Shown here: positions 1-44,829 of the stretch, piece after piece
How positions within the stretch are numbered: the first letter of the stretch is position 1
Layout: the number at the start of each line of letters is the position of its first letter
Sequence record: NC_042084.1
Source: Escherichia phage VB_EcoS-Golestan
Length of the DNA: 44,829 nt
Reading direction: 5' to 3' (one strand)
The notes under the pieces: generated by a model
Seen by the model: only the letters and a program-made list of their open reading frames with translations
Told to the model about the DNA's origin: nothing
The model's database searches: none
Translations under genes and position numbers: made by a program

Positions 1-27
1 ACGGAGCCGCAAGGCGCGTTTCTCGGT

Positions 28-1251
28 ATGCATTGCAAGTTTCCGGCATTCGTAGCTGGCTTCGGTACGGGTAAATCCGAAGTTATGTGCAACTCTGCAC
101 TACTCGACAGCATGGAAGGTGGTAGCGATTCTATCATCGCCATGTATGAGCCGACCTATGACCTGGTGCGCCTCATCCTTGCACCGCGTATGGAAGAAAA
201 GCTCACCGACTGGGGTATCCGGTACAAATACAACAAGTCTGACAACATAATCTATACGTCTTCCGGACAATTTGGGGATTTTGTTCTGCGTACACTTGAT
301 AATCCAGCAAGAATCGTTGGCTACGAATCGTTTCGTGCGAAAATCGACGAGTTGGACACCCTTAACATGGAGCACGCCGAGCACGCGTGGAACAAAGTCA
401 TCGCCCGTAACCGCCAGTTGCCGCGGACATATAAACCTATTACACCGAAACCTGCTAATACCGTTTCCGTGTTCACTACCCCGGAAGGATTCCGTTTCGT
501 ACATGACCGCTGGGTAGTCAAAAAGAATCCAGGCTACGAGATGATTCAGGCGTCCACCCTGTCTAACCCGTTCCTGCCAGAAGATTATGTGCAGTCGTTA
601 CGCGACACATACCCAGGTCAGTTGATTGACGCCTACATCGACGGCAAGTTCGTAAACCTCACGTCCGGAACGGTATACTATGCTTACGACCGCAGGAAAA
701 ACAGCAGTCGCGAAACAATCAATCCCGGCGAGACTCTGTATATTGGGCAGGACTTTAACGTAGGTCACATGGCGAGCACGGTTTACGTGCAACGCGGTAA
801 GGTCTGGCACGCTGTTGCCGAGTTGGTTGATATGTTCGATACGCCTGACGTAGTGCGGGCCATAACTGAGCGATGGAAAAGTAAGGGCCACTATATCGTT
901 ATGTACCCGGACGCCAGCGGCAAAAACCGTAAAAGCAACAACGCCAGTACCTCAGACATCGCTCAGTTACAGCAGGCCGGTTTCGAAGTACGCGCCAAAT
1001 CAACAAACCCGCCGGTTAAAGACCGCGTATCAGCAATGAACAAGGCGCTTGAATCTGGTATGGTCATGATTAATGAGCAGGCATGCCCGGTTACGGCGCG
1101 ATGCCTTGAGCAACAGGCTTACGACAAGAACGGCGAACCGGATAAATCGGGTGGTGTGGACCACCAGAACGACGGGACCACATATCCTATCGCGTATGAA
1201 ATGCCGATTCGCAAACCAGTTATTAATGTCCCGGTGACTTTCGCACTTTAA
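28..1251 (+). CDS. Terminase large subunit (ATPase/nuclease); reading frame is open back to nt 1, so the N-terminus is probably truncated by the window edge
   Basis: Walker A-like GFGTGKSE near the start; 407 aa; directly followed by portal and head morphogenesis genes; small terminase gene ends at the right window edge. Confidence 0.8.
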   Translation: MHCKFPAFVAGFGTGKSEVMCNSALLDSMEGGSDSIIAMYEPTYDLVRLILAPRMEEKLTDWGIRYKYNKSDNIIYTSSGQFGDFVLRTLDNPARIVGYESFRAKIDELDTLNMEHAEHAWNKVIARNRQLPRTYKPITPKPANTVSVFTTPEGFRFVHDRWVVKKNPGYEMIQASTLSNPFLPEDYVQSLRDTYPGQLIDAYIDGKFVNLTSGTVYYAYDRRKNSSRETINPGETLYIGQDFNVGHMASTVYVQRGKVWHAVAELVDMFDTPDVVRAITERWKSKGHYIVMYPDASGKNRKSNNASTSDIAQLQQAGFEVRAKSTNPPVKDRVSAMNKALESGMVMINEQACPVTARCLEQQAYDKNGEPDKSGGVDHQNDGTTYPIAYEMPIRKPVINVPVTFAL

Positions 1252-1263
1252 GAGGATTATTCA

Positions 1264-2745
1264 ATGTTAACTATGAACGGTCAGAATCAGGGTGTTAAGA
1301 CAAAACACCGGGAATGGCTGCAGCACTTCAATAAATGGCAGAAGGTTCGCCATGCGCTGGAAGGCGACCTTATTCGCTATCTGCGCAACGTTGGGAAGAA
1401 TGAGCCGGACCCGACCTACGCGGCACAGCGCCAGGAAGAATACGAGAACGGCGCTATCTGTTACAACTTCACCAAGAGAACGCTGGCAGGGATGACGGGG
1501 TCGGTGATGCGTAAAGACCCTGAGCAAATTATCCCGCATGAACTGGAATACCTGTTGCACAACGCTGACGGTTCAGGCGTCGGGCTGTGGCAGCACGCGC
1601 AGGATACGTTAATGGAGATTAACTCGATAGGACGTGGTGGGTTGCTGGTTGACGCCCCGGAGACTGCTGCCGCAACGGCAGCTGAACAGAACGCAGGGTT
1701 ATTAAACCCGGTCATCGCATTCTACACCGCAGAGAACATCATCAACTGGCGACTGACCCGCGTCGGTTCTGTTAACCGTGTGACAATGGTCGTGTTGCGT
1801 GAAGTGTGGGAATACTCAGAACCTGGAGCAGAGTTCGAAACTAAGTTCGGTGAACAGTACCGCGTCCTTGACCTGATTGATGGTCGCTACCGCCAGCGCA
1901 TTTACCGTTTCGACGCCGAGGGCGGCGCTCAGGGCGAAGTAATCGAAATCTTCCCGGAACTCGGCGAACAGTTACGCGGCAAAATCCCGTTCACGTTCAT
2001 TGGTGCAAGCAACAACGATGCAACCATTGACGATGCACCTTTGCTGCCGTTGGCTGAGCTTAATATTGGGCATTTCCGCAACAGTGCAGACAATGAGGAG
2101 TCCAGCTTCGTCGTAGGCCAGCCTACTCTGTTCATCGCCCCCGGTGAGAACATGAGCATGGAACAGTGGAAAGAGGCCAACCCACACGGCGTGCGCATGG
2201 GGTCGCGTTCAGGCCATAACATTGGTTACGGCGGCAATGCGTTTCTGGTTCAGGCAGGAGAGAACAACCTCGCCAAGCAGAACATGCTGGATAAAGAGAA
2301 TCAGGCCATCCAGATTGGTGCGCAGCTTATCACCCCTACCCAGCAAATCACCGCTGAATCGGCACGGCTGCAACGCGGCGCGGATACGTCCGTTATGGCG
2401 ACAATCGCACGTAACGTAAGCATGGCATATACCGATGCGTTGCGCTGGGTGGCTGCGATGCTAGGGTTGCGTGAAGGTACAGAGGTTGAGTTCAAGCTGA
2501 ATATGGAGTTCTTCCTGCAACCAATGACCGCTCAGGACCGCACCCAGTGGATGGCGGATATTAACGCTGGCCTGTTACCGGCTACAGCTTACTATGCGGC
2601 ATTGCGTAAGGCGGGGGTAACTGACTGGACAGACGAGGACATTCAGAACGCTATCGAGGATGCGCCGCTGCCGTTAGGTGCTGTTACTCAGGTGGCGGGG
2701 GAGATTCCGCAGTCGGCGCAGCAACAGGACACCACTCAGCCGTAA
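1264..2745 (+). CDS. Portal protein
   Basis: 493 aa ORF immediately after large terminase; RBS AAGAGG upstream; acidic C-terminal tail; conserved gene order terminase-portal-MuF. Confidence 0.7.
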   Translation: MLTMNGQNQGVKTKHREWLQHFNKWQKVRHALEGDLIRYLRNVGKNEPDPTYAAQRQEEYENGAICYNFTKRTLAGMTGSVMRKDPEQIIPHELEYLLHNADGSGVGLWQHAQDTLMEINSIGRGGLLVDAPETAAATAAEQNAGLLNPVIAFYTAENIINWRLTRVGSVNRVTMVVLREVWEYSEPGAEFETKFGEQYRVLDLIDGRYRQRIYRFDAEGGAQGEVIEIFPELGEQLRGKIPFTFIGASNNDATIDDAPLLPLAELNIGHFRNSADNEESSFVVGQPTLFIAPGENMSMEQWKEANPHGVRMGSRSGHNIGYGGNAFLVQAGENNLAKQNMLDKENQAIQIGAQLITPTQQITAESARLQRGADTSVMATIARNVSMAYTDALRWVAAMLGLREGTEVEFKLNMEFFLQPMTAQDRTQWMADINAGLLPATAYYAALRKAGVTDWTDEDIQNAIEDAPLPLGAVTQVAGEIPQSAQQQDTTQP

Positions 2746-2755
2746 GTTCACATAT

Positions 2756-2778
2756 AGCCCCGAAAGGGGCTTTCTTAT
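2756..2778 (+). terminator. Stem-loop (AGCCCC-GAAA-GGGGCT) plus T-rich tail between portal and head morphogenesis genes; probable attenuator
   Basis: GC-rich hairpin followed by TTTCTT, read directly from sequence. Confidence 0.4.
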
Positions 2779-2781
2779 AGT

Positions 2782-3858
2782 ATGCTATTAACTTTAGTAC
2801 CACAGGGTTTAACTATGAGCTTACTTACATCCCTCATCAGCCATCAGATATGGCTGCAACGCACCGCATCCGGTGAGGTGAAAGACCTCACACCGTTCAT
2901 TCAGGAGATGCGGGATGAAATCAAACGGCAGGTGCTGTTATTCGGCGACGACGGGCGAAGCACTGCGCGGCTGAATAAACTGTTACGGGACCTTGAAGAA
3001 GCACTGACAGGGATTACAGGTGACTGGCAAACAAAGCTGACAGAAGACCTCAAGGAACTGGCGGCATATGAGGCTGAGTGGAACGTAAAGACACTGACCG
3101 CCAACGTAGCTGCGGAATTTGTTACACCTACCGCTGAACAGGTGTGGGCTGCTGCCGAGTTTCAACCGTTATCGTTGAGCGACAAGCCTGTTGACTTCAC
3201 TAAGCTGATGTCAGGTTGGGGTGAAACCGAAGTCGCGCGCCTGGTAACGGGTGTTAAGATGGGCTTTGTTCAGGGTAAGACAACACGGCAGATTGTTACA
3301 GAAGTAGTCGGTAAAGGCGGGCTGGCTGACGTATCAGAGAAATACGCCGCTACCGTAATCCGCACTGCGCTGTCTCACGTGTCCAACGAAGCCCGCAATG
3401 AAACATACCGCCAGAACGACGATATCATCGAGAAGTACGAATGGGTGTCAACGCTGGACAGCCGTACCAGTACGATTTGCAGAGCCAGGGACGGAATGAC
3501 GTGGGAAATCGGTAAAGGTCCGATGCCGCCAGCGCATCCGAATTGTCGAAGCACCACGGCTCCGGTAATCAGTTCAGAGTTCGACTTCCTCGATAAAGGC
3601 GCAAAACGGGCGGCTAAGGGCGCTGACGGCGGCACTCAGGTAAGCGCGGACACAACATATTACGAGTTCCTTAAACAACAACCGGCATGGTTCGTGGATG
3701 AAGCACTCGGGCCGACCCGCGGTAAGATTTTCCGCAACAGCGGTATATCGCCGGAAGAGTTTCGCGTAATATCTGTAGATGGTTTCGGGAATCCGCTCAC
3801 GCTTAAGCAGATGGCGGAACTCGATAAACGTGTTGCTGATTATCTGAAAGGGGGATAA
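2782..3858 (+). CDS. Head morphogenesis protein (Mu F / SPP1 gp7-like minor head protein); start may be the ATG at 2814
   Basis: 358 aa; C-terminal PPAHPNCRST resembles the HPNCRC hallmark of MuF-like proteins (from memory); position after portal. Confidence 0.7.
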   Translation: MLLTLVPQGLTMSLLTSLISHQIWLQRTASGEVKDLTPFIQEMRDEIKRQVLLFGDDGRSTARLNKLLRDLEEALTGITGDWQTKLTEDLKELAAYEAEWNVKTLTANVAAEFVTPTAEQVWAAAEFQPLSLSDKPVDFTKLMSGWGETEVARLVTGVKMGFVQGKTTRQIVTEVVGKGGLADVSEKYAATVIRTALSHVSNEARNETYRQNDDIIEKYEWVSTLDSRTSTICRARDGMTWEIGKGPMPPAHPNCRSTTAPVISSEFDFLDKGAKRAAKGADGGTQVSADTTYYEFLKQQPAWFVDEALGPTRGKIFRNSGISPEEFRVISVDGFGNPLTLKQMAELDKRVADYLKGG

Positions 3859-4319
3859 TGATGGGCTTTTTCAAAGTAACTGATGTACCGTCGCGTCGCG
3901 TTGTCCAGTTTGCTCGCGTGTCTGGCTCCGGCGAGAACGTGGTGTCTATTGGGGACGAAAGTGTGCTGGGTACACCAGTAGACGATATGCCGTTTGCGGA
4001 TAAAACCGGTATTGCGCTACCCGCGGCAGGGATGCTTTACGAGATTCCGTATCTGGCGGACGCAGGCGATGTGTATCTCTCTGTACAACCGAAAGACACA
4101 GAACTGACAGACGGCAGCGCGACTATCACTGTCGAAGTTAAGGCCGGTAAAGCACCATACGCGCTGACCTGGTACAAAGACGGTAAGGAAGTGGTAAACG
4201 CCCCTGCAGAGGCTCTGTCTCTGACGGTTAACGCGGTGGGTGAATACTTCGTTAAAGTTACCGATGCCGATGGCGTAGAGGCCTTCAGTAAAGCGGCGAA
4301 GGTTATTAAGCCTGAATGA
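3858..4319 (+). CDS. Ig-like domain protein (probable virion surface/decoration protein)
   Basis: 153 aa; ATGA overlap with upstream gene; beta-rich motif LTWYKDGKEV...GEYFVKVTDADG similar to the ORF at 7627-7968. Confidence 0.55.
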   Translation: MMGFFKVTDVPSRRVVQFARVSGSGENVVSIGDESVLGTPVDDMPFADKTGIALPAAGMLYEIPYLADAGDVYLSVQPKDTELTDGSATITVEVKAGKAPYALTWYKDGKEVVNAPAEALSLTVNAVGEYFVKVTDADGVEAFSKAAKVIKPE

Positions 4320-4322
4320 TAA

Positions 4323-4350
4323 GAGGCCCCGAAAGGGGCTTTATTTTTAT
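4323..4350 (+). terminator. Rho-independent terminator
   Basis: AGGCCCC-GAAA-GGGGCT hairpin followed by TTATTTTTAT. Confidence 0.65.
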
Positions 4351-4414
4351 ATGAACATCGCGGTGATAACCGCAGCCGATACCCACAAAACAACATAAAA
4401 CATCACACTATTTG

Positions 4415-4759
4415 TCATTTGCATTTCTCGTCGTATGTTTGTTGTAACTGCGACAGACGATTACCGGCTGTCATCTCGTCCATAGAAGGCCCAGCGCCTG
4501 TGTCCATAAAGAACAGCGGAACAATCAGGAATGCGCCTGTAACACCGAGTACAACGTTAGTACCTATTTGCTTATTAACACGGTGCGTAGCGTTGGCTTG
4601 AGCTTGTTTTGTCGTGGCGATTCTCGATAGTAACTGATTACATGTTGCCGTTGTATCCCCCGCCTGATAAACCTGTAAAGCTGGGTCTGGCAACGACCTT
4701 ACGCAACCACTCAAACAAACGGCTACAACACCCGCTACTGCTAATTTAATATATTTCAT
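4415..4759 (-). CDS. Lipoprotein with C-terminal hydrophobic segment (candidate superinfection-exclusion or membrane moron)
   Basis: 114 aa; signal peptide with lipobox LSGC; hydrophobic stretch VVLGVTGAFLIVPLFFM; sits alone on the opposite strand within the structural region. Confidence 0.55.
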   Translation of the reverse strand: MKYIKLAVAGVVAVCLSGCVRSLPDPALQVYQAGDTTATCNQLLSRIATTKQAQANATHRVNKQIGTNVVLGVTGAFLIVPLFFMDTGAGPSMDEMTAGNRLSQLQQTYDEKCK

Positions 4760-4857
4760 AGTTCACCATTACCCGTGTCAATTTCACCAATACCACTACA
4801 AGCCCAAAGAAACATCACCGCATCAACTGCAATTACTACTGAAATAACGACTAACAT
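4756..4857 (-). CDS. Small hydrophobic peptide (33 aa) translationally coupled to the lipoprotein
   Basis: Hand-translated MLVVISVVIAVDAVMFLWACSGIGEIDTGNGEL; RBS GAGGAGG 6 nt upstream; stop overlaps lipoprotein ATG (ATGA). Confidence 0.3.
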   Translation of the reverse strand: MLVVISVVIAVDAVMFLWACSGIGEIDTGNGEL

Positions 4858-4884
4858 GACGGCCTCCTCGTTTCGATGTAATGA

Positions 4885-4913
4885 ATAGTACCCTATTATA
4901 TTGGTGTGTGCAA
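4885..4913 (-). promoter_or_regulatory. Family-1 promoter copy A (TTGCAC-N17-TACTAT) containing inverted repeat AATAG-N4-CTATT (4884-4897)
   Basis: About 35 bp near-identical to copies at 14121-14149, 37911-37939 and 39113-39141; lies just upstream of the lipoprotein cassette. Confidence 0.5.
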
Positions 4914-4979
4914 ACTATTTATTTACGTATTCCAGTTATTCCACTCAATTGTAAATGTTGGAATAAACTATTCGAATAG

Positions 4980-5008
4980 TTGACTTTTCACTAAAAATGT
5001 GCTAAGCT
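4980..5008 (+). promoter_or_regulatory. Sigma70-type promoter TTGACT-N17-TAAGCT with extended -10 TG; its -35 overlaps the perfect palindrome ACTATTCGAATAGT (4967-4980)
   Basis: Near-identical promoter at 37602-37630; both followed by the same transcribed leader. Confidence 0.6.
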
Positions 5009-5011
5009 CCA

Positions 5012-5063
5012 CCTGAGCTTGTGAAGTATGAACAAGCGACCGCGGCGCGGGCAGGTAACGGAG
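5012..5063 (+). other. Conserved promoter-proximal leader element, copy 1 (candidate cis-acting RNA, pause/antitermination site or 5' end of a small RNA)
   Basis: 38-nt block CCTGAGCTTGTGAAGTATGAACAAGCGACCGCGGCGCG identical to 37634-37671; contains hairpin GCTTGT-N9-ACAAGC. Confidence 0.5.
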
Positions 5064-5189
5064 CGGGACGTAAGGTCCTGAGTGTAGTTACGCTGACGCG
5101 TTCGGAAGGGCCATACTCTATTGCTTGTGTAAAAAGTAACGGGTTTACTGAGATTACGCCGTTTCTATGTTTAAATGATAAGGACTAGC

Positions 5190-5216
5190 GCCCCGCTTTA
5201 AGGCGGGGCTTTACTT
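5190..5216 (+). terminator. Terminator-like hairpin about 200 nt downstream of the 4980 promoter and upstream of the spanin genes
   Basis: GCCCCGC-TTTAAG-GCGGGGC followed by TTTACTTATC (imperfect U-tract). Confidence 0.4.
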
Positions 5217-5233
5217 ATCGAGAAAGGGGAAAC

Positions 5234-5620
5234 ATGAATCTTAAAGCAACTGTCGTAGCAGGAGCATGTTTCATCATCCTGGCTTACGCCCACGGCATTT
5301 ACCAGTATCGCAGCGGCTGGAGCGAAGGCCGGGCGAATCTCGTTTCGCAGCAACAGCAGAAAGCGCAGGCTGAGTTAGCGAAGAAAACACAACGGCAGCA
5401 GCAGGACGAATCAAAGGCCGCCGCCGCCGACAACGAAGGCAAGACGAAATCAGAGGTGATTACCCGTGAAGTCGTTAAATACATTAAAACGCCAGGTCGC
5501 AGCGTGTGCACTTTTGACCCTGAGCGCGTGCAGCTCAAGTCCCGCGCCGTCGCCAACGCCAATTCCATCCCCGGATACGACGATGATGCAGCCGCCGTGC
5601 AAACTGGCGCAGCCAAGTAG
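5234..5620 (+). CDS. i-spanin (Rz-like inner-membrane spanin)
   Basis: 128 aa; N-terminal TM helix, Gln/Ala-rich coiled-coil periplasmic region; o-spanin-like lipoprotein ORF overlaps in another frame. Confidence 0.55.
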   Translation: MNLKATVVAGACFIILAYAHGIYQYRSGWSEGRANLVSQQQQKAQAELAKKTQRQQQDESKAAAADNEGKTKSEVITREVVKYIKTPGRSVCTFDPERVQLKSRAVANANSIPGYDDDAAAVQTGAAK

Positions 5621-5729
5621 CGACGCTGATGAGGATTTGGCCGTCGACGTTCAGAATGCTGAATGCGTACGGCAACTGAGACTGAAAGTGTTCATGTTGC
5701 AGGATTACGTGAGGAATATTCTGGAATAG
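5466..5729 (+). CDS. o-spanin (Rz1-like outer-membrane lipoprotein), overlapping architecture, GTG start
   Basis: 87 aa; lipobox LSAC, proline-rich mature region (SPAPSPTPIPSP); begins inside and extends beyond the i-spanin ORF; RBS AGAGGTGA. Confidence 0.6.
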   Translation: MKSLNTLKRQVAACALLTLSACSSSPAPSPTPIPSPDTTMMQPPCKLAQPSSDADEDLAVDVQNAECVRQLRLKVFMLQDYVRNILE

Positions 5730-5811
5730 TTGCCTTGCATGTTGGAATAATTTATTCTTGACATGTAAATCCGGGTGGCCCGGATTCCAACGTCCAGGGG
5801 ACATACTGACT

Positions 5812-6513
5812 ATGAATCGTTTTTTACGTTATCCGTTCCAGGAAGAAGCTGGAGCAGAAGATAAAGCTGGTGGCGGTGACGCTCCTAAAATGTTCACCGC
5901 TGAAGAAGTTCAGGCGCTGATTGAGAAAGAAGTTGCCGGGCTTAAGGCCAATCAGGAAGCATTGCTGGCGGAGAAGAAAGAAGCCGCCCGTAAAGCAAAA
6001 GAGGCCGAAGAAGAACGGCAGCGTGCGCACCAGGAGGCGTTAAAGGCCGCCGGTAAGATGGACGAGTTTGAAAAGACGATTCGTAGCCAGTATGACCCGG
6101 TGTTAGCCGAGAAAGATGGCCGCATCTCCAAAATGGCAGAGCGCATCCTCGGCAGCGAACGTAAAGCGGTGCTAGGCTCTTTCGCGGGTGACTTTATTAC
6201 CCCGGAAGCAGTGGACATCCTTGCGCCGTTCGTTAAGACTGAGTTCGAAGGTGATGATGTGGTTACTAAGTTTGTCGGCGCAGACGGTAACGTAATCACG
6301 ACTGACCCGGAACAGTTCCGCAAATACCTGCGTGAACACAAAGCGTTTTCGCATTTGATTAAAGCAAATGCAGCTTCCGGCGGCGGGGCTTCCGGTGGCA
6401 AAGGCGGCGGGGCCGCACCAGCGTTTAAAGACATGAGTGAAGCAGAGCGTTTAGCCCTGTATAAATCGAACCCTGCCGAATTTGAACGGCAACTTAAAGC
6501 CCTGAGGAAATAA
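5812..6513 (+). CDS. Scaffolding protein (probable); start taken at ATG 5812 rather than ORF-track 5758
   Basis: Charged, alpha-helical, coiled-coil-like sequence with Gly-rich tail; directly upstream of the major capsid gene. Confidence 0.55.
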   Translation: MNRFLRYPFQEEAGAEDKAGGGDAPKMFTAEEVQALIEKEVAGLKANQEALLAEKKEAARKAKEAEEERQRAHQEALKAAGKMDEFEKTIRSQYDPVLAEKDGRISKMAERILGSERKAVLGSFAGDFITPEAVDILAPFVKTEFEGDDVVTKFVGADGNVITTDPEQFRKYLREHKAFSHLIKANAASGGGASGGKGGGAAPAFKDMSEAERLALYKSNPAEFERQLKALRK

Positions 6514-6515
6514 TA

Positions 6516-7565
6516 ATGGCAATTACCACTATCGGCGATATCGTAACTGGCAACATCCCGGTCCTGGCGTCTTATATGACCGAGGACCCGGTAGAAAAAA
6601 CCGCGTTCTTCCAGTCTGGTATTCTCACCCCGACCCCATACGCCGCCGAGATTGCCCGCGGCCCGTCCAACGTCGCTAATATTCCTTTCTGGAAAGCGAT
6701 TGATACCTCTATCGAGCCGAACTACTCGAACGACGTATACCAGGACATCGCCACCCCGCGTAACGTGCAGACCGGCGAGATGATGGCGCGCGTTGCGTAC
6801 CTGAACGAAGGTTTCGGTCAGGCGGATTTGACCGTTGAACTGACCAGCCAGAACCCGCTGCAATCCGTAGCGTCACGTCTGGATAACTTCTGGCAGCGTC
6901 AGGCACAACGCCGTCTGATTGCTACCGCGCTCGGGCTGTACAATGACAACGTAGCCGCTACCGACGCATACCACGAGCAGAAGGACATGGTAATCGACGT
7001 GTCTGCTACTCTGGGCTTCGATGCGGGCGCGTTCATCGACGCTACCCAGACTATGGGCGATGCTCTGATGGGCAACGGCGGTGAAGTGCTGGGGGCTATC
7101 GCGATGCATAGCTTCGTTTATGCGCAGGCACGTAAGCAGCAGCTTATCGACTTCATCCGTGACGCGGACAACAACACCATGTTCGCCACCTACCAGGGCT
7201 ACCGCGTGATTGTTGACGACAGCATGACCGTAGTCGGCACTGGCCCGACCCGTAAGTTCATCTCCATCATCTTCGGCAACGGCGCTATCGGTTACGGTGA
7301 AGGTTCTCCGTCCAACCCGCTGGAATACGAGCGCGAAGCGTCCCGCGGCAACGGCGGCGGCGTTGAAACCCTGTGGACCCGTAAGACCTGGTTGCTACAT
7401 CCGTTTGGTTACAGCTTCACCAGTGCAGTAATCACTGGCAACGGCACCGAGACTACCCCGCGCTCTGCTTCCTGGCAGGACCTGGCGAACGCCTCCAACT
7501 GGAACCGTGTGGTTGAGCGTAAGCATGTACCGATTGCCTTCCTGGTAACTGGTGTCGGTGCCTAA
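6516..7565 (+). CDS. Major capsid protein
   Basis: 349 aa; RBS AGGAAA; follows scaffold, followed by strong terminator; typical size and position. Confidence 0.75.
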   Translation: MAITTIGDIVTGNIPVLASYMTEDPVEKTAFFQSGILTPTPYAAEIARGPSNVANIPFWKAIDTSIEPNYSNDVYQDIATPRNVQTGEMMARVAYLNEGFGQADLTVELTSQNPLQSVASRLDNFWQRQAQRRLIATALGLYNDNVAATDAYHEQKDMVIDVSATLGFDAGAFIDATQTMGDALMGNGGEVLGAIAMHSFVYAQARKQQLIDFIRDADNNTMFATYQGYRVIVDDSMTVVGTGPTRKFISIIFGNGAIGYGEGSPSNPLEYEREASRGNGGGVETLWTRKTWLLHPFGYSFTSAVITGNGTETTPRSASWQDLANASNWNRVVERKHVPIAFLVTGVGA

Positions 7566-7582
7566 GGTTAAGCTATAATCGA

Positions 7583-7609
7583 GAGGGACTTCGGTCCCTC
7601 TTTTCATTT
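7583..7609 (+). terminator. Rho-independent terminator/attenuator after the major capsid gene
   Basis: GAGGGAC-TTCG-GTCCCTC hairpin followed by TTTTCATTT. Confidence 0.55.
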
Positions 7610-7626
7610 ACTAAGAGGATTCCTAA

Positions 7627-7968
7627 ATGGCAGACGTATTGAAGCGACGCATCACCGGCGTCTCCGCTGACGCCCCGGGGGCCAAGATTGACATGGAGAC
7701 TATTTCTCCTGCGTCTTTCTCTACGGCACTTAACGCTACTACTGCAGTAACCGCAGGTGAAACTATGACGCTGACAGTCGTAGTAGCTGGCGGTCTTGAG
7801 CCATATTCTTACCAGTGGTATAAGAATAACAACGCTATCGCCGGGGCAAACGCTGCTACCTACGCTAAAGCGTCAACCACTACCGCCGATTCCGGCACGT
7901 ATAAAGTGGTTGTTCACGATGTGTATGGTAATATTATCTCCAGCAGCACCGCAGCAACTGTGTCTTAA
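7627..7968 (+). CDS. Ig-like domain protein (capsid decoration candidate)
   Basis: 113 aa; motif YSYQWYKNNNAI...SGTYKVVVHDVYG typical of Ig-like/Big domains; RBS AAGAGGA; paralogous to 3858-4319. Confidence 0.55.
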   Translation: MADVLKRRITGVSADAPGAKIDMETISPASFSTALNATTAVTAGETMTLTVVVAGGLEPYSYQWYKNNNAIAGANAATYAKASTTTADSGTYKVVVHDVYGNIISSSTAATVS

Positions 7969-7972
7969 TACA

Positions 7973-7990
7973 ACGGCCCTTCGGGGCCGT
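7973..7990 (+). terminator. GC-rich stem-loop (ACGGCCC-TTCG-GGGCCGT) without clear U-tract; RNA-stabilising hairpin or weak terminator
   Basis: Read directly from sequence. Confidence 0.3.
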
Positions 7991-8004
7991 AATAAGGAAA
8001 GGTC

Positions 8005-8184
8005 ATGGCAGATAATTATGTAATCCGCGAAAAGTACACCCACGTTGATGTTGTTGACGGTCAGGTGATGCCTGTTCGCGGTGCGGTAGAAGCGGAAGAA
8101 CTGGTTGCAACACAACCGGACAACGAAGAAGCGCACAACAACGGTGGTGGTACTAAGCGACGTCGCCGTAAGTCAGAGGAATAA
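8005..8184 (+). CDS. Small hypothetical protein (59 aa) with basic C-terminus
   Basis: Hand-translated MADNYVIREKYTHVDVV...; RBS AAGGAAAGG; below the ORF-track length cutoff. Confidence 0.3.
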   Translation: MADNYVIREKYTHVDVVDGQVMPVRGAVEAEELVATQPDNEEAHNNGGGTKRRRRKSEE

Positions 8185-8187
8185 TTT

Positions 8188-8700
8188 ATGCCGCTAATCG
8201 TGGAAGATGGGTCGATAGTACCTAACGCTGACAGTTACGTTAGTCTGGCTGACGCCCGCGCGTTAGCGGCTAATTATGGCCTGGAGCTACCGGAAGACGA
8301 TACTGCCACCGAAGTAGCCTTGCGCAACGGCGCTACTTATGTCGGGCTTGCAGAACCGCAGATGTGCGGCCGCCGTGTGTCCGCCGAGCAGTCCCTGGCG
8401 TACCCACGTACGGGAACAACACTAAACGGCTTCACCGTAGCTGATAATGTTATCCCACCGCAGTTAATCCGGGCGCAGGTAATCGCCGCTGTTACGTATG
8501 GAGCGGGCACTGATGTTCGGGCTAACTCCGATGGACGTTCCGTGCAGACCGAGCGTGTAGAGGGTGCGGTAACAGTTACCTACTTCAACAACGGCAACAG
8601 CGGGGCCACAACCGCGATCACCGCCGCTGACGACGCCTTACGCCCGTTACTGTGTGGTGGTCTTAACAACGGCTTCTCATTTAATGTGTACCGGGGTTAA
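8188..8700 (+). CDS. Head-tail connector / head completion protein (position-based)
   Basis: 170 aa; tight gene packing within the capsid-to-tail connector block. Confidence 0.45.
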   Translation: MPLIVEDGSIVPNADSYVSLADARALAANYGLELPEDDTATEVALRNGATYVGLAEPQMCGRRVSAEQSLAYPRTGTTLNGFTVADNVIPPQLIRAQVIAAVTYGAGTDVRANSDGRSVQTERVEGAVTVTYFNNGNSGATTAITAADDALRPLLCGGLNNGFSFNVYRG

Positions 8701-8702
8701 AA

Positions 8703-9317
8703 ATGGCGAAGACTAAATCAGAGATGTTTACTCTTATCGGCGCAAACCTCCCCGATAACACTACCGGGCTTATTACCCCAGCAGCGTTGCGCGAGGTAAT
8801 GACACAGATGGCTGACTCACCTATTTACGCCACTCCAGGTGTTAAAGAGGTTGAAGTTCTCCGTGCCACGTCTACGGTAACCCAAGCGCCTACCGCGGTA
8901 GATACGGCATTGCAGTTAACTTTCGGTGCAGCTCAGGGTAGTGCATCCGACCCGGTAATGATTAATGCTGCGGGGCTGGTTACATTCAACACCGCCGGTA
9001 ACCACGCCGTTCGCATCAAGTTACAGGCAGGCCGCACAGGTGCCAGCGGAACGTCTATCCTGTTATCACGCATTCTTCTGAACGGTGCTCAGTACGGCTC
9101 ACCTGCCGCCACGAAACTGGTAAGCGCGGACACCACAATCCCGATTGAATCTCGCGTTGTTATTAACCCAACAGCAGGCCAGACGTTTGCCGTTCAGATT
9201 ATGCGGGATAGCGTCGGAACTAACTTCGGTGGTGTATACCCGCAAGCGGCTACCGTAACCGCATGGGGTACAGCCCCGTCCGCGTTGCTGGTTATTTCGA
9301 GACTGGAGGCCGCCTGA
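8703..9317 (+). CDS. Structural protein of the connector region (position-based)
   Basis: 204 aa; 2-nt spacing after upstream gene. Confidence 0.4.
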   Translation: MAKTKSEMFTLIGANLPDNTTGLITPAALREVMTQMADSPIYATPGVKEVEVLRATSTVTQAPTAVDTALQLTFGAAQGSASDPVMINAAGLVTFNTAGNHAVRIKLQAGRTGASGTSILLSRILLNGAQYGSPAATKLVSADTTIPIESRVVINPTAGQTFAVQIMRDSVGTNFGGVYPQAATVTAWGTAPSALLVISRLEAA

Positions 9318-9676
9318 TGAGCACCGCTTTCAGTAAACGTATGCAAGGCGTGGGTACACGCCTGCTAACCAAATTCGGCAGCACGGTATCTCTGGTTCGT
9401 GCTGGCTCGAAAGTGTGGGATGAAGTTCTCGGTGAGTACGTCTGGTCTGCGGATGAAGTGTTGCCGTTGAAAGCGGTTCCGGTTCCGGTTAATGCTGGAC
9501 TGGTAAACGGTTCGACGATTCAGGCGGCCGACATGATTGTTAAAGCCGATTACAGCGTCGTTCCGAAGATGGAAGACAAGGTTCAGTTTAGCGGCGCGCA
9601 ATGGTCTATCGTAGCTATCGAGACGAAGATGGTTAACGATGATGTCGTGGCATATTTTATTCAGGTGAGAAAATGA
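9317..9676 (+). CDS. Head-tail joining protein (position-based); start set at ATG 9317
   Basis: TGATGA stop-start overlap with upstream gene; RBS GGAGGC. Confidence 0.45.
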   Translation: MSTAFSKRMQGVGTRLLTKFGSTVSLVRAGSKVWDEVLGEYVWSADEVLPLKAVPVPVNAGLVNGSTIQAADMIVKADYSVVPKMEDKVQFSGAQWSIVAIETKMVNDDVVAYFIQVRK

Positions 9677-10068
9677 GTTTCGCGCTTGATGTCTCTAAGT
9701 TCGTGGAAAAGGCGAAGAAGAACCCTGAGAAGGTGATGCGTCAGGTGTCTATCAAGCTGTTTTCCGCTATTATAAAGGCGAGTCCGGTAGATACTGGTCG
9801 GTTTCGCATGAACTGGATGGCATCTGGCGGTACTCCTGCTTCCGGGATTACGGATGCTACGGATAAATCAGGAAACACAGCAACCGGAAACGCTACAAGT
9901 TTCGTGCTGAAAGCCACCGACTGGCATGAGTTCACGCTGACAAATAACCTGCCGTATGCACAACGGCTGGAGTATGGCTGGTCGCAACAGGCCCCGCAAG
10001 GATTCGTCAGGACTAACGTGTCCCGCTTCCAGCAACTCATTAACGAAGAAGCTAGCAAGGTGAGATGA
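9673..10068 (+). CDS. Tail completion / neck protein (position-based)
   Basis: 131 aa; ATGA overlap; within connector block. Confidence 0.45.
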   Translation: MSFALDVSKFVEKAKKNPEKVMRQVSIKLFSAIIKASPVDTGRFRMNWMASGGTPASGITDATDKSGNTATGNATSFVLKATDWHEFTLTNNLPYAQRLEYGWSQQAPQGFVRTNVSRFQQLINEEASKVR

Positions 10069-10481
10069 TGGGCTACTTTGAGGACTTAACAAAAGCGTTT
10101 GATGTGCCGCTGGTAGCCTTCGGAACCACCAACGGCATCAAGGTAGCGCTTGAAAACATCGACGCGCCGACGTCAACAGATACGCCGTATCTGGCAAGTT
10201 ACATGTTGCTGGCGGATACCGAGCAGGCTGACTTATTCTTCACGGAACAACGCGCCGGTGTCTATCAGATAGACATTAACTACACATCGGTGAAAGGTAG
10301 CGCGCCAATCAATAAAATGGCAGACTTACTTAACACGGCGTTTAAATCAGGTAAGTCATTTTCACGTAACGACATCTGCGCCGAGGTTCAATCGGTTAGC
10401 CTGGGGCCGCTGATTGTAGAAAACGGATGGGCCAAAAGACCATTGTCAATTAACTTTATTGCATTCACCAAGAGGCTGTGA
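10065..10481 (+). CDS. Tail terminator-like protein (position-based)
   Basis: 138 aa; immediately upstream of the major tail protein. Confidence 0.4.
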   Translation: MMGYFEDLTKAFDVPLVAFGTTNGIKVALENIDAPTSTDTPYLASYMLLADTEQADLFFTEQRAGVYQIDINYTSVKGSAPINKMADLLNTAFKSGKSFSRNDICAEVQSVSLGPLIVENGWAKRPLSINFIAFTKRL

Positions 10482-11650
10482 ATATGGCTACAACTCCTTT
10501 TAAGGGCGCGAATACCGCGCAATTCTATGTGGCGGAAACTACCCCGGGCGTAACACCGGCTAACCCGGTATGGTCGCCACTGCGTAACACAGGCGGCGTT
10601 CCTGCCATTACCCGTGACACGCTGACCTCCAACGAACTGGACGGCAGCCGCGAAACTACATCCATCCGCACCGGTAACAAGCAGGTTAGCGGTGAATATG
10701 CTATTGAGCTTAGCTCGAAAAGCCAGGATGACTGGCTAGCCGGGGCTTTAGGCTCTACGTGGCAGGCTGGCGTATCTCTGTCAGGGCTATCGATTACCGT
10801 CGCACCGGCTGGCAAGACGTTCACACGTGCCACCGGCAGCTTTATCACTGACAGAGTTGGGGTAGGCGACCTGATTGCGTTTACCGATTTAACTGGCGAT
10901 AATGCAAAACCATTTATTGTTACTGCAGTAACGGCTACGGTTGTTACTGGTGCAGGCATCCAACACACCCTGACCACCGAGACAAAAACTAGTAAGGCTA
11001 AAACTGGCGACACGCTGGAAACCGGTAATACGTGTAAGACGTTCTCTATCCTTACCTGGTACAAAGGCCAGTGCGGCGGTACTGACGCGTACACGTTAAC
11101 CAAAGGCGTGGAAGTTTCTGGTTTTACCATCGAACAGGCTGTTAACGCGATGGTAACTGGCAGCTTCCCATTCATCGGTCGCAGTCAGGAGATTCTCACC
11201 ACGCCGCCGACCGGTTCCAACTTCTCATCTGTTACTTTTGGTGATGAGCCGTTTTCTTCGGTTGACGTTTCCGTGTTCGATGGTTCTACGCCGTTGCGAT
11301 GCGACAGTCTGACTATCACCAACGATAACAGCGCGTCCGCGCAGTTCGAACTTGGTAACACTAACGTAGCGTTTGTTGAGCGTAGCCGCGCGGCTAACAC
11401 TTTCTCCATCTCCGGCAAGCTGTACGACATGGCGATGATTCAGAAGTTTATCAACGAACAGCAGGTAGAGATTAACTCTATTCTGGCGGGGGTAAACGGG
11501 GCTATGTCTTTCAGTTTGAAACGCGCAGAGCTTACAGCAGTAACACCAGAGATTGGCGGACCCGAGTCAATCACTCAGTCCATTGAGGGGCAGGCCACCG
11601 GCAACCAGTACCAGTCGTCTATCGTAATTCAACGTATCACCTACGCATAA
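10478..11650 (+). CDS. Major tail protein
   Basis: 390 aa; Thr/Gly/Ser-rich beta-type composition; RBS AAGAGG; followed by terminator and later by tail chaperone/tape measure. Confidence 0.6.
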   Translation: MNMATTPFKGANTAQFYVAETTPGVTPANPVWSPLRNTGGVPAITRDTLTSNELDGSRETTSIRTGNKQVSGEYAIELSSKSQDDWLAGALGSTWQAGVSLSGLSITVAPAGKTFTRATGSFITDRVGVGDLIAFTDLTGDNAKPFIVTAVTATVVTGAGIQHTLTTETKTSKAKTGDTLETGNTCKTFSILTWYKGQCGGTDAYTLTKGVEVSGFTIEQAVNAMVTGSFPFIGRSQEILTTPPTGSNFSSVTFGDEPFSSVDVSVFDGSTPLRCDSLTITNDNSASAQFELGNTNVAFVERSRAANTFSISGKLYDMAMIQKFINEQQVEINSILAGVNGAMSFSLKRAELTAVTPEIGGPESITQSIEGQATGNQYQSSIVIQRITYA

Positions 11651-11682
11651 AACTAAGGCCCCTTTCGGGGCCTTTTTCTTAC
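11651..11682. terminator. Bidirectional rho-independent terminator
   Basis: AAGGCCCC-TTTC-GGGGCCTT flanked by an A-run and a T-run; separates convergent major tail gene and kinase gene. Confidence 0.6.
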
Positions 11683-12233
11683 AAACCTAATTTTAAAGCA
11701 ATGTCTATAACGTTCGATTTAACGTCACCCGGTATGATGTAGGTGTCGTAATCTTTTACACCACTAACATCATACAGATAGCCACGGCTATCGCCGATGA
11801 ACGTATAGCCGTCACGATGGAGGCGAACGATTTGCACGTCATGCCCTGCGGCGACGATAGGGGTAACTTCGCTGGCGAACCCACCATCGGACACCACAAA
11901 AACTTCGCCGCCGTCGGGCAAGTTCCCGGAAAGATACTTACCGAAATAATCATCGCCGAATACCGGTTTAACGAATTGCTCAGAAATGGCAATCATGAAC
12001 TGGCGACGAGATAACCCATTAAGGAAATCTTCTGGCTTTTCTTTCCGCGCCCGGTCGTCGTAGCCGTCGAGAAAGTCGTGGTAAGCATCCTGGCCTAACG
12101 CTGCCAAAGCAATATTGAACATCGGATTCTTGAAACGGGTAGTTCCTTTCGCAAAGCCCATCTCTACCAGCGCCCTAGCAAGTGTGTCTTTCCCACAACC
12201 AGCAGGGCCATTAAGAATAATTACCTTAGCCAT
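11679..12233 (-). CDS. P-loop NTPase / nucleotide or polynucleotide kinase-like protein
   Basis: 184 aa; Walker A GPAGCGKDT near N-terminus; coupled (ATGA overlap) to the upstream HAD phosphatase. Confidence 0.6.
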   Translation of the reverse strand: MAKVIILNGPAGCGKDTLARALVEMGFAKGTTRFKNPMFNIALAALGQDAYHDFLDGYDDRARKEKPEDFLNGLSRRQFMIAISEQFVKPVFGDDYFGKYLSGNLPDGGEVFVVSDGGFASEVTPIVAAGHDVQIVRLHRDGYTFIGDSRGYLYDVSGVKDYDTYIIPGDVKSNVIDIALKLGL

Positions 12234-12721
12234 TACTTATCACTCCCGTGTGATTTTAAGTGTGTAGAGTCCCCGTTACAGTCGTACTCAGTGACCGCGT
12301 GTGTCGTGATTCCTAAGCCACGGAAATGCTTAATCACCGCGGGAGAGTCGTCGAATGCGCACAAGATTCTTTCCAGTCCGAAAGCACGCAACACCTCTTC
12401 TTTAATTACGATGTCTTTTCTGTTGTCGTGTTTGCTGCGCATGATTAGCGTGTCAAACCTAACGTTATTCTCTCGTAACCATTCGCGAGTCTCCTCCTCA
12501 GCGTCATCACTTCGCCCGGTAAGGATAATTATAGTAAGTCCGGAATGCCACAGTACGCTACACAAATGGATATTGTCGTATATCGGAGCGTCATCTTTGC
12601 AGGCCATGTTAAATGGCTTCCACGCCCACGTTTCTCCGTAGTTATCTTTTGGTAACAGGTGTAAGCGATGGGTACCGTCGGCCAATGTCCCGTCTAAATC
12701 GAAAATTACAATATCTTTCAT
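12233..12721 (-). CDS. HAD-superfamily phosphatase (polynucleotide 3'-phosphatase / nucleotidase-like)
   Basis: 162 aa; HAD motifs FDLDGT (DxDGT), ILTGR, and DD (CAFDDS). Confidence 0.7.
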   Translation of the reverse strand: MKDIVIFDLDGTLADGTHRLHLLPKDNYGETWAWKPFNMACKDDAPIYDNIHLCSVLWHSGLTIIILTGRSDDAEEETREWLRENNVRFDTLIMRSKHDNRKDIVIKEEVLRAFGLERILCAFDDSPAVIKHFRGLGITTHAVTEYDCNGDSTHLKSHGSDK

Positions 12722-13848
12722 CCCAGCATCTCCGGTGAAATAGTTAAACGTGCGACCTCGCCATATTCGGCGCTATAAGTAATTACATTTGCACTGCGGC
12801 CCGACATCCATCCGCCGCGAGAGGCGTAGGCGTCTTTAGCCGCTAAGGTGCGGTGTTGCTCAACAATCATGTTACGGCTTTCTACAATCTTCTGGTGGTG
12901 CAGATGGCCTACGTGGGCGTAGCTGTAAACACTCTCGCCGAACGCTTTACGGAACTTGGCAATCATAACCGGTTCGATAGCGTCGAATCGTGCTTTATGC
13001 CCGTGATGGAAGAACAGCGTCGTTTTGCCGTGTTGCACCATCTTATAAACATCCGGCGACGTATCGACGAATACACGAGGCTCGTTGTCGTACAGTGTGC
13101 TGAACATCTCCGCCAGCCAAATCATCCCGGATTCGTCGTGGTTCCCCTGAACTATAAGCAAGCGAACAGTTTTATGCTTAACCAGAGCCATATCAACAAC
13201 ACGGCGGACCATGCGAATCATGTAGCGGACAAGTTTCTGGTAACGCGTGTCGGCGTCAAGGACATGACCACTCGCCGGTGTAACGGCGTCAAGACTATCG
13301 AAGTGAGCTAAGTCGCCAAGAAGATTAATAACCCCCGTACCTGCATCCGGTGCTTTCTGAAACGCAGCATCAAACCAACGAGAGAATAAGTCCTCCGCGA
13401 TTTTCATATCCCAGTCGTCGCCGCTCTCGTCAGCCCAGGCTAACATACCGAGATGGAAATCAGACACGGTGTACAGGTTAAGCAGCTTGTCGTCACGTTT
13501 AGCCCGGGCGGCCTTAACTGGCGGAACGGGAGTAATCTCCGACTTCATGCCTTCGACTACGGCTTTCATCAACTCAACCTGACGTTCGGCATCGGTGTCT
13601 GTCTTAACCCACTGCAACTTAGTGTTACCGAACTCGTCCACCAGAGACGACGTGCCTTTAATCTTGTAGCCGTCTGGTACAAGGTGGCTTACGTCCCGCC
13701 CGTGGCCTACGCCTTTCTTAGCCAGCTTCGCTTTACGGATTCGGATAACGCGGTCTGAGATTCCGTATTTACGGGCGATATCGATATTCTTCATCCCGGC
13801 GTTCAATTCTTCCTGTAATTGCTCGTCGGTTATTTTCTTCTGGGCCAT
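12718..13848 (-). CDS. HTH-containing calcineurin-like metallophosphoesterase (Mre11/SbcD-fold nuclease or phosphodiesterase candidate); start set at ATG 13848
   Basis: Metallophosphoesterase motifs DFH, GDLAHFD, GNHDE, HHGH, GHLHH; N-terminal HTH-like segment; RBS GAGGAAG before ATG 13848 (ORF-track start 13953 would overlap the next gene). Confidence 0.75.
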   Translation of the reverse strand: MAQKKITDEQLQEELNAGMKNIDIARKYGISDRVIRIRKAKLAKKGVGHGRDVSHLVPDGYKIKGTSSLVDEFGNTKLQWVKTDTDAERQVELMKAVVEGMKSEITPVPPVKAARAKRDDKLLNLYTVSDFHLGMLAWADESGDDWDMKIAEDLFSRWFDAAFQKAPDAGTGVINLLGDLAHFDSLDAVTPASGHVLDADTRYQKLVRYMIRMVRRVVDMALVKHKTVRLLIVQGNHDESGMIWLAEMFSTLYDNEPRVFVDTSPDVYKMVQHGKTTLFFHHGHKARFDAIEPVMIAKFRKAFGESVYSYAHVGHLHHQKIVESRNMIVEQHRTLAAKDAYASRGGWMSGRSANVITYSAEYGEVARLTISPEMLG

Positions 13849-13886
13849 GCTTACTTCCTCGTGTTTAGGATTTGTCTTATAGTAGC

Positions 13887-14078
13887 CTACTTCTCTTTCA
13901 CGTTCGAGTTGCAAGCCCAGATTAAAATGAATACCCACGGCAACAGAATCCACCCGAGAAATAAGTTAGCCATGAATATCGCCAGCTTTGCTTTATGGTT
14001 ACGCATATGGGCCACCAAAAACGGGATAAAATAAACGGCTACAAAAATAATTAAGAAGAACATAGTGATACCGGTCAT
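13887..14078 (-). CDS. Small two-TM membrane protein, superinfection-immunity (Imm)-like; start set at ATG 14078
   Basis: 63 aa; RBS AGGAG; motif NLFLGWILLPWVFILIWA recalled as characteristic of the Imm family. Confidence 0.5.
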   Translation of the reverse strand: MTGITMFFLIIFVAVYFIPFLVAHMRNHKAKLAIFMANLFLGWILLPWVFILIWACNSNVKEK

Positions 14079-14120
14079 AACATAACTCCTGATTTGAGAT
14101 AACATCGTCGGTGTAAGTGA

Positions 14121-14149
14121 ATAGTACGCTATTATATTGGGGTGTGCAA
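14121..14149 (-). promoter_or_regulatory. Family-1 promoter copy B (TTGCAC-N17-TACTAT) with inverted repeat AATAG-N4-CTATT (14120-14133)
   Basis: Near-identical to copies A, F and H; upstream of the accessory cassette. Confidence 0.5.
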
Positions 14150-14256
14150 GTAGTGTGCTAGAATAATTTTGCGCCTAGTGTCGCACACGAAAAGCGGGTG
14201 GTTCCCGTCTGGCGCATTTCCTTTAACCAGTAACCTCTTAACCAAAGGATTAAAGA

Positions 14257-14673
14257 ATGAAACTTTCTGATTTTTATTACGAAGCGGAAGCCGAAAAGGG
14301 CGCACGTATGCCGATACCGCTAAAAGACGGTACTGATTCCGGGGAATGGCTTAATGTTGTTTCTCCTGAGGCGGACGTTGCCGTTAAGGCTATGCGCGCG
14401 TTCACCCTTGCATACCGGGCAGTATTAGGGAAATTAAAACCGCTTCGTGATAAGTGCGAAGAGATGAAAGATTTCTCTGAATACAACCTGAAGATGGAAG
14501 ACGCGGCGACGGACCTTAACCGTCAGTTAGCGATTGAATTGGTTAACGGGTGGAGCCTTGACGACGAATTCAATAAAGAGAATCTGAACACACTCCTGAC
14601 GCAATATAAACGACTCGCGGAACTTGTTGTTGTGTTTCATAACGAACAACTGCACCAGCTACAGGAAAAGTAG
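14257..14673 (+). CDS. Tail assembly chaperone (gpG-like)
   Basis: 138 aa acidic protein immediately upstream of tape measure; downstream ORF in -1 frame. Confidence 0.5.
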   Translation: MKLSDFYYEAEAEKGARMPIPLKDGTDSGEWLNVVSPEADVAVKAMRAFTLAYRAVLGKLKPLRDKCEEMKDFSEYNLKMEDAATDLNRQLAIELVNGWSLDDEFNKENLNTLLTQYKRLAELVVVFHNEQLHQLQEK

Positions 14674-14678
14674 ACGCG

Positions 14679-15038
14679 TTGCTCCAGTTCGCCCGTTGGA
14701 ACTTCATAACCCGCCACAAACGGCGGGAATTTGACAGTATCGCCGATGGGCATAAAGCCGCGCTAATTGCTATGGGGGTTATGCAAGACGCGCCGGATGC
14801 AACGCAGGCCGCTGGGCCGGAATGCCCCCCTGAGCTACTAACCACATTTGAGAAGTACAGGGAAATTAAATTCACCCGCCGAGTGGACGACGACGGCATC
14901 AAGATGTACCCGCGCGAGCAATTACGATGGTCAGATTTAGTGGCGTACAGCACCGTTTCAGGCCAGAATATAGGGATGTTCGAATCCGACATCATCATGA
15001 GCTTAGACGCTATTTTCGAGGGTAGAAACGATGGCTGA
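14679..15038 (+). CDS. Tail assembly chaperone frameshift extension (gpT-like), likely expressed as a G-T fusion by -1 frameshift
   Basis: ORF is in the -1 frame relative to 14257-14673 and stays open across the upstream stop; A-rich tract GGAAAAG at 14664-14670 before the stop. Confidence 0.45.
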   Translation: MLQFARWNFITRHKRREFDSIADGHKAALIAMGVMQDAPDATQAAGPECPPELLTTFEKYREIKFTRRVDDDGIKMYPREQLRWSDLVAYSTVSGQNIGMFESDIIMSLDAIFEGRNDG

Positions 15039-17370
15039 TGTAGCTAGTTTAGTAGTAAAAGTAACAGAGCAAGGCGCGAAAGCCACATCAGACCGTCTTG
15101 ACAACCTTTCAAAGTCCGCAAAAGTAGCGGGGGCCGCCGTAGCAGGCCTTGCTTCTATCGTAGCGGCTACCGCGTATAAAGCTGCCCAAGAACTGGTTGA
15201 CTCACAGCGGCAACTGGACAAGATGTCCGCCAGTTTGAAGACCTTAACAGGAAGTACCCAAGGTGCTAAACAGGCGCTAAGTATCCTGCAAGATTTTGCC
15301 CGCGATACCCCATACGGACTGGAGCAGGCGGTGGAAGGCTTCCGTAAGCTGGTGGCCCTTGGCCTTACCCCATCCGAGGAGGCGTTGCGGTCCTACGGCA
15401 ATACCGCATCGGCTATGGGCAAGGACCTTAATCAGATGATTGAGGCGGTAGCCGACGCCAGTACGTTTGAGTTCGAACGCCTAAAAGAATTCGGCATCAA
15501 AGCCAAGCAGAACAAAAACGACGTAGAGTTTACATTCCGGGGGACAACAACCGTAGTTAAGAAAAGCGCTGCCGATATTGAGCAGTATTTACTTAATATT
15601 GGTAACGTAAATTTTGCCGGTGCCATGGCGGACCAGGCCAACACCCTTAATGGCGCTATCGCGAGCGCCAGTGACTCATGGTCGCAGCTAAAAATGACGC
15701 TTGCCACCAGTCTTGATGTTGGCGCACTTGCGGAACCTATCAGGTATATCGATGACTTGATCCAGGAATTAAACGCGTCTGTTGCTTCCGGTGAATTAGC
15801 CGCTGAAATGCAGATGTGGGGCGACATAGCGTCGGAAGTAGGAAGCGCTATCGAGATGTCATTCGACGCTGCGTTTGGCTTTGTTGGTGATGCCATCAAC
15901 GGGCTTAATGAACTGTGGGATTTCAGCAGCAAGAGTATTACCGATAGCGGAGAACAAACGGCCACCACCATCGCTGAATCCGCCGCCGATGCTCTTGACT
16001 TCATCGCGGAAGAGTTCACCGCGATGGAGAGATTCTTTGAAGATATGGTTAAAGGTGCTCAGGACGCTGGCCGTCTTGTACGCGCCGCTTTTACCCCCGG
16101 GGAATCAGTAGACGTAGCTAAAAATATCAACTTCCAGCTTGGCATGGCTTTGGATACCCAGCGCGATGTCGCCGACGTTACGCGTAAAAGTTTCCGCGAA
16201 CAGGTAGAAGCTCAACAGGATATTGTAGCGTTAAAACGCGCGGCGTATGACATCGATAAGGAGTCCGCAAAAGCTGAGGGGTTAAACAAATTTAAGGTAA
16301 CCGGAACCGGCGGCGGTTCTGACGATGACGGGTCAGCCGCAAAAGCCGCTAAGAAAGCAGCGGACGCGTTCGAGCGCCAGAAAAAGGCGGCGGAAGACTT
16401 CTACTATCAGTCAATCCATCTTAATGATGACGTATTTCAGAAAATAGAAGCTAACCAGGAAGAGCAACTGTCTAAGTTGCAGGATTTTTATAGCAATAAG
16501 CTTCTTAGCGACCAACAGTACGAAAACGCCAAGACGCAGATTATGCTCTCTGCCGAACAGGCCCGCCAGGAAGAACTGGACAAGAAAAGGAAAGAAGCCC
16601 AGGAGAAGCAGCAGAAAGGTGATGATTTCATGGCTCAGATTATGGGCCAGAACGCCACCGAGCTTGAGCTTCTGGATATTCAGGAACAGCAGAAACTGGC
16701 GGTAGCCGATAAGTACCGGGAACAAGGTCTGATTAGCGAGAAGCAGTATCAGGCTGCGCTTAACGCCATCAACGAGCAGTACGCAACCAAGCGTGCCGAC
16801 GCAACGGCAACAGCTTTCGGTAACATGGCCTCAAACATCGGGTCTGCGTTGGGCGAGGCTTCTGGCGCGTATAAGGCATTCGCTATCGTACAGGCTACTA
16901 TAGCCACGTACACCGCAGCTATTGAGGCATACAAGTCAACGGCTGCTATCCCTGTTGTTGGCCCGTTCCTGGCCCCTGTAGCCGCTGCCGCTGCCGTCGG
17001 GGCAGGTATGGCGCAGATTTCCGCTATCAGGTCAGCACGTGAACAGGGTGGACAGTTATCCGCCGGGCAGGCTTCCACCATCGCTGAACGCGGTAAACCC
17101 GAAGTTATCATGCCCGCTGGCGCATCGCGTGTGCGCACCGCGCAGCAGATGAAAGAAATTATGGGGCAAAACGGGTCTTCTTCCGGCCCATCTAATGTTA
17201 CCATTGTAAATAATACATCGAGTCAGATTGGCAACGTATCCACCGAGCAGGATGATGAAGGCCGTCTGCGTATCATCATAGAAGAGCAAGTTGCTGCATC
17301 TTTGCAGAACAGCAACAGTAAGATTAGCAAGGCCCGCAAGGCCACAAGAAACGCGCCGGGGTTTAAATAA
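15031..17370 (+). CDS. Tape measure protein
   Basis: 779 aa; Ala/Gln-rich coiled-coil composition; located after the chaperone pair and before tail tip genes. Confidence 0.8.
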   Translation: MADVASLVVKVTEQGAKATSDRLDNLSKSAKVAGAAVAGLASIVAATAYKAAQELVDSQRQLDKMSASLKTLTGSTQGAKQALSILQDFARDTPYGLEQAVEGFRKLVALGLTPSEEALRSYGNTASAMGKDLNQMIEAVADASTFEFERLKEFGIKAKQNKNDVEFTFRGTTTVVKKSAADIEQYLLNIGNVNFAGAMADQANTLNGAIASASDSWSQLKMTLATSLDVGALAEPIRYIDDLIQELNASVASGELAAEMQMWGDIASEVGSAIEMSFDAAFGFVGDAINGLNELWDFSSKSITDSGEQTATTIAESAADALDFIAEEFTAMERFFEDMVKGAQDAGRLVRAAFTPGESVDVAKNINFQLGMALDTQRDVADVTRKSFREQVEAQQDIVALKRAAYDIDKESAKAEGLNKFKVTGTGGGSDDDGSAAKAAKKAADAFERQKKAAEDFYYQSIHLNDDVFQKIEANQEEQLSKLQDFYSNKLLSDQQYENAKTQIMLSAEQARQEELDKKRKEAQEKQQKGDDFMAQIMGQNATELELLDIQEQQKLAVADKYREQGLISEKQYQAALNAINEQYATKRADATATAFGNMASNIGSALGEASGAYKAFAIVQATIATYTAAIEAYKSTAAIPVVGPFLAPVAAAAAVGAGMAQISAIRSAREQGGQLSAGQASTIAERGKPEVIMPAGASRVRTAQQMKEIMGQNGSSSGPSNVTIVNNTSSQIGNVSTEQDDEGRLRIIIEEQVAASLQNSNSKISKARKATRNAPGFK

Positions 17371-18788
17371 TGAGCGACTTATACTTTCCACGTAGCCTTA
17401 AGCCGGTGGTATCAAAAGGCTACTCAATGACCAGACGTAACAACGTCTGGAGTGTAGATTTAGCCGGTGGCGGGGTGCGTCAGGGCCGTGACACGTATTA
17501 CGACGTGTTCCCTGTTAGCGTAACCCTGATTACATCCGCAATGGGGCGACAGGCGTTTCTGTCGTTCCTCGAGAAAGTCGATGGTGGCGCGTCAAGTTTC
17601 TGGATGGCGCACGACTTCGGCATGGGTATTGAGGATTATCAGGTAACCATCACGTCCACTATAGCGGAGTCCACCGAAGACGGGATTAACTGGACAATTA
17701 CCTTCACGGCAACCGCCGAGAAATCGCCGTTCCAGGACCTTGAGAACCAATGCCTGATTAACAATCTTCCGGATTTGTATGGCTGTTATGGTGATTGCCT
17801 GGGCAGTTTCCTGAAAATATATGCGAACTACGAGACTACGTTCCCACGCATCTGGAGTAATGAAGGGCCTGCGGGATACCCGCCAATTAACCTTCTGGCG
17901 TCCGCGCTGGATAGCCGCATTGTTTATGAGGGGCCACAGGTATACCACATCAACCGAAACGGCAATCTTGTGCCATCAGCCGCAAATGAATGGCCCCTTA
18001 CGTTTATTGACGGGGTTGCTGTTGGGCGTGTGCCACCAGAAGGCGGTTCTATTAACTACCAGATAGGCGGGTTAGGTATTGGGTGGGTACATACTTTCAA
18101 CCGTATACCACTAACATCAACAGAGGACAGTGTATATCAAGGCAACCTGGCGGGCACAGTCACCCCAACAGCAGAAAATAACAGCCATTTCTTGTATGCC
18201 GAATCGCTGGGGGATTCAGTAATAGATGTTGGGGAAACATATACTGCTACGGTAATTCTTAAGGCGAATGGTGTCCAGTTTATTCAGGTTTATTGGAACG
18301 CAGGTAGCACAGGGATTTCACCGCACTACTCTAACTTCGACCTTATTAATAAAGCTGTATCAGGCACGGCGACATCGGCTTTCGTAACTGAAATATCTGA
18401 TGGGTGGGTTCTATGCTCAACTACCACAACCGCGACAGGAGACGGTTCTGCACTATCCTCCATCGCGGTGGCAAGCGTACCGTCTATGACGTCTACCAGA
18501 CTCCCGTCTTACGCATCGGATGGAGCATCTTCTTTTTCAGTTGCGTCCGCTCAGGTTGAAAAAAAACCATTTGCCACGTCGCCGATAGTAACTGACGCAT
18601 CACCATCCGCCCGCCCGGCGGCATCGGCAAAAGTAGCAATGAACGGCGCAACAAGCATCGACATTACCTATTCTGACGGCACTGTGGTAAACATTCCAGC
18701 GATTGGAGATTACGCCGCCATCCCACAGGCTGATTCTGCGTGGGGCAGTAAATACATCACTCGTATTGATTTTAATGTGGGCGGTTAA
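17370..18788 (+). CDS. Minor tail protein (distal tail / tail tip component)
   Basis: 472 aa; ATGA overlap with tape measure stop. Confidence 0.5.
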   Translation: MSDLYFPRSLKPVVSKGYSMTRRNNVWSVDLAGGGVRQGRDTYYDVFPVSVTLITSAMGRQAFLSFLEKVDGGASSFWMAHDFGMGIEDYQVTITSTIAESTEDGINWTITFTATAEKSPFQDLENQCLINNLPDLYGCYGDCLGSFLKIYANYETTFPRIWSNEGPAGYPPINLLASALDSRIVYEGPQVYHINRNGNLVPSAANEWPLTFIDGVAVGRVPPEGGSINYQIGGLGIGWVHTFNRIPLTSTEDSVYQGNLAGTVTPTAENNSHFLYAESLGDSVIDVGETYTATVILKANGVQFIQVYWNAGSTGISPHYSNFDLINKAVSGTATSAFVTEISDGWVLCSTTTTATGDGSALSSIAVASVPSMTSTRLPSYASDGASSFSVASAQVEKKPFATSPIVTDASPSARPAASAKVAMNGATSIDITYSDGTVVNIPAIGDYAAIPQADSAWGSKYITRIDFNVGG

Positions 18789-18791
18789 CTT

Positions 18792-19307
18792 ATGAGTCAG
18801 GAATCAGTAGAAGCAGCCTACCGCCGTAAGCTGGCCTCAAACCCCGACGGCGAGATTGACTACACGACGCTGGAGATAGTGCATCCGCTTCTTTCGAAGC
18901 GGTATTTACTTGTGCGCGGGCTACAGGAACTTACGGCAACACTGGAGACAGGCGAAACTATCACATTCGAACCTACCCCGATGGAGGCGTCGGGGGCGGC
19001 TAACAACAGTGATATGGACCAGACGACAACATTCACTCTGCCGGATATTCTCAATCAACTGGATGATGAGATGGATAAAATCCCGATGAGTAATACCGAG
19101 TTACCGAAGTTCATATTCCGCCGTTACGTCAGCACTGACCTGTCTTACCCGGCTGACGGCCCTGTCGTGTACGAGTTACAGGCCATTAATCAGGAGAAGG
19201 GCGAGTTCTCCGCAGATGTCGGTACACCTATGCTGAACCAACGAAGCACTGGTATACTGATGACACCTAAAGAGATACCGTTATTACGCGGCCTGTTGAC
19301 CACATGA
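18792..19307 (+). CDS. Minor tail protein
   Basis: 171 aa; position within tail tip block. Confidence 0.45.
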   Translation: MSQESVEAAYRRKLASNPDGEIDYTTLEIVHPLLSKRYLLVRGLQELTATLETGETITFEPTPMEASGAANNSDMDQTTTFTLPDILNQLDDEMDKIPMSNTELPKFIFRRYVSTDLSYPADGPVVYELQAINQEKGEFSADVGTPMLNQRSTGILMTPKEIPLLRGLLTT

Positions 19308-19669
19308 ATATTAACGACTACACGGGAATACCTTACGACTTTCGCAAACGCAATTGCTGGCATCACGTTCGCATTGTACGGGCCGATGCCGGGTTAGAAA
19401 CCCCGGCGTTCGACGTTACAAGCCCAACGGCGATTAACGAAGCGTTCGACGAAGGCCATCGTGACACGAAGGGGCTTACGAAGATTGATAAGCCTGAAAA
19501 CTTCTGTGCGGTGCTTATGGGGTATCGCCGTGGCGGTCGTATCGTGTGGCACGCGGGAGTTTACTTCGACGGGATGGTGAGTCATTGCGAGCTTGCGTCC
19601 CGTCAGGTACGACTTGACCGGCTGGCGGACCTCAGAGACACGTACACGGAGATTGAATTTTGGCGATAA
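19304..19669 (+). CDS. Tail assembly protein with NlpC/P60-like Cys/His motif (gpK-like)
   Basis: 121 aa; NCWHHV and WHAGVYFDGMVSHCE resemble papain-like NlpC/P60 catalytic Cys and His. Confidence 0.5.
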   Translation: MNINDYTGIPYDFRKRNCWHHVRIVRADAGLETPAFDVTSPTAINEAFDEGHRDTKGLTKIDKPENFCAVLMGYRRGGRIVWHAGVYFDGMVSHCELASRQVRLDRLADLRDTYTEIEFWR

Positions 19670-22227
19670 TCCTGCACTACACGCGAAATGCCGACGGGGC
19701 TTTCGACCGTACAAAACACGTCGGGATGCCGATGGAGTTTGTCGTTAACCGTATCCCGGACGGCGTTCCGGTACGCGTCTATCTTGGCGAGATTGGTGAT
19801 GATACTGATGTTACAGACGACTTCGACGCGCTCAAAGACGAGGACGCCGTGTACCACATTATTGAGGGCGCTGGCGGCGGCATTGGCGACGCCCTTGGGA
19901 GTGTATTCAGTTTCATCCTTAAGCCAATCGCCAAATTGTTCGGGCTAAACACAGCGGCTAACGCTAATTATTCCGCTACCAACAATCAGGCTACGTCGCC
20001 TAACAACAGTCTCACCGACCGCTCAAACAAGCCACGACCTTATGAGCGTTCTTATGATATCTGCGGGACAGTGCAGACCATCCCCAATGACCTGATGCAA
20101 ACATATAAGGTGTTTAATGCCGCGGGTGCGCTTATTGAATATGCGTACTATGACGCCGGTCGAGGGTATCTGCATATTGAGGAAGACGGTGTAACTGAGG
20201 CAGATACCCGAATCAGCGAGATAACTGGCTCGTCGGTGGCGGTGTATTCCCCTTACACTTCGCCGAATAACACCAACGCCCCACAATTGCATATTGGCGA
20301 CCCGATAGACCAGAAATTGTACGTTACATTTAAAAACGCCGATGTCGATGGCGCTGTTCTTCCCGCCCCTAATGATATCGCTATAGACGTGCAGGACTAC
20401 ACTGTCCAGCGGCAGGGAACAACCGGCGTTGTAATAGGCGATGACGCTGGTTTCGATGAGTTTTTGGCTGTCGGAGACCTGGCATATTTCGATAACGTAT
20501 ATGCGGACACAACTCCTGGGTCTTTAGGTAATGAGGTTAACTTAGACGGGAGGTACACTGTTCTTTCTGTTAGTGAAACGACCCTTATTGTGGACGTCAG
20601 TACAAATCAATCAATATGGAACCAGCTAGGGTCATCGGTGTGGTTTATAGGTGAAGAGGGTAACCATCTCATAGGTCCGGCGGACACTTACGCGGCTTCC
20701 CTCTCTGAATGGGCGTACATCACCCGCGGTACGGTCAACCGTGTTGTAGCCAATGTCGCCGCCAGCAACGGCATGTATAAATATAACGGCGATTATAACC
20801 GTGCCTCCGTTACGGTGGAACTGCAATACCAGATGGTGGACGAATTGAAACAGCCCGTTGGTGGCATATTCACCGTGCAAGGCACTGTTACAGGGAGAAA
20901 CACCGATTACACTGGTATTACCCTATACGGAAGCTTGCCTACCGCTTCCAGATTCCGCGCCCGTATGCGCCGTGTTTCCGATACTGATAAAGATTTTGAG
21001 GGTACTGTTAGCGACGAGGTTACTTTCACTAATCTGTACGGGCAGTCACTGGATACAACCCCGCACTACGGCAACCGCACTACTGTACACTGCGCTCGTA
21101 AACAAACCCCACGTGCCGCCGAGGTGTCAGAACCGGAACTGCGCATGATTGCTACCGAGATGTGCTACAAATACTTAGGTAACGGCGTATTCGATACGGT
21201 AATGACACCGAACACTCAGGCCGTGCAGTCGCTAATCAGGCTGGCGCGTGACCCTGTGGTGGGTAATCTGGAACTGACAACGGCAAACATGGACAAGTTA
21301 CTCGCTGTGCAGGAAGAAATTGAATCCTATTTTGGAAGTGAATTAGCGGGGCAGTTCTGCTACACGTTCGACGACTACGACACCACGATGCAGGACATCG
21401 TTCAGACCATCGCGGAAGCCGTTTTCTGTACTGCGTACCGTAAAGGTGCGGATATTATGCTGCGATTTGATCGTCCGGTTGCGGGGCCCGAAATGGTGTT
21501 CACCCACCGCAGCAAAACGACCGGTACGGAGAAATGGACGCGCACGTTCAACGATTCGACAACCTACGATAGCCTGTCGTTCTCGTACATTGACCCGGAT
21601 ACAAACGTACAGGAGACGATTTATATCCCGGAAGAACTCGGCGCGAACACCGAGGAGTACGAATCGAAGGGTGTACGTAACTATCAGCAAGCGTACTGGC
21701 TGGCGTGGCGTCGCTACCAGCGCAACACGTTAAGTAAAGTTGTCGTAGAGTTCGAAGCTACCGAAGAAGGCGCTCTCGCTACTCCCGGCGGCGTAATCAG
21801 CGTGGTTAAAGGTTCACGTATCGCGCCTCAGGATGGTTATGTTGTTGCCGTTAATGGGCTTACGCTGACACTGTCGCAACCTGTTACGTTTACCCCCGGC
21901 GATGACCACTCCATCATCCTCAAGAAGCGCGATGGCTCCGTGCAGAGTATTTCTGTTATCAAAGGAAGCCACGACCGCGAGGTGATTATGCTCTCCGCGC
22001 CGGAGGAGGCAATCTACACGGGGAATAGCGCACTAAAAACTGAGTTTTCATTCGGCAACGAAGCAAGGCATAATGCTCAGAAGATAGTTGTTTCTTCAAT
22101 CGACCCCGGCGACGACCGCACGGTCAAGATTACTGGTTACAACTATGACGACGGATTCTATAAATACGACGGCGTCGCGCCATACGGCAGCAGCTTCTCC
22201 GACGGATTCAGCAATGGTTTTAATTAA
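19660..22227 (+). CDS. Tail tip / host specificity protein (gpI/gpJ-like central fibre); TTG start, alternative ATG at 19729
   Basis: 855 aa; Gly-rich segment GAGGGIGDALG near N-terminus; large beta-rich protein after the gpK-like gene. Confidence 0.55.
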   Translation: MAIILHYTRNADGAFDRTKHVGMPMEFVVNRIPDGVPVRVYLGEIGDDTDVTDDFDALKDEDAVYHIIEGAGGGIGDALGSVFSFILKPIAKLFGLNTAANANYSATNNQATSPNNSLTDRSNKPRPYERSYDICGTVQTIPNDLMQTYKVFNAAGALIEYAYYDAGRGYLHIEEDGVTEADTRISEITGSSVAVYSPYTSPNNTNAPQLHIGDPIDQKLYVTFKNADVDGAVLPAPNDIAIDVQDYTVQRQGTTGVVIGDDAGFDEFLAVGDLAYFDNVYADTTPGSLGNEVNLDGRYTVLSVSETTLIVDVSTNQSIWNQLGSSVWFIGEEGNHLIGPADTYAASLSEWAYITRGTVNRVVANVAASNGMYKYNGDYNRASVTVELQYQMVDELKQPVGGIFTVQGTVTGRNTDYTGITLYGSLPTASRFRARMRRVSDTDKDFEGTVSDEVTFTNLYGQSLDTTPHYGNRTTVHCARKQTPRAAEVSEPELRMIATEMCYKYLGNGVFDTVMTPNTQAVQSLIRLARDPVVGNLELTTANMDKLLAVQEEIESYFGSELAGQFCYTFDDYDTTMQDIVQTIAEAVFCTAYRKGADIMLRFDRPVAGPEMVFTHRSKTTGTEKWTRTFNDSTTYDSLSFSYIDPDTNVQETIYIPEELGANTEEYESKGVRNYQQAYWLAWRRYQRNTLSKVVVEFEATEEGALATPGGVISVVKGSRIAPQDGYVVAVNGLTLTLSQPVTFTPGDDHSIILKKRDGSVQSISVIKGSHDREVIMLSAPEEAIYTGNSALKTEFSFGNEARHNAQKIVVSSIDPGDDRTVKITGYNYDDGFYKYDGVAPYGSSFSDGFSNGFN

Positions 22228-22239
22228 AGAGGACTCTAT

Positions 22240-24225
22240 ATGTCAAGCGGATGCGGTGACGTTTTAAGCCTGGCGGATTTACAGACCGCCAAGAAACATC
22301 AGATTTTCGAGGCCGAGGTTATCACTGGCAAATCCGGCGGTGTAGCTACGGGTGCAGACATTGATTACGCAACAAATAAGGTTACCGGGCAGACGCAGAA
22401 GACGCTTCCTGCCGTGTTGCGCGACGCGGGTTTTTCTCCGGTGTCATGGGATTTCTCCACAGGCGGCACGTTAACCGTTAACGACCGGGACAAGGTGGTG
22501 TATGACCCTGTTAGCAAAACATGGTACTCGTACGCAGGTACGTTACCAGTTGTTGTCCCTGCATCGTTTAATCCAGTCGGTAACGCTAACTGGAAGCCGC
22601 AGACAGACCCAAATTTGCGTAATGATTTGGCGTCAAGTACCGCCGGTTTGGGGGCTTCACTGGTGTCTTTTTCCAACGGTAACACCGTTGAAACATTATC
22701 TGACGCGGACGGTGCCAAGAACATAGGCAGCGGCGAAAGGAGTTTGCTTGCACGTAACAATGATATTAAGCATTCAGGAGACTTCTCTACCCTGCAAGCT
22801 GCAGTAGATGCATCGTTACAGAAAAATGACTTACTTATTTCCCCTGGTGAATATACTGAAAAAGTTACTATTGGTAGCGCACAGTTAAAAGGCGTTGGCG
22901 GGGCTGTAGTACTAAAAACACCAGCAGACTTTACAAACACTGTTCAGGTTAATTTATCGACGCCTCATTGGCAATTCCGCCATAGTGGCGGTTTTGCTAT
23001 AGATGGTTCTGGTACAACCGGGGCCGTAGGTATTAGTTTTGACCCGTCAGACCAATATTCCGGACGTCATAATTTTAGTGATTTATACATACACAACATC
23101 AACAAGGCAATTCAGAAGCCTTCCGGGAACATCGGTAATACATGGAGAAATATTGGGGTATCTACGTGTGATTGGGGGTATTACGCGATTAGTGGCTCAG
23201 AGATGCATTGCGGGGCCGATACCCTCTACAATATCCACTTCGACGGCATCTCCGCCTATGCCGTCTACCTAAACGGCACTGTCGATAACGGCGGGATAGG
23301 CGGATGGTGGCTTAAAGACTCCATTATTGAGGCTTCCGGAGGCGGCGGGATATATTTAAAAAGCAAATCAGGTGACTGCCCTATATCTCCATGCGGGGTA
23401 TCCAATGTATGGACGGAAGCGATTGCAACATCATCGGCTGTTCAGGTAGACGGCGTGGCGCAAAAACCGCGAGTTCTCAAGTTGGTAGACACCGCGATAT
23501 TCTTTGCTGAGTATTCTTATCTCAATAACATCGAGCTATCCAACTCCAACTTAGTAACTTATGGTTGCCGTTTTGACAACGCCGATGGTAATCAGGATAT
23601 TGTAGTGGATGCACAAAGCACCATCGTAGCCCACGACGTGTATTTAAACGGCAGTTCTGGAAAGGACGTTATTGTAGAGTCTGTCGCGTCGCAATCCGCA
23701 ACGGTAGCCACTACAAACTTGTCTCTGCGAGGAAATTTAACAAGGGGACGAGTGTTTAATACGCCGACGGGGAATAAGTTAAAAGCTATCACATTTGACT
23801 CAGGTAGCCATAATTTTTCTGGTAGCGGTACCGTTAACGGTTCGACTGTATCTGACGGACTTCACGCCGCTACATGTACCGAATTTTCATTCCCTGGGTC
23901 CGGTTTATATGAAATGGTAGCGTCAAGAACGACACTTACATCCGGTAGATGGTACGTGTGGGGCGTCAACTCTCGCCTCCAATCAGGAACAGCAGATGTG
24001 AGTATAACGTCAGGTATTACTATGGGTAGCGTTTATACTAAGTCTGGTGAGTGGATTAGCACATTTGGGGTGGGTAAAGCTTCCGCTAACGGTACTGTAA
24101 GTCTGTACGTCTCTACTGCGGGAGGTTCAGGTGCTGTTATCAGATTTAGCGACTTCTTCATCGCTGAGTTTACGACGCAGGCTCAGGCTTTAGCTTTCGC
24201 TAACTCCAGAATGTCGTTGGCTTAA
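22240..24225 (+). CDS. Tailspike / receptor-binding protein with beta-helix depolymerase-like body
   Basis: 661 aa; last structural gene; Gly/Asn/Ser-rich repetitive beta strands (e.g. GGWWLKDSIIEASGGGGIYLKSKSG). Confidence 0.6.
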   Translation: MSSGCGDVLSLADLQTAKKHQIFEAEVITGKSGGVATGADIDYATNKVTGQTQKTLPAVLRDAGFSPVSWDFSTGGTLTVNDRDKVVYDPVSKTWYSYAGTLPVVVPASFNPVGNANWKPQTDPNLRNDLASSTAGLGASLVSFSNGNTVETLSDADGAKNIGSGERSLLARNNDIKHSGDFSTLQAAVDASLQKNDLLISPGEYTEKVTIGSAQLKGVGGAVVLKTPADFTNTVQVNLSTPHWQFRHSGGFAIDGSGTTGAVGISFDPSDQYSGRHNFSDLYIHNINKAIQKPSGNIGNTWRNIGVSTCDWGYYAISGSEMHCGADTLYNIHFDGISAYAVYLNGTVDNGGIGGWWLKDSIIEASGGGGIYLKSKSGDCPISPCGVSNVWTEAIATSSAVQVDGVAQKPRVLKLVDTAIFFAEYSYLNNIELSNSNLVTYGCRFDNADGNQDIVVDAQSTIVAHDVYLNGSSGKDVIVESVASQSATVATTNLSLRGNLTRGRVFNTPTGNKLKAITFDSGSHNFSGSGTVNGSTVSDGLHAATCTEFSFPGSGLYEMVASRTTLTSGRWYVWGVNSRLQSGTADVSITSGITMGSVYTKSGEWISTFGVGKASANGTVSLYVSTAGGSGAVIRFSDFFIAEFTTQAQALAFANSRMSLA

Positions 24226-24254
24226 AACTAAGGCCCCAAACGGGGCCTTTTCTC
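24226..24254. terminator. Bidirectional rho-independent terminator between tailspike and the convergent replication operon
   Basis: AAGGCCCC-AAAC-GGGGCCTT flanked by an A-run and a T-run. Confidence 0.6.
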
Positions 24255-24391
24255 TACTCTTCTGATAACTTCTCCAGTACAAACGCCAGTTGCGCATTAG
24301 CGGCGTCTCTTTGCTGGCGTAATCGTAGAACCTCTTCTTCAAGTTCCTTGATACGTTTTTGTAATGCCGGAATCGGGGCTATGATATTCAT
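24254..24391 (-). CDS. Small coiled-coil protein (46 aa)
   Basis: Hand-translated MNIIAPIPALQKRIKELEEEVLRLRQQRDAANAQ...; ATGA overlap with the upstream Toprim gene stop. Confidence 0.25.
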   Translation of the reverse strand: MNIIAPIPALQKRIKELEEEVLRLRQQRDAANAQLAFVLEKLSEE

Positions 24392-24903
24392 CTGGTAAAT
24401 TTCCTCGCAAGATACGTTATTTCTTCTTCACAAAGTTCATCGAGGTCGTTAGATACAAATCCTCTGGAGAATGTTCTGCTAAATTTTAAACCAGCTTTAT
24501 CATTATCCCCAGCGCACACCCAATCATACGGCAGAAGTGACATTTGCCGCCGTAGGTCAGTTGGTATATTCGACCCAAGTGCGCTTACGGCATTGAACCC
24601 GCAATTCATCAAAGCAACAGCTTTAAATATGCTTTCGGTAACAAATACTGTCCCACTTTCAGGAAGGTACTCCAACCCCCATAAACACGGCCTTGTTGTT
24701 CGGGTAAAGTACCGCGCGTCTTTAGGGTTTTTACAGTTCTTTTCAGCATGTGGCTTGTAATGCTGGTATCCTCGTAGCCTACCGTCAAAACCCCACAAGT
24801 AGAATGTAGCAACGCCAGGGGCTAAGACTACCTGGAGACGGTCTGCGTCAAAACCTCGTGACAGCAGATGCGCCTTAAGTAGTAACTCCTCGCCATCCAT
24901 CAT
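24388..24903 (-). CDS. Toprim-domain protein (DnaG-type primase catalytic-core-like)
   Basis: 171 aa; VTESIF (conserved Glu) and GDNDKAG (DxD) Toprim-like motifs. Confidence 0.45.
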   Translation of the reverse strand: MMDGEELLLKAHLLSRGFDADRLQVVLAPGVATFYLWGFDGRLRGYQHYKPHAEKNCKNPKDARYFTRTTRPCLWGLEYLPESGTVFVTESIFKAVALMNCGFNAVSALGSNIPTDLRRQMSLLPYDWVCAGDNDKAGLKFSRTFSRGFVSNDLDELCEEEITYLARKFTR

Positions 24904-26324
24904 TTCTTACCTCGTCTCTTCATGTAATTAAGCAACTCTTCCTGTACCGATTTCTTCTCGTCAGTACGTGTGGCAACAACCTCGTCCAGCGTGTCTTTAG
25001 CGACGATGTGATAGAGGAACACCGGTCGCTCGTGCCCCGCTTGTTTCTGGCGGACCGGGCCTATACGCTCAACAACCTGCAAATAGTGCTCAAGGTTCCA
25101 GCCTTGCGAGATGAACGCCAGATGATGACCCCCGTCCTGTAAATTCAAACCATGCCCGGCTGACGCAGGATGCACGCATAAAATCTCGATTTCCCCACGG
25201 TTCCACGCTTCCATCTGCTTATTACCCTTCGCACCTTTGGCAAATGCCTGGGCCTGCGGGAATCGCTTAAGGATGCGCTCCAGTTCGTGCTTGAACTGAT
25301 AGGCCACCAGTAACGGCGCGCCCTGTAACTCTTCCACAATGGACTCCAGTGCGTCCAGTTTCGTGTCGTGCACTTTCTCCCAGTCTTTGGTTGCTTCGCC
25401 GTCAGGGCCCGAAACATACACGGCACCGGAGGCAATCTGCAGACACTTCGACGTCTTCGCCGCAGCGTTAGCCGCTTCAACTTCTCCGCTTTCCAGTTCC
25501 GCGAATAGCTTCTCCTCCATATCGATGTACGCCTGACGTGCTTTCTTCGGCAGGTCGATTTCAACCGGCACGATAACAGGCGCTTCACAACCGAACCACT
25601 CGGCGGCGTCAATCGTCAGACTGATGTCCTTCATCTTCTGGTGAATCTCGTTATCTGCACCAGGGCGGGCGTGATATTCACGTGCCATCGCAGATTTTCC
25701 TTTCTGTACCGAATTAAACCAGCGGTCGGTGAATGCTGTATACGACGAACCTAGGCGCTCGCCAGCGTCGATAAACCAGTTCTGGCCCCACAAATCCTTG
25801 AGGCCGTTTGGTGACGGTGTACCAGTCAGGTTAATAAAACGCTTAACCCTTCCGAAAGCCACTTTACTAAGCGCCTTTGCACGCTTGCTACCACCTGAAC
25901 GGCTGCGGAATGATTTAAGCTTCGTGCTTTCATCTGCAACGATAACCGTAAAAGGCCAGTCGTCTTTGCCGTAGTAGTCAATCAGCCACTCGATAACCTC
26001 ATAGTTCGTGCAAACCACGTTAGCATCTGACTCCAGCGCCGCGATGCGGCGCTTCTCTGAACCAGTCGCATCTACAACACGCAGACATGGGAATTGCCAT
26101 TTCTCTTGCTCTGCAGGCCACGTACCAGACGCAACCCGCAGCGGGGCGAGGATTAACACGCGGTCGTCATCATTAAGTTGGCCGTTTCGGAACAGTCGGT
26201 TTAATGCCCACAGTACGCTGCCAGTCTTCCCAGCGCCCATGCTTGCCCATATGTTGCAGCGATGGTGCCGCAGCATGAACGAAGTCATGAGCTTTTGGTA
26301 CTCACGCCTTTGAAACTTACTCAT
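24900..26324 (-). CDS. SNF2/SF2-family helicase
   Basis: 474 aa; Walker A MGAGKTGS, DExx box VIVADEST, helicase C-terminal region. Confidence 0.8.
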   Translation of the reverse strand: MSKFQRREYQKLMTSFMLRHHRCNIWASMGAGKTGSVLWALNRLFRNGQLNDDDRVLILAPLRVASGTWPAEQEKWQFPCLRVVDATGSEKRRIAALESDANVVCTNYEVIEWLIDYYGKDDWPFTVIVADESTKLKSFRSRSGGSKRAKALSKVAFGRVKRFINLTGTPSPNGLKDLWGQNWFIDAGERLGSSYTAFTDRWFNSVQKGKSAMAREYHARPGADNEIHQKMKDISLTIDAAEWFGCEAPVIVPVEIDLPKKARQAYIDMEEKLFAELESGEVEAANAAAKTSKCLQIASGAVYVSGPDGEATKDWEKVHDTKLDALESIVEELQGAPLLVAYQFKHELERILKRFPQAQAFAKGAKGNKQMEAWNRGEIEILCVHPASAGHGLNLQDGGHHLAFISQGWNLEHYLQVVERIGPVRQKQAGHERPVFLYHIVAKDTLDEVVATRTDEKKSVQEELLNYMKRRGKK

Positions 26325-27246
26325 TTACCGCCCCCATGAATGCCTTTATAAATTCAGCAGCTACTTGCGGGACGATGGCATTGCCGTAACCGCGCAATCG
26401 TCCCACTCTGGCGGGTATCCCATCAGCCAGCGGGAATGTGCCGGGTTCAACTGGCCTGAATTTTCCATCCCGGCATCCGAGCCAGTCTGCCTCTGACCAG
26501 AAGCCGTGATGCGGATTGGTCGCGATATTTTCAGTCCCTGCTCCGTTGAGTAGTCCAGCCTGTCGAAAGTCCGGTCCTTTCCGTCCTTGCGAATCACTGT
26601 CTCTCCGCTCCCTCTGTAATCGTTCGCGGTCGGCGTCGCCCATGCCGTCATCGCGGCGGCCCACCCCAGTTTGTTCGGTTTCGTCCTGCCGTCTGTGCTG
26701 CGCATGTTCACGTCGTTTGTTATCAGTGATACTGCTGGCGTGGGCCAATCTATGCGCGCCGAAGAAAAGTCGGTCGCGTTTGTGCGGTGCGCCGACGCTA
26801 CAAGCTGGGAGTACGGCAAACCCGACGGCGTAGTTTTCTCCTTCCAGGTGAGTTTGTAAATCGCACATCCACGATTTTGCAATTGCTGGCGCAACCTGCT
26901 CCCCAAAGAGGACTGGAGGGCGGCACTCGCTGATGAGGTCGAGGAACACAGGTGCGAGGTGTCTCGGGTCGAACTGTCCGAGTTGCTTTCCCGCTGCGCT
27001 AAACGGTTGGCAAGGCGGGCTTCCCGTCCAGAGAGGCGCATCTTCCGGAACTCCCGCAAGTCTGAGCGCGAGAGGCCAGCCGCCGATACCAGCGAAAAAA
27101 TGACACTGGGTGAATCCGTCGAGGTCTTCTGGCTTAACTTCAGTAATGCTTCTTTCATCTACAACTCCAAAAGGTATGTGACCCTGTTTTATTAATTCAC
27201 GCAGCCACGCGGCTGCGCCTTTATCCCATTCGTTGTAATAGTTCAT
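26317..27246 (-). CDS. DNA (cytosine-5)-methyltransferase, orphan
   Basis: 309 aa; motif I FAGIGG, motif IV PPCQPFSAAGK, GEQV, C-terminal GNAIVP; no adjacent restriction endonuclease. Confidence 0.85.
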   Translation of the reverse strand: MNYYNEWDKGAAAWLRELIKQGHIPFGVVDERSITEVKPEDLDGFTQCHFFAGIGGWPLALRLAGVPEDAPLWTGSPPCQPFSAAGKQLGQFDPRHLAPVFLDLISECRPPVLFGEQVAPAIAKSWMCDLQTHLEGENYAVGFAVLPACSVGAPHKRDRLFFGAHRLAHASSITDNKRREHAQHRRQDETEQTGVGRRDDGMGDADRERLQRERRDSDSQGRKGPDFRQAGLLNGAGTENIATNPHHGFWSEADWLGCRDGKFRPVEPGTFPLADGIPARVGRLRGYGNAIVPQVAAEFIKAFMGAVNE

Positions 27247-27434
27247 TTTGCCACCAGAACTAACTCTTTACGCCCGAACGCCGTAACGTTACCGGTTACA
27301 TCTTCGATAACCAGTTTACCGTTCGACTCGACGTACACCGTATCAACGGCAACAGGCCGACGGGTCTTAACGTTGAAAATCATGTCGCCAGGTACGATGT
27401 CACGTGCTGGTTTGCGGTCATATTCGTGTTTCAT
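27243..27434 (-). CDS. Hypothetical protein (63 aa)
   Basis: First ORF downstream of family-2 promoter C; ATGA overlap with the methyltransferase gene. Confidence 0.4.
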   Translation of the reverse strand: MKHEYDRKPARDIVPGDMIFNVKTRRPVAVDTVYVESNGKLVIEDVTGNVTAFGRKELVLVAK

Positions 27435-27464
27435 TTCTCAATTCCTTATATTGTTGGTGTAGGA

Positions 27465-27752
27465 CTAACTATAATAGTTCGCTATTAGGGCGTCAACCTG
27501 TTTAAACGAACCAACGACAAAAACATTAGCACCACGCTTACGCATCCGCTCGTGCTCCCGTAACTGGTGTGGATCCGGCTTCGTGCTTTCGTCTTTCTTT
27601 ATCTCGACGAACCAGATGACGCCGCCGGGGAGAATTACCAGCAGGTCAGGGGCGCCGGAACGTCCTTCGTAGGAAAGTTTACGAACGAGGCCACCAATGG
27701 CCTCGAATCGGTCTTTTGCGTATTTCTGTATTTTGCCCTCAGGCGTACTCAT
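27465..27752 (-). CDS. VRR-NUC domain nuclease (PD-(D/E)xK); start set at ATG 27752
   Basis: PDLLVILPGG...FVEIKK motif; RBS GAGGGG before ATG 27752; ORF-track GTG start at 27788. Confidence 0.55.
   Translation of the reverse strand: MSTPEGKIQKYAKDRFEAIGGLVRKLSYEGRSGAPDLLVILPGGVIWFVEIKKDESTKPDPHQLREHERMRKRGANVFVVGSFKQVDALIANYYS
27468..27496 (-). promoter_or_regulatory. Family-2 promoter copy C (TTGACG-N17-TATAGT) with inverted repeat AATAG-N4-CTATT in the spacer (27473-27486)
   Basis: Near-identical to copies D and E; upstream of the methyltransferase/helicase operon. Confidence 0.55.
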
Positions 27753-27831
27753 CCACACACCCCTCACGTTTCGTATGCGCAATACCACAGCGCGGACAGA
27801 TCCGGCGGTCTTCTTCGTAGAACCAGTAAAT

Positions 27832-27963
27832 TTTCATTCCAGCACCCACAGATAAATTGTTACTAACATACCTAATACGGCAACCATCATGCCGTATTGA
27901 CCCTCGTGACAGTAGACACCGGCGGCGAATCCCGCCAGTACCGCAATAATCAGTTTACTTGGC
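27832..27963 (-). CDS. Small hydrophobic peptide (43 aa) overlapping the 3' end of the polymerase gene
   Basis: Hand-translated MPSKLIIAVLAGFAAGVYCHEGQYGMMVAVLGMLVTIYLWVLE; no clear RBS. Confidence 0.2.
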
Positions 27964-30219
27964 ATATCGCTTCATCTCCGCACCTTCAGCTACAAGAGGG
28001 AACCCCTCCGCCCATTCCGGCAATTCGCACATCAACCGCTCAAGCTCTGCTACATTGTATTCCGGTGAATCTGGTGTCTCGCAGATAATCTCATCGTGTA
28101 CGTGAAGTACAATCGGGTAGCCGTTTGCTTCTACGTTCAGCAGGGCATTAGCCAGCAAATCACGGCACAATGCCTGAGTGCAGTTTTCCACCAGTTTACC
28201 CGAGTAGGTGTACTGGAACCCCCACTGACGGGTTAGCTGATTTTCGCCCTGGTACTTAATGCGCACGTTAGTAGACACCTTCCCGTCTCCATCTGTTTCT
28301 TTCGACACGCTCAACCCGACGCCCGGATAAGACATAACGCGACCCGACGGCAACGTCATGCGCAACCACCAACCAGCGACTTTGTTGCCGTTGTTGTCCG
28401 TTTCTACGTTACGCGAAAACTTAACACCCCGCGGTCCCGCAGTGAACTCTTTACCTGGATTGCGGATAGCTGCCATAGCGGCGTCTTCAATATCCCGCCA
28501 GAACGCTACTGTTTCCGGGTGGGACTCGCGCCACATGCGCTTGATAGCGTCACAGGTACGCCACACTTTCTTATCAAGAATATACGATGGTCGGTCATCC
28601 TTTTCACCTGGCCGCGGAGGTCGCTTGGCTTCCTGAATACGTGCCCATTCATAGCCGCGTGCAGTAGCGGCCCATATATGGTCGGGGAATGTCCCGTCCA
28701 TTGTTTTTGCCATATCAACCAGGTTTAAGCCGAGGTTCTTAGCAAACTGAACGAAAGCACCGACACCACCAGCATAGCCAAGGCCCAATTCACATGCTTT
28801 ACCTATCTGGCGTAGGTCACTACGGCTTTCGAGAATGTAATCAGGGTCCATGCCGAACATCTTACCCGCGGTTACACAGTAAATATCCAATCCCGCACGG
28901 AAGGTATCGAGAGCGGTTTCTTCTCCCGCCAGCCATGCCAACCCGCGACCTTCAACGTTAGAGTAATCAGCTACGACAAACTTACGCCCGGCTTCCGGTA
29001 TGATGCAGCTACGCACCGTCGATGCCGTTAGCTTGGCTACATCGAAACGGCGATGCGCGCGGCCTTTAAACAACAGGTCGATTCCGTAGGACAATGGGTG
29101 TGTTACTCTCCACCAGTCCTTCTCTGACATCCAGTCATAACGTACTTTCTTCTTTTTATTCTTCGGGTCGTCATGATAGTACCCGCGCGCCAGGTTCTGT
29201 GGCTGGAAGCCTTTACCCGCGAACCGTAACGTACGCTTTGCCCCACCGTACTGGATACAACCGCGGCGTCGGTCGTCCGACGAGCGGCCTAACAGCAGCG
29301 GGTTATATTTCGTGGACGCTGTTGACGCGGCCCCGAGGCGCATTTCGATAATCGTGCGGGCGTCGTCAGGTAAATCATCATCGGCCAGCAGGTCATTCAG
29401 CGTCGACTTCTGTGCGTTGTGTATGCGGTGTGCGGGGGCCAGTTCACGTAGAATAGGCAGAAAGTCCTTACCGGTAAGCGAGCCGCCGTATTTACGTTGA
29501 GCTTCTTCCTGTAACTGTGCCTTGTGCTTCTCTACGGCTTCAATCGCGGCTTCCGCCAGTGCGACGTCAACCTTAAATCCGCGGTCGTTGATTAACTGGT
29601 CAAGTTCCAGTACACGGTCTTCGAACTCGGAGTTACCCCAACGCGGCAGCTTATGGAAGACTTCACGCATCGCAGTGATGTCGCTCACGGCGTACCTGAT
29701 GAACATCGCCCACTCGTCAGGGTGAGTTTCTGCGGTGTAGCGGCGGATTTTGTAGTTCTTCGGCGTCGGTTTAGAGAAACGCTTAATCAGAGCCTTGCCG
29801 CGTTTATCTTTCGCGTTGTCGGCGGATACACCCAGCACTTCGCACAGCGCATCAAGAGAACCCGGTAGCGCGTGACGAAACGCCCAAATCATAGTATCAA
29901 TGGTGTTGCTTACCGGAATATCAAAGCCCCAGCAGTGCTTCATGATGAGCCTATCGAAAAGTCCACCGTTGTGCCATACCATCTTAATGCGACTGTTTGG
30001 CTTAACCAGACGGCGTAGAGCGCGGTGTAAATCCACGGGCATATCACTGCCGTCGGTGCAATCCCATACCTGTACAGGCTCGTCGTCAAAAGCGTAGGTA
30101 CAGATAAGCACTTCGGTAGTTGGATGCTCGGCGTAAGCATAGGAGCCGACTTTCTTCAAATCGGCTTCGGAGAATGTTTCAAAGTCTAAGTAAAGCAATG
30201 TGTTCATAGTCTGTACCAC
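27955..30219 (-). CDS. Family A DNA polymerase with 3'-5' exonuclease domain
   Basis: 754 aa; Exo I LYLDFETFS; motif A DYSNVE, motif B RQIGKACELGLGYAG, motif C VHDE. Confidence 0.85.
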   Translation of the reverse strand: MVQTMNTLLYLDFETFSEADLKKVGSYAYAEHPTTEVLICTYAFDDEPVQVWDCTDGSDMPVDLHRALRRLVKPNSRIKMVWHNGGLFDRLIMKHCWGFDIPVSNTIDTMIWAFRHALPGSLDALCEVLGVSADNAKDKRGKALIKRFSKPTPKNYKIRRYTAETHPDEWAMFIRYAVSDITAMREVFHKLPRWGNSEFEDRVLELDQLINDRGFKVDVALAEAAIEAVEKHKAQLQEEAQRKYGGSLTGKDFLPILRELAPAHRIHNAQKSTLNDLLADDDLPDDARTIIEMRLGAASTASTKYNPLLLGRSSDDRRRGCIQYGGAKRTLRFAGKGFQPQNLARGYYHDDPKNKKKKVRYDWMSEKDWWRVTHPLSYGIDLLFKGRAHRRFDVAKLTASTVRSCIIPEAGRKFVVADYSNVEGRGLAWLAGEETALDTFRAGLDIYCVTAGKMFGMDPDYILESRSDLRQIGKACELGLGYAGGVGAFVQFAKNLGLNLVDMAKTMDGTFPDHIWAATARGYEWARIQEAKRPPRPGEKDDRPSYILDKKVWRTCDAIKRMWRESHPETVAFWRDIEDAAMAAIRNPGKEFTAGPRGVKFSRNVETDNNGNKVAGWWLRMTLPSGRVMSYPGVGLSVSKETDGDGKVSTNVRIKYQGENQLTRQWGFQYTYSGKLVENCTQALCRDLLANALLNVEANGYPIVLHVHDEIICETPDSPEYNVAELERLMCELPEWAEGFPLVAEGAEMKRYAK

Positions 30220-30482
30220 GTCTGATAGTCTGCTTCTGTGAGATGGTCGTCGCGATCTTGTTTCTTGTTTTTACCGCGTTCTATGATTTCTGCCCAAGTC
30301 CGGTCTGGGTCTGTGTCTTCTATTAAATGTTTATGCTCCTCGCATGCATAGTGTTTATACCAGTCTCGTACACCGTAAGCTGGAGGGTATTTAGTCATCC
30401 AAATTGCTCTAACTTTTTTACCTTCTGCCTTACAAAATTTGCAGTATGTGATGCGTCTGTATCTCTTAAGTTCCGCTGCCAT
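30204..30482 (-). CDS. Small zinc-finger-like protein
   Basis: 92 aa; CKFCK...CEEHKH Cys/His spacing; overlaps the polymerase start. Confidence 0.4.
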   Translation of the reverse strand: MAAELKRYRRITYCKFCKAEGKKVRAIWMTKYPPAYGVRDWYKHYACEEHKHLIEDTDPDRTWAEIIERGKNKKQDRDDHLTEADYQTWYRL

Positions 30483-30497
30483 TATTTTCGACCCTTA

Positions 30498-30522
30498 GTA
30501 AAAAGGCCCAATGAAGGGCCTT
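30498..30522 (-). terminator. Terminator/attenuator hairpin after the SSB-like gene
   Basis: AAGGCCC-loop-GGGCCTT with a U-run on the - strand (A5 on + strand at 30498-30502). Confidence 0.45.
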
Positions 30523-30541
30523 AGTTAAATTGATTCAGATA

Positions 30542-31171
30542 TTAGCGGCGGCGACGTTCGCGGCGCGGTGCTTCATCTTCTTCTTCGTCGTCTTCCAGGT
30601 CATTGACGCTCGCAGCGACTTTAGAACCGCCGAACGCTTTGCCTTCGCCAACGTATTTAATCGCCAGCAGGTTAACGCCGAGGACTTTATATTTCTGGCT
30701 GAACCAGATTTCTACGCTTACGTTAGCAACGCAGCCGCTGTAAACCTGTTCACCTTCAATCTGTTCACCGTCTACATTGAAGTCCTGCTCTACCTGAGTC
30801 TCGCCTTTTTTAGAGGTTACAATCAGCGGTTGTTTCTGTGCCTTCGCTTTGAAGTAGAAGCCTTCCGGGAAGTCTTCAAACGGATTGTCGCGCTCGGCAA
30901 TGTCTTTAATCGCGCATTTATCCATGTGCTTACCTTCACCGTAGTTGGACTTCATCCATTTCTCGGCAGCGGCTGCGCCTAACGCTTCTTCAACTACAGC
31001 GTAAACGGTGTCGTAGAGCGCATCGATTTGCGCATGGTCAGACGGCAGGATAATCGTTGCGCTGTACTGACCTTTAGTGATTGATCCATCGTCGTTTTCA
31101 CGGTCTTTTTCGCGTTCGAATACGTTAACCCAGGCAGTGTTTACTTTACGCAGATTTAATTTCAGTCCCAT
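30542..31171 (-). CDS. ssDNA-binding-like protein (DUF2815-like by context)
   Basis: 209 aa; acidic C-terminal tail DDEEEDEAP; adjacent to Cas4-like nuclease and polymerase; own strong promoter and terminator. Confidence 0.45.
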   Translation of the reverse strand: MGLKLNLRKVNTAWVNVFEREKDRENDDGSITKGQYSATIILPSDHAQIDALYDTVYAVVEEALGAAAAEKWMKSNYGEGKHMDKCAIKDIAERDNPFEDFPEGFYFKAKAQKQPLIVTSKKGETQVEQDFNVDGEQIEGEQVYSGCVANVSVEIWFSQKYKVLGVNLLAIKYVGEGKAFGGSKVAASVNDLEDDEEEDEAPRRERRRR

Positions 31172-31184
31172 TTGATTTCTCGCT

Positions 31185-31202
31185 TTTCAGTTTCAGTTTC
31201 AG
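31185..31202. repeat. Tandem hexamer (TTTCAG)3 in the 5' UTR of the SSB-like gene
   Basis: Direct read: TTTCAGTTTCAGTTTCAG followed by TTTACT. Confidence 0.8.
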
Positions 31203-31235
31203 TTTACTCCGGGATCTGCCCGGCCAGTGATTAGA

Positions 31236-31264
31236 ACTATAATAGCTAACTATTCATGTGTCAA
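31236..31264 (-). promoter_or_regulatory. Family-2 promoter copy D (TTGACA-N17-TATAGT) with inverted repeat AATAG-N4-CTATT in the spacer (31241-31254)
   Basis: Consensus -35 and near-consensus -10; near-identical to copies C and E. Confidence 0.6.
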
Positions 31265-31483
31265 ATAAAATTTTGCAATAGGGATTATGTTCTCGAAATT
31301 AAGCATATTGGCCGGTTCGAACTCATCCTCTACAGGGTAGTATCGCATCATGGTACCGTTCAAGAACGTGAACGATTCCGAGTGTAGATACCCATCCCAG
31401 CGCCATACCATCAAAAAATCTTTATCAGTCGGCATTTCATTTACTTGAATCATTCTAAATCCTCCTCTGTAACTTGATTCCAC
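31250..31483 (-). CDS. Hypothetical protein
   Basis: 77 aa ORF, coupled to the upstream nuclease gene; start uncertain. Confidence 0.35.
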   Translation of the reverse strand: MESSYRGGFRMIQVNEMPTDKDFLMVWRWDGYLHSESFTFLNGTMMRYYPVEDEFEPANMLNFENIIPIAKFYLTHE

Positions 31484-32691
31484 TCAGGACGTTTGTCATC
31501 CGCCGTTGCGACGCATGGCGCACCGGGCTTACGGGTAATGAAGTCTTTCAGTTCTTCTTCCGGTACAATTTTAACCGCTTCGGTCGGTGTCATAAGAACT
31601 ACCTTTTGCAGCATAGTACCGTACTTCTCGAATACTGCATCGGTATCTTTCCACGCACGATTACCCGGGCGTCCTTCAACCAACTTGTAACCAGGAACTT
31701 TCTTACCTGAATGCAACGCGGCCGCCATAGCTTTCTCAACCTTGTCGATGTGCTGGCGCAACAGCGGCAACTTCTCATACTCAGCTACGAGTTGCTCCGG
31801 CGTCAGTTCCAGCACAAAGTCGTCTTCCAGTTCTTCCGCCAGTACAGAATTAACCGTCTTTGTACGCGCAGCGCATTGTTCAGAGAACCGGCACCACTGA
31901 CAACCATCTACCGATGGCTTGAAGTCCGACGCTTTCAGGTTCTTCTTGCCACGGAAATACGCATCAAGCGCTAACAGCGCGCGTTTCTGTGCGAACTTAG
32001 CGAACAGTTCCAGTCCTTCAACCGAGATGTCCCACTCTGTCGCACCCCCAGCGTAAGGCTGGAAGATGACCAGACGAACGGTTGTTATGTTATAACGTCT
32101 CTTGAGTCGACGATAAACACCGAGAGCGTAAAGCATAAGCTGCTTGTTTTCTTTCGCTTCGACGCGATGCCGCCCGGTTTTCAGGTCGCCGATAATGAGC
32201 ATGTGCTCGTCGGTGTTTGCCAGTTCCTGGACAGCAACGAGGTCAGCGGTTCCGAACGTCTCAACGCCTTCATACCCCGGATGCAATACCTCAGTAAGAT
32301 TAACACGCATTTCCAGCTTGGCGTAAGTCGCTATATCGATAATCGCCTTGCAGTAGTCGGTGTACTTGCGCACCTGCTCAATCATGTCCGCCGTAATCAG
32401 TACCGCGCCTTTCATCGGGCTGATTAGTGCCTTAATCTGGCCTTTGCCTTCATCCAGCACGTAAGCACCGACTTCACGCTCTAACGGCAGCGCAGTTCCG
32501 CGAATATAAGCGTTGAGATGGACCTCAGCTATGGTGTGCATTGCCGTGCCTAATACAGCGGCTTTACCTGGCGTGTTAGGGATATCTTTTTCACAGGCCA
32601 GTGATGCCGCGCAACTTAGCCACTTTTTAGCCCCTGACGGCGACAGTAAGGCATGTACATCGTTATTGCCGCCGCGTTCTTTAAGAATCAT
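31450..32691 (-). CDS. Cas4-like PD-(D/E)xK recombination exonuclease with Fe-S cysteines (DUF2800-like)
   Basis: 413 aa; RecB-nuclease motif IIGDLKTGRHR...QLMLYALG; N-terminal Cys pair plus C-terminal CQWCRFSEQC. Confidence 0.65.
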   Translation of the reverse strand: MILKERGGNNDVHALLSPSGAKKWLSCAASLACEKDIPNTPGKAAVLGTAMHTIAEVHLNAYIRGTALPLEREVGAYVLDEGKGQIKALISPMKGAVLITADMIEQVRKYTDYCKAIIDIATYAKLEMRVNLTEVLHPGYEGVETFGTADLVAVQELANTDEHMLIIGDLKTGRHRVEAKENKQLMLYALGVYRRLKRRYNITTVRLVIFQPYAGGATEWDISVEGLELFAKFAQKRALLALDAYFRGKKNLKASDFKPSVDGCQWCRFSEQCAARTKTVNSVLAEELEDDFVLELTPEQLVAEYEKLPLLRQHIDKVEKAMAAALHSGKKVPGYKLVEGRPGNRAWKDTDAVFEKYGTMLQKVVLMTPTEAVKIVPEEELKDFITRKPGAPCVATADDKRPEWNQVTEEDLE

Positions 32692-33050
32692 CGTAAACTC
32701 TCCAAATACAAGTTTAATGCCTGTAACTGTTCTTCTGTAGGAATGAAAGAATCATCGCGATGTAAGTCGCTTAACTGTTGCAACATTCCTGCGAACTGAC
32801 GTCTTGCGTCAACAGCGTCCATGTGATGCTTTTCACTTTTATATATTAATGTTTTCGGGTAATCCTCAAGCCTGCCAGACGATTTATTCACGCGGAGCGC
32901 ACGAGCTTCATGCACAATGTGAATGTACTTTTTGCCGTTTTGTAACACAGTAGCTACGCCGCTGCTCTTTCTGCGGTCGCCGACTGTGTAAACCTTGTCG
33001 CCACTACGCAGATTAAGCCACCATTTATCGGTCATACCCTGTTCTCCCAC
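32688..33050 (-). CDS. Hypothetical protein
   Basis: 120 aa; ATGA coupling to downstream gene. Confidence 0.4.
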   Translation of the reverse strand: MGEQGMTDKWWLNLRSGDKVYTVGDRRKSSGVATVLQNGKKYIHIVHEARALRVNKSSGRLEDYPKTLIYKSEKHHMDAVDARRQFAGMLQQLSDLHRDDSFIPTEEQLQALNLYLESLR

Positions 33051-33304
33051 TGGTCAATTAAATGTCGTGTCTGGTGCTGGCAGTGCATGGCCCAGCTATA
33101 CATCGACTCGAAGACATAAAAGTCAGGCTTGGCAAAAGTCGTGCGCTTAATCTGCGACACGTGACGGCCTATATCTTTGGGCCTGGGTACTTTGCCTAAG
33201 TACGCCATCTCTTCCATCTGGTGCGCACCGGAAGGAGCGCGCAATAGCCATAGAGCCTCCGTGTTATCCCGTCGGTCAATACCTCGGTAGAGTTGGTAAA
33301 TCAT
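33032..33304 (-). CDS. Hypothetical protein
   Basis: 90 aa. Confidence 0.4.
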   Translation of the reverse strand: MIYQLYRGIDRRDNTEALWLLRAPSGAHQMEEMAYLGKVPRPKDIGRHVSQIKRTTFAKPDFYVFESMYSWAMHCQHQTRHLIDQWENRV

Positions 33305-33346
33305 ATTACGACCCTCTGTTAAAGCGGCCCGAAGGCCGCGGGATAG

Positions 33347-33850
33347 TTATTCTTCTTCGAAATACTTGTTCTTGATTGCCGTCAGGCGTTCAAGGTACTC
33401 GGGCAGGTCTTCATCTTTAATCGCGGCAATCTTCATTTTCTTACCGGTGAACTCCTCCAGCAGTTCATCGGAATCGTCGCACGCAGCATCGCTAGGACCT
33501 TCGTTAATTGCATCGTCGATAGCCTGAATCTGGTCACGAAGAGACTGGTAATCGACCTCTTCTTTCTCTTCTTCTGGTTCTGGAGTCGGCTCCTCTACTT
33601 TAGCTTTACGCGGCTTGCGTTTCGGCTTCTCTTCTTCTTCTGCTGGTTTAGCGTCAACGATGTCTTCACCTTCAACAGGGATTTCTTTTGTTGCTTCTTT
33701 TTCGCACTCAGCTACCGCTTCTTTGGTATACACTACCGTCTCTACTTCTAACGGCGCTGCAACTTGTGCTGACTGTTTCGCACTGTTCGCAGCAATCAGT
33801 TCATGTGCAACTACGAAACGTTCCAGTAATTTTAAGAATTGTTCTAACAT
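33347..33850 (-). CDS. Highly acidic coiled-coil protein
   Basis: 167 aa; long Glu/Asp/Pro/Lys-rich stretch (EEEKPKRKPRKAKVEEPTPEPEEEKEE). Confidence 0.45.
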   Translation of the reverse strand: MLEQFLKLLERFVVAHELIAANSAKQSAQVAAPLEVETVVYTKEAVAECEKEATKEIPVEGEDIVDAKPAEEEEKPKRKPRKAKVEEPTPEPEEEKEEVDYQSLRDQIQAIDDAINEGPSDAACDDSDELLEEFTGKKMKIAAIKDEDLPEYLERLTAIKNKYFEEE

Positions 33851-33872
33851 TTGTTTCTCCTGTTTATTTAGG

Positions 33873-34100
33873 TTACTCGCCGTCGCCTTCTGTAAGGCTA
33901 TCGTCTATTAATTCAAATTTACCGTTTGAGTGTTGGATAGCTTCTTGCCCGCAATGGTCGCAAACCACCAGTTTATCGAATCCGTCAAACTCGTCCCCGA
34001 CTACGCAAGAAAGTACAAATTTATGTTTTGTACATACTTCTTGCGGTGCGCCGAAAATTGCGTGAAAACATTTAGTTATAGCTCCAGTGATTATGTTCAT
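33873..34100 (-). CDS. Small Cys-rich (zinc-ribbon-like) protein
   Basis: 75 aa; C...C...CDHC arrangement; RBS GAGAGGTGA; first gene after family-2 promoter E. Confidence 0.4.
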   Translation of the reverse strand: MNIITGAITKCFHAIFGAPQEVCTKHKFVLSCVVGDEFDGFDKLVVCDHCGQEAIQHSNGKFELIDDSLTEGDGE

Positions 34101-34128
34101 ATCTTCACCTCTCGTTTGGTATGGGTTA

Positions 34129-34157
34129 ACTATAATAGCGAACTATTCACATGTCAA
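34129..34157 (-). promoter_or_regulatory. Family-2 promoter copy E (TTGACA-N17-TATAGT) with inverted repeat AATAG-N4-CTATT (34134-34147); a second half-site ACTATTCACAT repeats at 34186-34196
   Basis: Near-identical to copies C and D; divergent from the Cro-like gene. Confidence 0.6.
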
Positions 34158-34221
34158 TGGGCTTTTCTAAAATAATTAATATGGTACTATTCACATATCA
34201 ACTAACTAAGGAGTAGCTGAC

Positions 34222-34437
34222 ATGCAACCATCTGAACTAGGCATTCGTGTAGAACAACGCCGTAAAGAACTCGGCATCTCCCAGCGCCGTCTGGCGGTCC
34301 TGACCGGCGTTTCCCAGGGCGCAATTAACCAGCTGGCTCTCGGTGTAACTCAGGACGTCCGCCCGGCAACGTTGTTTAAACTGGCGGAAGTGCTGGAAGT
34401 AGACGCTAAGTGGCTGGCGTTCGGTGAAGGGGCTTGA
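34222..34437 (+). CDS. Cro/C1-type (XRE family) helix-turn-helix transcriptional regulator
   Basis: 71 aa; ELGISQRRLAVLTGVSQGAINQL is a classic HTH; RBS AAGGAG; terminator overlaps the stop. Confidence 0.7.
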   Translation: MQPSELGIRVEQRRKELGISQRRLAVLTGVSQGAINQLALGVTQDVRPATLFKLAEVLEVDAKWLAFGEGA

Positions 34438-34454
34438 CGCCCCTTTCTTTTTAT
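34427..34454 (+). terminator. Rho-independent terminator
   Basis: AAGGGGC-TTGAC-GCCCCTT hairpin followed by TTCTTTTTATT. Confidence 0.6.
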
Positions 34455-34648
34455 TGCACCTTTATCGGGTATCTTTTGCGAAACTTACCTAACCCGCAGT
34501 ACACGCTGTAAGCCTCTGTGTAACTGAACACAACATGATACCCGCGCCCATAAGGAACTACGTTAAGAACTTCTACTACTTCGCCTCTGTGGTTGGTGTA
34601 TTTATTACCTTTCAGTTCGTCGCTTACTTCTTTAAATTTACCGCTCAT
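34451..34648 (-). CDS. Hypothetical protein
   Basis: 65 aa; ATGA coupling to the upstream primase gene. Confidence 0.4.
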   Translation of the reverse strand: MSGKFKEVSDELKGNKYTNHRGEVVEVLNVVPYGRGYHVVFSYTEAYSVYCGLGKFRKRYPIKVQ

Positions 34649-36906
34649 TCCAAATCCTCCTCTGTCACTGTCAACATTTCATTCGGTTCGTATATTGTCT
34701 TTGGAATCTTGTTATCGTTTATGCCCCACGGCAGTCGATATTGCTTAGGTATAGGCCTGTTGTTGTTATCCAGCCCAGAGACGATAACTCCCGCCTCGTG
34801 CATCTCTTCCAGTTTCTTTCGAAGGTCGTTATTAGCGTTAATTGGTACGCCGTAACTATCCTCTTTCGCGGCTTTGACGATAGCGGACATAGAAAACCCG
34901 CGCTTGTCGTCGCCCTGCTCCTGCAATTTACCCAACGCGTAAATAACCGTAGCCTCTTTGGTGTCCAGTTTCTCGAACTGACCTACCTTTTCTTTAACGG
35001 CTTCCTTCTGTTCGTCGGTCATACCTTCTACTTTCTTCACGAAGACAGAGAAGGCGTTAAAGTTAACAAAGACATCGATGTGCGGATTTCCCGCGTCAAA
35101 ATCTCGTACATCGTCACTACTATACCCTTCCGGAAGCCCCATGAAGTTGTGAGTTGGTTCTTTCTTTTCCGGTGGCTCCGCTATCTGAATCTTCTGTATT
35201 ACGAATCCTCTGGCTTTCTGCCGTTCTCCGTTTCGGTTCTTTATGTGATACAGGTTTATCTCTAAGTTATTGTCGTTGTCCGGCTTATGCAGGAACATCC
35301 CATTATCAATGGAGTTGTGAAAGTCGCTTCCACCCTTCGGCATCATGCCGTTTTCAGACGGCACAGTTTCGTCGATGTTTTTAGTCGGGTGCACCATAGC
35401 GCCGACCGCGGCGTTAAGCGTCGACGCTATTTCGTTAAGCGCCTGCGCCGCTTCTTTCATCGACCTGTTGTCGTTCTCGTCGAAGCCAGGTATGCAAGTT
35501 TGTAGGGTATCAAACGTAACCTTTACAATTTTCTCTTCACCGGCAACACGGCGCATCATTCTTACTGCCCGGCGGCGCCACACCTCATCGAGTAAGTTAC
35601 ACCCATCCGCAACACAATCGATAATGTGCAAGCGGTCAAGGTTGTCACCGAGGGCGATTTGCAAAGACTTTTTATGACGCTCGAACGACTGTGCACCTTC
35701 ACCGGCGAAAATGAACGCATGTCCTTCCGCGACCTCCGCCCCACCGAACGCATATCTTTTTTCGGAGGCAATAGCGGCGTCAATCGCCATGCTAAATGTT
35801 GACTTACCGGTGTGGGACTTTGCGCAAATGTAGAATGATTCGTTAGTCTGCATAAGGCCGTCTACGACGGAGTAAGCAGGTTCTTTTTCAACTTCCGGCT
35901 CGTCTTCGAGGTCTTCCAGCGTGCAAGTTACAGGCTCCTCGTTCTCTGTGCGATGCAGTTCTTCAACCTCTTCGTCCGGTAAATCAGGCAAAGCCGCACG
36001 AATGCTGTTAATACTGATAGGTTGCTTGTCTACGTTAAGCTCGTCCGGAAGGCCGCACATACGCAGGGCTAGATGTTGCCGGCGGTTAAGCTCGGTACAA
36101 GCGCCATTGTTTGTGTGCTGGCAGACAAAGCGCACTTCTTTACCGTCAAGCATGATGCTGGTGGAGCCTTTACCGGTGTGCAGGTGTTCGTTAGGGCAGG
36201 GCACTTCGTACCCGCGCCCGGAAGATAAAGCGTCAAGTCCAAGCTCCGCTTCGCAGAAATGCGCTATATCTGCGTTAAGCCCATGCTCATCAGCGGCAAG
36301 TGTCTTAGCTTCACGTTTACGCAACCCCATCTCTTCGGCTTTCTTGATGTACCGCTCCGCACGGATAACACGCCCTTCTGTAACCGTTATCTTCGACTCT
36401 CTATGCGGCAGGTAGATAAGGCGGTTGCCGTCTTCTGTGCAGTGGTCACGCAATGCCTCGTCTATTTCTAACTCTGCACAAATAGCCCGTTGCACCATCC
36501 ACGCATCGTTAGAGTTAAACGGCGTGCGAGCCGGAACCAGAACGCGGAAGGCGTAATCACCGTTTTTACACGCGTGCTGATGGGATGCCGTTGTGTGTAG
36601 AATATTGAAGAACGGCGCGTTCTTGAATTTGCGGGTAAGGTCGCGGTACTGAGTACGGTTGAGATGGTCGAAGTCAAACTTAACCACACTGTCTTCCAGA
36701 ATCGCGTTTTTACGGCGACCCCCAACGGGGGCGATAGCCTTCTGCTTAATCTTGGCAGCGTCGTACTCTTCCTTAGTCCATGACGGGTCTACGGACAGAC
36801 GCTTCGATGTATCGCAGACATATTCTACGAACTGCTCCAGCGGCATTTCACGCGCTACAGGGTTTTTATCGAATGTGTTGCGCAGCGTTGCAAAAACAAT
36901 ATTCAT
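34645..36906 (-). CDS. Primase/helicase-type replication protein (RepA/AAA_25-like P-loop ATPase)
   Basis: 753 aa; Walker A AKSHTGKST; Cys cluster; largest gene of the replication operon. Confidence 0.6.
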   Translation of the reverse strand: MNIVFATLRNTFDKNPVAREMPLEQFVEYVCDTSKRLSVDPSWTKEEYDAAKIKQKAIAPVGGRRKNAILEDSVVKFDFDHLNRTQYRDLTRKFKNAPFFNILHTTASHQHACKNGDYAFRVLVPARTPFNSNDAWMVQRAICAELEIDEALRDHCTEDGNRLIYLPHRESKITVTEGRVIRAERYIKKAEEMGLRKREAKTLAADEHGLNADIAHFCEAELGLDALSSGRGYEVPCPNEHLHTGKGSTSIMLDGKEVRFVCQHTNNGACTELNRRQHLALRMCGLPDELNVDKQPISINSIRAALPDLPDEEVEELHRTENEEPVTCTLEDLEDEPEVEKEPAYSVVDGLMQTNESFYICAKSHTGKSTFSMAIDAAIASEKRYAFGGAEVAEGHAFIFAGEGAQSFERHKKSLQIALGDNLDRLHIIDCVADGCNLLDEVWRRRAVRMMRRVAGEEKIVKVTFDTLQTCIPGFDENDNRSMKEAAQALNEIASTLNAAVGAMVHPTKNIDETVPSENGMMPKGGSDFHNSIDNGMFLHKPDNDNNLEINLYHIKNRNGERQKARGFVIQKIQIAEPPEKKEPTHNFMGLPEGYSSDDVRDFDAGNPHIDVFVNFNAFSVFVKKVEGMTDEQKEAVKEKVGQFEKLDTKEATVIYALGKLQEQGDDKRGFSMSAIVKAAKEDSYGVPINANNDLRKKLEEMHEAGVIVSGLDNNNRPIPKQYRLPWGINDNKIPKTIYEPNEMLTVTEEDLE

Positions 36907-37031
36907 TTCTTTTTCTCCGCACGTTCTAAGGCTTCCTGCATACGACGCATTGCGCGGTTCATCTTTACCGGTGCGAAGAAATCAGCGCCATGTTTCTGGC
37001 GGCGTAGCTGTGGAACTATTAACTTCGACAT
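36903..37031 (-). CDS. Small basic protein (42 aa) translationally coupled to the primase gene
   Basis: Hand-translated MSKLIVPQLRRQKHGADFF...; RBS AAGGA; ATGA overlap with primase start. Confidence 0.25.
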   Translation of the reverse strand: MSKLIVPQLRRQKHGADFFAPVKMNRAMRRMQEALERAEKKK

Positions 37032-37081
37032 TGTATAATCCTTGTGCTTACTTTGATGATTTGTGCTTTAGCCCCGACGTT

Positions 37082-37315
37082 CTAGCGTTGGGGTTTCTTT
37101 TGCCTACGTGCCGCATTAATCCACTCTCCTTCGCTCTGGTAGAAACTGCAATCAAGAATATCCTCTATAGAAAATTTAACTATTTTAGTGGGTCCACAAA
37201 AGTTATAAGGGAAAAGTTCTACATAACACCCATCGTCGGTTATATTTGACGCAATCTTGAAATAATATTTAATGCTGTCGTCTTCACGGAAGCTACAACC
37301 CATACGCCCAATCAT
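37082..37315 (-). CDS. Hypothetical protein
   Basis: 77 aa; ATGA coupling to the upstream HTH gene. Confidence 0.4.
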   Translation of the reverse strand: MIGRMGCSFREDDSIKYYFKIASNITDDGCYVELFPYNFCGPTKIVKFSIEDILDCSFYQSEGEWINAARRQKKPQR

Positions 37316-37500
37316 TTCACGTTCTCCTTAATCCACGCTTCAACTTTATTACGGTCAAATGTTCCTGGTAAACGGCGCCCCATAACTTTAATACAGCAGT
37401 CAGGGAATTTACCACTGCGTAACCAGTTATTAATTGTCTGACGTGTTACCCCGATACGTTCTGCTACTTCATTCTGGGTCATGTAATGTTGCATTTTCAT
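37312..37500 (-). CDS. AlpA/excisionase-like helix-turn-helix DNA-binding protein; start set at ATG 37500
   Basis: MTQNEVAERIGVTRQTINNWLRSGKFP HTH; RBS AGGAG before ATG 37500; first gene of the - strand replication operon. Confidence 0.55.
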   Translation of the reverse strand: MKMQHYMTQNEVAERIGVTRQTINNWLRSGKFPDCCIKVMGRRLPGTFDRNKVEAWIKENVK

Positions 37501-37601
37501 ATCTCCTGTTTGTTTGGTGAAAACGAGTATAGGATAGCGGGAATGTAAAAGCAACTAAAACACCACACAAAGTTACTAAGATACAAAAGATGCTACTGGT
37601 A

Positions 37602-37630
37602 TTGACTTTTACTAAAAAATATGGTAAGCT
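37602..37630 (+). promoter_or_regulatory. Sigma70-type promoter TTGACT-N17-TAAGCT with extended -10 TG (paralog of 4980-5008)
   Basis: Near-identical to the 4980 promoter; followed by the same leader. Confidence 0.6.
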
Positions 37631-37633
37631 CAG

Positions 37634-37690
37634 CCTGAGCTTGTGAAGTATGAACAAGCGACCGCGGCGCGCGGCAGGCGAAACGAGCAC
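37634..37690 (+). other. Conserved promoter-proximal leader element, copy 2
   Basis: 38 nt identical to 5012-5049, then similar but diverged sequence. Confidence 0.5.
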
Positions 37691-37799
37691 GTGTAGCGTG
37701 TGGAGTGAGGCTCGCTAGCGCGTTTGGGAGGCCCAAAGTCTATTGTAAATCCCACCTAAATATCTAAGTTACTGATTTGCCGTAGGTCAGAACCGCAAG

Positions 37800-37826
37800 C
37801 TCACTCACTCACTCACTCACTCACTC
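37800..37826. repeat. Tetranucleotide microsatellite (CTCA)6 followed by hairpin GGTGCC-TTCG-GCACC (37831-37846)
   Basis: Direct read: CTCACTCACTCACTCACTCACTCACTC. Confidence 0.9.
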
Positions 37827-37910
37827 TTGGTGCCTTCGGCACCACGTTCGTTTCGTTTCGCTCGCCATCCCATTAAACGAAAGAATCACAACGGCAACGT
37901 AACTATTCTC

Positions 37911-37939
37911 TTGCACACCCCAACATAATAGGATACTAT
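37911..37939 (+). promoter_or_regulatory. Family-1 promoter copy F (TTGCAC-N17-TACTAT) with inverted repeat AATAG-N4-CTATT (37927-37940)
   Basis: Near-identical to copies A, B and H; upstream of the small-gene block starting at 37975. Confidence 0.5.
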
Positions 37940-37974
37940 TCACTTATCGAAACGAGACAGAGGAGTGAGGGTTA

Positions 37975-38165
37975 TGTTTAAGAAGGGTCAGTTGGTTAAA
38001 ACTAAACGCGGAGGGCAATATGTATTAGTGTTGCAGGACGAGAGCGAGTATGACGAGGATAATCTGGTTGACGTATGGGGTCTGGTAAGAAAGAAAACTG
38101 GGTTCGCCTCACGCGATAATTTAGAACTCATCGGCAACAATTTTAAATTCAAAGGGGTGAAGTGA
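37975..38165 (+). CDS. Hypothetical small protein
   Basis: 66 aa; RBS GAGGAGTGAGGG. Confidence 0.5.
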
Positions 38166-38383
38166 TGATTAAGGTGGAGATTAAATCGAAAGAGACAAAA
38201 CAAACTGTAGCCAGTAAAGAATTCAACAGTGAATCCGAAATAGGTCCCTGGTTAAAACAGTACGTACATTTGCAGACGGTTTATATCATTCTGACGAAGG
38301 CAAGTGGCGTTACCGTTTTACTAGAACCGGCATCGAATAATGATGCTTGTGCCGACGACTCTGAGGGAGGTTGCCGTGGATAA
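38162..38383 (+). CDS. Hypothetical small protein
   Basis: 73 aa; ATGA coupling. Confidence 0.45.
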   Translation: MMIKVEIKSKETKQTVASKEFNSESEIGPWLKQYVHLQTVYIILTKASGVTVLLEPASNNDACADDSEGGCRG

Positions 38384-38425
38384 TATTTTAATTGTCAGCG
38401 CTGTTTATGCGGGGTGGAGGTTGAT

Positions 38426-38620
38426 ATGAGTCCATATAATGAATTCCGCTTACGCCGTCTTGTTGGTGGGCTGCGCGCCGCCGAGTTTGGCGTTGAATGT
38501 CGGGAAAAGGCGAAGTACACCCCATGGAAGTCGTGGAATTTGGCCCACGCTAAGGCGGTAGCGCAGTACCGGGAGTACAAGTTAAATAGTTTCCTAAAGC
38601 ACCACGGGGTAGAGCTATGA
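38426..38620 (+). CDS. Hypothetical small protein; start set at ATG 38426
   Basis: RBS GGAGGT 6 nt upstream of ATG 38426. Confidence 0.45.
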   Translation: MSPYNEFRLRRLVGGLRAAEFGVECREKAKYTPWKSWNLAHAKAVAQYREYKLNSFLKHHGVEL

Positions 38621-38760
38621 GAGAAGCATTCGAACGGTGGGCCGTCGTCGAGGGTCTGCCGGTTAACAAGGGTTCGAAGAAAGAGTACCTGAACATTAAG
38701 ACGCGTCTCGCGTGGCGGGCGTGGAAAGCTGGTGTGCAAACTGTGATGAATACGAGGTGA
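38617..38760 (+). CDS. Hypothetical small protein (47 aa)
   Basis: Hand-translated MREAFERWAVVEGLPVNKGSKKEYLNIKTRLAWRAWKAGVQTVMNTR; ATGA coupling. Confidence 0.3.
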   Translation: MREAFERWAVVEGLPVNKGSKKEYLNIKTRLAWRAWKAGVQTVMNTR

Positions 38761-38763
38761 GAT

Positions 38764-38952
38764 ATGAGCGAGTGGATTAAGTGTAGCGAGCGGATGCCGG
38801 AGCCTTATGAATACGTTCTTGTAACTGATGGTTTTGTCGGTTGTGAGGTTATGCGTGTTAATTCAGATGGCTACTGGGGACCAGCGAAGAGTTTATATCA
38901 CGGTGATATCTCCCACTGGATGCCCTTACCTGAGCCACCGGCGCCGGTGTAA
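38764..38952 (+). CDS. DUF551-like small phage protein
   Basis: 62 aa; N-terminal MSEWIKCSERMPE pattern recalled as typical of DUF551. Confidence 0.45.
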   Translation: MSEWIKCSERMPEPYEYVLVTDGFVGCEVMRVNSDGYWGPAKSLYHGDISHWMPLPEPPAPV

Positions 38953-38997
38953 CAGGGGGTATAACAGGTCAATAGGTTACTATTTTACTGAGTGACT

Positions 38998-39036
38998 TAC
39001 GCTGCTACACAGCAGCGTATCATTTTTCTCATTTTT
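38998..39036 (+). terminator. Rho-independent terminator
   Basis: TACGCTGCT-ACAC-AGCAGCGTA hairpin followed by TCATTTTTCTCATTTTTG. Confidence 0.55.
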
Positions 39037-39112
39037 GTTCTATTTCACCAAACGCAACAATCGAAGCGACTATTGCAGGAGATGCAACAATACAGGCACC
39101 AATAAAATTTAC

Positions 39113-39141
39113 TTGCACACTAAGATAGAATAGGCTACTAT
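39113..39141 (+). promoter_or_regulatory. Family-1 promoter copy H (TTGCAC-N17-TACTAT) with inverted repeat AATAG-N4-CTATT (39129-39142)
   Basis: Near-identical to copies A, B and F. Confidence 0.5.
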
Positions 39142-39157
39142 TCATTTACACCAACGA

Positions 39158-39340
39158 GTGGAGAGATGGAAGATGACGTTTAAAGAAGCGGTATCATACG
39201 GGTACTTAAGACGTAGAGGAAATTATAAAGGTGCTCCGTGGGTGTGCAATGGGCGCCAGTTCGATACCTGGAAAGAGGCACTGGCGGAAGCCAATGAAAT
39301 GTTAAAAAGAGACTGGGAGCAACAGAAAAATGGACAGTAA
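39158..39340 (+). CDS. Hypothetical small protein
   Basis: 60 aa; RBS GAGTGGAGAG. Confidence 0.45.
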   Translation: MERWKMTFKEAVSYGYLRRRGNYKGAPWVCNGRQFDTWKEALAEANEMLKRDWEQQKNGQ

Positions 39341-39782
39341 AAACGAAGTATTCGAGTACCTGATTGACCAACTACGTCAGCAGGTAAATAACAACCAGTG
39401 CGAAGACCTGGCGCAAGAGGTGCAGTCGCTTAAGAATCGGTTACGTGACGCGTCGGCGCAGATTAAGGAGTTGCATAAAGAGCTTGAGTATATTGGGGGC
39501 GAGTACAGACGAGCACTTGATTACGATCTTAGCGATGCACCTAAGCAATCTGGTTGCCGTAAGGGATACACCCAGAAATCATGCTGGATTGAGTGGTCAG
39601 GAGGAGCTTGCCCTGTGCCACGCGGAACACTTGTCGATGTTATTTACCGCGACGGGGAAACCTTATGTGGCTTGCCTGCTGATGAGCTTAACGACACGGA
39701 AAGAGATGCTAGCGTCTGCTTTTGGCGACACAATGGTATGTCTAATGACATAGTTCGTTACCGTAAGGCCGTGCGCCAATGA
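39330..39782 (+). CDS. Hypothetical protein with N-terminal coiled coil and Cys-rich C-terminal half
   Basis: 150 aa. Confidence 0.45.
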   Translation: MDSKNEVFEYLIDQLRQQVNNNQCEDLAQEVQSLKNRLRDASAQIKELHKELEYIGGEYRRALDYDLSDAPKQSGCRKGYTQKSCWIEWSGGACPVPRGTLVDVIYRDGETLCGLPADELNDTERDASVCFWRHNGMSNDIVRYRKAVRQ

Positions 39783-39982
39783 CCAGCATCTTATTTATCT
39801 GGGTATTGTCCGCAGGCCAGATGCAACTAGCGGCATCAGAAACGTTCTACTCGATGGAGGCGTGCCAGTCAGCGGCACGCGCCGCAGAGAACGCGCACTT
39901 CCTGTTTCAGGGCGACAAGCCCAACGATTCAGAGGTACGCGCTATCTGCTCACCTAAGCGACTTGGTAAACAGGGGAAATAA
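39779..39982 (+). CDS. Small secreted/membrane protein (signal-peptide-like N-terminus)
   Basis: 67 aa; hydrophobic N-terminus MTSILFIWVLSAGQMQLAAS; ATGA coupling. Confidence 0.4.
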   Translation: MTSILFIWVLSAGQMQLAASETFYSMEACQSAARAAENAHFLFQGDKPNDSEVRAICSPKRLGKQGK

Positions 39983-40166
39983 CATGGTACAGAGATATGG
40001 CTACAACCCGATGTTCGGGTTTACTCCTGATGTTGAAGGCGGGTTAGTGCTTTACGAAGATTACGCGAAACTCGAAGCCGAGTTACAGAAATACAAGGAC
40101 CAGTTCCTCGATTACGTCGAGTGCGCGAACTGTGGGTCAATTACACATGTGGAAGGGGTGGAGTGA
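39963..40166 (+). CDS. Hypothetical small protein
   Basis: 67 aa; RBS AGGGGAAATAAC. Confidence 0.4.
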   Translation: MVNRGNNMVQRYGYNPMFGFTPDVEGGLVLYEDYAKLEAELQKYKDQFLDYVECANCGSITHVEGVE

Positions 40167-40168
40167 AG

Positions 40169-40414
40169 ATGACGAGTAGAGAACGGTTTGAAAAGTGGTT
40201 TAATAGAAGAAGCAACTGGAAAATAACTCCATCAATGAGAAAGAAGGATGGATATATTGGCAACCCATCTGCGCAAAGCAAATGGGAAGTGTGGAAGGCG
40301 TCACGCGAAGAAATTGAGATTCAAGCGTGTCCGTGCCCAAACGACCATGGCCCGTATGTTGATGACCATTATCGCGAGCAAATTAATAACGCAGGCCTAA
40401 AGTTGAAAAAATGA
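40169..40414 (+). CDS. Hypothetical protein; start set at ATG 40169
   Basis: RBS GGAGTGAAG; ORF-track start 40121 overlaps the previous gene. Confidence 0.4.
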   Translation: MTSRERFEKWFNRRSNWKITPSMRKKDGYIGNPSAQSKWEVWKASREEIEIQACPCPNDHGPYVDDHYREQINNAGLKLKK

Positions 40415-40496
40415 TTATCCAACTGAACGACATCATGAAAGCCGATATCATTCAGCTTGAAGATTACGGCATACAACTCGCGGAGATTCTCGGTAT

Positions 40497-40790
40497 ATGA
40501 GCCTCGCAACTGACATCCTGAAACGAAGCGGCCTTGCGCCGCTGTCACCGAGAGCGAAGACGAGTATATACAAGCGCCGAGGTAACGCGCTGTACCCAGA
40601 GATTCAGGCCAGACGTAAAGCTATCCGCGCCTGTGGATTCCAGAACGGGAAGGCTGTGAATCTCGGTGAGTTTAAAACGCAGGAGCGCGCAGCTATTGCT
40701 AATCGGTTATTTAATTACTGGAAATCGCTGGGATACGATGATATTCCGACTAAACCGCAGAGACGACAATACATCTGGCGTCATAAATAA
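40497..40790 (+). CDS. Hypothetical protein, possible AP2-like DNA-binding fold
   Basis: 97 aa; basic; GKAVNLGEFKTQERAAIA loosely resembles AP2-type domains. Confidence 0.35.
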   Translation: MSLATDILKRSGLAPLSPRAKTSIYKRRGNALYPEIQARRKAIRACGFQNGKAVNLGEFKTQERAAIANRLFNYWKSLGYDDIPTKPQRRQYIWRHK

Positions 40791-40865
40791 ACCGTTATTA
40801 GGATAATTCCTACCCGTGGTATCCTCCAGTTACTGCATACTTAATACGCACCTGGAGGATTCATC

Positions 40866-41174
40866 TTGGATAAATTTACTGAAACAGTGACAGGCTGGCT
40901 TCTCGCTGCCGCACTGGTCGGTGGATTGGTCGGACTAAGACAACATAAAAAGTCTATATCCGGGCCGATTGACGGACTGGTATTTCTTCTCACCGGCTTC
41001 GCGTGTGCCATTTTCGGTGCACCTCTTGCTGCTCAATGGTTCGGTATTACCGGTGAGCGCGAGATAGCTGGCCTCGGATTCATCATTGCCATTCTCTGGA
41101 TGCCTATCTATTCCCGCCTTTCTGGCATCGTATCGGGCGGCGATATTGCCCGCCCAGGAGGACCGCATGACTGA
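40866..41174 (+). CDS. Holin (three predicted TM segments), TTG start
   Basis: 102 aa; RBS GGAGGA 7 nt upstream; hydrophobic segments; upstream of endolysin. Confidence 0.6.
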   Translation: MDKFTETVTGWLLAAALVGGLVGLRQHKKSISGPIDGLVFLLTGFACAIFGAPLAAQWFGITGEREIAGLGFIIAILWMPIYSRLSGIVSGGDIARPGGPHD

Positions 41175-41439
41175 GCTATTCTGGTTTGTCGTAATGCTTT
41201 CAATTGGCGCTTCGTCCCTGTTCAACGTGTATAACGAACACGTGGACGACGGGCTGTTCGGGCGTGTGCTTTATATTCTGACTGCTATTGTCTGCGCCGC
41301 CGGATGTATCCACCTGTTACAGGGCAGCATGTCACCGACGCTGCCTGAGACATTAATCACATTAGTTGCGCTGCGTCAGATTCGTCAGGCGTGGCTGTCG
41401 TACGGAGGGCATAAGCGTGTCTCGAAACATTTCAGATAA
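41167..41439 (+). CDS. Second lysis-associated membrane protein (holin/antiholin-like)
   Basis: Two or three hydrophobic segments; overlaps the holin stop and the endolysin start. Confidence 0.45.
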   Translation: MTELFWFVVMLSIGASSLFNVYNEHVDDGLFGRVLYILTAIVCAAGCIHLLQGSMSPTLPETLITLVALRQIRQAWLSYGGHKRVSKHFR

Positions 41440-41902
41440 TGGGTTGCATTTCACCGCAGCATTTGAGGGATTCCGCGGAACCGCGTATCGCGCTACACCG
41501 AACGAGAAGTACCTTACGATTGGGTATGGTCACTACGGGCCGGACGTTAAGGCGGGGCAGACCATCACACCGGGACAAGGACTCCTGTTACTGAATCGTG
41601 ATATGGCTAAGGCTGTAGCCGCAGTTGATGCGGCAGCACACCATTCGCTTACACAGGCACAGTTCGACGCAGTGTGCGACCTGGTGTATAACGCTGGTGC
41701 CGGTGTGATTGCGGCTACTACTGGCACAGGTAAGGCACTGCGTTCTGGTGACGTCACGACTCTGCGGGCTAAGCTGGCGCTGTTCATCAACCAGAACGGC
41801 AAACCGATACTTGGACTGCGTCGTCGTACCGCCGGTCGTCTGGCGCTGTTCGACGGTAAACCGTGGCAGGAGGCGGAGGCTATCGGGAGGGCTGTTAGAT
41901 GA
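41417..41902 (+). CDS. Endolysin, GH24 lysozyme-like; start set at GTG 41417
   Basis: FEGFRGTAYRATPNEKYLTIGYGH matches the GH24 lysozyme N-terminal pattern; RBS GGAGGG before GTG 41417. Confidence 0.75.
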   Translation: MSRNISDNGLHFTAAFEGFRGTAYRATPNEKYLTIGYGHYGPDVKAGQTITPGQGLLLLNRDMAKAVAAVDAAAHHSLTQAQFDAVCDLVYNAGAGVIAATTGTGKALRSGDVTTLRAKLALFINQNGKPILGLRRRTAGRLALFDGKPWQEAEAIGRAVR

Positions 41903-41964
41903 TGGAAGAAAACTGGGACGTATAGTAAACTTACTCCCACGCTGCTTGTGCTTGCACCACCCGA

Positions 41965-41995
41965 AACCCGGACCGCGAATCCGGGTTTTATTTTA
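41965..41995 (+). terminator. Rho-independent terminator after the lysis cassette
   Basis: AACCCGG-N9-CCGGGTT hairpin followed by TTTTATTTT. Confidence 0.65.
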
Positions 41996-42068
41996 CCAAT
42001 TGACACCTAAGACTAATCCGACGATACTTAAATCACCTCCTGTTCCATCCCTCTGCTCTCCAGTTTTA

Positions 42069-42100
42069 TCCCGGCCCTGACCCAGCCGGGATTTTTTTTA
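42069..42100 (+). terminator. Second rho-independent terminator
   Basis: TCCCGGC-N9-GCCGGGA hairpin followed by T8. Confidence 0.65.
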
Positions 42101-42121
42101 TCTATTTTCGGTAATGACTAG

Positions 42122-42150
42122 TTGACTATTACCCTCGACCCTATTATATT
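42122..42150 (+). promoter_or_regulatory. Promoter TTGACT-N17-TATATT
   Basis: Good -35/-10 with 17-bp spacer about 35 nt upstream of the ORF at 42184; shares CCCTATTATATT with family-1 region A. Confidence 0.5.
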
Positions 42151-42183
42151 TACTCCATCGACAACGAGAACGGAGTAGAGAAG

Positions 42184-42432
42184 ATGAGTAACGTACTGAC
42201 AATCGCAATAACCGAGGAACTTGAAGCCAAATGTATCGCATGGACTATGGGTAATGACCCGGTTGCTATGCGTAAATTTCCAATGAAAATCACAGACATC
42301 GAAGCATTCAAAGATGCACAACTGATGGCACGCATCGCCGTTAGTAACCTGAGCAATAGCATCCCTGCGGACGCGTTCTGGTTCGCTGCAATGCAGACAC
42401 TTAAAGCAGCATATGCAGGAGAGAAGAAATGA
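42184..42432 (+). CDS. Hypothetical protein
   Basis: 82 aa; RBS GGAGTAGAGAAG. Confidence 0.45.
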   Translation: MSNVLTIAITEELEAKCIAWTMGNDPVAMRKFPMKITDIEAFKDAQLMARIAVSNLSNSIPADAFWFAAMQTLKAAYAGEKK

Positions 42433-42626
42433 AAGTTAAAGCAGCTAAAATTCTCTGGTTACCCGCCCTTGACTATGTGACAGAGGGTAAAGTGTATGAC
42501 GTATACAACCCGAAAACTACTGGTTTTGGTTATATAGTTGCCGATGACGGCTGTGATATTTACATAGACTTTGGTAGCGATGAAGGTGATGGTTTCCACG
42601 GCGTTAAATGGGAGATTGTCGAATGA
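42429..42626 (+). CDS. Hypothetical protein
   Basis: 65 aa; ATGA coupling; RBS GGAGAGAAG. Confidence 0.45.
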   Translation: MKVKAAKILWLPALDYVTEGKVYDVYNPKTTGFGYIVADDGCDIYIDFGSDEGDGFHGVKWEIVE

Positions 42627-42784
42627 GCGAACAAACACCAATCAGCCAACCGTTACGAGTAGGCCGTAAAGTCAGTCACATCCCGTTCCCGACACGCGAA
42701 GAACTGATGAAACGTAACAGTTTCCCGGGGCCGGACAAGAACAAGTATCTCAACCGCATGTGGGGAGAGCGTAAAAATGACTGA
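42623..42784 (+). CDS. Hypothetical small protein (53 aa)
   Basis: Hand-translated MSEQTPISQPLRVGRKVSHIPFPTREELMKRNSFPGPDKNKYLNRMWGERKND; ATGA coupling. Confidence 0.3.
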   Translation: MSEQTPISQPLRVGRKVSHIPFPTREELMKRNSFPGPDKNKYLNRMWGERKND

Positions 42785-42962
42785 CCGTGAATATGAAAAG
42801 ATGATGGTAGAGGCCGTTAACGGCGGCGTAGACATTAGCCACGTGATGTGCGTCCTGAATAATAAAATCGCGGTAGCCGAGCAAATGGTGGAGTCGCTTT
42901 ACGAGACGCGCCGTGAACTGATTAACCGCTTCAACCTGAACAAAGGTGACACCAATGCCTAA
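42777..42962 (+). CDS. Hypothetical protein
   Basis: 61 aa; overlaps previous ORF. Confidence 0.4.
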   Translation: MTDREYEKMMVEAVNGGVDISHVMCVLNNKIAVAEQMVESLYETRRELINRFNLNKGDTNA

Positions 42963-43242
42963 AATCACAATCGCATCTCTCGAGCGCCGTATTCTGGTGC
43001 TTGAGTCGGAGAAACAGACGTTAGGCGGGCAACTGTCGATTAACGGTGAGTTTCAGCTGGAGGCGTTCCGTATACTCCTCGGCGTTATGAAGCAGGAACC
43101 CAGCGCATACGCGGGAGTGTTCCTTGACGAGGAAGGTTCGCAGACACTAAGTTACTACGCTACCGAAGAAGAATTAGCGTTCGACGGCCCCGCGGTATCT
43201 ATCCCGCTGTTCGATAACTGGATGGTGTACGACTATGACTAA
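42955..43242 (+). CDS. Hypothetical protein; start set at ATG 42955
   Basis: RBS AAAGGTGA; ORF-track GTG start at 42946. Confidence 0.4.
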   Translation: MPKITIASLERRILVLESEKQTLGGQLSINGEFQLEAFRILLGVMKQEPSAYAGVFLDEEGSQTLSYYATEEELAFDGPAVSIPLFDNWMVYDYD

Positions 43243-43420
43243 AGCGCCTGAACCAGTAGTTATCGATGGCGTCCTGTGGAAGCCATACTCGGTTTACCAC
43301 ATCGACGCCGACGGGAAGAAGTTTAGCTTCTACATTTTTGCAATTAGCCGTGAGCACGCCGCTTGTGTGGTTGACGATATTCGAGAAACGGCGTGGCTTG
43401 GTGATGAGATAGCGGGGTGA
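43235..43420 (+). CDS. Hypothetical protein
   Basis: 61 aa; overlaps previous stop. Confidence 0.4.
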   Translation: MTKAPEPVVIDGVLWKPYSVYHIDADGKKFSFYIFAISREHAACVVDDIRETAWLGDEIAG

Positions 43421-43507
43421 GAGTATGAGTCTCGAGGTGGTTATCGGTCTGGTGGGTCTTAGTTACTTCATTGGGCTGTTGGTTGGGTTTCTGTGGGGTA
43501 AATACTA

Positions 43508-43678
43508 ATGTTCAGTGACATTAACGCGGCAATCGAAGAAGCAATCTGGCGTCGCTACAACGGCGAGCAACAACGGCATTTCTGCCTGGTGCAACGCGGT
43601 AACATGATTGCCGTAGTGCAGGACCGCGATAACAAATATCCGAATGCGATGTGGACAACGAGGAATTTTTTAGGATGA
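43508..43678 (+). CDS. Hypothetical small protein (56 aa)
   Basis: Hand-translated MFSDINAAIEEAIWRRYNGEQQRHFCLVQRGNMIAVVQDRDNKYPNAMWTTRNFLG; preceded by a 27-aa hydrophobic mini-ORF (43425-43508). Confidence 0.3.
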   Translation: MFSDINAAIEEAIWRRYNGEQQRHFCLVQRGNMIAVVQDRDNKYPNAMWTTRNFLG

Positions 43679-43911
43679 TTACCAGCATTCCGAACCTGAT
43701 TAAAGAATTCGGCACGATGGCCGAGACATGCCGGCAAACCGGCATCAACGAAATGACGATTGCGAAGTACAGCAAAGACGTTGATTGCGAGCGCCACGTA
43801 ATTTATAACAATCGTCTGATGACACATGTTAAGACAAGCCCGGTGTTATTCACGCGCCGAGGTATCACTAAAACTGAGCAACGCATTGCTAAAGGGGAGA
43901 GTGGGGAATGA
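43675..43911 (+). CDS. Hypothetical protein, possible HTH; start set at ATG 43675
   Basis: ATGA coupling to 43508-43678; contains CRQTGINEMTIAKYSK. Confidence 0.4.
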   Translation: MITSIPNLIKEFGTMAETCRQTGINEMTIAKYSKDVDCERHVIYNNRLMTHVKTSPVLFTRRGITKTEQRIAKGESGE

Positions 43912-44090
43912 TTGAGATTTTGAGGGCTACGAATGTTGCTGGTGACCTGGTGTTTTGGCTGGCCTTTCTCGGTGTGCTGATAAAACAACCGACTCTGTTT
44001 AACAGTCTCCCTCGTTACCTGTGGTGGCCTATGTTTTTAGGCATGGGTGTATCAGGCGTGGCAGGCATCCTTTTGTGGTTTTTCAAATGA
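43908..44090 (+). CDS. Small membrane protein (two hydrophobic segments)
   Basis: 60 aa; LVFWLAFLGVLI and MFLGMGVSGVAGILLWFF segments. Confidence 0.4.
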   Translation: MIEILRATNVAGDLVFWLAFLGVLIKQPTLFNSLPRYLWWPMFLGMGVSGVAGILLWFFK

Positions 44091-44192
44091 GACTACTAAT
44101 CATCCCTAACGCCTGGGCCATTCCCGTAGCCAACGACCATTACGGCGGCGACGGTAAAAGAGCGCAACGACACGGCCTATACAACTGATACA

Positions 44193-44215
44193 AGCCCTCT
44201 ACGGAGGGCTTTTCT
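44193..44215 (+). terminator. Terminator-like hairpin upstream of the small terminase gene
   Basis: AGCCCTC-TACG-GAGGGCT followed by TTTC. Confidence 0.4.
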
Positions 44216-44309
44216 GTACATCCCGCCCAATCCCCTTATATAATCTATTTAGACGCGTAGGGCGCGTCTGGTGCGCTCTGATGGTCAGACGCATATGCAA
44301 GGGGATTCT

Positions 44310-44819
44310 ATGAAGCTGAAACTTAAGCAGCCATCGCCAGAGGTGGTGCAAGCTGCACATGAAGAAGCTGTTAGCGCAAACCGTCGCCGTAAACAACCGC
44401 GCGGTAAACAGAGCCTTTATCAATCATCCCGTAATTCCGCGGCGTTGTGGGACCCGGACTATTGCGACGAACTGATTCGTTTCTTCGACCGCACGTCATG
44501 GAAACTTGTGCCCACGTCCAAAGGTGACGAACGCCCGCTGATTCAGGATAAACCGCCATCACTGGCCCGCTTCGCCTTACACATCGGCGTCACTATCCCT
44601 ATTATTAAGCTTTGGCTGCGTGAGATTCCCGCATTTGCAGAAGCCTGGGAGACAGCACAGGCGCTGGAAGAGGCATACTTCACTGAAACGGGGGCCGCGG
44701 GCATCTCTGCTACGTTTGCTGCCGCGAAACTGGGCCTGAATAAAACAGTTGTCGCCGAAGAAGTACGCGACGAGCCAATCAGCGAAGTAACAATTAAGGT
44801 GGTGTCCGGTGAACGTTAA
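44310..44819 (+). CDS. Terminase small subunit; start set at ATG 44310
   Basis: 169 aa; RBS AAGGGGA; basic N-terminus; immediately precedes the window end where the large terminase would follow. Confidence 0.6.
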   Translation: MKLKLKQPSPEVVQAAHEEAVSANRRRKQPRGKQSLYQSSRNSAALWDPDYCDELIRFFDRTSWKLVPTSKGDERPLIQDKPPSLARFALHIGVTIPIIKLWLREIPAFAEAWETAQALEEAYFTETGAAGISATFAAAKLGLNKTVVAEEVRDEPISEVTIKVVSGER

Positions 44820-44829
44820 TATCACGGCA

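Follow-up and report, generated by a model that had tools for sequence, protein, structure and literature searches.

Among the described systems closest to the locus studied here, pb10 of phage T5 joins an N-terminal anchor to a C-terminal immunoglobulin (Ig) domain, and gp12 is an accessory protein of SPP1 (PMC5292684). Sf14 gp20 is a Hoc-like protein located at hexamer centres, and all Hoc-like proteins except T4 Hoc, Sf14 gp20 included, carry an N-terminal anchor (PMC11821841). The Guernseyvirinae, whose phages depend on surface glycans (O-antigen or capsule) as receptors (PMC11990801), were called structurally uncharacterised in a 2026 paper (PMC13243795), and we found neither a structure nor a usable virion proteome for this subfamily in the literature. 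The BAFASAL paper contains no virion proteomics, and the two genes analysed below go unmentioned in the K1B4 transcriptome paper. STGO-35-1 was also considered as a proteome source and was rejected, as it showed no sign of belonging to the Guernseyvirinae.

The window, meaning the whole stretch of DNA that was analysed, is a genome of 44,829 bp from a Kagunavirus of the Guernseyvirinae. Its gene order is terL, portal, MuF and ORF1, and further on scaffold, capsid gene, ORF2 and adaptor. ORF1 (3858-4319) and ORF2 (7627-7968) correspond to annotated CDSs of ON001686.1 (UOL50894.1 and UOL50901.1); they and the features described below lie on the plus strand unless stated otherwise. The initial annotation had correctly placed one ORF after the head morphogenesis gene and the other after the major capsid gene. 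ORF1 follows, with a TAATG stop/start overlap, a gene for a head morphogenesis/minor head protein of the Mu F/SPP1 gp7 type (2782-3858; Pfam PF04233, E 4.9e-13; phrog_241, E 5.8e-153). ORF2 starts after a 61-nt gap behind the gene for an SPP1-like major capsid protein (6516-7565; PDB 4an5 and 6r3a at E ~1e-43), which is itself preceded by the scaffolding protein gene (5812-6513), scaffold and capsid gene being assigned through phrog_206/phrog_247. A Rz/Rz1 spanin pair (5234-5729; phrog_2536, E 8.5e-57; phrog_5672, E 2.3e-30) lies between both head-gene blocks. On the minus strand, a two-gene insert (4415-4857; phrog_13472, unknown function) encodes a 33-aa membrane peptide and a 114-aa lipoprotein; the content of this slot varies between relatives, dunkel having a methyltransferase there, Bas76 other small genes and eta a novel one. 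Both Ig genes are contained in the head morphogenesis module, as expected of decoration genes of the Hoc/pb10 type. Decoration genes often adjoin the capsid gene in phage gene order, as ORF2 does here.

The two ORFs were noticed for a common WYK...G(E/T)Y(F/K)V(K/V)V signature. A six-frame scan of the whole genome with the regular expression W[YF]K..G[ET]Y[FK]V[KV]V gave exactly two matches, at 4170-4259 and 7816-7914, while shuffled translations gave 0 (strict) or 0.015 (loose) matches. The motif is a general signature of Ig strands C and F. Structure prediction bore out the proposed Ig-like domains: Pfam, AlphaFold2 (AF2) with Foldseek, and PDB sequence matches together identified both C-terminal halves as Ig folds. 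AF2, Foldseek and the motifs agree, for both ORFs, with a beta sandwich of seven to nine strands in which strand C contributes the core Trp and strand F the Tyr corner. Foldseek matched both models at a probability of 1.00 to Robo, CD22, titin-like and phage Ig domains, the matches including Ig I-set/C2 domains and the decoration proteins of N4 (9e99) and Moo19 (9d7z). No beta-tulip or Soc structure, the cementing type of lambda gpD and T4 Soc, was among the matches listed, and the models are Ig sandwiches.

ORF1 encodes 153 aa, with a lineage-specific N-terminal domain (residues 1-75; 3858-4082), presumed to be a virion anchor, and a single C-terminal Ig-like domain (residues ~76-153; 4083-4316) that carries WYK...GEYFVKV. 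It matches phrog_3945 over its full length (residues 2-153 on profile positions 1-152, E 3.1e-83). The Ig half (residues 71-153) was modelled with a pLDDT of 76-93; Foldseek matched the model to Robo Ig1-2, the N4 capsid decoration protein and Moo19, and the Ig model superimposes on the "Hoc protein" of Salmonella phage wast with an rmsd of 1.9 A. By PDB sequence comparison, ORF1 resembles T5 pb10 at E 0.005-0.01. Pfam Ig_3 scored 21.2 bits on ORF1, below its cut-off of 30; only ORF2 passed the Pfam thresholds (Ig_3, 31.9 bits for a cut-off of 30; Ig_2, 27.9 bits for a cut-off of 27). ORF2 encodes 113 aa, with a short N-terminal arm (residues 1-33; 7627-7725) and one Ig-like domain (residues 34-113; 7726-7965) containing WYK...GTYKVVV. 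It matches phrog_4069 at E 7.4e-53 (residues 1-113 on profile positions 1-116) and, in the PDB, 9c2d_S (E 7.4e-29), 8zvi_a (E 5e-12) and 5lxk_A (E 4.2e-11). Its AF2 model has a pLDDT of 55-83 over residues ~25-113, and Foldseek matched this model to RB49 Hoc (3shs) at a TM-score of 0.55.

The two proteins had been described as paralogous. This proved true of an Ig domain of ~60-80 residues only; the N-terminal stretches, 75 residues long in ORF1 and 33 in ORF2, are unrelated. With hhalign, residues 83-142 of ORF1 aligned with residues 42-104 of ORF2 (probability 95.6%, 33% identity over 60 columns), and BLASTP aligned 19 residues at E 1e-4. Homology over the whole length, which would mark gene duplicates, was not found, and the ORF2 Ig domain resembles those of Sf14 gp20 and T5 pb10 more closely than that of ORF1. 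The sole feature common to both proteins is a promiscuous Ig domain, set on two different lineage-specific anchors. Both N-terminal parts are specific to this phage group. Searched exhaustively with phmmer against 1.84 billion representatives, the ORF1 N-terminal domain retrieved seven cluster representatives with E<1e-10, the longest being same-family members of 129-154 aa and the rest shorter, probably partial, and no relative outside its own family; a PDB profile search and Pfam gave no match to this part either. AF2 modelled it with a pLDDT below 50, and since the model of residues 1-70 is unreliable, fold searches are uninformative on that part. Full-length homologs were counted in 484 phage records for ORF1 and ~520 for ORF2. 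Among orthologs, identity was similar in anchor and Ig domain (78% vs 76% for ORF1, 87% vs 90% for ORF2), and therefore gives no hint as to which part is more constrained.

Taken together, we consider it likely that ORF1 and ORF2 encode distinct small accessory proteins of the Hoc/pb10 kind, both on the virion surface; the initial annotation had likewise suggested two surface or decoration proteins. In each, the N-terminal anchor would bind the particle and the C-terminal Ig-like domain would face the solvent. ORF2, encoded directly behind the capsid gene and a putative partial terminator, would most likely sit on the shell; hexamer centres are its probable site, and its copy number would be lower than that of the capsid protein. 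ORF1, whose translation is coupled to that of the minor head protein of the Mu-F type, would most likely be head-associated as well, at another site. By analogy, the exposed Ig domains may well adhere weakly and reversibly to glycans, either the host O-antigen or capsule, or mucus. PDB alignments cover the Ig part alone, and no capsid-binding domain like that of Hoc, pb10 or Sf14 gp20 was found in either ORF.

It is unlikely, in our judgement, that one or both proteins are located on the neck or tail rather than the capsid. Database labels diverge on this point. PHROGs 3945 and 4069 are both labelled "Hoc-like head decoration", an annotation with no functional test behind it, and the BASEL phages and phage Snoke carry the same annotation for both genes; other GenBank records commonly name the orthologs "putative tail protein", "fibritin" or "neck whiskers protein". 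The latter labels probably derive from Ig similarity alone and are unreliable, and similar names are misleading elsewhere: the Sf11 PDB chain called "neck whiskers protein gp24" is a tail tube protein, and chain S of the Sf14 capsid entries 9C2D/9C3A bears the name "tail protein", although its length and number of repeats indicate that it is probably Sf14 gp20. Ig domains near that of ORF2 are found on tail tube and major tail proteins (phrog_158, 853 and 3995), and because the same type occurs on tail tube proteins such as Sf11 gp24, the Ig domain is uninformative on protein location. Neither ORF, however, contains a tail-tube or fibritin region, and ORF2 showed no similarity to the 390-aa tail protein of this phage (10478-11650) when the two were compared. 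As ORF1 ends the block of portal and Mu-F genes, it could conceivably sit near the portal or at the neck. Against a neck or tail location in general, the connector genes lie downstream of both ORF1 and ORF2.

A location off the virion altogether, with both proteins acting inside the cell, for instance in assembly or host interaction, and the Ig fold present by chance, appears quite improbable. The proteins went undetected in accessible proteomes, and the N-terminal domain of ORF1 has no known relative. In the virion proteome of phage eta, where only bands of at least 38 kDa were analysed, no small abundant band was reported, which argues against ~415 copies of the ORF1 homolog per capsid in that phage and is silent on a low copy number. 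Both genes are nevertheless kept in the late structural operon of ~500 genomes, and wherever the location of the nearest Ig relatives is known, it is the surface of the virion. The stop/start overlap beside a G5 run (GGGGGATAATG) raised the question of a -1 ribosomal frameshift joining ORF1 to the Mu-F protein, and Fraser et al. 2006 reportedly described phage Ig domains added by programmed frameshifting. We rejected this fusion and regard it as having hardly any chance of being real: the junction differs between phages (gaps of 2 nt in dunkel and 10 nt in eta), the ORF1 frame is closed seven codons upstream by a TGA, the G run doubles as Shine-Dalgarno sequence for the ORF1 ATG, and ORF1 orthologs uniformly start with M(M)GFF.

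ORF1 and ORF2 differ in their transcriptional surroundings. Each Ig ORF is indeed followed by a hairpin or terminator, as noted at the outset. Behind ORF1 lies an intrinsic terminator (4323-4342) with an 8-bp stem, a GAAA loop and a U-rich tail (UUUAUUUUUAU; -14.5 kcal/mol, z -3.25), and an equivalent terminator, T3, stands behind the ORF1 homolog gp44 of Serratia phage eta. The GC hairpin behind ORF2 (7973-7990; -14.7 kcal/mol) has a UUCG loop and the tail AAUAAGG, without a U-tract; it was absent from the terminator scan and is not a canonical terminator. A terminator-like hairpin with 9 bp, a UUCG loop and a tail with a U-tract (UUUUCAUUU; 7581-7602, -16.9 kcal/mol) is instead found between the capsid gene and ORF2, which fits expression of ORF2 below that of the capsid protein. 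The further claim that each ORF closes a transcription unit thus holds for ORF1, which is followed by its terminator, the opposite-strand insert and a new promoter at 4981, and fails for ORF2, where the terminator-like hairpin is upstream, the downstream hairpin lacks a U-run, and the connector genes continue after 36 nt; no promoter-like site was found between ORF2 and the next gene (start 8005). GC tetraloop hairpins like those of the Ig genes also stand behind the portal gene (2756-2771), the capsid gene and the gene for the 390-aa tail protein (11655-11674). Hairpins of this sort are therefore a common form of operon punctuation here and are not specific to Ig genes.

An additional element was observed within the span of the Ig genes (4981-5209), made up of a near-invariant promoter, a structured leader RNA of ~115 nt and a terminator. 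The Sigma-70-like promoter with extended -10 (TTGACT, 17 nt, TGnTAAGCT; 4981-5014) is the probable start of the second head-gene unit; across 40 related copies, TG and TAAGCT are invariant and the intervening base is variable. The leader RNA (copy A, 5009-5123) scored 135.6 bits with a covariance model (CM), and the terminator, with an 8-bp GC stem and a U-rich tail (5190-5209; -17.2 kcal/mol), lies just before the spanin genes. A second copy of the element (37602-37844; CM 98.8 bits) heads the other rightward operon, with an identical promoter at 37602, a leader RNA at 37631-37745, a (CTCA)6.8 repeat at 37800-37826 and a terminator-like hairpin at 37828-37844. Copy A is 98-99% identical at the nucleotide level to its Salmonella Jerseyvirus counterpart, compared with about 80-85% for the flanking genes, and the leader RNA is 96-99% identical across E. 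coli and Salmonella phages. The fold comprises 28 pairs, with 97.3% paired vs at most 47% when slid, and its covariation (0.182 vs 0.071) was reached by none of 500 shuffles. As the single-sequence fold z-score is only -1.67, the support for the structure comes from covariation and not from thermodynamics. No Rfam family was matched, even at E up to 10, and a search for an E. coli chromosomal homolog found none.

The structure, duplication and position of the leader would suit an antitermination leader, and the element may act in antitermination or attenuation. Placed behind a promoter and before its own terminator, the leader RNA might let RNA polymerase pass the many terminator-like hairpins of the late operons, including those flanking ORF2; by analogy, such read-through might resemble put RNA or an N/Q-type system. 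The joint picture, in which an undescribed cis-acting leader RNA controls both head-gene units and, separately, two Ig proteins occupy different sites of a T=7 capsid, is put forward tentatively, as a possibility with somewhat poor odds.

The finding of two Ig-domain genes is real but ordinary, as PHROGs and several GenBank records already give both the putative label of Hoc-like head decoration, and its value is mostly curatorial: both genes occur in ~500 genomes of the Guernseyvirinae, where the names in use, at least six in number, conflict with one another (tail protein, fibritin, neck whiskers, Hoc, capsid decoration, hypothetical). The leader element is more novel than the Ig-protein finding and, if real, would represent a new class of phage transcription-control RNA, outweighing the Ig proteins in importance. 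Phages of this group are being considered for therapy and biocontrol, and one of them, SCS44, was reported to stimulate immune factors in mice (PMC12309589); exposed Ig proteins would therefore bear on immunogenicity, on adherence to mucus and on the engineering of display.

HK022 put RNAs and the lambda PR'-6S RNA-tR' late leader are the promoter-proximal RNAs with which the leader element can be compared. Like them, it is a structured promoter-proximal RNA, here present in two copies, each heading an operon, and followed by a terminator and then by hairpin-punctuated operons; unlike them, it has no sequence or Rfam relationship to either. Among the proteins, Sf11 gp24 (9OCC) has a tail-tube Ig of the same domain type (ORF2, E 1.9e-05), but there the Ig is fused to a tail-tube fold, whereas here it belongs to a free-standing small protein of the head module. 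The Ig-like capsid decoration proteins of N4 (9E99, "32 kDa protein") and Moo19 (9D7Z) are structural matches of both ORFs, yet they are larger and come from T=9 podovirus capsids, and the likeness is confined to the Ig fold. SPP1 gp12 is likewise an accessory protein, occupying the hexamer centres in a capsid of the SPP1 type, and the capsid protein here is SPP1-like; gp12, however, is no Ig protein but a collagen-like trimer, and no homology links it to either ORF. T4/RB49 Hoc (3SHS) and Sf14 gp20 contain Ig-like domains of the same type, ORF2 matching chain S over three repeats, but they have three of these domains and bind the capsid through a different domain, and the anchor of T4 Hoc is C-terminal. 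T5 pb10 (5LXK, 8ZVI) is likewise small (164 aa vs 153/113 aa), comes from a siphovirus and has an N-terminal anchor with one exposed Ig domain, although its alpha-helical capsid-binding domain has no detectable counterpart in ORF1 or ORF2. T5 carries a single protein of this kind, on a T=13 capsid, whereas two are encoded here alongside a capsid protein of the SPP1 type; a T=7 SPP1-like shell bearing two distinct Ig decoration proteins, if true, would be a combination that we did not find described.

The genes under study, ORF1 (3858-4319, plus strand, 153 aa) and ORF2 (7627-7968, plus strand, 113 aa), are both real and annotated. The gene order runs from the terminase large subunit (28-1251), the portal (1264-2745) and a Mu-F/SPP1 gp7-type head morphogenesis protein (2782-3858) to ORF1, followed by a two-gene insert on the opposite strand (4857-4415), a non-coding stretch and the Rz/Rz1 spanin genes (5234-5729, plus strand). 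The scaffold (5812-6513), an SPP1-like major capsid protein (6516-7565; PDB 4an5 and 6r3a, E ~1e-43) and ORF2 come next. Downstream from ORF2 are a 59-aa ORF, the head-tail adaptor gene and more genes for connector and tail proteins. A conserved 204-aa protein (8703-9317, plus strand; phrog_3614, E 2.8e-111), encoded between the head-tail adaptor and head-closure genes, may be one more accessory component of the neck or head. The 5.6 kb around ORF1 and ORF2 (2700-8300) are 99.3% identical over their full length to phage vB_EcoS_SCS44 (ON001686.1, Guernseyvirinae, Kagunavirus; a record equal in length to the window), with no residue differing in ORF1 and 3 of 113 in ORF2. About 485 related phage records match this region, mainly Escherichia Kagunavirus and Salmonella Jerseyvirus.

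Some relatives carry an intein in the Mu-F head morphogenesis gene (annotations of phages Snoke and fEg-Eco06), which is intein-free in the window. The homolog in the Salmonella phage dunkel is 620 aa long, a size that may reflect the same intein insertion. In dunkel, a Jerseyvirus, an additional "head fibre" gene (123 aa; 6169-6540 of its sequence, L003) separates the capsid gene from the ORF2 ortholog; this gene has no counterpart at 7566-7626 of the window. Its product is Ala/Thr-rich, with a C-terminal LNALLAQLRAAKIIAS that looks coiled-coil-like by eye, and is a candidate for a third head accessory protein of dunkel. Elsewhere in the window, an int-alpA RNA (RF02996) at 14168-14232 (plus strand) is a borderline match (36.6 bits against a cut-off of 35.8, E 4.7e-4) and the sole Rfam match above the gathering score in the whole genome.

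The motif W[YF]K...G[ET]Y[FK]V[KV]V, which the initial annotation saw shared by the two proteins, has exactly two matches in the six-frame translation, one in each ORF, with approximately none expected. It is a generic Ig signature (strand C core Trp, strand F Tyr corner) and no private link between ORF1 and ORF2. In Pfam, ORF2 scored above the cut-offs for Ig_3 and Ig_2, and ORF1 fell under the cut-off. AlphaFold2 models made from family alignments bore out the Ig sandwich in both proteins, with confident prediction for ORF1 residues 71-153 (pLDDT 76-93) and moderate confidence for ORF2 residues ~25-113; the models were unreliable for ORF1 residues 1-70 and ORF2 residues 1-15. Foldseek matched them to Ig I-set/C2 domains (Robo, CD22) and, among phage structures, to the capsid decoration proteins of N4 and Moo19 and to RB49 Hoc. 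The ORF1 Ig domain superposes at 1.9 Å on a Salmonella phage "Hoc protein" of the viral library, apparently an ORF2 ortholog. At the sequence level, the ORF2 Ig domain matches T5 pb10 (E 5e-12) and the three Ig repeats of Sf14 chain S in the capsid entries 9C2D/9C3A (E 7.4e-29). This chain carries the PDB label "tail protein", but is probably the Hoc-like protein gp20, because its length and repeat number fit. Sf14 gp20 sits at hexamer centres (PMC11821841).

The two proteins had also been described as paralogous, which holds for the Ig domain alone and not for the remainder of either protein, by both BLASTP and profile-profile alignment. BLASTP aligned only 19 residues (E 1e-4). Profile-profile comparison paired ORF1 83-142 with ORF2 42-104 (95.6% probability, 33% identity), and nothing else aligned. 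The ORF2 Ig domain resembles its counterparts in other phages more closely than the one in ORF1. Among 1.84 billion representatives, the N-terminal 75 residues of ORF1 match nothing beyond their own family, and the N-terminal part of ORF2 is a conserved arm of just 33 residues. On these comparisons, ORF1 and ORF2 are not recent duplicates but two members of a mobile phage Ig-domain family, set on unrelated, lineage-specific anchors.

A hairpin is indeed present after each ORF. GC-rich tetraloop hairpins of a similar kind are found behind the portal gene, the capsid gene and a 390-aa tail gene (10478-11650) as well, so they are general operon punctuation. The proposal that each gene closes a transcription unit fits ORF1, which has a good intrinsic terminator with a U-run (4323-4342) behind it, and after that the opposite-strand insert and a new promoter; the same layout is annotated in the Serratia phage eta. 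It does not fit ORF2, where the downstream hairpin (7973-7990) has no U-tract and the next gene begins 36 nt further on, with no promoter-like site. A terminator-like hairpin with a U-tract is found instead between the capsid gene and ORF2 (7581-7602). Its likeliest reading is a partial terminator, which would keep expression of ORF2 and downstream genes below that of the capsid protein.

The insert (4415-4857, minus strand) lies between two head-gene blocks and encodes a 33-aa hydrophobic peptide and a 114-aa lipoprotein (lipobox LSGC, phrog_13472). In dunkel this slot is taken by an adenine methyltransferase gene, in the BASEL phage Bas76 by other small genes and in eta by a novel gene; its content thus differs among relatives, marking a hotspot for gene exchange. 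A role of the two-gene insert in superinfection exclusion would be a guess. The Rz/Rz1 genes stand alone between the head-gene blocks, and the neighbouring proteins that were scanned gave no match to any holin or endolysin family. In eta, an entire lysis cassette occupies their position.

More novel than the Ig proteins is a promoter-leader-terminator element within the span of the studied genes. The non-coding stretch 4960-5233 is conserved at 95% identity or more in 177 phage records from both genera. Between dunkel and window positions 4982-5281, identity is 98-99%, against ~80-85% in flanking coding sequence and just ~66% for the ORF1 protein. The element consists of an extended -10 promoter (TTGACT-17-TGnTAAGCT, 4981-5014, plus strand), a leader of ~115 nt (copy A, 5009-5123, plus strand), a spacer and a GC hairpin terminator (5190-5209, plus strand) immediately upstream of the spanin genes. 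Across E. coli and Salmonella phages, copy A keeps 96-99% identity, while the neighbouring genes are much more diverged. A second copy (37602-37844, plus strand) opens the other rightward operon, with an identical promoter, the first 45 nt of the leader identical and the distal hairpin diverged. Between its leader (copy B) and its own terminator-like hairpin lies a perfect (CTCA)6.8 tetranucleotide repeat (37800-37826, plus strand); relatives have ~3-4 units, so the copy number varies.

An alignment of 16 distinct leader variants, from the window and viral contigs, supports a 28-pair structure (97.3% paired, compared with at most 47% with slid partners). Compensatory changes occur in five pairs, probably reflecting few independent events, and covariation was 0.182 versus 0.071 in shuffles, a value reached by none of 500 shuffles. 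A covariance model search of the genome returned exactly two matches, copies A and B. Neither an Rfam family nor a homolog in E. coli matched the leader. In both places a promoter, a structured leader and a terminator precede long operons rich in terminator-like hairpins. This architecture is reminiscent of the HK022 put RNAs and the lambda PR'-6S-tR' late leader, and the leader is a candidate RNA for antitermination (put-like or N/Q-type) or attenuation.

In PHROGs, ORF1 belongs to phrog_3945 and ORF2 to phrog_4069, both labelled "Hoc-like head decoration", and the BASEL phages and phage Snoke carry the same decoration annotation for both proteins. The Ig and decoration interpretation is reasonable, and is already the database annotation. 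Full-length homologs were found in 484 phage records for ORF1 (Guernseyvirinae and a few Serratia phages) and in ~520 for ORF2. The Ig part of ORF2 also matches tail tube and major tail proteins, T5-like pb10 and T4-like Wac variants. The names given to orthologs range over tail protein, fibritin, neck whiskers, Hoc, head decoration, capsid decoration and hypothetical protein. These labels seem to be driven solely by the Ig domain and are not always right, as with the Sf11 chain entered in the PDB as "neck whiskers protein gp24", which is the tail tube protein of that phage (PMC12724387). A tail or neck site for the two proteins is given a minor share of the probability, and a role outside the virion seems quite improbable. 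A frameshift fusion of the Mu-F protein with ORF1 was rejected as extremely unlikely, as the junction varies between relatives.

On the favoured reading, head decoration, each protein would use its N-terminus as an anchor and display its Ig domain outward, on the model of pb10 and the Hoc-like proteins described in PMC11821841. ORF2 is probably located on the capsid shell. Translation of ORF1 is coupled to that of the Mu-F protein; ORF1 would sit elsewhere on the head, or possibly near the portal. As for the adhesin-like role initially suggested, weak glycan adhesion is plausible by analogy, given the dependence of these phages on O-antigen or capsule (PMC11990801). T5 pb10 binds the capsid through its N-terminal domain and exposes its Ig domain to solvent, is located at hexamer centres and guards against genome loss under extreme conditions only (PMC5292684); an N-terminal anchor with an exposed Ig domain is likewise the layout proposed here for ORF1 and ORF2.

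What the first reader, a model, noticed from the sequence alone, without database searches (positions are those of the whole stretch)
4415..4913. Lipoprotein plus hydrophobic mini-ORF on the opposite strand between head-gene blocks: candidate superinfection-exclusion cassette
A 114-aa lipoprotein (lipobox LSGC, C-terminal hydrophobic segment) and an overlapping 33-aa hydrophobic peptide are transcribed against the flanking structural genes from a family-1 promoter. Small phage lipoproteins in this arrangement (T5 Llp, T1/phi80 Cor) block the phage's own receptor. The spanins are encoded elsewhere, so a lysis role is less likely.
Basis: inference. Interest (0 to 1): 0.55.

Follow-up and report, generated by a model that had tools for sequence, protein, structure and literature searches.

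The report
Phage lipoprotein cassette, likely exclusion
A small operon that this E. coli phage reads backwards between its head genes encodes an exported, lipid-anchored protein of a large uncharacterised family, and relatives of it sit in other phages and conjugative elements exactly where genes that block incoming DNA normally sit, so a role in shutting out rival phages is plausible but unproven.

Summary
The window is Kagunavirus vB_EcoS_SCS44. The cassette is real: a promoter-like element, a strong ribosome-binding site, a 33-aa membrane peptide (4857-4756), a 114-aa lipoprotein (4759-4415, lipobox LSGC) and a terminator, all on the minus strand. It is translationally coupled to the lipoprotein and under purifying selection. 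This peptide, not the 33-aa ORF, travels with the lipoprotein.

The lipoprotein belongs to phrog_13472, a large family with no Pfam, NCBIfam or PADLOC model. It is predicted to be a helical hairpin, probably stapled by a Cys40-Cys113 disulfide, with a near-invariant hydrophobic tip. That segment is therefore not a transmembrane span.

The closest relatives lie in P22-like prophages directly after the ejection-protein genes, which is the sieA slot. Others follow traG in an integrative conjugative element or sit beside integrases. Many distant members are plain chromosomal genes.

There is no homology to Llp, Cor, Rtp45, TraT, Bor or SieA. Kagunaviruses depend on glycan receptors, so receptor masking is not favoured. 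The best reading is an early accessory module that blocks DNA entry at the envelope (confidence 0.4). It would be a new variant of a known kind, of moderate interest.

The parts
4882..4919 (-). Promoter-like element: -35-like TTGCAC (4913-4908), 17-nt spacer, -10-like TACTAT (4890-4885). It overlaps the palindrome AATAG-GGTA-CTATT (4897-4884), a candidate operator.
   Evidence: Sequence read. A 94%-identical copy lies at 14118-14149(-) and a related copy at 37918-37935(+). It is conserved in many Guernseyvirinae while the cargo downstream varies. A PHIRE 'phage promoter' is annotated at the same place in fBC-Eco01. The sigma-70 consensus scan does not call it.
4863..4869 (-). Shine-Dalgarno sequence GAGGAGG, 5 nt upstream of the ATG of the 33-aa ORF.
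4756..4857 (-). 33-aa membrane peptide MLVVISVVIAVDAVMFLWACSGIGEIDTGNGEL: a hydrophobic helix with an acidic tail. It is a separate gene, not tied to the lipoprotein.
   Evidence: Present alone in phage K1H (17/33 identical, frame kept). Absent from the metagenomic copy that keeps the lipoprotein. Variable sites by codon position are 1/3/6 among 10 copies. Its start codon is ACG in CP088689.1.
4415..4759 (-). 114-aa lipoprotein precursor of the phrog_13472 family.
   Evidence: Substitutions against L028 fall 22/10/51 by codon position. AF2 with 150 sequences gives pLDDT 86.8, with helices at 40-78 and 90-112.
4703..4759 (-). Signal peptide and lipobox L-S-G-C (Cys19 codon 4705-4703). The +2 residue is Val, so no Asp retention signal.
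   Evidence: Cys in 148/150 homologues; +2 is A, G or V and never D. Outer-membrane sorting is inferred from the E. coli +2 rule (established knowledge).
4502..4558 (-). Near-invariant hydrophobic tip N68-VVLGVTGAFLIVPLFFM-D86. The Cys40 codon is 4642-4640 and the Cys113 codon is 4423-4421.
   Evidence: Among 150 homologues: N68 148, G75 149, P81 143, D86 146. Cys40 and Cys113 are lost together (141 both, 4 neither, 3 and 2 single; Fisher p = 2.5e-5).
4347..4424 (-). 23/25-aa membrane peptide (MQ)MTNSVMFYVVLWVSAAVITAMFI. Its start overlaps the lipoprotein stop (ATGA).
   Evidence: Conserved in L028. Differences fall 3/3/14 by codon position, with 9 synonymous and 5 conservative codon changes; the other two frames contain stops. 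It is not found next to family members elsewhere.
4323..4342 (.). GC-rich hairpin terminator shared with the convergent Hoc-like gene.
   Evidence: The same hairpin directly follows the 33-aa ORF in K1H, which marks the lipoprotein + 23-aa pair as an insertion of about 415 bp.

Best explanation
This is an accessory operon that the host RNA polymerase probably reads early, from a promoter/operator element shared with other early units of the phage.

Its main product is exported, lipidated at Cys19 and probably sorted to the inner face of the outer membrane. There it forms an antiparallel helical hairpin, stapled at its base by a Cys40-Cys113 disulfide. A 17-residue hydrophobic tip lies at the other end.

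The most likely role is exclusion at the envelope. The protein would hinder a second phage from building its DNA-delivery conduit across the periplasm and inner membrane after it has bound its glycan receptor. It would not mask a protein receptor.

The coupled 23-aa peptide is probably an inner-membrane helper specific to this phage lineage. The 33-aa peptide is an independent small membrane protein in the same slot.

What is shown: gene reality, the lipobox, family membership, the conserved residues, Cys covariation and the genomic positions. What is inferred: early timing, outer-membrane location, the disulfide, and the exclusion function with its step.
For: 1. The closest relatives occupy the sieA position of P22-like prophages, after gp7-gp20-gp16 and before Arc/Mnt/Ant/tailspike. 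This holds in several distinct prophages. In Yersinia-type prophages the gene lies between internal virion proteins and the tail spike. The slot is defined in PMC10883804 sec. 13 and PMC4837284.
2. A Deferribacteres homologue directly follows traH-traG in two ICE variants and precedes variable defence cargo. In F, traS/traT follow traG (established knowledge).
3. Other copies lie next to a CI-like repressor or an integrase.
4. The promoter element is shared with the phage's Imm_superinfect gene, PF14373 at 51 bits against a cutoff of 27.9.
5. The gene is carried by only 8 of about 300 related phages, in a slot whose cargo varies, which is moron-like behaviour.
6. Lipobox, signal peptide and Cys covariation place the whole mature protein in the periplasm.
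7. No copy of either gene type was found by DNA search in 5,426 complete E. coli genomes, so the enterobacterial examples recovered here all lie on mobile elements.
Against: There is no homology to any proven exclusion protein.

Most distant family members are single chromosomal genes among housekeeping neighbours, with no conserved partner. The ancestral function is therefore probably not exclusion.

The most conserved part is the hydrophobic tip, from Planctomycetes to Enterobacteria. That argues for a conserved host target or self-assembly rather than recognition of a fast-evolving invader.

In other Kagunaviruses the same slot carries DNA-metabolism genes, so the slot itself says nothing about function.

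The phage already has an Imm_superinfect gene. Early timing is inferred only from shared promoter motifs. There are no experimental data.
Confidence: 0.4

Rival explanations
1. Receptor masking in the manner of T5 Llp, T1 Cor or Rtp45. The lipoprotein would bind the periplasmic face of an outer-membrane protein that the phage needs, and change its surface loops so that further phages cannot bind.
For: It is a small lipoprotein with an intramolecular disulfide, as Llp and Cor are (PMC9586334). It is predicted to sort to the outer membrane. It is transcribed against the late genes from its own promoter. The hydrophobic tip could fit a barrel or a lateral gate.
Against: No sequence or fold similarity to Llp or Rtp45 was found, although both are in the libraries searched. 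The gene is not next to the J-like or tailspike genes at 19660-24225. Kagunaviruses are reported to depend on glycans, with no known protein receptor (PMC11990801). The same family occurs in P22-like podoviruses and in an ICE, which would not share one receptor.
Confidence: 0.15
2. An envelope-conditioning factor rather than an exclusion factor. On this view it is a captured bacterial lipoprotein that alters or stabilises the outer membrane of the infected or lysogenic cell, comparable to Bor/Iss, the serum-resistance role of TraT, or SlyB-type membrane lipoproteins. The benefit would be to the carrier cell or to the infection cycle.
For: The family is widespread in chromosomes of many diderm phyla, with housekeeping neighbours and no partner gene. 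Rhizobium megaplasmids carry it. The conserved hydrophobic tip suggests insertion into a membrane leaflet or self-assembly.
Against: No match to Bor, TraT, SlyB or glycine-zipper models was found. A host-fitness factor makes little sense for a virulent phage. The positions in prophages and the ICE are those of exclusion genes.
Confidence: 0.25
3. An accessory regulator of lysis, such as an antiholin, a spanin modulator or a lysis-timing factor, placed next to the spanin genes.
For: The cassette lies 375 bp from Rz/Rz1 (5234-5729). It encodes a lipoprotein and two small membrane peptides, the kinds of proteins found in lysis systems.
Against: It is on the opposite strand with a different promoter class. 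Nearly all relatives that have the same spanins, holins and lysozyme lack it. Homologues in prophages and the ICE are not near lysis genes. There is no similarity to spanin or holin PHROGs.
Confidence: 0.07
4. A passenger with no function in this phage. The mini-ORFs would be chance ORFs and the lipoprotein a recently acquired hitch-hiker.
For: The distribution is rare (8 phages). The 33-aa ORF has lost its ATG in one copy. Among the closest copies, the 23-aa ORF shows only non-synonymous changes.
Against: The lipoprotein protein is almost invariant across 8 phages from three continents, with variable sites 2/0/6 by codon position. Against L028, both the lipoprotein and the 23-aa ORF show strong third-position bias. 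The promoter, ribosome-binding site, coupling and terminator are all intact.
Confidence: 0.05

Closest known systems
T5 Llp, T1/phi80 Cor and Rtp45: superinfection-exclusion lipoproteins of small siphophages
   Same: A small phage-encoded lipoprotein with a probable intramolecular disulfide, predicted to face the periplasm from the outer membrane. It is made from its own transcription unit among late genes and is not part of the virion.
   Different: No sequence or fold relationship. It is larger (95 against about 60 mature residues), all-helical, and has a hydrophobic tip. The gene is not adjacent to the receptor-binding gene. No protein receptor is known for this phage (PMC11990801, PMC9586334, PMC12685063).
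P22 SieA
   Same: Homologues of the lipoprotein occupy the same genomic position, between ejection gene 16 and the tailspike gene, in P22-like prophages. SieA blocks DNA injection after adsorption in tailspike phages (PMC10883804).
   Different: SieA is a multi-pass inner-membrane protein with a cytoplasmic motif and is unrelated in sequence. The resemblance is one of position only.
F-plasmid TraT/TraS and ICE Eex entry or surface exclusion
   Same: One homologue directly follows traG in an ICE. TraT is also an outer-membrane lipoprotein.
   Different: No match to TraT or other Pfam models. The gene order of F is taken from established knowledge and was not tested here.
Ltp of Streptococcus phage TP-J34
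   Same: A lipoprotein that blocks DNA injection after adsorption by acting on the incoming phage's tape measure (cited in PMC10883804; PMC3952083). This is the mechanism favoured here.
   Different: Gram-positive, surface-exposed, a different fold, and no sequence similarity.
Lambda Bor / Iss
   Same: A small lipoprotein moron with a hydrophobic stretch near its C-terminal half.
   Different: No match to the Bor Pfam model. Bor is a lysogenic-conversion serum-resistance factor.
Imm_superinfect (PF14373), the T4 Imm-like family
   Same: This phage has a true member at 14078-13887, driven by the same promoter element.
   Different: The lipoprotein and the two peptides do not match PF14373.

Membership tests
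phrog_13472 / unnamed diderm lipoprotein family | Full-length profile match | tested here: met
   E = 1.2e-44 over residues 3-114. A profile search found 1464 representative clusters at E <= 1e-3.
phrog_13472 / unnamed diderm lipoprotein family | Lipobox Cys, D35, the Cys40/Cys113 pair, the N68...G75...P81...D86 hydrophobic motif, R101 and L105 | tested here: met
   All are present in the window protein.
Llp/Cor/Rtp45 receptor-masking lipoproteins | Sequence or structural similarity to Llp, Cor or Rtp45 | tested here: not met
   A PDB profile search at E <= 10 gave only two chance hits. Foldseek against PDB gave no hit with E <= 0.001. No Cor-type PHROG or Pfam hit was found.
Llp/Cor/Rtp45 receptor-masking lipoproteins | Small lipoprotein with an intramolecular disulfide | tested here: met
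   The lipobox is present. The disulfide is inferred from Cys covariation, p = 2.5e-5.
Llp/Cor/Rtp45 receptor-masking lipoproteins | Gene adjacent to the receptor-binding protein gene | tested here: not met
   The cassette is at 4.3-4.9 kb and the tail tip and tailspike genes at 19.6-24.2 kb.
Llp/Cor/Rtp45 receptor-masking lipoproteins | The phage uses an outer-membrane protein as terminal receptor, and the lipoprotein binds it | not testable with these tools
   The literature reports glycan dependence for Kagunavirus (PMC11990801). Binding needs experiments.
P22 SieA | Multi-pass inner-membrane protein with the FxRYPxEAxxFNK motif | tested here: not met
   The protein is a lipoprotein with no such motif (PMC10883804 sec. 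13). Only the genomic position of the homologues matches.
TraT (PF05818) and Bor (PF06291) | Match to the Pfam model | tested here: not met
   A Pfam scan at E <= 0.1 gave only a sub-threshold T2SSF hit.
o-spanin (Rz1) | Lipoprotein gene embedded in or following an i-spanin gene, with a spanin profile match | tested here: not met
   The true Rz/Rz1 pair is at 5234-5729(+), matching phrog_2536 at 8.5e-57 and phrog_5672 at 2.3e-30. The 114-aa protein matches no spanin PHROG.
Imm_superinfect (PF14373) | Match to the Pfam model | tested here: not met
   None for the three cassette products. The separate gene at 14078-13887 does match.
Known anti-phage defence proteins (PADLOC) | Match to any PADLOC model | tested here: not met
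   No hit at E <= 1.
Superinfection exclusion (functional class) | Expression reduces infection or DNA entry by the same or related phages | not testable with these tools
   Needs plating, adsorption and DNA-entry assays.

The most novel reading that the evidence does not exclude
The phrog_13472 lipoproteins would be a general envelope barrier to incoming DNA. Unrelated mobile elements would have recruited it independently: a virulent siphovirus, P22-like prophages at the sieA slot, an F-type ICE next to traG, and small integrase islands. It would act through its invariant hydrophobic hairpin tip on a conserved host envelope component rather than on the invader. One small protein would then limit both phage DNA injection and conjugative entry.
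Probability: 0.15. Interest if true: 0.75.

Novelty: new variant of a known kind. Interest (0 to 1): 0.45.

Why it matters
Phage lipoproteins that exclude superinfection are known for only a few receptor-specific cases: Llp and Cor acting on FhuA, and Rtp45 acting on LptD. A new, structurally different family would widen that picture. It is carried by glycan-dependent tailspike phages, by prophages at the sieA slot and by a conjugative element.

It would also point to a step after adsorption that can be blocked from the periplasm. It would give a first functional handle on a family of more than 1400 sequence clusters that has no model in Pfam, NCBIfam or PADLOC.

There are practical consequences too. 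Kagunaviruses are candidates for therapy and synthetic biology, and an exclusion cassette affects the design of phage cocktails.

Tried and rejected
- **Profile libraries.** Pfam, NCBIfam and PADLOC scans of all three products gave nothing usable. Pfam scans of ten longer family members found no fused domain. One member has a weak SHOCT tail.
- **Structure prediction.** The first AF2 run, with 21 sequences, was too uncertain to use (pLDDT 59.7). It was replaced by a 150-sequence run.
- **Fold and sequence searches.** Foldseek against PDB and BFVD gave no significant match. The afdb50 library was not available. A PDB sequence-profile search gave chance hits only.
- **E. coli genomes.** No copy of the cassette or of the prophage-type gene was found in complete E. 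coli genomes.
- **Conserved partner gene.** None was found across 55 bacterial loci. A Pfam census of 96 neighbouring proteins showed mostly unrelated housekeeping genes. This weakens a family-wide link to mobile elements.
- **Small hydrophobic ORF next to other family members.** None was found.
- **Promoter.** The sigma-70 scanner does not call it. The obvious TATAAT has no -35 element at a workable distance, so it was rejected in favour of TTGCAC-17-TACTAT, by comparison with six related promoters.
- **RNA.** Rfam found nothing in 4300-5300. The leader RNA upstream of the spanins folds no better than shuffles (z = -1.55).
- **HSE2 annotation.** 'Putative structural protein' was rejected because an exported lipoprotein cannot enter a virion assembled in the cytoplasm.
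- **Hydrophobic segment as a transmembrane span.** Rejected because the two flanking cysteines covary.

Full report
**What the window is.** It is Escherichia phage vB_EcoS_SCS44 (ON001686.1; Kagunavirus, Guernseyvirinae). The length is the same, and it differs from the record at 220 substitution sites. The finding lies between the Hoc-like decoration gene (3858-4319, +) and the Rz/Rz1 spanin pair (5234-5729, +). The spanins are followed by the scaffold and major capsid genes. The holins and lysozyme are far away at 40866-41902.

**Anatomy, read on the minus strand.**
- A promoter-like element at 4919-4882, then the ribosome-binding site GAGGAGG (4869-4863).
- A 33-aa ORF (4857-4756).
- A 114-aa ORF (4759-4415), whose ATG overlaps the previous stop (ATGA).
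- A 23/25-aa ORF (4424 or 4418 to 4347), again starting on the ATGA that ends the lipoprotein gene.
- A GC-rich hairpin (4342-4323) shared with the convergent Hoc-like gene.

The 114-aa product starts MKYIK-LAVAGVVAVC-LSG-C19, a textbook SPase II signal. The +2 residue is Val. By the E. coli +2 rule (established knowledge) this predicts sorting to the outer membrane.

**Are the ORFs genes?**
- *Lipoprotein.* It matches phrog_13472 at E = 1.2e-44. It is almost invariant in all carriers, with variable sites 2/0/6 by codon position. Against an 82%-identical metagenomic copy (L028) the differences fall 22/10/51 by codon position.
- *23-aa ORF.* It is kept in L028 with differences 3/3/14 by codon position. 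Nine codon changes are synonymous and five conservative, and the other two frames contain stops. It is therefore a real, selected gene.
- *33-aa ORF.* It is less constrained. It is absent from L028. It is present alone, diverged but in frame, in K1H, with 17/33 identical residues and the hydrophobic helix and ...SG..D.GNGEL tail kept. Its ATG is ACG in one copy.
- *The insertion.* K1H has the same promoter, the 33-aa ORF and the same terminator, with nothing between them. The lipoprotein and 23-aa pair is therefore an insertion of about 415 bp into an older small unit.

**The slot.** Only 9 records (8 phages) of about 300 related Guernseyvirinae records carry the cassette. One further copy is a 44-kb 'plasmid' of an E. 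coli blood isolate that is in fact a Kagunavirus genome. The promoter region 4863-4990 is conserved widely, but the cargo behind it differs:
- a 67-aa acidic protein in Bas74;
- an endonuclease VII-like protein in Salmonella phage L223;
- a clamp/RusA-like protein in Schulenburg.

The slot is thus a general accessory position and carries no functional label of its own.

**Regulation.** The element at 4882-4913 recurs at 94% identity at 14118-14149. That copy lies directly upstream of a minus-strand unit whose first gene is a true Imm_superinfect protein (PF14373, 51 bits against a cutoff of 27.9). A third copy precedes the rightward early genes at 37921. Alignment with four other promoters in the replication region shows a common palindrome, AATAG-N4-CTATT, over the spacer and -10 region. 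It also identifies TTGCAC-17-TACTAT as the likely hexamers. The consensus scanner does not call this promoter. Early, co-regulated expression is an inference from these shared motifs.

**The lipoprotein family.** A word-indexed search found 20 homologues. A profile search found 1464 representative clusters at E <= 1e-3 and 713 at <= 1e-10. None carries a Pfam, NCBIfam or PADLOC model. Members occur across diderm phyla: Alpha-, Beta- and Gammaproteobacteria, Deferribacteres, Planctomycetes, Nitrospinae, Omnitrophota and Desulfobacterota.

Conserved features among 150 aligned sequences:

| Feature | Count of 150 |
|---|---|
| Lipobox Cys19 | 148 |
| D35 | 150 |
| Cys40 | 144 |
| N68 | 148 |
| G75 | 149 |
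| P81 | 143 |
| D86 | 146 |
| E94 | 143 |
| R101 | 148 |
| L105 | 144 |
| Cys113 | 143 |

The residues between N68 and D86 are uniformly hydrophobic and individually conserved (consensus NVALGV[AT]GAFLIVP[WL]FFMD).

AF2 with the deep alignment gives pLDDT 86.8, with helices at 40-78 and 90-112. Conserved a/d-type positions on both helices fit an antiparallel coiled-coil hairpin.

Cys40 and Cys113 are lost together far more often than chance allows: 141 sequences have both, 4 neither, and 3 and 2 have one only (Fisher p = 2.5e-5). This implies a disulfide, so both flanks of the hydrophobic stretch are in the periplasm. The stretch is therefore the tip of the hairpin and not a transmembrane span.

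No significant fold match exists in PDB or BFVD, and no sequence match to any solved chain. The Kagunavirus protein is a minimal form of the family. It ends one residue after Cys113, whereas the median tail elsewhere is 23 residues, rich in K, E, A and P.

**Where relatives sit.**
- The closest relatives (39-45% identity) are all in prophages of Enterobacterales.
- In P22-like prophages the gene directly follows the ejection genes gp7-gp20-gp16. It precedes Arc/Mnt/antirepressor and the tailspike.
- That is the position P22 uses for sieA (PMC10883804 sec. 13; gene table in PMC4837284; called the 'ant moron' in PMC2629481).
- In Yersinia-type prophages it lies between internal virion proteins and a tail spike or fibre.
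- In a Seleniivibrio/Deferribacteres element it directly follows traH and traG in two variants. It is followed by different defence cargo: SNF2/methylase, OLD-like or BREX-like. In F, the exclusion genes traS/traT follow traG (established knowledge).
- Other copies lie beside a CI-like repressor, beside integrases or on a small resistance plasmid.

**The caveat from chromosomal copies.** Many distant members are lone chromosomal genes among housekeeping neighbours, with no recurrent partner. Rhizobium megaplasmids also carry the gene. The family is thus an ordinary bacterial envelope lipoprotein that mobile elements have picked up repeatedly. It is not a dedicated mobile-element family. Neither the phage gene nor the prophage-type gene was found by DNA search in 5,426 complete E. 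coli genomes.

**Mechanism.**
- *Shown:* an exported, lipidated, periplasmic hairpin protein with an invariant hydrophobic tip. It is co-inherited with a 23-aa membrane peptide in this phage lineage only. Elsewhere, relatives lie in positions typical of genes expressed to protect the carrier cell.
- *Inferred:* the protein acts at the envelope to stop incoming DNA.

I favour a block after adsorption, for two reasons. Kagunaviruses and P22-like phages both bind glycans with tailspikes, and no protein receptor is known for Kagunavirus (PMC11990801). The prophage copies also replace sieA, which blocks the ejection-protein conduit (PMC10883804).

The strong conservation of the tip across phyla suggests a conserved host partner, a membrane leaflet or self-assembly as the contact, rather than direct recognition of the invader. 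That is the main reason confidence stays at 0.4. It is also why the envelope-conditioning rival gets 0.25. Receptor masking (0.15), lysis regulation (0.07) and a functionless passenger (0.05) follow.

**Comparison and novelty.** In function the cassette resembles the exclusion lipoproteins Llp, Cor and Rtp45, and in its proposed step it resembles Ltp and SieA. It fails every homology-based membership test for those families. It is a member of phrog_13472, whose function is unknown.

If the exclusion role holds, this is a new variant of a known kind. If not, it is an ordinary accessory envelope gene. Interest is moderate, at 0.45. The bolder reading, a general barrier to DNA entry reused by phages and conjugative elements, is not excluded (probability about 0.15).

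Noticed in passing
window 13887-14149 (-): A true Imm_superinfect gene (PF14373, 63 aa, 14078-13887) heads a minus-strand unit. The unit also holds a metallophosphoesterase, a polynucleotide kinase and a dNMP-kinase-like gene (11679-14078) and is wedged between tail genes. Its promoter element (14118-14149) is 94% identical to that of the lipoprotein cassette.
   Followed up: partly
window 4980-5215 (+) and 37602-37830 (+): Two copies of a sigma-70-like promoter (TTGACT-17-TAAGCT), each followed by a conserved leader of about 70 nt (89% identity). Copy A ends in a strong terminator (5190-5209) just before the spanin genes. This could be a small RNA or a regulatory leader. There is no Rfam match, and the fold z-score is only -1.55. 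Some relatives annotate a 37-aa ORF here.
   Followed up: partly
window 37800-37823 (+): A (CTCA)6 tetranucleotide repeat lies inside copy B of that leader and is absent from copy A.
   Followed up: no
window 27467, 31235, 34128, 34177, 37921, 4884, 14120: A family of promoters shares the palindrome AATAG-N4-CTATT over the spacer and -10 region. This is probably a common operator for a phage repressor. HTH genes lie at 34222-34437 and 37312-37500.
   Followed up: partly
CP088689.1 (L091), E. coli C16EC0033 'plasmid' pC16EC0033-2: A 44,086-bp circular, non-mobilizable 'plasmid' from a human blood isolate is a complete Kagunavirus genome carrying this cassette. That suggests a carrier state or contamination. 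In this copy the start of the 33-aa ORF is ACG.
   Followed up: partly
L002 (phage K-02) and L090 (phage HSE2): Public annotations of the cassette are unreliable. K-02 has five small plus-strand ORFs called across it. HSE2 calls the lipoprotein a 'putative structural protein'. No record annotates the 23/25-aa ORF.
   Followed up: yes
L008-L011 (Seleniivibrio/Deferribacteres ICE): Identical lipoprotein genes are followed by three different defence cargos: SNF2 + DUF4391 + methylase + restriction enzyme, SNF2 + OLD-like ATPase, and BrxA/BREX-like. The gene therefore marks the border between the conserved transfer module and a variable defence island.
   Followed up: partly
L017:1869-2306: In one environmental prophage a second, unrelated lipoprotein (phrog_4487) lies between the CI-like repressor and the family member, giving a pair of lipoprotein morons in the immunity region.
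   Followed up: no
whole window: The window differs from ON001686.1 at 220 sites, all of them substitutions with no indels. Two fall in the cassette (4580 and 4859).
   Followed up: yes

Follow-up and report, generated by a model that had tools for sequence, protein, structure and literature searches.

The 14-bp inverted repeat AATAG-N4-CTATT, which recurs in the DNA of Escherichia phage VB_EcoS-Golestan (NC_042084.1; the whole stretch of 44,829 nucleotides that was analysed is called the window here), is, judging from sequence, probably the operator of a dimeric helix-turn-helix (HTH) regulator of the phage. The best candidate for this regulator is a 71-aa protein resembling 434 Cro, which would repress the promoters that carry the repeat. 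The window belongs to Kagunavirus (Guernseyvirinae) and shares ~99.7% identity with Escherichia phage vB_EcoS_SCS44. The sequence of the motif is already published, as a PHIRE promoter, and the proposed regulatory circuit is well supported but of a conventional kind.

The repeat is strongly over-represented. Eight exact matches are present in the window, while dinucleotide-preserving shuffles contain 0.02 on average and never more than 1; when up to one mismatch is allowed, 13 matches are found against 1.13 expected. AATAG with a 4-bp gap is also the most frequent 5-mer inverted repeat of the genome, and the runner-up, with 4 copies, is a GC-rich terminator stem. All eight copies listed in the initial annotation were re-found at their coordinates, and the shuffled control that it had asked for leaves the count far above expectation. 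Its description of the copies as always intergenic is slightly too strong, since two of them touch open reading frames: the copy at 27473-27486 lies within the last codons of the VRR-NUC ORF, and that at 31241-31254 overlaps the end of the ORF at 31250-31453.

Seven exact and three one-mismatch copies lie in predicted sigma70-type promoters, which we infer to be real from their hexamers and which all (10/10) have a 17-bp spacer between -35 and -10. Nearly every predicted host-type promoter of this virulent phage contains a copy. Two promoter families with the repeat in different register had been proposed, and the hexamer positions confirm them. In family A (TTGCAC-N10-repeat), the repeat covers the -10 element, so that the hexamer TACTAT is inside it; it spans -19 to -6, with its centre at -12.5. 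In family B (TTGAC(A/G)-N4-repeat), it occupies the spacer from -25 to -12 (centre -18.5), and the -10 hexamer TATAGT begins at its last T. A third register, C, which had escaped earlier notice, is formed by the one-mismatch copies at 42117-42130 and 4975-4988, where the repeat overlaps the -35 hexamer TTGACT and spans -40 to -27 (centre -33.5). The sites and the genes of their two candidate binders are as follows.

4884..4897, minus strand: operator in register A, exact; -35 TTGCAC at 4908-4913, -10 TACTAT at 4885-4890, 17-bp spacer; leftward promoter upstream of the small genes 4857-4415
4975..4988, plus strand: one-mismatch copy AATAGTTGACTTTT in register C; -35 TTGACT at 4980-4985, -10 TAAGCT at 5003-5008; predicted promoter of a non-coding unit
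14120..14133, minus strand: operator in register A, exact; -35 at 14144-14149, -10 at 14121-14126; leftward promoter of the operon for a superinfection-immunity protein, a phosphoesterase and a polynucleotide kinase
27473..27486, minus strand: operator in register B, exact, in the spacer; -35 TTGACG at 27491-27496, -10 TATAGT at 27468-27473; leftward promoter of the methyltransferase/helicase operon
31241..31254, minus strand: operator in register B, exact; -35 TTGACA at 31259-31264, -10 TATAGT at 31236-31241; promoter of the DUF2815/DNA polymerase operon
34134..34147, minus strand: operator in register B, exact; -35 TTGACA at 34152-34157, -10 TATAGT at 34129-34134; promoter of the operon 34100-31250, divergent from the Cro-like gene
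34178..34191, plus strand: one-mismatch copy AATATGGTACTATT over the extended -10 TGgTACTAT at 34182-34190; the Cro-like gene's own promoter, candidate autoregulatory operator
34222..34437, plus strand: gene for the 71-aa HTH_3 (Cro/C1-type) protein, a 434-Cro homologue and the proposed operator-binding regulator
37312..37500, minus strand: gene for a 62-aa AlpA-like HTH_17 protein (Pfam HTH_17 at 1.9e-8), the rival binder, not favoured
37927..37940, plus strand: operator in register A, exact; -35 TTGCAC at 37911-37916, -10 TACTAT at 37934-37939; promoter of the rightward operon of small genes 37974-38952
38971..38984, no strand assigned: promoter-less (orphan) copy, exact, between the stop codon of the gene 38764-38952 and the terminator 38998-39019
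39129..39142, plus strand: operator in register A, exact; -35 TTGCAC at 39113-39118, -10 TACTAT at 39136-39141; promoter of the rightward operon from 39173 towards the lysis genes
42117..42130, plus strand: one-mismatch copy ACTAGTTGACTATT in register C; -35 TTGACT at 42122-42127, -10 TATATT at 42145-42150; promoter of the operon from 42184, leading to the small terminase subunit

All three registers fall within the footprint of RNA polymerase, and the position of the site shifts by 6 and 21 bp between promoters. This suggests that the repeat is a module of its own, distinct from the -35 and -10 hexamers. Since the operator would lie over the -10 element, the spacer or the -35 element, a bound dimer would exclude RNA polymerase. 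A MerR-type activator site, in which the palindrome is placed in an over-long spacer of 19-20 bp, was rejected because all spacers are 17 bp. Two further palindromes had been put forward as related elements. One of these, ACTATTCGAATAGT, is not separate, as its right half coincides with the left arm of the copy at 4975, which was itself recovered in only three relatives, those that cover the region; the other, GAATAATTTATTC, is a different element.

Across the orthologous promoters of 40-48 Kagunavirus and Jerseyvirus genomes, both 5-bp arms are nearly invariant and the central 4 bp are free. Entropy per column amounts to 0.02-0.04 for the arms and 0.22-0.42 for the flanks, and to 0.62-1.01 for the centre, where 7-10 different sequences occur. 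Both arms are preserved in 45/48 sequences at the 27473 site (10 different centres) and in 39/40 at the 34134 site (7 different centres), the window included in both cases, as well as in all 19 orthologous sequences at the 37927 site. The imperfect copies are also retained. That at 34178 is identical, mismatch included, in 39 of 40 sequences (the window and 39 relatives), and Jerseyvirus SE2 has TTGCGT-N10-ATTACTGTACTATT at the matching position. The copy at 42117 was found in 40 orthologous sequences, with the mismatch in the opposite arm in SE2 (AATAGTTGACTAGT). The copy at 38971 was confirmed to lack a promoter and to precede a terminator. Only 7 of 26 sequences (the window and 25 relatives) retain both of its arms, the right arm being mostly degenerate, and it is probably dispensable in evolution.

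PHIRE promoters of Kagunavirus genomes have the same sequence, TGAATAGTACCCTATTATAT and similar (PMC9825357 supplement). In these papers, unlike here, it is assigned to a phage RNA polymerase as its promoter: the consensus tgAATAGTa-ccTATTat-T stands for seven 'phage RNAP promoters' of fBC-Eco01 (PMC9825357), and 7 PHIRE promoters are given for Golestan (PMC7203180). The inverted-repeat nature of the motif, its three registers and a link to a Cro-like protein are not noted in the PHIRE papers found. A promoter function of the motif, served by an RNA polymerase that the phage encodes or modifies, is very improbable. The annotation of the window comprises 78 genes with no RNA polymerase among them, and for a phage that lacks a polymerase of its own this reading fails. 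Each copy is accompanied by good sigma70 hexamers, and the motif is perfectly palindromic and free to vary in its centre. Its three registers relative to the hexamers mean that it cannot itself define the start of transcription. There is likewise little chance that the repeat works through its structure, be it an RNA stem-loop or a hairpin or cruciform of the DNA, and not as a recognition sequence for a protein. Single strands could form a 5-bp stem with a 4-nt loop, and in one SE2 copy the two arms are changed symmetrically (AGTAG-N4-CTACT). However, such stems are weak (-1.5 to -2.5 kcal/mol), the arms are constant in sequence across the promoter-associated copies with no co-variation, and transcripts from the inferred start would not include the copies in registers A, B and C, which are upstream of it.

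Two HTH proteins, one Cro-like and one AlpA-like, had been proposed as the likeliest binders, and the Cro-like (HTH_3) protein is favoured on sequence grounds. It matches Pfam HTH_3 at 2.3e-12, over the curated cut-off, and its best solved-structure match by sequence is 434 Cro, a homologue over the full length (phmmer against PDB, E 2e-6, residues 6-68 against 4-64). A single-sequence AlphaFold model has five helices and a pLDDT of 81.5, and its top Foldseek match is 2cro (TM 0.73/0.79). Kagunavirus, Jerseyvirus and Cornellvirus, the three genera with the element, all have the protein, and among the small proteins common to them it is the only one with a recognisable sequence-specific DNA-binding domain. 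A homologue with 44% identity occupies the cro position of the lambdoid Klebsiella phage GZ7, beside 14-bp ACAA-N6-TTGT operators. The conserved weaker copy in the promoter of the Cro-like gene is as expected under autoregulation.

The recognition helices do not follow the operators so simply. The Cro-like proteins of Kagunavirus and Jerseyvirus are only ~50% identical and their helices differ at four positions that match base-contacting residues of 434 Cro (QGAINQ versus QSLITH), while the half-sites are the same. The helices of Jerseyvirus and Cornellvirus are more alike (QSLITH versus QSAISH), yet their half-sites differ. A simple correspondence between helix and half-site thus fails, which counts against the Cro-like protein. 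The only RNA-seq study of a Kagunavirus provides coarse timing (PMC12645636). When its gene numbers are mapped by inferred gene order, the Cro-like gene falls in the middle class, a placing that was counted against the favoured explanation.

The exact motif is carried by Kagunavirus and Jerseyvirus and has no copies in 7/7 Cornellvirus-type loci, from five different phages. Two complete Cornellvirus-type genomes contain 8 and 10 copies of A[AT]TA[GCT]-N4-[CGA]TA[AT]T (expected 1.2, maximum 4), a pattern defined after four of the Cornellvirus sites had been viewed and which then led to four more sites in VSiP and to those in St162. All eight variant copies of VSiP lie in promoter regions orthologous to those of the window, and most of those in St162 are counterparts of the VSiP promoter-region sites. 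The dominant Cornellvirus half-sites are ATTAG and ATTAC. In Dhillonvirus PNS1, neither the Cro-like protein, the AlpA-like protein nor the motif was found. The proposal that the repeat is a candidate operator of a phage regulon is supported by all in silico tests applied, namely over-representation, placement in promoter cores, conservation of the arms and the co-varying version.

The phylogenetic profile also bears on the other possible binders. The 62-aa AlpA-like protein, as the protein that binds the repeat as its operator, is an unlikely choice. Its distribution speaks for it: it is confined to Kagunavirus and Jerseyvirus (441 records), exactly the genera with the exact motif, it is 82% identical between them, matching their identical half-sites, and neither of the two complete Cornellvirus-type genomes, in which the exact motif is lacking, has its gene. 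It is disfavoured because Cornellvirus lacks the gene and still has, in the same promoter registers, a 14-bp element that is clearly related. Moreover, the version of the protein in Kagunavirus LM02P1 shares only 66% identity, with a recognition helix changed from TRQTINNW to SPMTLNRW, yet 8/8 repeats of this phage are unchanged. Small HTH_17/excisionase-type proteins (BldC, Xis, TorI) typically bind direct repeats and not 14-bp palindromes, and no significant solved homologue of the AlpA-like protein was found. Its gene is the first of the primase operon, the promoter of which has no copy of the repeat, and falls among the early genes in the same inferred mapping of the RNA-seq gene numbers (PMC12645636).

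It is rather doubtful that the binder is another phage protein of unknown fold or a recruited host transcription factor. Most small early proteins have no recognisable domain, and the divergence of the recognition helices against identical half-sites leaves room for such a binder. However, of the other small proteins common to all three genera, the one encoded at 39779-39982 looks secreted or membrane-bound, the one at 42184-42432 looks acidic, and another looks NinH-like. Jerseyvirus and Cornellvirus have different half-sites although Salmonella is the host of both, and Kagunavirus (E. coli) and Jerseyvirus (Salmonella) share one, which argues against a host factor. We know of no E. coli factor with an AATAG-N4-CTATT site, and the OxyR site, ATAG-N7-CTAT, has another spacing.

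We infer the Cro-like protein as the binder, repression as the effect of its binding, and an order of shut-off. One operator would be built into each of ~10 sigma70-type promoters. As the protein accumulated in infection, the small-gene and DNA-replication operons, which have perfect operators, would be turned down; at higher concentration, its own promoter and the register-C promoters, with one-mismatch operators, would follow. More tentatively, a strictly virulent subfamily may have kept a 434-type Cro without cI, one half of a lambdoid immunity switch, and spread individual operators across almost all its host-type promoters, forming a genome-wide timer in which register and operator quality set the order of shut-off. 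Operator and protein would then have co-diverged in Cornellvirus, and the early promoters of a superinfecting sibling might also be silenced.

The Guernseyvirinae (Kagunavirus, Jerseyvirus and Cornellvirus) are common candidates for therapy and biocontrol and chassis for synthetic biology. If the proposal is true, it provides a promoter map of the window, with coordinates for ten promoters, and one candidate for a master regulator, whose defined 14-bp site could serve to tune or rewire these genomes. It would also correct a recurring mis-annotation as 'phage RNA-polymerase promoter' in genome papers, and offer a natural series for the evolution of 434-type specificity, with AATAG, T-AATAG and ATTAG half-sites and three recognition helices.

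Among known systems, the antiterminators Pseudomonas aeruginosa AlpA and lambdoid Q resemble the present case in a site between -35 and -10 (register B) and terminators downstream in operons. P. aeruginosa AlpA has DNA-contact residues at 128-142, binds an asymmetric element of 6 bp as a monomer and depends on a -10-like pause site (PMC9371919); it is over twice the length of the 62-aa phage protein. A Q/AlpA loading site was rejected, as the site is symmetric and occurs in three registers, and the AlpA-like protein consists of the HTH_17 domain only. The C proteins of restriction-modification systems are also small XRE-family dimers with promoter-overlapping palindromes and concentration-dependent autoregulation, and C.AhdI and C.BclI are close structural matches. 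In contrast to the ~10 promoters of the window, where no site position suggests activation, they act on one or two promoters of their own operon, which they first activate and then repress.

The closest parallel is phage 434. Its Cro shares family, fold and a 71-aa length with the phage protein, and its operators (ACAA-N6-TTGT) are likewise 14-bp inverted repeats in which the outer arms are conserved and the central 4 bp are free. As in 434 Cro/cI (and P22 c2/Cro), the operators overlap core promoter elements, and as in 434 there is a weaker site in the regulator's own promoter. The window differs in its half-site, AATAG and not ACAA(G), and where the 434 helix has its second glutamine, the phage proteins have G or S. 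It has no cI partner, tripartite OR/OL region, integrase or lysogeny module, and single operators stand over ~10 promoters of a virulent genome in three registers. A divergent cI-cro pair forming a lysis-lysogeny switch was rejected, given the lack of cI, integrase, lysogeny genes and tripartite operators; the intergenic region beside the Cro-like gene has two sites, not three. This argues for a homologue of 434 Cro that would work as 434 Cro does, but outside an immunity switch.

The window belongs to the genus Kagunavirus (subfamily Guernseyvirinae). Over the regions compared it has 99.5-99.7% identity to Escherichia phage vB_EcoS_SCS44 (ON001686.1). The record annotates 78 genes, and no integrase, cI-type repressor or RNA polymerase is found among them. 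The 14-bp inverted repeat AATAG-N4-CTATT is present in eight exact copies, as the initial annotation had counted, and the earlier estimate of well below one copy by chance agrees with 100 dinucleotide-preserving shuffles (mean 0.02, maximum 1). Allowing one mismatch gives 13 matches against 1.13 expected, and when every 5-mer arm is paired with every gap from 0 to 8 bp, the genome's commonest inverted repeat proves to be AATAG with a 4-bp gap. The description of the copies as always intergenic is a slight overstatement, since two of the exact copies share sequence with the final codons of the ORFs before them.

When each copy is oriented by its downstream gene, and the -10 hexamer is taken as -12 to -7, the two promoter families described earlier do carry the repeat at different registers. 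A third register, which had been missed, is found over the -35. The original observation is confirmed and extended in this form.

Copies of the repeat in the window and their position relative to the predicted -35 and -10 hexamers
4884-4897, 14120-14133, 37927-37940 and 39129-39142: register A, over the -10; the repeat follows TTGCAC after 10 nt, covers -19 to -6 and contains the -10 hexamer TACTAT
27473-27486, 31241-31254 and 34134-34147: register B, in the spacer; the repeat follows TTGAC(A/G) after 4 nt and covers -25 to -12, with the -10 hexamer TATAGT starting at its last T
42117-42130 (ACTAGTTGACTATT) and 4975-4988 (AATAGTTGACTTTT): one-mismatch copies in register C, over the -35; the -35 hexamer TTGACT falls within the centre and right arm, and the repeat covers -40 to -27
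34178-34191 (AATATGGTACTATT): one-mismatch copy overlapping an extended -10 (TGgTACTAT) just 5' of the HTH gene at 34222
38971-38984: exact copy without a promoter

At all ten promoter-associated copies the hexamers, which are consensus matches in predicted promoters, are separated by a 17-bp spacer. Some promoters lack the repeat. No copy is found at a consensus match on the minus strand (TTGCTT-N17-TATACT, about 37526-37554) that may be the promoter of the primase operon, at the putative capsid-operon and tail-operon promoters, or at the promoter (about 37602) of the second of two non-coding units. These units, of about 150-200 nt, lie at 4975-5215 (+) and 37597-37850 (+), each with a strong sigma70-like promoter (TTGACTTTT...TAAGCT) in front and a terminator-like hairpin at the end. 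They are nearly identical over the first ~85 nt and divergent thereafter (78% identity over the alignment). Neither has a match in Rfam, and they are a candidate duplicated phage small RNA.

Both promoter classes are followed, 10-30 nt 3' of the -10, by a leader motif A(T/C)C(G/A)AAACGAG and then a ribosome-binding site (e.g., 4860-4875, 34103-34120, 37946-37960, and 39150-39160); the motif is conserved in relatives and in Jerseyvirus. Short tandem repeats occur in the large intergenic region (CACTCA about four times, 37800-37826) and in the leader of the DUF2815 gene (GTTTCA three times, 31190-31207). The window's sole gathering-level Rfam match, an int-alpA RNA (RF02996; 14168-14232, plus strand; 36.6 bits, gathering score 35.8), is unrelated to the repeat. 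It falls within the tail-assembly operon's leader, immediately 3' of an extended -10 (TGCTAGAAT, about 14155-14163), and this leader sequence is also recognisable in VSiP, a complete Cornellvirus-type genome.

Two palindromes had been regarded as relatives of the repeat. One of them, ACTATTCGAATAGT, turns out to be the left arm of the 4975 copy together with an adjacent CTATT. The other, GAATAATTTATTC (5745-5757, and also 4961-4973), does adjoin a TTGAC element, as had been stated, but is not a form of the AATAG repeat. Its 5745 copy lies upstream of the scaffold/capsid operon, next to a TTGACA (5758-5763) without a good -10. The palindrome is centred around -42, where class II activators typically bind, and the block TGGAATAATTTATTCTTGACA is identical in the Cornellvirus sequence L041 (about 7728-7745). 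It may be the site of a late-promoter activator, distinct from the repeat.

Conservation was assessed in complete Kagunavirus, Jerseyvirus, Cornellvirus and Dhillonvirus genomes and in about 50 distinct IMG/VR contigs. Kagunavirus and Jerseyvirus genomes contain 3-8 exact copies each, with promoters and registers unchanged. At site 27473 the arms are intact in 45 of 48 sequences (window included) around 10 different centres, and the entropy per column is 0.04 in the arms, 1.01 in the centre and 0.42 in the flanks. Site 34134 has intact arms in 39 of 40 sequences, again including the window, and seven centres, the corresponding entropies being 0.02, 0.62 and 0.22. In the one-mismatch copies at 34178 and 42117 the mismatch itself is conserved, and in the orthologue of the latter in Salmonella phage SE2 (Jerseyvirus) it lies in the other arm. 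At the promoter sites of Jerseyvirus the repeat is consistently extended by a flanking T/A (TAATAG...CTATTA). The promoter-less copy at 38971 is intact in 7 of 26 sequences (the window and 25 relatives), with the right arm mostly degenerate, and is probably a dispensable or decaying site. SE2 also has a register-A-like site (12336-12349) with a symmetric double change, AGTAGAGTACTACT, at mirror positions in both arms. The change costs the -10 hexamer its final T as well, and this may be a decaying promoter.

As judged from these alignments, the arms are under strong sequence selection, the centre is free, and the element can shift position with respect to the -35 and -10 hexamers. A pattern of this kind is the mark of a site recognised by a symmetric dimer, and not of polymerase contact or nucleic-acid structure, and it supports the initial interpretation of the repeat as an operator. 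A hairpin or cruciform would have only a weak stem (-1.5 to -2.5 kcal/mol), and the arms do not co-vary but keep one invariant sequence; a search of the window detected no Rfam family over the repeat. The sequence is already in print under a different reading: in the genome paper on fBC-Eco01, seven sites predicted by PHIRE, TGAATAGTACCCTATTATAT among them, appear as 'phage RNAP promoters' whose consensus is tgAATAGTa-ccTATTat-T (PMC9825357), and the Golestan paper also gives seven PHIRE promoters (PMC7203180). Promoters for a phage polymerase can be rejected, since the phage lacks such a polymerase and the register of the motif varies. In the literature searched, no mention was found of the inverted repeat, its registers or a link to a Cro-like protein.

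Clear sequence-specific DNA-binding domains are present in only two proteins of the window, the 71-aa Cro-like HTH_3 protein (34222-34437) and the 62-aa AlpA-like HTH_17 protein (37312-37500); a weak NinH match is found at 43675-43911. Two other small proteins (39779-39982 and 42184-42432) follow the operator pattern in their conservation but are unlikely DNA binders, given that their sequences suggest secreted/membrane and acidic proteins. The Cro-like protein is homologous over its full length to Cro of phage 434, also of 71 aa (phmmer E 2e-6, residues 6-68 against 4-64). Its single-sequence AlphaFold model has five helices (pLDDT 81.5) and matches 2cro best in the PDB (TM 0.73/0.79). The lambdoid Klebsiella phage GZ7 encodes a 44%-identical homologue in the cro position, beside the 14-bp operators ACAAACAAGTTTGT and ACAAATAACCTTGT, so the family is known to read repeats of 14 bp in which the outer arms are conserved and the centre is free. 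The Cro-like gene is divergent from the 34134 promoter, and the weaker copy in its own promoter fits autoregulation.

The initial annotation had named both HTH proteins as the likeliest binders. The AlpA-like protein is confined to Kagunavirus and Jerseyvirus (441 phage records); the Cro-like protein is also present in Cornellvirus, at 41-43% identity. The exact repeat is absent from all seven Cornellvirus-type loci (five different phages), and exact and one-mismatch genome-wide counts reveal no other palindrome there; three copies of CGCTA-N4-TAGCG are all in coding sequence and look like chance. A related 14-bp element surfaced only when the orthologous Cornellvirus promoters were read. Its pattern, A[AT]TA[GCT]-N4-[CGA]TA[AT]T, was derived from four VSiP sites and afterwards recovered four further VSiP sites and the set in St162, a second complete Cornellvirus-type genome. 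There are eight copies in VSiP and 10 in St162, against 1.2 expected and a shuffle maximum of 4. All eight VSiP copies are in promoter regions (over the -35, in the spacer, and over or just after the -10), and those of St162 are mostly their orthologues. The dominant half-sites are ATTAG and ATTAC, as against AATAG. The Dhillonvirus PNS1 has the replication module in common with the window and lacks both regulators, and contains no copy of the Cornellvirus-type element (0.9 expected). Its genome, from which the AATAG element is missing as well, has a different palindrome, GGGACAG-N5-CTGTCCC, in four copies. Across the genera, the element therefore tracks the Cro-like gene and not the AlpA-like gene. 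In the Kagunavirus relative LM02P1, the AlpA-like protein (66% identity) has a rewritten recognition helix, and the eight repeats are unchanged.

On this distribution and the 434 homology, the Cro-like protein is the favoured and probable binder, and binding by the AlpA-like protein is unlikely. The repeat may instead be bound by some unrecognised protein, as a simple residue-to-base code fails across the three genera. Cro-like proteins of Kagunavirus and Jerseyvirus are only about 50% identical and differ in their helices (GVSQGAINQL and GVSQSLITHL), with the AATAG half-site common to both; the Cornellvirus helix, GVTQSAISHL, is nearer that of Jerseyvirus although the half-sites differ. A word-indexed search for more distant relatives adds no co-variation data: all Cro-like relatives found have at least 78% identity, and the six most divergent full-length matches read share the recognition helix. 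Among the small non-structural proteins common to the three genera, the Cro-like protein has the sole recognisable sequence-specific DNA-binding fold.

The register centres (-12.5, -18.5, and -33.5) are all within the polymerase footprint, and none is at -41.5, -61.5 or another position typical of activators. MerR-type activation is excluded by the optimal 17-bp spacers. The promoters come close to the consensus and should fire without help. Steric repression is the parsimonious reading of the placement. As the Cro-like protein accumulates, it would shut down the small-gene operons (4884, 37927, and 39129), the 14120 operon (superinfection-immunity protein, phosphoesterase, and polynucleotide kinase) and the three replication/recombination operons (27473, 31241, and 34134). 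The weaker sites, in the Cro-like gene's own promoter and at the register C copies 4975 and 42117, would respond later. We infer this order of shut-off; the time classes of the sole published Kagunavirus RNA-seq series (phage K1B4) are too coarse to order it (PMC12645636).

Among known systems, a Q/AlpA-type antiterminator loading site differs in architecture, in both protein and site. Pseudomonas aeruginosa AlpA is monomeric on its asymmetric 6-bp element, requires a pause site, and contacts DNA through residues 128-142 (PMC9371919). The position of these residues makes it much larger than the 62-aa phage protein. An immunity switch can also be rejected, as there is no cI, tripartite operator or lysogeny module. 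The closest likeness is to 434 Cro and its operators, with which this system would work alike through a homologous protein. The operator geometry of 14 bp, conserved outer arms and a free centre is an exact match to that of the 434-Cro family. Of the two glutamines in the 434 recognition helix, the first recognises the adenine at operator position 1 and the second recognises positions 2-3. These phages keep the first glutamine along with A1; they have G or S in place of the second, and AT instead of CA at positions 2-3. The type of circuit is well known. Its practical value lies in the annotation and engineering of Guernseyvirinae, and the scientific interest is moderate.

Follow-up and report, generated by a model that had tools for sequence, protein, structure and literature searches.

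The genome of Escherichia phage VB_EcoS-Golestan (NC_042084.1; the window, that is, the whole stretch of DNA analyzed here, comprises 44,829 nucleotides) contains four near-identical promoters, denoted type A, which are best explained as promoters for the host sigma-70 RNA polymerase that incorporate a palindromic operator bound by a phage-encoded helix-turn-helix (HTH) repressor, most probably a Cro-like protein. We hold this explanation with moderate confidence; the sites with their statistics, their geometry relative to hexamers and genes and their conservation in relatives, together with the homology of the protein and the variable cargo, are what was observed, whereas promoter activity, protein binding, the identity of the binder, repression and its timing are what we infer. 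The phage belongs to the genus Kagunavirus of the subfamily Guernseyvirinae and, over the 4-kb stretch that was compared (positions 37000-41000), is 100% identical to Escherichia phage vB_EcoS_SCS44 (ON001686.1). The genome layout is of the siphovirus type, with a plus-strand block of packaging, head and tail genes, a minus-strand replication block and runs of small plus-strand genes, and 6.4% of the genome is non-coding. By annotation, the phage is strictly lytic: neither an integrase nor a CI repressor, an RNA polymerase or a sigma factor is annotated in the genome, and a search of 30 proteins (the large and the unassigned ones) against Pfam and PHROGs detected no RNA polymerase or sigma domain.

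The type A copies are located at 4885-4913 (-), 14121-14149 (-), 37911-37939 (+) and 39113-39141 (+), with both coordinates and strands as given in the initial annotation. All four consist of TTGCAC, a 17-nt spacer and TACTAT, and the pairwise identity is 28-33 positions over the 36 nt compared. With up to 3 mismatches allowed, the 36-mer consensus retrieves 2 sites (0.00 in 100 shuffles) and the 19-nt core retrieves 9 sites in the genome (0.10 expected). In the alignment with flanks, the similarity sets in abruptly at TTGCAC, the upstream flanks of the copies being unrelated, and stops at about +12, within the leader. The copies are near-identical, as originally described, whereas the repeated unit is longer than the reported length of about 35 bp: it comprises approximately 46 bp and extends through the predicted start into the leader (..ACGAG). 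Two local deviations are apparent, namely ACTAAGATAG in place of ACCCCAAYAT in the upstream half of the spacer of copy 4, and TCATTAC, compared with TCAYTTA, at the 3' end of copy 1. The hexamers are indeed weak, TTGCAC matching the consensus at 3 of 6 positions and TACTAT at 4 of 6, and both remain below the threshold of a generic sigma-70 scan. The promoter assignment nevertheless withstands scrutiny given the 17-bp spacing, the correct strand and, in all four copies, a GGAG-type Shine-Dalgarno sequence followed by a start codon 21-36 nt past the predicted start; the four repeats are thus host-type sigma-70 promoters as predicted from sequence.

Each of these promoters precedes one of the gene groups assigned to it in the initial annotation, namely a lipoprotein cassette, an Imm/phosphoesterase/kinase cassette and two plus-strand runs of small genes. 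Copy 1 (4878..4913, minus strand; -35 TTGCAC at 4913-4908, palindrome AATAGGGTACTATT at 4897-4884, -10 TACTAT at 4890-4885, predicted start at about 4878-4879) is followed by the genes for a 33-aa hydrophobic peptide (4857-4756) and a lipoprotein of 114 aa (4759-4415; lipobox LSGC), both on the minus strand. Copy 2 (14114..14149, minus strand; -35 at 14149-14144, palindrome at 14133-14120, -10 at 14126-14121) heads the minus-strand genes for Imm, a metallophosphoesterase, a polynucleotide kinase and a dNMP-kinase-like protein (14078-11679). On the plus strand, copy 3 (37911..37946; -35 at 37911-37916, palindrome at 37927-37940, -10 at 37934-37939) precedes small genes at 37974-38952, and copy 4 (39113..39148; -35 at 39113-39118, palindrome at 39129-39142, -10 at 39136-39141) precedes small genes at 39173-40790, the first of which is highly variable among relatives. 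Terminators of the cassettes are found at 4323-4342, 11655-11674 and 38998-39019, those at the ends of the minus-strand cassettes being bidirectional. An Rfam scan at gathering thresholds yielded no family at any copy, the sole match being an unrelated int-alpA RNA nearby.

Inside the conserved core of the type A copies lies a perfect 14-bp inverted repeat, AATAG-N4-CTATT (extended core, ATAATAG-N3-ACTATTCA), which begins 10 nt past the -35 hexamer and the right arm of which coincides with the -10 hexamer (AATAGnnTACTATT); deduced from the positions of the hexamers, the palindrome spans about -19 to -6. No other inverted repeat with 5-bp arms in the genome comes close to its over-representation: it has 8 perfect copies, where 0.04 would be expected, and, with up to one mismatch allowed, 13 sites (the 8 perfect ones and 5 with a single mismatch), compared with 1.13 in shuffles. 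The next most over-represented repeats are GC-rich, of the GCCCC/GGGGC kind, and occur in terminator hairpins. The half-site AATAG/CTATT is likewise the top enriched 5-mer of non-coding DNA, occurring 28 times in 2.7 kb compared with 47 times in 41.8 kb of coding sequence (z = 10.9). Ten of the 13 palindrome sites are wholly non-coding (P = 3e-10 given the non-coding share of the genome), and the sites are almost always at promoters.

Beyond the four type A copies, the extended core is found at 34134, 31241, 27473 and 34178 and, in a weaker form, at 38971, 42117, 4975 and 2776. The first three of these sites occupy the spacers of predicted minus-strand promoters, denoted type B, that are near-consensus (10-11 of 12 positions). 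The type B promoter at 34129..34157 (TTGACA-17-TATAGT, 11/12 to consensus; palindrome AATAGTTCGCTATT at 34134-34147) would drive 34100-33873 and the leftward replication genes; the one at 31236..31264 (TTGACA-17-TATAGT; palindrome at 31241-31254) would drive a DUF2815 gene, the DNA polymerase and then further genes; and the one at 27468..27496 (TTGACG-17-TATAGT; palindrome at 27473-27486), which is located within the 3' end of the VRR-NUC gene, would drive 27434 leftwards. In type B, the palindrome begins 4 nt past the -35 hexamer and, again judging from the hexamers, spans about -25 to -12, so that the 20-bp core is inverted relative to transcription in comparison with type A and its register is shifted by 6 bp. 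Phage Jersey displays a third register, TTGCAT-N7-palindrome with the -10 hexamer TATTAT.

The remaining sites are more heterogeneous. At 34178..34191 (+), a one-mismatch palindrome, AATATGGTACTATT, overlies the TACTAT -10 hexamer of the promoter of the Cro-like gene and is a putative autoregulatory operator, 44 bp apart from the site at 34134. The perfect palindrome AATAGGTTACTATT at 38971..38984, with no assigned strand and no recognizable -35, lies just upstream of the terminator at 38998-39019 and 158 bp from the palindrome of copy 4; it is conserved in Kagunavirus loci and may represent an orphan or auxiliary operator. The predicted promoter at 42117..42150 (+), TTGACT-17-TATATT, which would drive the genes from 42184 onwards, carries a one-mismatch palindrome, ACTAGTTGACTATT, over the -35 along with extra CTATT half-sites. 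Divergent from copy 1, a predicted promoter at 4968..5008 (+), TTGACT-17-(TGc)TAAGCT, the homologue of which is labeled 'host promoter' in the fBC-Eco01 annotation, has the half-sites CTATTCGAATAG and AATAGTTGACTTTT over its -35. Finally, a degenerate site, TATAGTATGCTATT, at 2776..2789 (+), after the terminator at 2756-2771 and upstream of the gene at 2815, is a weak member of the family. Bidirectional promoters were considered and rejected: the opposite strand of type A contains -10-like sequences, TATTAT/TATATT, without a -35 or a TG extension in register, and two type B sites as well as copy 4 are outside divergent regions.

The conservation of these elements was examined in 75 loci of relatives from IMG/VR that were anchored on the neighboring HTH gene. 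Among AT-rich inverted repeats, AATAG-N4-CTATT ranks first in 32 of the 34 Kagunavirus and in 8 of the 11 Jerseyvirus loci. In the alignment of the region upstream of the HTH gene, which was chosen by position and not by motif, the arms of the palindrome are invariant across loci, the central 4 bp are variable (CGAA, CTAA, TGAA, CAAA, CGAG and CTAG), and the adjacent spacer is variable as well, with a 1-bp indel. A Hamming-distance search for type A units in the related loci (up to 12 mismatches in 36 positions, a threshold at which shuffled loci gave 0 matches) retrieved distinct versions of the unit, 50 from Kagunavirus and 17 from Jerseyvirus. The information content is maximal in the -35 hexamer, both arms, the TA of the -10 hexamer and the CAYTTA at the start site, and not in the upstream spacer and flanks; the loci extend over the copy-3 and copy-4 types and do not reach copies 1 and 2, so that part of this conservation reflects recent common ancestry. 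The type A spacers measure 17 bp, with a length of 18 bp in some of the relatives. Across the related loci, copies 3 and 4 are kept, copy 2 is present in 115 records, and copy 1 is found in fBC-Eco01 and others; the copies are thus retained in position in related phages, the lack of positional conservation being the outcome that, according to the initial annotation, would speak against it. The TS6-like phages possess a different promoter-embedded motif, TATTAS-N4-STAATA, which is only partly palindromic.

Given that the core keeps its sequence while its orientation and register relative to the -35 and -10 hexamers change, it behaves as an operator and cannot be an element that RNA polymerase recognizes. 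The proposal that the conservation exceeds the needs of sigma-70 holds in this light, the excess being best explained by a dedicated DNA-binding regulator; we consider it likely that some dedicated protein binds the palindrome. Among the modes of recognition envisaged originally, namely an activator, a repressor or a sigma-factor-like protein, the location of the palindrome over the -10 hexamer or the spacer points to repression and not activation, and no gene for a sigma-like factor is apparent in the annotation or in the Pfam and PHROGs scans. The notion of a separate regulon of accessory and small genes, on the other hand, has to be abandoned: the core is common to the promoters of the replication genes, in the reversed orientation, and of the Cro-like gene, so the putative regulon is wider.

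The leading candidate for the repressor is the 71-aa XRE-family HTH protein encoded at 34222..34437 (+), which matches the HTH_3/XRE profile. The closest protein of solved structure is Cro of phage 434 (71 aa), which aligns end-to-end (E = 2e-6), further PDB matches being the 434 repressor and P22 C2. The gene stands alone on the plus strand, divergent from a type B promoter, and the sites at 34134 and 34178 are both located in the shared control region, a putative instance of the classical autoregulatory layout. Homologues are encoded in roughly 550 records. In Klebsiella phage RothC, the gene between cI and cII, in the position of cro, encodes a homologue with 44% identity, and the control region (PR) there contains ACAA-N6-TTGT 14-mers, ACAAACAAGTTTGT and ACAAATAACCTTGT. 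Cro and the repressor of phage 434 bind 14-bp inverted repeats (ACAA-N6-TTGT) overlapping PR and PL. Two distant homologues from metagenomic contigs adjoin repeated 5-N4-5 palindromes of their own, TAAAG-N4-CTTTA at -99 and -53 in one case and TGTAG-N4-CTACA in the other. That the binder is specifically the Cro-like protein appears to be close to an even chance.

The resemblance to the Cro-operator system of phage 434 (and of P22 and lambda) is multifaceted: the protein has the XRE fold and the same length, with 434 Cro as its closest solved relative; the sites are 14-bp inverted repeats in which the outer arms are conserved and the central 4 bp vary; they overlie the spacer or the -10 hexamer of sigma-70 promoters; two of them lie in the divergent control region beside the regulator's own gene; and the RothC homologue is in the true cro position next to ACAA-N6-TTGT operators. 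In contrast to that system, here there is no CI partner, no integrase and no OR1-3/OL1-3 triplets; the sites are dispersed genome-wide over 8-13 promoters, in two orientations and at least three registers; and the half-site is AATAG instead of ACAA, in operators that are putative.

Under the favored explanation, the host sigma-70 RNA polymerase would read TTGCAC-17-TACTAT, each promoter continuing into a short, conserved segment of leader and ribosome-binding region and heading an accessory or small-gene cassette. The extra conservation would stem mainly from the 14-bp operator with its right arm in the role of the -10 hexamer, and at least four further promoters in the genome would contain this operator, with its register changed and its orientation reversed. 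A dimeric phage HTH protein, most probably the 434-Cro-like product of 34222-34437, would bind these operators and, when positioned over the -10 hexamer or the spacer, would occlude RNA polymerase; as the protein accumulates, early, replication and accessory transcription would be turned down together with its own synthesis. A second, compatible cause of the near-identity would be that the promoter-operator-leader unit serves as a joint for the exchange of accessory genes between phages.

Early or host-takeover timing of the type A promoters, as suggested in the initial annotation, is plausible. The only transcriptome from the genus Kagunavirus, that of K1B4, is a gene-level RNA-seq time course that is too coarse for timing; it classifies 4 genes as early, places the Imm gene among the 'late' ones and defines no clean early class (PMC12645636). 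More tentatively, and with somewhat less than even odds in its favor, the scheme could be extended to the Guernseyvirinae in general, such that one orphan 434-Cro-like protein without a CI partner would time early, replication and accessory transcription via a 14-bp palindrome in at least 8 promoters, the same unit doubling as a recombination joint.

Among the alternatives, the one that fares best retains a dedicated regulator and assigns the binding to another protein, the 62-aa HTH_17 (excisionase/MerR-like) product of 37312..37500 (-), which would act on the motif-bearing promoters as a repressor, with activation as a possibility at the weak ones of type A. We regard this as unlikely, with several observations on either side. 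The gene heads the early leftward operon, and no palindrome is present in the promoter of the gene itself, TTGCTT-17-TATACT (about 37521-37549); this is as expected for the top of a cascade, and it also means that the gene has no autoregulatory site, which counts against the protein as the binder. The isolated half-sites, which are scattered in several arrangements, would also fit a small monomeric winged-helix protein. On the other side, the usual targets of small HTH_17 proteins of the excisionase type are direct repeats, bound by monomers, and not 14-bp inverted repeats. Activation of the MerR type requires spacers of 19-20 bp; the spacers here have 17 bp, and those of some relatives 18 bp, which argues against this mode of action.

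Co-variation across the three lineages, Kagunavirus, Jerseyvirus and the TS6-like phages, yields conflicting hints for the two HTH proteins. Between Kagunavirus and Jerseyvirus, the XRE proteins are about 50% identical, with the recognition helix SQGAINQ in the former and SQSLITH in the latter, even though the two genera share one palindrome core; the HTH_17 protein, whose counterpart in phage Jersey is 80% identical, accordingly tracks the conserved operator better. The HTH_17 gene was not detected in phage TS6, in which the motif is different, and this too would favor the HTH_17 protein; yet the TS6-like phages have promoter-embedded dyads without an HTH_17 gene and retain a diverged XRE protein, which is the only one of the two HTH proteins recognizable in the early region. 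The HTH_17 protein is present in 441 phage records, the names of which are those of Guernseyvirinae-type Salmonella and Escherichia phages, and the four 'early' genes of the K1B4 transcriptome (PMC12645636) include an HTH gene, which we equate with the HTH_17 gene on the basis of gene order.

Under a further alternative, there is no dedicated regulator at all: the repeats would be a mobile promoter-leader cassette, similar to morons or PeSL elements, spread by recent duplication or recombination, and the palindrome would be a by-product of an AT-rich, -10-like sequence. Much of the data is in line with such mobility. The edges of similarity, at the -35 hexamer and at about +12, are sharp, with unrelated flanks upstream, and terminators bound the cassettes. 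For most relatives, homology in the copy-1 region is lost at about 4863, past the promoter and ahead of the cargo; the copy-4-type promoter and leader are followed by no fewer than 10 unrelated first genes among the 34 Kagunavirus loci; and the copy-3-type promoter has two alternative continuations that diverge right after ..ACGAGACA. A repeated promoter unit, variable cargo directly after it and terminators at the boundaries, the features by which a mobile cassette is recognized, are all present. A precedent exists in the PeSL cassettes of T4-type phages, which, like lambdoid morons, combine near-identical early promoter units with flanking hypervariable small genes (PMC2839356, PMC4122927), with cargo that changes directly behind the promoter and leader and terminators at the ends of the cassettes. 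Unlike the PeSL units, the promoters here lack a fused conserved stem-loop and, unlike in either system, the unit holds an operator-like palindrome that is common to the promoters of core genes; recombination is deduced here from the homology breaks.

As a replacement for the operator, we consider this alternative rather improbable, since it leaves unexplained the presence of the same 14-20-bp core, inverted and in another register, in the unrelated consensus promoters of replication genes, the invariance of the arms next to a variable center and flanks in two genera, and the 200-fold excess of one palindrome. As an added role, it is compatible with the operator. Conversely, the operator does not account for the conservation of type A outside the palindrome, where TTGCAC is invariant and the spacer sequence CC(C)AAYAT and the CAYTTA at the start site are also conserved; cassette exchange is a second, compatible reason why approximately 46 bp, and not just the hexamers and the dyad, stay near-identical.

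That a host protein binds the palindrome, or that the palindrome acts as an extruded DNA hairpin as in N4-like promoters, is very improbable. The sites are AT-rich and located at promoters, and a stem of 5-6 bp can be drawn; the stems are weak, however, at -2.5 to -3.7 kcal/mol (z from -0.5 to -2.5), three of the four are no better than shuffles, and no virion RNA polymerase is encoded according to the annotation and the Pfam and PHROGs scans. No convincing match to CRP, IHF or Fis was found when the sites were inspected by eye against the consensus sequences of these proteins. Moreover, the motif differs between the Jersey and TS6 lineages, both of which are Salmonella phages, and such a difference among sister lineages on the same hosts favors a phage-specific factor over a host factor. 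Recognition by an RNA polymerase or sigma factor of the phage itself, a reading stated for fBC-Eco01 and implied by the PHIRE annotation, is scarcely credible: although a 20-mer that occurs about 7 times per genome is the pattern PHIRE was built to find, and although the ACTAT core bears a faint resemblance to T7 and SP6 promoters, neither the annotation nor the Pfam and PHROGs scans of the large and unassigned proteins reveal a gene for such a polymerase or sigma factor, the sites are embedded in sigma-70-like -35/-10 frames with 17-18-bp spacing, and the core is inverted relative to the downstream genes at 34134, 31241 and 27473, an occurrence in both orientations that makes a directional polymerase promoter impossible.

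The motif has already been published as a predicted promoter, and host-type promoters into which a repressor operator is built are well known; the palindrome-bearing promoters reveal no new kind of mechanism. According to Table S4 of the description of VB_EcoS-Golestan, PHIRE predicts seven 'conserved promoter sequences', located at 2775-2794, 4898-4879, 14134-14115, 34133-34152, 34177-34196, 37926-37945 and 39128-39147, which cover all four type A copies with identical sequence and include the degenerate site at 2776 as PHIRE no. 1 (PMC7203180). In phage fBC-Eco01, seven sites with the consensus tgAATAGTa-ccTATTat-T were assigned to a 'phage-encoded RNA polymerase' (PMC9825357); this consensus is the reverse complement of the present motif. 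The palindrome, its two orientations and architectures, and the candidate regulator are absent from the Golestan, fBC-Eco01 and Jersey sources, and a literature search for experimental studies of promoters or start sites in the Guernseyvirinae (Jerseyvirinae) retrieved none. Should the operator reading prove true, it would provide a simple model of temporal control in the Guernseyvirinae, a large group of phages of Salmonella and E. coli that are widely proposed for therapy and food safety; it would amend published annotations, namely the 'phage RNA polymerase promoters' and the incorrect strand of the site at 34133; it would identify the promoter-leader cassette as an insertion point for accessory genes, such as those for superinfection-exclusion proteins; and it would offer a ready-made regulated promoter for engineering Guernseyvirinae phages. 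The existing annotations of individual sites vary: the site at 34133 is described as 'forward, before ORF48' (PMC7203180), whereas the promoter predicted there in the present analysis is on the reverse strand; the copy-1 homologue is annotated as 'phage promoter2' in the GenBank record of fBC-Eco01; and the homologous sites in the Jersey record are annotated as sigma-70-like promoters.

The HTH_17 gene, which encodes a 62-aa protein, an alternative candidate binder of the AATAG palindrome (AATAG-N4-CTATT, the putative operator), belongs to the helicase-primase operon and is separated from copy 3 of the type A promoter (TTGCAC-17-TACTAT) by a divergent region of 474 bp. The candidate promoter of this operon, TTGCTT-17-TATACT (37521-37549, minus strand), lacks the palindrome, and accordingly the HTH_17/helicase-primase operon may lie outside the palindrome regulon; could it be an immediate-early operon? 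The same 474-bp region contains, at about 37800-37832, a four-base repeat that reads (ACTC)n on the plus strand and (GAGT)n on the minus strand, close to which a CGAAACGAAACGAACG repeat is found.

In TS6-like Guernseyvirinae, the helicase operon is headed by the XRE gene of these phages, and a search of these genomes for the HTH_17 gene did not detect it. The promoter-embedded dyad of this group is different, TATTAS-N4-STAATA, with TAATAT as the -10 element, and is found in Salmonella phage TS6 (L005) at positions 54, 872, 22955 and 29675.

Upstream of copy 4, a perfect palindrome not associated with a promoter is located at 38971-38984, with additional half-sites (single AATAG/CTATT arms) at 39040 and 39070; in relatives, it is preceded by two copies of the direct repeat GGTGTAACAGG. 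A distance of 158 bp, or roughly 15 helical turns, separates the centre of this palindrome from the copy-4 palindrome, and this spacing could permit auxiliary-operator looping.

Both minus-strand accessory cassettes end, inside the structural gene block, at bidirectional GC-rich terminators GGCCCC..GGGGCC (4323-4342 and 11655-11674) and thus show the moron-like order of promoter, cargo and terminator. Adjoining copy 2, within the divergent intergenic region, is a full-length match to the int-alpA RNA model (Rfam RF02996; 14168-14232, plus strand), an unusual setting for this motif, in a lytic phage. The match scores 36.6 bits, where the gathering threshold is 35.8, and its E value is 4.7e-4 for the whole genome and 2.7e-6 when taken locally. 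An extended -10 candidate, TGTGCTAGAAT (about 14157-14167, plus strand), lies directly 5' of the match, and the tail assembly chaperone gene lies downstream.

Comparison of the window with the phage collection yielded no separate near-identical match for the Golestan genome. The records of vB_EcoS_SCS44 (Kazakhstan) and VB_EcoS-Golestan (Iran, published in 2020; PMC7203180) are both 44,829 bp long, with 78 features and identical gene coordinates in the two.

Follow-up and report, generated by a model that had tools for sequence, protein, structure and literature searches.

The stretch of DNA analysed here (the window) is the complete 44,829-bp genome of a Kagunavirus, a member of the Guernseyvirinae. 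Its genes, taken from the annotation ON001686.1, fall into three rightward blocks, a leftward replication block and a leftward insert (Table 1). The original prediction held that a duplicated promoter, followed by a conserved leader, heads the two long rightward operons. The duplicated promoter-plus-leader module is real, and copy 1 precedes the spanin, scaffold and capsid genes as claimed. The tail genes from 14257 on, assigned to the same operon, have a promoter-like site and a different leader of their own. The genes listed behind copy 2 are also as described, but a second promoter-like site precedes them. Terminator-like sites lie on the + strand inside the rightward operons at 2756, 4323, 7581 and 11655.

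The leader of the tail genes matches the int-alpA RNA motif (RF02996) at 14168–14232 on the + strand, with 36.6 bits against a gathering score of 35.8. A TTGGGG-N16-TGcTAGAAT promoter-like site immediately precedes this element, the tail-chaperone ATG at 14257 follows 25 nt after it, and the element is kept in phages K1G, Jersey and SETP13 with compensatory changes from GUG/CAC to CGG/CCG. Since it heads the third rightward operon, all three rightward operons start with a structured leader. The int-alpA RNA resembles copy 1 and copy 2 in being a structured leader right after a promoter-like site of the same phage, and it is a described family. Its fold and sequence, however, are unrelated to the core of either copy.

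Table 1. Coordinates of the two leader copies, their parts and the surrounding gene blocks
Feature	Position	Strand	Details and evidence
Small genes, lysis, terminase, portal	37974, across the end of the window, to 4319	rightward	annotation
Copy-1 promoter	4980..5008	+	−35 TTGACT 4980–4985, 17-nt spacer, TG 5000–5001, −10 TAAGCT 5003–5008
Structured RNA core, copy 1 (type A)	5015..5123	+	R1 130 bits, E=6e-30
P1 hairpin	5017..5037	+	GCUUGU-GAAGUAUGA-ACAAGC, 2 nt from predicted 5' end
Long arm	5040..5105	+	about 66 nt; independent folds of every type give the same architecture
P2a	5040–5042/5103–5105	+	CCG/CGG
P2	5044–5049/5097–5102	+	GGCGCG/CGCGUU, two conserved G.U pairs
P2b	in arm, between P2 and P3	+	CAG/CUG
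P3	5055–5059/5087–5091	+	GUAAC/GUUAC
Internal loop of arm		+	GGAGC / GAGUGUA
P4	5065–5079	+	GGGAC-GUAAG-GUCCU
Unpaired tract, sequence-conserved	5106..5123	+	AAGGGCCAUACUCUAUUG; alignments across types
Tiered hairpin upstream of spanin start	5161..5233	+	terminator scan; fold
i-Spanin, first gene of copy-1 operon	5234..5620	+	annotation
Spanin, scaffold, capsid, neck/tail genes	5234–11650	rightward	annotation
Leftward insert	11679–14078	leftward	annotation
Tail genes	14257–24225	rightward	annotation
Replication genes	37500–24254	leftward	annotation
Copy-2 promoter	37602..37630	+	−35 TTGACT 37602–37607, TG 37622–37623, −10 TAAGCT 37625–37630
Structured RNA core, copy 2 (type B)	37637..37745	+	R1 81.8 bits, E=5e-18; fold
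3' tail	37746..37799	+	motif AAGUUACUGAUUUGCCGUAG at 37766–37785
(CUCA)n repeat, C-rich, G-poor	37800..37826	+	6.75 units; 3.75 in type B/B' relatives L008, L010, L020
UUCG-capped hairpin	about 37828–37844	+	GGUGCC-UUCG-GGCACC, then ACGUUCGUUUCG, poor U tract
Second promoter-like site	37911..37939	+	TTGCAC-N17-TACTAT; AATAG-N4-CTATT in spacer; repeat families D1/D4

The near-identical promoter pair, given originally as TTGACT-N17-TGnTAAGCT, is present at both loci, and these are the only perfect matches to TTGACT-N14-TGnTAAGCT. The copy-1 promoter is kept in relatives. A simple sigma-70 scan missed both sites because the −10 element TAAGCT is weak, agreeing with TATAAT at three of six positions; it retains T-12, A-11 and T-7, and the TG of an extended −10 is present. 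From the promoter geometry, transcription is predicted to start at about G5015/A5016 for copy 1 and about G37637 for copy 2. The two promoters open a direct repeat (4980–5049 and 37602–37671) with 89% identity over 70 nt. The identical 38-nt block reported within it was recovered: the 38-mer CCTGAGCTTGTGAAGTATGAACAAGCGACCGCGGCGCG occurs exactly twice, at 5012–5049 and 37634–37671, and no such repeat appeared in 100 shuffles, even with 3 mismatches allowed. It contains the predicted hairpin GCTTGT-N9-ACAAGC, at 5017–5037 and 37639–37659. Beyond the 38-mer the copies remain similar (72% mean column identity with indels) and can be aligned over about 170 nt. A leftward promoter-like site, TTGCTT-N17-TATACT at 37538–37566 (− strand), precedes the HTH gene at 37500–37312; some 40 nt separate it from the copy-2 promoter, which points the other way, so that the pair makes up a divergent control region.

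The 38-nt block forms the 5' end of a structured domain in the RNA, about 108 nt long, which begins about 7 nt past the −10 at both promoters. The domain consists of the hairpin P1, a 2-nt linker, an irregular arm (P2–P4) of about 22 bp with internal loops, and a conserved 3' tract, UUCGGAAGGGCC..CUAUUG. For the copy-1 core, the minimum free energy (MFE) structure equals the centroid, with z=−3.0 and none of 200 shuffles as good. In copy 2, P1 and the base of P2 are the same, and P3 and P4 are rebuilt with other sequences; P4 differs compensatorily, GGAC-GUAAG-GUCC in copy 1 versus CACG-UGUAG-CGUG in copy 2. Folding each of types A–E and J (see below) alone by MFE gave the same layout, that is, P1, a linker of 1–2 nt and a long arm in the order P2a (CCG/CGG), P2 (GGYGCG/CGCRUU), P2b, P3, internal loop and P4 hairpin.

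Relatives were gathered with three independent patterns against IMG/VR, one metagenome scan and GenBank phage records. The first test specified the structure by hand on a MAFFT alignment. There, 94.3% of the cells pair, and covariation is 0.160 compared with 0.067 in shuffles. A covariance model, R1, was built from this alignment and used to guide another, of 35 distinct sequences and 930 cells. In the R1-guided alignment, which is fitted to the model and composed of related sequences, 96.0% of the cells are paired, 15 of 28 pairs have double-sided changes, and covariation is 0.273 versus 0.094 in shuffles (0 of 500) and no more than 0.063 when partners are slid. One P2 pair occurs as C-G, U-A and A-U, and one P3 pair as U-A, A-U and G-C. 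Two P2 pairs are conserved as G.U, indicating that the structure belongs to the + strand transcript. RNAalifold on a sequence-only MAFFT alignment across all types recovered P2 alone, because the arms are too divergent to align. The element is thus present and constrained in related genomes, as anticipated, and on this comparative evidence the leader is a functional structured RNA, conserved with extensive compensatory changes. Two additional pairings were considered and dropped. A closing helix P0 (CCU/AGG), proposed by RNAalifold, would lie upstream of the predicted start, and a pseudoknot of GAGUGU with AUACUC has a partner position that varies freely (C/G/A/U) opposite an invariant G.

The fold is kept through compensatory changes in at least nine sequence types. 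Types A and A' occupy the copy-1 site in Kagunavirus and some Salmonella phages, type J occupies the copy-1 site in Jerseyviruses, and types B, B', C, C', D and E are found at the copy-2 site. Across K and J types, the most conserved parts are the base of the arm and its 3' flank, not the loops (ACCGCGGYGCG ... CGCRUUCGGAAGGGCC ... CUAU(A)UUG). In the upper arm the structure is preserved and the sequence is free to vary. A conserved helix base and flank beneath a variable upper arm point to specific recognition. P1 is fixed in position and replaced in sequence: type E has GCUUGUGA-GAUA-UCGCAAGC and type J has ACGCU-UUC-AGCGU where most types have GCUUGU/ACAAGC, and U.G variants occur in two relatives (L052 and L053).

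The K-type copy-1 leader is found in 181 GenBank phage records at 92–99.5% identity and the J-type leader in 268 records. These numbers match the 447 records that have the adjacent HTH gene in common, so the leader is essentially universal in Kagunavirus and Jerseyvirus; copy 1 or its Jersey-type equivalent is present in essentially all of about 450 sequenced members. The second core copy is optional, with about 41 extra places among the 181 K-type records and type E alone in about 20 records. K1G, SETP13 and Jersey have one core only, or none, and lack the second copy; no match to the core was found at their copy-2 locus even with filters off. An unrelated 5' domain stands there behind a TTGACA-type promoter, and a 3' tail of the related kind is still present, as are a terminator-like hairpin and, further downstream, the second promoter. 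The picture of two long operons that both depend on the module therefore does not hold: copy 2 can be missing, its type varies, and an independent promoter follows it.

No copies were found outside the Guernseyvirinae in searches of IMG/VR, metagenome, GenBank phage and E. coli sequences. All metagenome hits that score with R1 are relatives of about 44 kb from this subfamily, with the same types, and the remaining hits failed the model. We rejected host origin or mimicry, as blastn against 5,426 E. coli genomes gave no match and the sole plasmid hit is probably a phage genome. This entry (PLSDB CP088689.1, 44,086 bp) is classed as a non-mobilizable plasmid, its host being an E. coli isolate from blood, and has the leader twice at 98% identity. 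Its size fits a Kagunavirus genome, and it is probably a phage assembled with its host.

The arm is missing in only 2 of the 268 J-type records, Jersey UPWr_S1 and SLMP1. In UPWr_S1 the deleted sequence lies between ACCGCG repeats; in SLMP1, where the deletion arose independently, P2 remains as a short capped hairpin. Because both are natural isolates, the arm is not essential for plaque formation. SETP13 (L071) has a Kagunavirus-like tract, at 4845–6250, in a Jerseyvirus backbone. The last head/neck gene of this tract has 93% identity to K types versus 70% to Jersey and is accompanied by the K-type leader, and the spanin just downstream of the leader is Jersey-like. The mosaic tract indicates that the leader moves by recombination; only the adjacent gene was co-transferred with it.

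The hairpin predicted downstream of copy 1 is real. It occupies 5190–5209, has 8 bp of which 7 are G-C (inner stem GCCCCGC/GCGGGGC), and is followed by TTTACTT, UUUACUU in the RNA, which gives it a terminator-like look. An A/U-rich linker joins the copy-1 core to the tiered hairpin, in which the 5190–5209 stem is the innermost part. The middle tier, GAUAAG/CUUAUC, pairs 5177–5182 with 5214–5219, and the outermost helix, GUUUCU/GGAAAC, covers the spacer between the spanin Shine-Dalgarno (SD) sequence and the AUG. The fold has z=−4.4 (0 of 200 shuffles), and the same tiers are found in 22 K-type variants. Type J keeps the tiers with a different sequence and no U run (UUAGCGUAUAAAG) in 268 Jersey-type genomes. 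Without a U run in J types, the property conserved across the family is a hairpin before the spanin ribosome-binding site, not termination. The original view of this hairpin as a termination point thus probably does not extend to the Jersey types, and the flanks form additional conserved helices. Judged by its sequence, the pre-spanin hairpin of J types is probably not a terminator, and only the K-type hairpin also looks like a moderately efficient one. The scan found no promoter-like site between the 5190–5209 hairpin and the spanin ATG.

Downstream of copy 2, the predicted hairpin is likewise present, GGTGCC-TTCG-GGCACC followed by ACGTTCGTTTC. Tails related to the copy-2 tail are found at the same locus in phages without the core. 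The (CUCA)n repeat could, from its composition, be a Rho loading site. After the hairpin comes the second promoter-like site, 35 nt before the ATG (37974) of the first gene; it is conserved at all copy-2 loci. Elsewhere, promoter-like sites of the same class are predicted to drive two leftward inserts.

Searches of both copies and relatives against Rfam 15 gave no family overlapping either copy at gathering level, and at E≤10 only chance-level hits. Our literature search found no published account of the leader element. One genome paper lists predicted promoters and terminators near the leader and nothing more, and the sole related transcriptome paper treats annotated genes only; no experiment on the leader, mapped transcript or UTR data were found. 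As an RNA family the leader has not been described before, but its general kind is known, a promoter-proximal structured phage leader or small RNA. The Arg-rich leader peptide suggested for the shared block is not maintained. Its reading frame varies among 9, 17, 19, 22, 34, 36, 40 and 41 aa, 1-nt indels distinguish the types, and the ATG is absent in one relative (L055), in type E and in all J types. As neither frame nor start is conserved, the hypothetical protein of 36–38 aa annotated there in several records is spurious.

Among 30 small proteins compared with PHROGs and Pfam, there is no Q, N or other antiterminator family, in agreement with the earlier statement that no Q homologue is recognisable. 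PDB sequence searches of 4 proteins without family assignment were empty. Membership in the lambda N/nut group was rejected, since there is no boxA, the P1 loops are 9, 4–8 or 3 nt long, and the Arg-rich reading frame is not conserved; a boxA resemblance of CUCUAUUG is abolished by the variants AGUC, AAUC and GGCU. A riboswitch or switchable attenuator was also rejected. Manual checking found no conserved pairing of core or flank with either arm of the hairpin in K or J types, and the arm can be deleted.

The leader at 5015–5233 is the only visible promoter route into the spanin, scaffold and capsid genes, and we therefore propose that it is a cis-acting regulatory leader of this operon, working by attenuation or antitermination. 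We give this reading a probability of roughly 40%. We infer a start at the predicted site, action in cis and an effect on termination, as follows. Host sigma-70 RNA polymerase would initiate at the extended −10 promoter, and the first ~108 nt of the transcript would fold into the 5'-terminal P1 and the ~66-nt arm with its conserved flank. The tiered hairpin would then act as a leaky intrinsic terminator, to go by its look, and mask the spanin ribosome-binding region. The folded 5' domain may be recognised, via the conserved helix base and flank, by RNA polymerase or by a phage or host factor. Such recognition would set transcription and translation past the promoter-proximal hairpin and the terminators at 7581 and 11655, and the terminal hairpin P1 might also protect the transcript. 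Consistent with this proposal, the leader is universal at a fixed position, with the arm lost in only the two J-type records; no promoter-like site intervenes before the spanin ATG; terminator-like sites lie on the + strand inside the rightward operons; the conserved helix base and flank point to specific recognition; and the third rightward operon is likewise headed by a structured leader, the int-alpA-like one. The layout, with a paired element right after two promoters, is that of putL and putR in phage HK022 (PMC9378689). Against the proposal stand the lack of a U run in the J-type hairpin, the armless isolates UPWr_S1 and SLMP1, and copy 2, which ends before another promoter and looks more like a separate small RNA gene. 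Nor did the manual check find an alternative pairing between core and hairpin, or the protein searches a candidate factor.

The position of copy 2 raises the question whether the leaders are instead stand-alone small RNAs of about 200 nt that act in trans on a host or phage protein or mRNA, read-through from copy 1 into the spanin being incidental. We consider this possible, though not probable. Each copy has its own promoter and 3' hairpin, and copy 2 is laid out as promoter, core, tail and hairpin, followed by a separate gene promoter. Some untranslated RNA is encoded at the copy-2 locus in every case, and its 5' domains are interchangeable (types B–E, or the unrelated domain of K1G, SETP13 and Jersey). 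The diversity of types among near-identical phages, together with the arm loss in two isolates, fits an accessory or arms-race role, and CUAUUG and UUACUGAUUUGCCG, both conserved and unpaired, could be seeds. Copy 1, however, is fused to its operon with no promoter after it, and the U tract of the copy-2 hairpin is poor. The phage genome contains no site complementary to the tail motifs with up to 3 mismatches, and the leader has no similarity to E. coli genomes. Action in trans would make the leader a new small RNA of phages, one whose types are diversifying.

A role that leaves RNA polymerase unaffected is somewhat unlikely. Here the leader would be a passive 5' UTR element, either a stabiliser of the late mRNA as in the ompA 5' UTR or an RNase III processing signal as in the early and late mRNAs of T7. 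It shares with these a hairpin predicted to lie at the extreme 5' end (putative start ~5015) and a long irregular helix with internal loops, in which the upper-arm structure is conserved more than the sequence. All types, irrespective of the P1 sequence, place this hairpin about 2 nt or less from the predicted 5' end; the ~22-bp arm is deletable; and the tiered hairpin ahead of the SD masks the SD spacer. Unlike the ompA and T7 hairpins, the present element has a helix base and flank that are strongly conserved in sequence, and it is apparently a separate unit at the second locus. Passive function leaves unexplained both this strict conservation across K and J types and the retention of a copy before a terminator and a second promoter.

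Within the cis-acting reading, a more specific mechanism is suggested by the comparison with HK022. The put RNAs suppress terminators without a dedicated factor, through the zinc-binding domain of the β' subunit. Beyond the paired placement of related cis elements just after two promoters, the likeness extends to two stem-loops from the transcript start, copies that differ by compensatory changes, and operons with terminators and no dedicated protein evident (PMC9378689). In contrast to the put element of about 70 nt, the present core is about 108 nt long with a 66-nt arm, and the loops differ. Its host phage is virulent and not lambdoid, its arm can be deleted, and its activity on polymerase is a predicted one. 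R1 has no match in the HK022 genome at E≤10, so the suggested parallel does not extend to sequence or structure similarity by this model. We regard it as unlikely, though worth stating, that virulent siphophages possess, in this core, a new class of antiterminator that works as nascent RNA and has no sequence relationship to put. E. coli or Salmonella RNA polymerase, or a new small phage factor, would be bound via the P2 base and the GGAAGGGCC flank, making the late operons terminator-resistant, and the variable copy 2 would extend the effect to another operon. Should polymerase be its target, only one other kind of factor-independent antiterminator RNA would be known in phages.

The original prediction also drew a parallel with lambda PR'-6S RNA-tR'. 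In a system of this type (PR'-qut-6S RNA-tR' in lambda), a DNA-bound factor, Q, would load on polymerase paused at a −10-like element and read through a terminator about 200 nt away. The present locus resembles it in a promoter that looks constitutive, some 200 nt of leader, a hairpin resembling a terminator, and lysis and structural genes downstream. K types have a strong promoter with the hairpin ~195 nt downstream, there are −10 near-repeats around +1 (TAAGCT..TGAGCT in K, TACGCT..TACGCT in J), and AAGTAT at +10 fits NANNAT. Lambda late control, however, relies on DNA and a pause signal and needs no RNA structure, and here RNA structure is the conserved feature. The proposed pause element TATGAA falls within the loop of P1, and that loop is a different one in type E (GAGAUAUC) and in type J (UUC). 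The key A at position 2 is missing from TGAGCT, and the candidate pause elements AAGTAT, TGAGCT and TACGCT are not common to K, E and J types. As the terminator feature lacks a U tract in Jersey-type relatives and no Q family protein is found among the 30 small proteins, we consider this mechanism very doubtful. Most improbable of all is a role of the P1 dyad (21 bp, ~+3 to +23) in the DNA, as the operator of a dimeric phage repressor. Such an operator would account for the identity of the block at both promoters, the perfect 6-bp dyad has operator-like size and position, and the phage encodes two HTH proteins and has another dyad, AATAG-N4-CTATT, at 8 promoters, but the variants keep RNA pairing and not DNA symmetry (in L052, L053 and type E an A-to-G change produces U.G), arm spacing shifts by 1 nt in type E, and P2–P4 are not addressed, an RNA role being compatible in any case.

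Few phages are isolated, or used against E. coli and Salmonella, as often as the Guernseyvirinae Kagunavirus and Jerseyvirus, and the leader bears on the question of how late genes are timed in phages without their own polymerase. It defines a well-supported, previously unannotated RNA family at the head of the capsid operon, where it is often mis-annotated as a short hypothetical protein. The fold, covariance model, natural deletion variants and type variants make its function directly testable.

The AATAG-N4-CTATT dyad occurs 8 times in the window against 0.02 expected, at 4884, 14120, 27473, 31241, 34134, 37927, 38971 and 39129. It sits in the spacers of two promoter-like classes, TTGACA-N17-TATAGT (leftward) and TTGCAC-N17-TACTAT, and is probably the operator of a phage HTH regulator. 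In fBC-Eco01 the motif was called a 'phage RNA polymerase promoter' (PMC9825357); the annotation of the present genome lists no RNA polymerase gene. In UPWr_S1 (L045), 968 nt without an annotated gene (27254–28222) lie between the leftward HTH gene and the first rightward gene. This stretch has no Rfam match; it contains a TTGACA-N17-TAAGTT promoter-like site, a terminator-like hairpin near 27600 and G+C-rich repeats at 27860–27990. Finally, the 12-mer ATGTTGGAATAA occurs exactly twice in the window, at 4955–4966 upstream of the leader promoter and at 5739–5750 upstream of the scaffold gene, where it is followed by TTGACA and a hairpin, AATCCGGG-TGG-CCCGGATT. The pair may be a shared regulator site or mark a second entry point to the capsid genes.

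Follow-up and report, generated by a model that had tools for sequence, protein, structure and literature searches.

The overlapping gene pair at positions 5234-5729 of Escherichia phage VB_EcoS-Golestan (NC_042084.1; the window is this whole analysed stretch of 44,829 nucleotides) very probably encodes an overlapped two-component spanin of the Jersey family, which would act as its lambda counterpart does and be produced late, along with the head proteins, from a fixed slot in the head gene cluster. A first-pass annotation had called an overlapping i-spanin/o-spanin pair at this place, and both the open reading frames, with their 155-nt overlap, and matches to PHROG families of Rz-like spanins bear this out:

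5234..5620, plus strand: i-spanin, 128 aa, predicted type II inner-membrane protein with an N-terminal helix and periplasmic Cys92 (called from PHROG and residue features)
5466..5729, plus strand: o-spanin, 87-aa prelipoprotein in the +1 frame, with Cys22, Cys45 and Cys67 (called from PHROG and lipobox)

Both frames lie on the plus strand, offset by +1, and the o-spanin frame begins 232 nt inside the i-spanin gene and runs 109 nt past its end. Residues 1-23 are the sole hydrophobic stretch of the i-spanin (Kyte-Doolittle above 1.6), the other 105 residues being polar or charged, and its cysteines are at positions 12 and 92. The o-spanin start was placed at GTG 5466, the most upstream start codon possible, which is preceded six bases before by a strong GAGGTGA ribosome-binding site. 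The resulting N-terminus reads MKSLNTLKR-QVAACALLTLSA-C22-S23, and the signal, MKSLNTLKRQVAACALLTLSA-C22-S, has a basic N-terminus, a 12-residue hydrophobic core, the lipobox LSAC and Ser rather than Asp at +2; beyond the lipobox, a proline-rich stretch is followed by Cys45 and Cys67. The transmembrane and lipobox check proposed with the original call thus came out in its favour. Judged by the description of two-component spanins in Summer 2007 and Kongari 2018, the pair comprises a small i-spanin that has one transmembrane domain, at the N-terminus, and a C-terminal part presumed to be periplasmic, a small o-spanin with a signal peptide, a lipobox cysteine and a +2 residue other than Asp, an o-spanin gene that overlaps the i-spanin gene, and cysteines in the predicted periplasmic parts (Cys92 of the i-spanin; Cys45 and Cys67 of the o-spanin).

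The i-spanin matched PHROG 2536 ('Rz-like spanin') over its full length at 8.5e-57, and the o-spanin matched PHROG 1267 ('Rz-like spanin') over residues 11-86 at 8.6e-21. Searches of Pfam/NCBIfam, lambda Rz/Rz1 families included, returned no above-threshold family for either protein, and the lambda Rz (PF03245) and Rz1 (PF06085) models were unmatched by the pair at E <=0.1. Matches below the cutoffs were a weak one to DUF2514 (0.017) and, for the o-spanin, one to P2 LysC, an Rz1-like protein (0.0033, 17.6 bits against a cutoff of 27). In view of these Pfam/NCBIfam results, what carries the spanin assignment is the gene architecture together with PHROG families whose own annotation was inferred.

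A 'Jersey' spanin family of 27 phages has been described within the overlapped class (Kongari et al. 2018, BMC Bioinformatics 19:326; PMC6139136). Its listed members include the Kagunaviruses K1G, K1H and K1ind1-3 and the Dhillonviruses HK578 and EK99P-1; the overlap is 155 bp in Jersey itself, and Cys45 and Cys67 of the o-spanin are constant (PMC6139136). The Golestan i-spanin is 65.6% identical to its Jersey homologue over the full length (tblastn), and the pair shares with Jersey the overlapped architecture, the overlap of 155 and identical positions of Cys45 and Cys67. We found no difference of substance from the family, of which the pair is one more member. Homologues of the i-spanin are encoded in 663 phage records (tblastn), and the two genes are conserved together in more than 600 genomes of phages that infect Gram-negative bacteria. 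At 26 related loci lying downstream of the same leader (see below), the full 87-aa o-spanin frame with its lipobox was present in 22 distinct variants, the lipobox being LSAC or LASC; one variant locus (L043) has an o-spanin with a different signal and an overlap of only 14 nt. Experiments on any member of the Jersey spanin family were not found in the literature.

The remaining lysis genes lie elsewhere, and the claim that a holin, a second membrane protein and an endolysin occupy 40866-41902 was confirmed by holin PHROGs and by PF00959:

40866..41174, plus strand: holin-like membrane protein 1, 102 aa, with hydrophobic segments (PHROG 2359 holin, 2.4e-32)
41167..41439, plus strand: holin-like membrane protein 2, 90 aa, with two hydrophobic segments (PHROG 2508 holin, 2e-34)
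41417..41902, plus strand: soluble lysozyme-type endolysin (PF00959, 5.5e-27), likely starting at GTG 41417 after GGAGGG

The two holin-like proteins have two to three hydrophobic segments, and neither matched a Pfam/NCBIfam family above threshold. Read from GTG 41417, the endolysin has no hydrophobic signal-anchor at its N-terminus, and this start agrees with the 162-aa annotation of a relative (fEg-Eco06), in which the gene overlaps holin 2.

The lysis genes are therefore in two places, as had been proposed: 8,160 nt and 16 annotated genes, among them terS, terL, portal and head-morphogenesis genes, separate the endolysin stop from the i-spanin start on the circular map, with the spanins downstream on the same strand. 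The accompanying distance of about 35 kb is correct on the linear map only and is an artefact of map linearisation. The record opens between terS (44295-44819) and terL (28-1251), related records open elsewhere, at many points, and Shashou and Snoke, both relatives, have been predicted to use headful packaging (PMC6776780, PMC6776784). The same opening point, and the other points chosen in relatives, would speak for the lysis genes being truly contiguous and separated purely by the way in which the record was opened, a reading that is left with practically no probability and is refuted by the 8,160 nt and 16 annotated genes that still intervene on the circle. The holin, endolysin and spanin genes do not form a contiguous cassette of the lambda type. 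One practical use of the analysis is the reminder that, where a circularly permuted genome has been linearised, distances read off the map can be misleading.

The placement of the spanins at the head of the structural operon did not hold, with TerL, portal, Mu-F-like head-morphogenesis and Hoc-like genes upstream of them (28-4319). Between these head genes and the spanins are a terminator-like site (4323-4342) and two reverse-strand genes (4415-4857). With the TerL-to-Hoc-like genes upstream, the spanins lie inside the head gene cluster and head only its scaffold-capsid unit, in which an 82-nt gap separates the o-spanin from the scaffold gene:

5812..6513, plus strand: head scaffolding protein, directly downstream of the spanins (PHROG 206 at 5e-56)
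6516..7565, plus strand: major capsid protein (by annotation), followed by a terminator-like site at 7581-7602

One of the reverse-strand genes, just upstream of the spanins (4415-4759), encodes a lipoprotein and is probably an accessory gene. This position varies among relatives and holds reverse-strand genes, a methyltransferase gene in S123 and an HNH endonuclease gene plus a regulator gene in PhiSTP1.

The layout itself recurs in relatives. The genome of fEg-Eco06, a Kagunavirus whose record is opened elsewhere, carries everything from holin to major capsid on one contiguous stretch, in the order holin, holin, endolysin, about ten small genes, terS, terL, portal, minor head protein, Hoc-like, one reverse-strand gene, spanins, scaffold and major capsid. 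The spanins come after the head-morphogenesis/Hoc-like genes and before the scaffold gene in this phage, in the Jerseyviruses Jersey and S123, in the Cornellvirus PhiSTP1 (where the spanin genes barely overlap), in Serratia phage Otaku and, outside Guernseyvirinae, in the Dhillonvirus EK99P-1. Jersey shows the same split, with its holin and lysin genes at 41182-42221 and its spanins at 7501-7996.

In lambda, Rz1 lies entirely within Rz and the two come immediately after R, whereas the Golestan o-spanin outruns the end of the i-spanin and the pair sits 8.2 kb beyond the endolysin, inside the head gene cluster. The two phages are alike in that the holin-endolysin genes of Golestan, as those of lambda, precede the terminase genes on the circular map. 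The lysis genes of T7 are dispersed, with the holin gene 17.5, the lysozyme gene 3.5 and the spanin genes 18.5/18.7, the last between the two terminase genes; the T7 spanins belong to a different protein family from the Golestan pair. The T4 spanins are not near the T4 holin and endolysin either (PMC6139136), and this pair, pseT.3/pseT.2, is likewise unlinked but belongs to another protein family and has a 'separated' rather than overlapped architecture. The genes thus do depart from a contiguous cassette in not being adjacent, as first stated, but the arrangement is not unusual: the slot recurs across Guernseyvirinae and in Dhillonvirus, the spanin family was described by Kongari et al. 2018, and T4 is a textbook example of spanins unlinked to the other lysis genes. 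Separation of the spanins from the other lysis genes was already stated in the paper on the Kagunavirus fBC-Eco01 (PMC9825357). Being common to the lineage and already published, the layout is ordinary, and the finding as first put adds little, concerning a published family and a gene order common to hundreds of sequenced phages.

By analogy with lambda Rz/Rz1, the i-spanin would be anchored in the inner membrane through its N-terminal helix, and the o-spanin would be lipidated at Cys22 and, because its +2 residue is Ser and not Asp, sorted to the outer membrane. The periplasmic domains may then bind each other and give disulfide-linked complexes that span the periplasm, threaded through the peptidoglycan; on removal of the peptidoglycan by holin and endolysin, the complex would disrupt the outer membrane. 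Spanins are inert while the peptidoglycan is intact. Late expression would therefore suffice and linkage to the holin and endolysin genes would be unneeded, which would let a split of the lysis genes persist. Late accumulation of the spanins would be in keeping with their position amid the late genes that are expressed most heavily, and the slot between the head-morphogenesis/Hoc-like and scaffold genes is probably a fixed, ancestral one. It is also conceivable, at a very low probability, that the pair is instead a non-lysis inner-membrane protein and a lipoprotein, for example with a superinfection-exclusion or envelope-modifying role, whose genes overlap by chance. Such a reading can point to the lack of a curated Pfam/NCBIfam spanin model above threshold and to the different lipoprotein gene nearby on the other strand (4415-4759). 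Against it, the pair has all the sequence characters of two-component spanins and is kept in more than 600 genomes, and, going by the annotation, no other spanin candidate was seen by the holin and endolysin genes, the genes after the endolysin being small and labelled hypothetical, NinH or DUF2737.

We next considered how the Jersey-family spanin pair may be transcribed. Several candidate control elements surround it:

4980..5008, plus strand: promoter-like element (the 'left leader promoter'), TTGACT, 17-bp spacing, TG-n-TAAGCT
4961..4973, palindrome with no strand assigned: GAATA-N3-TATTC, upstream of the -35 hexamer and within a 19-nt motif repeated at 5739-5757
5190..5209, plus strand: G+C-rich, terminator-like hairpin with TTTACTT after it; the i-spanin starts 24 nt further on
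5745..5763, plus strand: second palindrome copy plus TTGACA, within the 82 nt that precede the scaffold gene and without a good -10 hexamer

The element at 4980-5008 was kept in 34 of the 34 distinct relatives examined, across all leader variants. A simple sigma-70 scan left it unscored because its -10 hexamer matches at three of six positions, and we accept it as promoter-like only, from its conservation and TG extension. The spanins had been described as lying directly downstream of this promoter; a conserved promoter-like element is indeed there, but a leader of about 200 nt and the hairpin at 5190-5209, which is retained in the centroid fold of the whole leader, intervene. The window has the exact palindrome twice, at 4961 and 5745, a number that no shuffle reached; the palindrome is a possible regulator binding site.

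A terminator scan of the plus strand found no terminator-like site from 5209 to 7581, which makes a joint spanin-scaffold-capsid transcript plausible, and the spanins would then most likely be made with the abundant late head proteins, from the promoter-leader unit starting at 4980. The original proposal that the spanins are transcribed together with scaffold and capsid genes is thus plausible. The second copy of the 19-nt motif with TTGACA before the scaffold gene means that the capsid genes may have a promoter of their own, and this element (5745-5763) together with the hairpin at 5190-5209 means that spanins and capsid need not share a transcript or an expression level. We therefore weighed an arrangement in which the spanins are separately regulated: transcripts from 4980 would mostly stop at 5190-5209, giving an RNA of about 200 nt, with regulated read-through into the spanins, and scaffold and capsid would be transcribed mainly from their own, possibly activator-dependent, promoter at about 5758. 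The hairpin has G-C pairs at seven of eight positions and is followed by a T-run, the leader upstream of it is a structured RNA, and the 19-nt motif with GAATA-N3-TATTC precedes both TTGAC elements, all of which favour this arrangement. It is weakened by the interruption of the T-run (TTTACTT), which is worse in Jersey, and by the lack of a recognisable -10 hexamer at the 5758 element, and we regard it as possible yet clearly the less probable course. In time-course RNA-seq of a Kagunavirus, the lysozyme, Mu-F-like and capsid genes fall into one 'middle' class (PMC12645636); the spanins are unmentioned in that paper.

The leader RNA is of more interest than the spanin layout and is the part of this region worth following up. 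It occurs at two places in the window:

5009..5129, plus strand: leader RNA, left copy, with a small 5' hairpin and then a long irregular hairpin (covariance model, 133 bits)
37602..37751, plus strand: promoter plus leader, second copy, found by BLAST within the window; RNA at 37631-37751 (covariance model, 98 bits)

Identity between 37602-37745 and 4980-5123 is 79%, and the promoter-like element is shared. This second copy stands at the start of the rightward genes that extend as far as the holins and endolysin, and after it come a (CTCA)n repeat and a hairpin (37828-37844). For the region 4928-5233, 177 records show at least 95% identity; against Salmonella phage S123 this region is 97.7% identical, as compared with 72-85% for the spanin, scaffold and capsid genes. 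A degenerate pattern drawn from the conserved leader ends recovered 55 stretches in IMG/VR, some contigs having two; the leader-bearing contigs measure 4.5 to 45 kb, the longest being about one Guernseyvirinae genome.

We collected 34 distinct leader RNAs, which fall into classes differing in their central sequence. When the 20 distinct central domains were folded alone, all 20 shared one shape. The common fold consists of a small 5' hairpin and then a 62-68-nt irregular hairpin closed by CCG-C-GGNGC / GCN'UUCGG, in which one pair of the closing helix covaries between C-G, U-A and A-U, and the apical stem is GGGAC/GUCC, GGUGC/GCAC, CACGUG/CGUGUG, GUGCC/GGCAC or GGGCGU/ACGCCC according to class. 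A GAGUG(U)AG loop is conserved, and there is a GGAAGG...UAUUG tail. When 60 hits, 35 of them distinct, were aligned, 95.1% of cells were paired, against at most 39% with slid partners, and 92 cells showed double-sided changes, against 31 in shuffles, a level reached in 0 of 500 shuffles; this alignment was fitted to a hand-specified structure, and the counts are biased towards that structure. RNAalifold predicted the closing helix only, because MAFFT misaligned the centre of the leader. Folding-energy z-scores were unremarkable for the 121-nt element (-1.3 and -0.9) and -2.8 for the 232-nt leader, and the plus strand of the leader folds much better than the minus strand (-43 versus -30.5 kcal/mol). 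Taken as a whole, the leader RNA is probably a real conserved structure.

A covariance model built from 15 sequences with the hand-specified structure found exactly two copies in the window and one in Jersey. The Jersey left copy had been spotted by eye and was confirmed with the model; BLAST of both Golestan copies against phage Jersey gave no match, and the right-hand control region of Jersey contained no copy. The model found no leader copy in Dhillonvirus, Otaku or Cornellvirus, and the 4227 covariance models of Rfam gave no match at E <=1 across 4300-6000. The leader appears to represent an undescribed family of structured phage RNAs present in Kagunavirus and Jerseyvirus.

As for what the leader does, one idea is that it acts in cis, in the manner of the HK022 put RNAs, and lets host RNA polymerase pass the hairpins that follow. 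Put RNA makes polymerase resistant to terminators without protein factors and needs the zinc-binding domain of the beta' subunit. A put-like cis antiterminator is a reasonable proposal in Golestan, given the succession of promoter, RNA, hairpin and long operon and the lack of a recognised Q- or N-like protein: no such antiterminator was found among the ten small proteins tested, which yielded only two HTH proteins and NinH. The leaders resemble HK022 putL/putR in being two similar structured RNAs of about 70-120 nt just downstream of promoters, with terminators and long operons after each copy. They differ in that put forms two long stems with a triplex, whereas the Golestan leader forms one small and one long hairpin, and no similarity in sequence and structure to putL/putR was detected, the leader covariance model having no match at E <=5 in the HK022 early region 24000-33000, in which the put positions were not pinpointed. 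The leader data would be explained equally well by a small RNA that ends at a terminator or by an attenuating leader, and we consider put-like action unlikely.

If the leader were put-like, a single RNA element would control the two parts of the split lysis genes as well as the head genes, and antitermination would operate in a virulent phage in which no antiterminator protein has been recognised. The broader notion that paired leaders generally coordinate both lysis halves has been weakened, as a second copy is present in only about 40 of 179 records and the leader is absent from Cornellvirus, Otaku and Dhillonvirus; given that count, coordination of the two loci would be at most a sub-lineage feature. 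Whatever its mode of action, the leader is a concrete, testable candidate for driving late transcription in phages without a polymerase of their own.

The analysis also exposes two errors in the reference annotation, which was taken from vB_EcoS_SCS44 (ON001686.1; Kagunavirus, Guernseyvirinae), a genome of 44,829 bases like the window. The window differs from ON001686.1 at 220 single positions, none within 5234-5729, and the 3.2 kb around the spanins are 99.4% identical to it over the full length; the same 3.2-kb region is matched by several hundred related Escherichia and Salmonella phage records. In GenBank (ON001686.1), the endolysin starts late, at 41444 instead of the likely GTG 41417, and the o-spanin is truncated to 5586-5729, a signal-less protein of 47 aa. 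Start codons of o-spanins are very often mis-annotated (Kongari et al. 2018; PMC6139136), and the 87-aa o-spanin is the better call than this 47-aa annotation. PHROG 5672, with its 47 positions, seems to have been built from such truncated o-spanin calls.

The leader RNA that precedes the spanin pair is structured, a fold backed by covariation, and occurs in two copies, of which the right one heads the holin/endolysin operon:

5009-5129, left copy of the structured leader RNA (putative promoter 4980-5008)
37631-37751, right copy of the structured leader RNA (putative promoter 37602-37630)
5104-5129 and 37726-37751, invariant tail, GGRAGG...UAUUG, in the left and right copies, respectively

The leader RNA is present in Kagunavirus and Jerseyvirus, and the left copy retains 97.7% identity between an E. 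coli phage and a Salmonella phage, while the flanking genes of the same pair share only 72-85%. No copy was detected in Cornellvirus, Otaku, Dhillonvirus or the early region of HK022, and the RNA had no match in Rfam. In the right-hand leader, a (CTCA)6-7 tetranucleotide repeat (37803-37828) was also observed directly ahead of a hairpin at 37828-37844.

Judging from its sequence, the invariant tail could combine a candidate ribosome-binding site with the UUG start codon of a tiny open reading frame, which would read UUG-CUU-GUG-UAA in the left copy and UUG-UAA in the right copy, and would extend to six codons in Jersey according to the alignment. Alternatively, the same GGRAGG...UAUUG motif could represent a boxA-like element.

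The region surrounding the left leader also contains a palindrome, GAATA-N3-TATTC, which lies a short distance 5' of TTGAC at two sites, one preceding the spanin leader and the other the scaffold gene; its counterpart in Jersey is GAATACTTTATTC. One of two helix-turn-helix (HTH) proteins encoded in the window may bind this palindrome:

4961-4973 and 5745-5757, palindrome GAATA-N3-TATTC
34222-34437, forward strand, HTH protein
37312-37500, reverse strand, HTH protein

An accessory slot, whose cargo varies among related phages, separates the Hoc-like gene from the spanin leader and is occupied here by two reverse-strand genes:

4415-4759, reverse strand, lipoprotein of 114 aa with lipobox LSGC, Cys19 and a second hydrophobic segment
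4756-4857, reverse strand, hydrophobic peptide of 33 aa

The lipoprotein belongs to PHROG 13472, a family of unknown function. Both genes are driven by one copy of a repeat of about 45 nt (TTGCACAC.CCAA.ATAATAGG.TACTATTCA...), a putative promoter found four times in the window and directly followed on its 3' side by a gene start in every case:

4873-4913 and 14108-14149, reverse strand, promoter-like repeat
37911-37956 and 39113-39158, forward strand, promoter-like repeat

Comparison with the public record of Escherichia phage vB_EcoS_SCS44 (ON001686.1), which is equal in length to the window, revealed 220 single-base differences in clustered patches and no indels; two of these differences fall in the leader (5141 and 5201) and none in the spanin genes. 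This record mis-starts two lysis genes. Its o-spanin is annotated at 5586-5729, yielding a product of 47 aa without a signal sequence, whereas the true start is the GTG at 5466. Its endolysin is annotated at 41444-41902, with a GTG preceded by a good ribosome-binding site located upstream, at 41417.

By gene order, the small gene at 43235-43420, which had no match in Pfam, is the positional counterpart of g016 in the Kagunavirus relative fEg-Eco06, annotated as "RNA polymerase inhibitor, similar to 2LMC_A". 2LMC is presumably T7 Gp2, which would make this an odd gene for a phage without its own polymerase. The minor head homologue of the window (2782-3858) lacks an intein, unlike the fEg-Eco06 protein (7863-9800 in that genome), which is interrupted by one, as has also been reported for phage Snoke.
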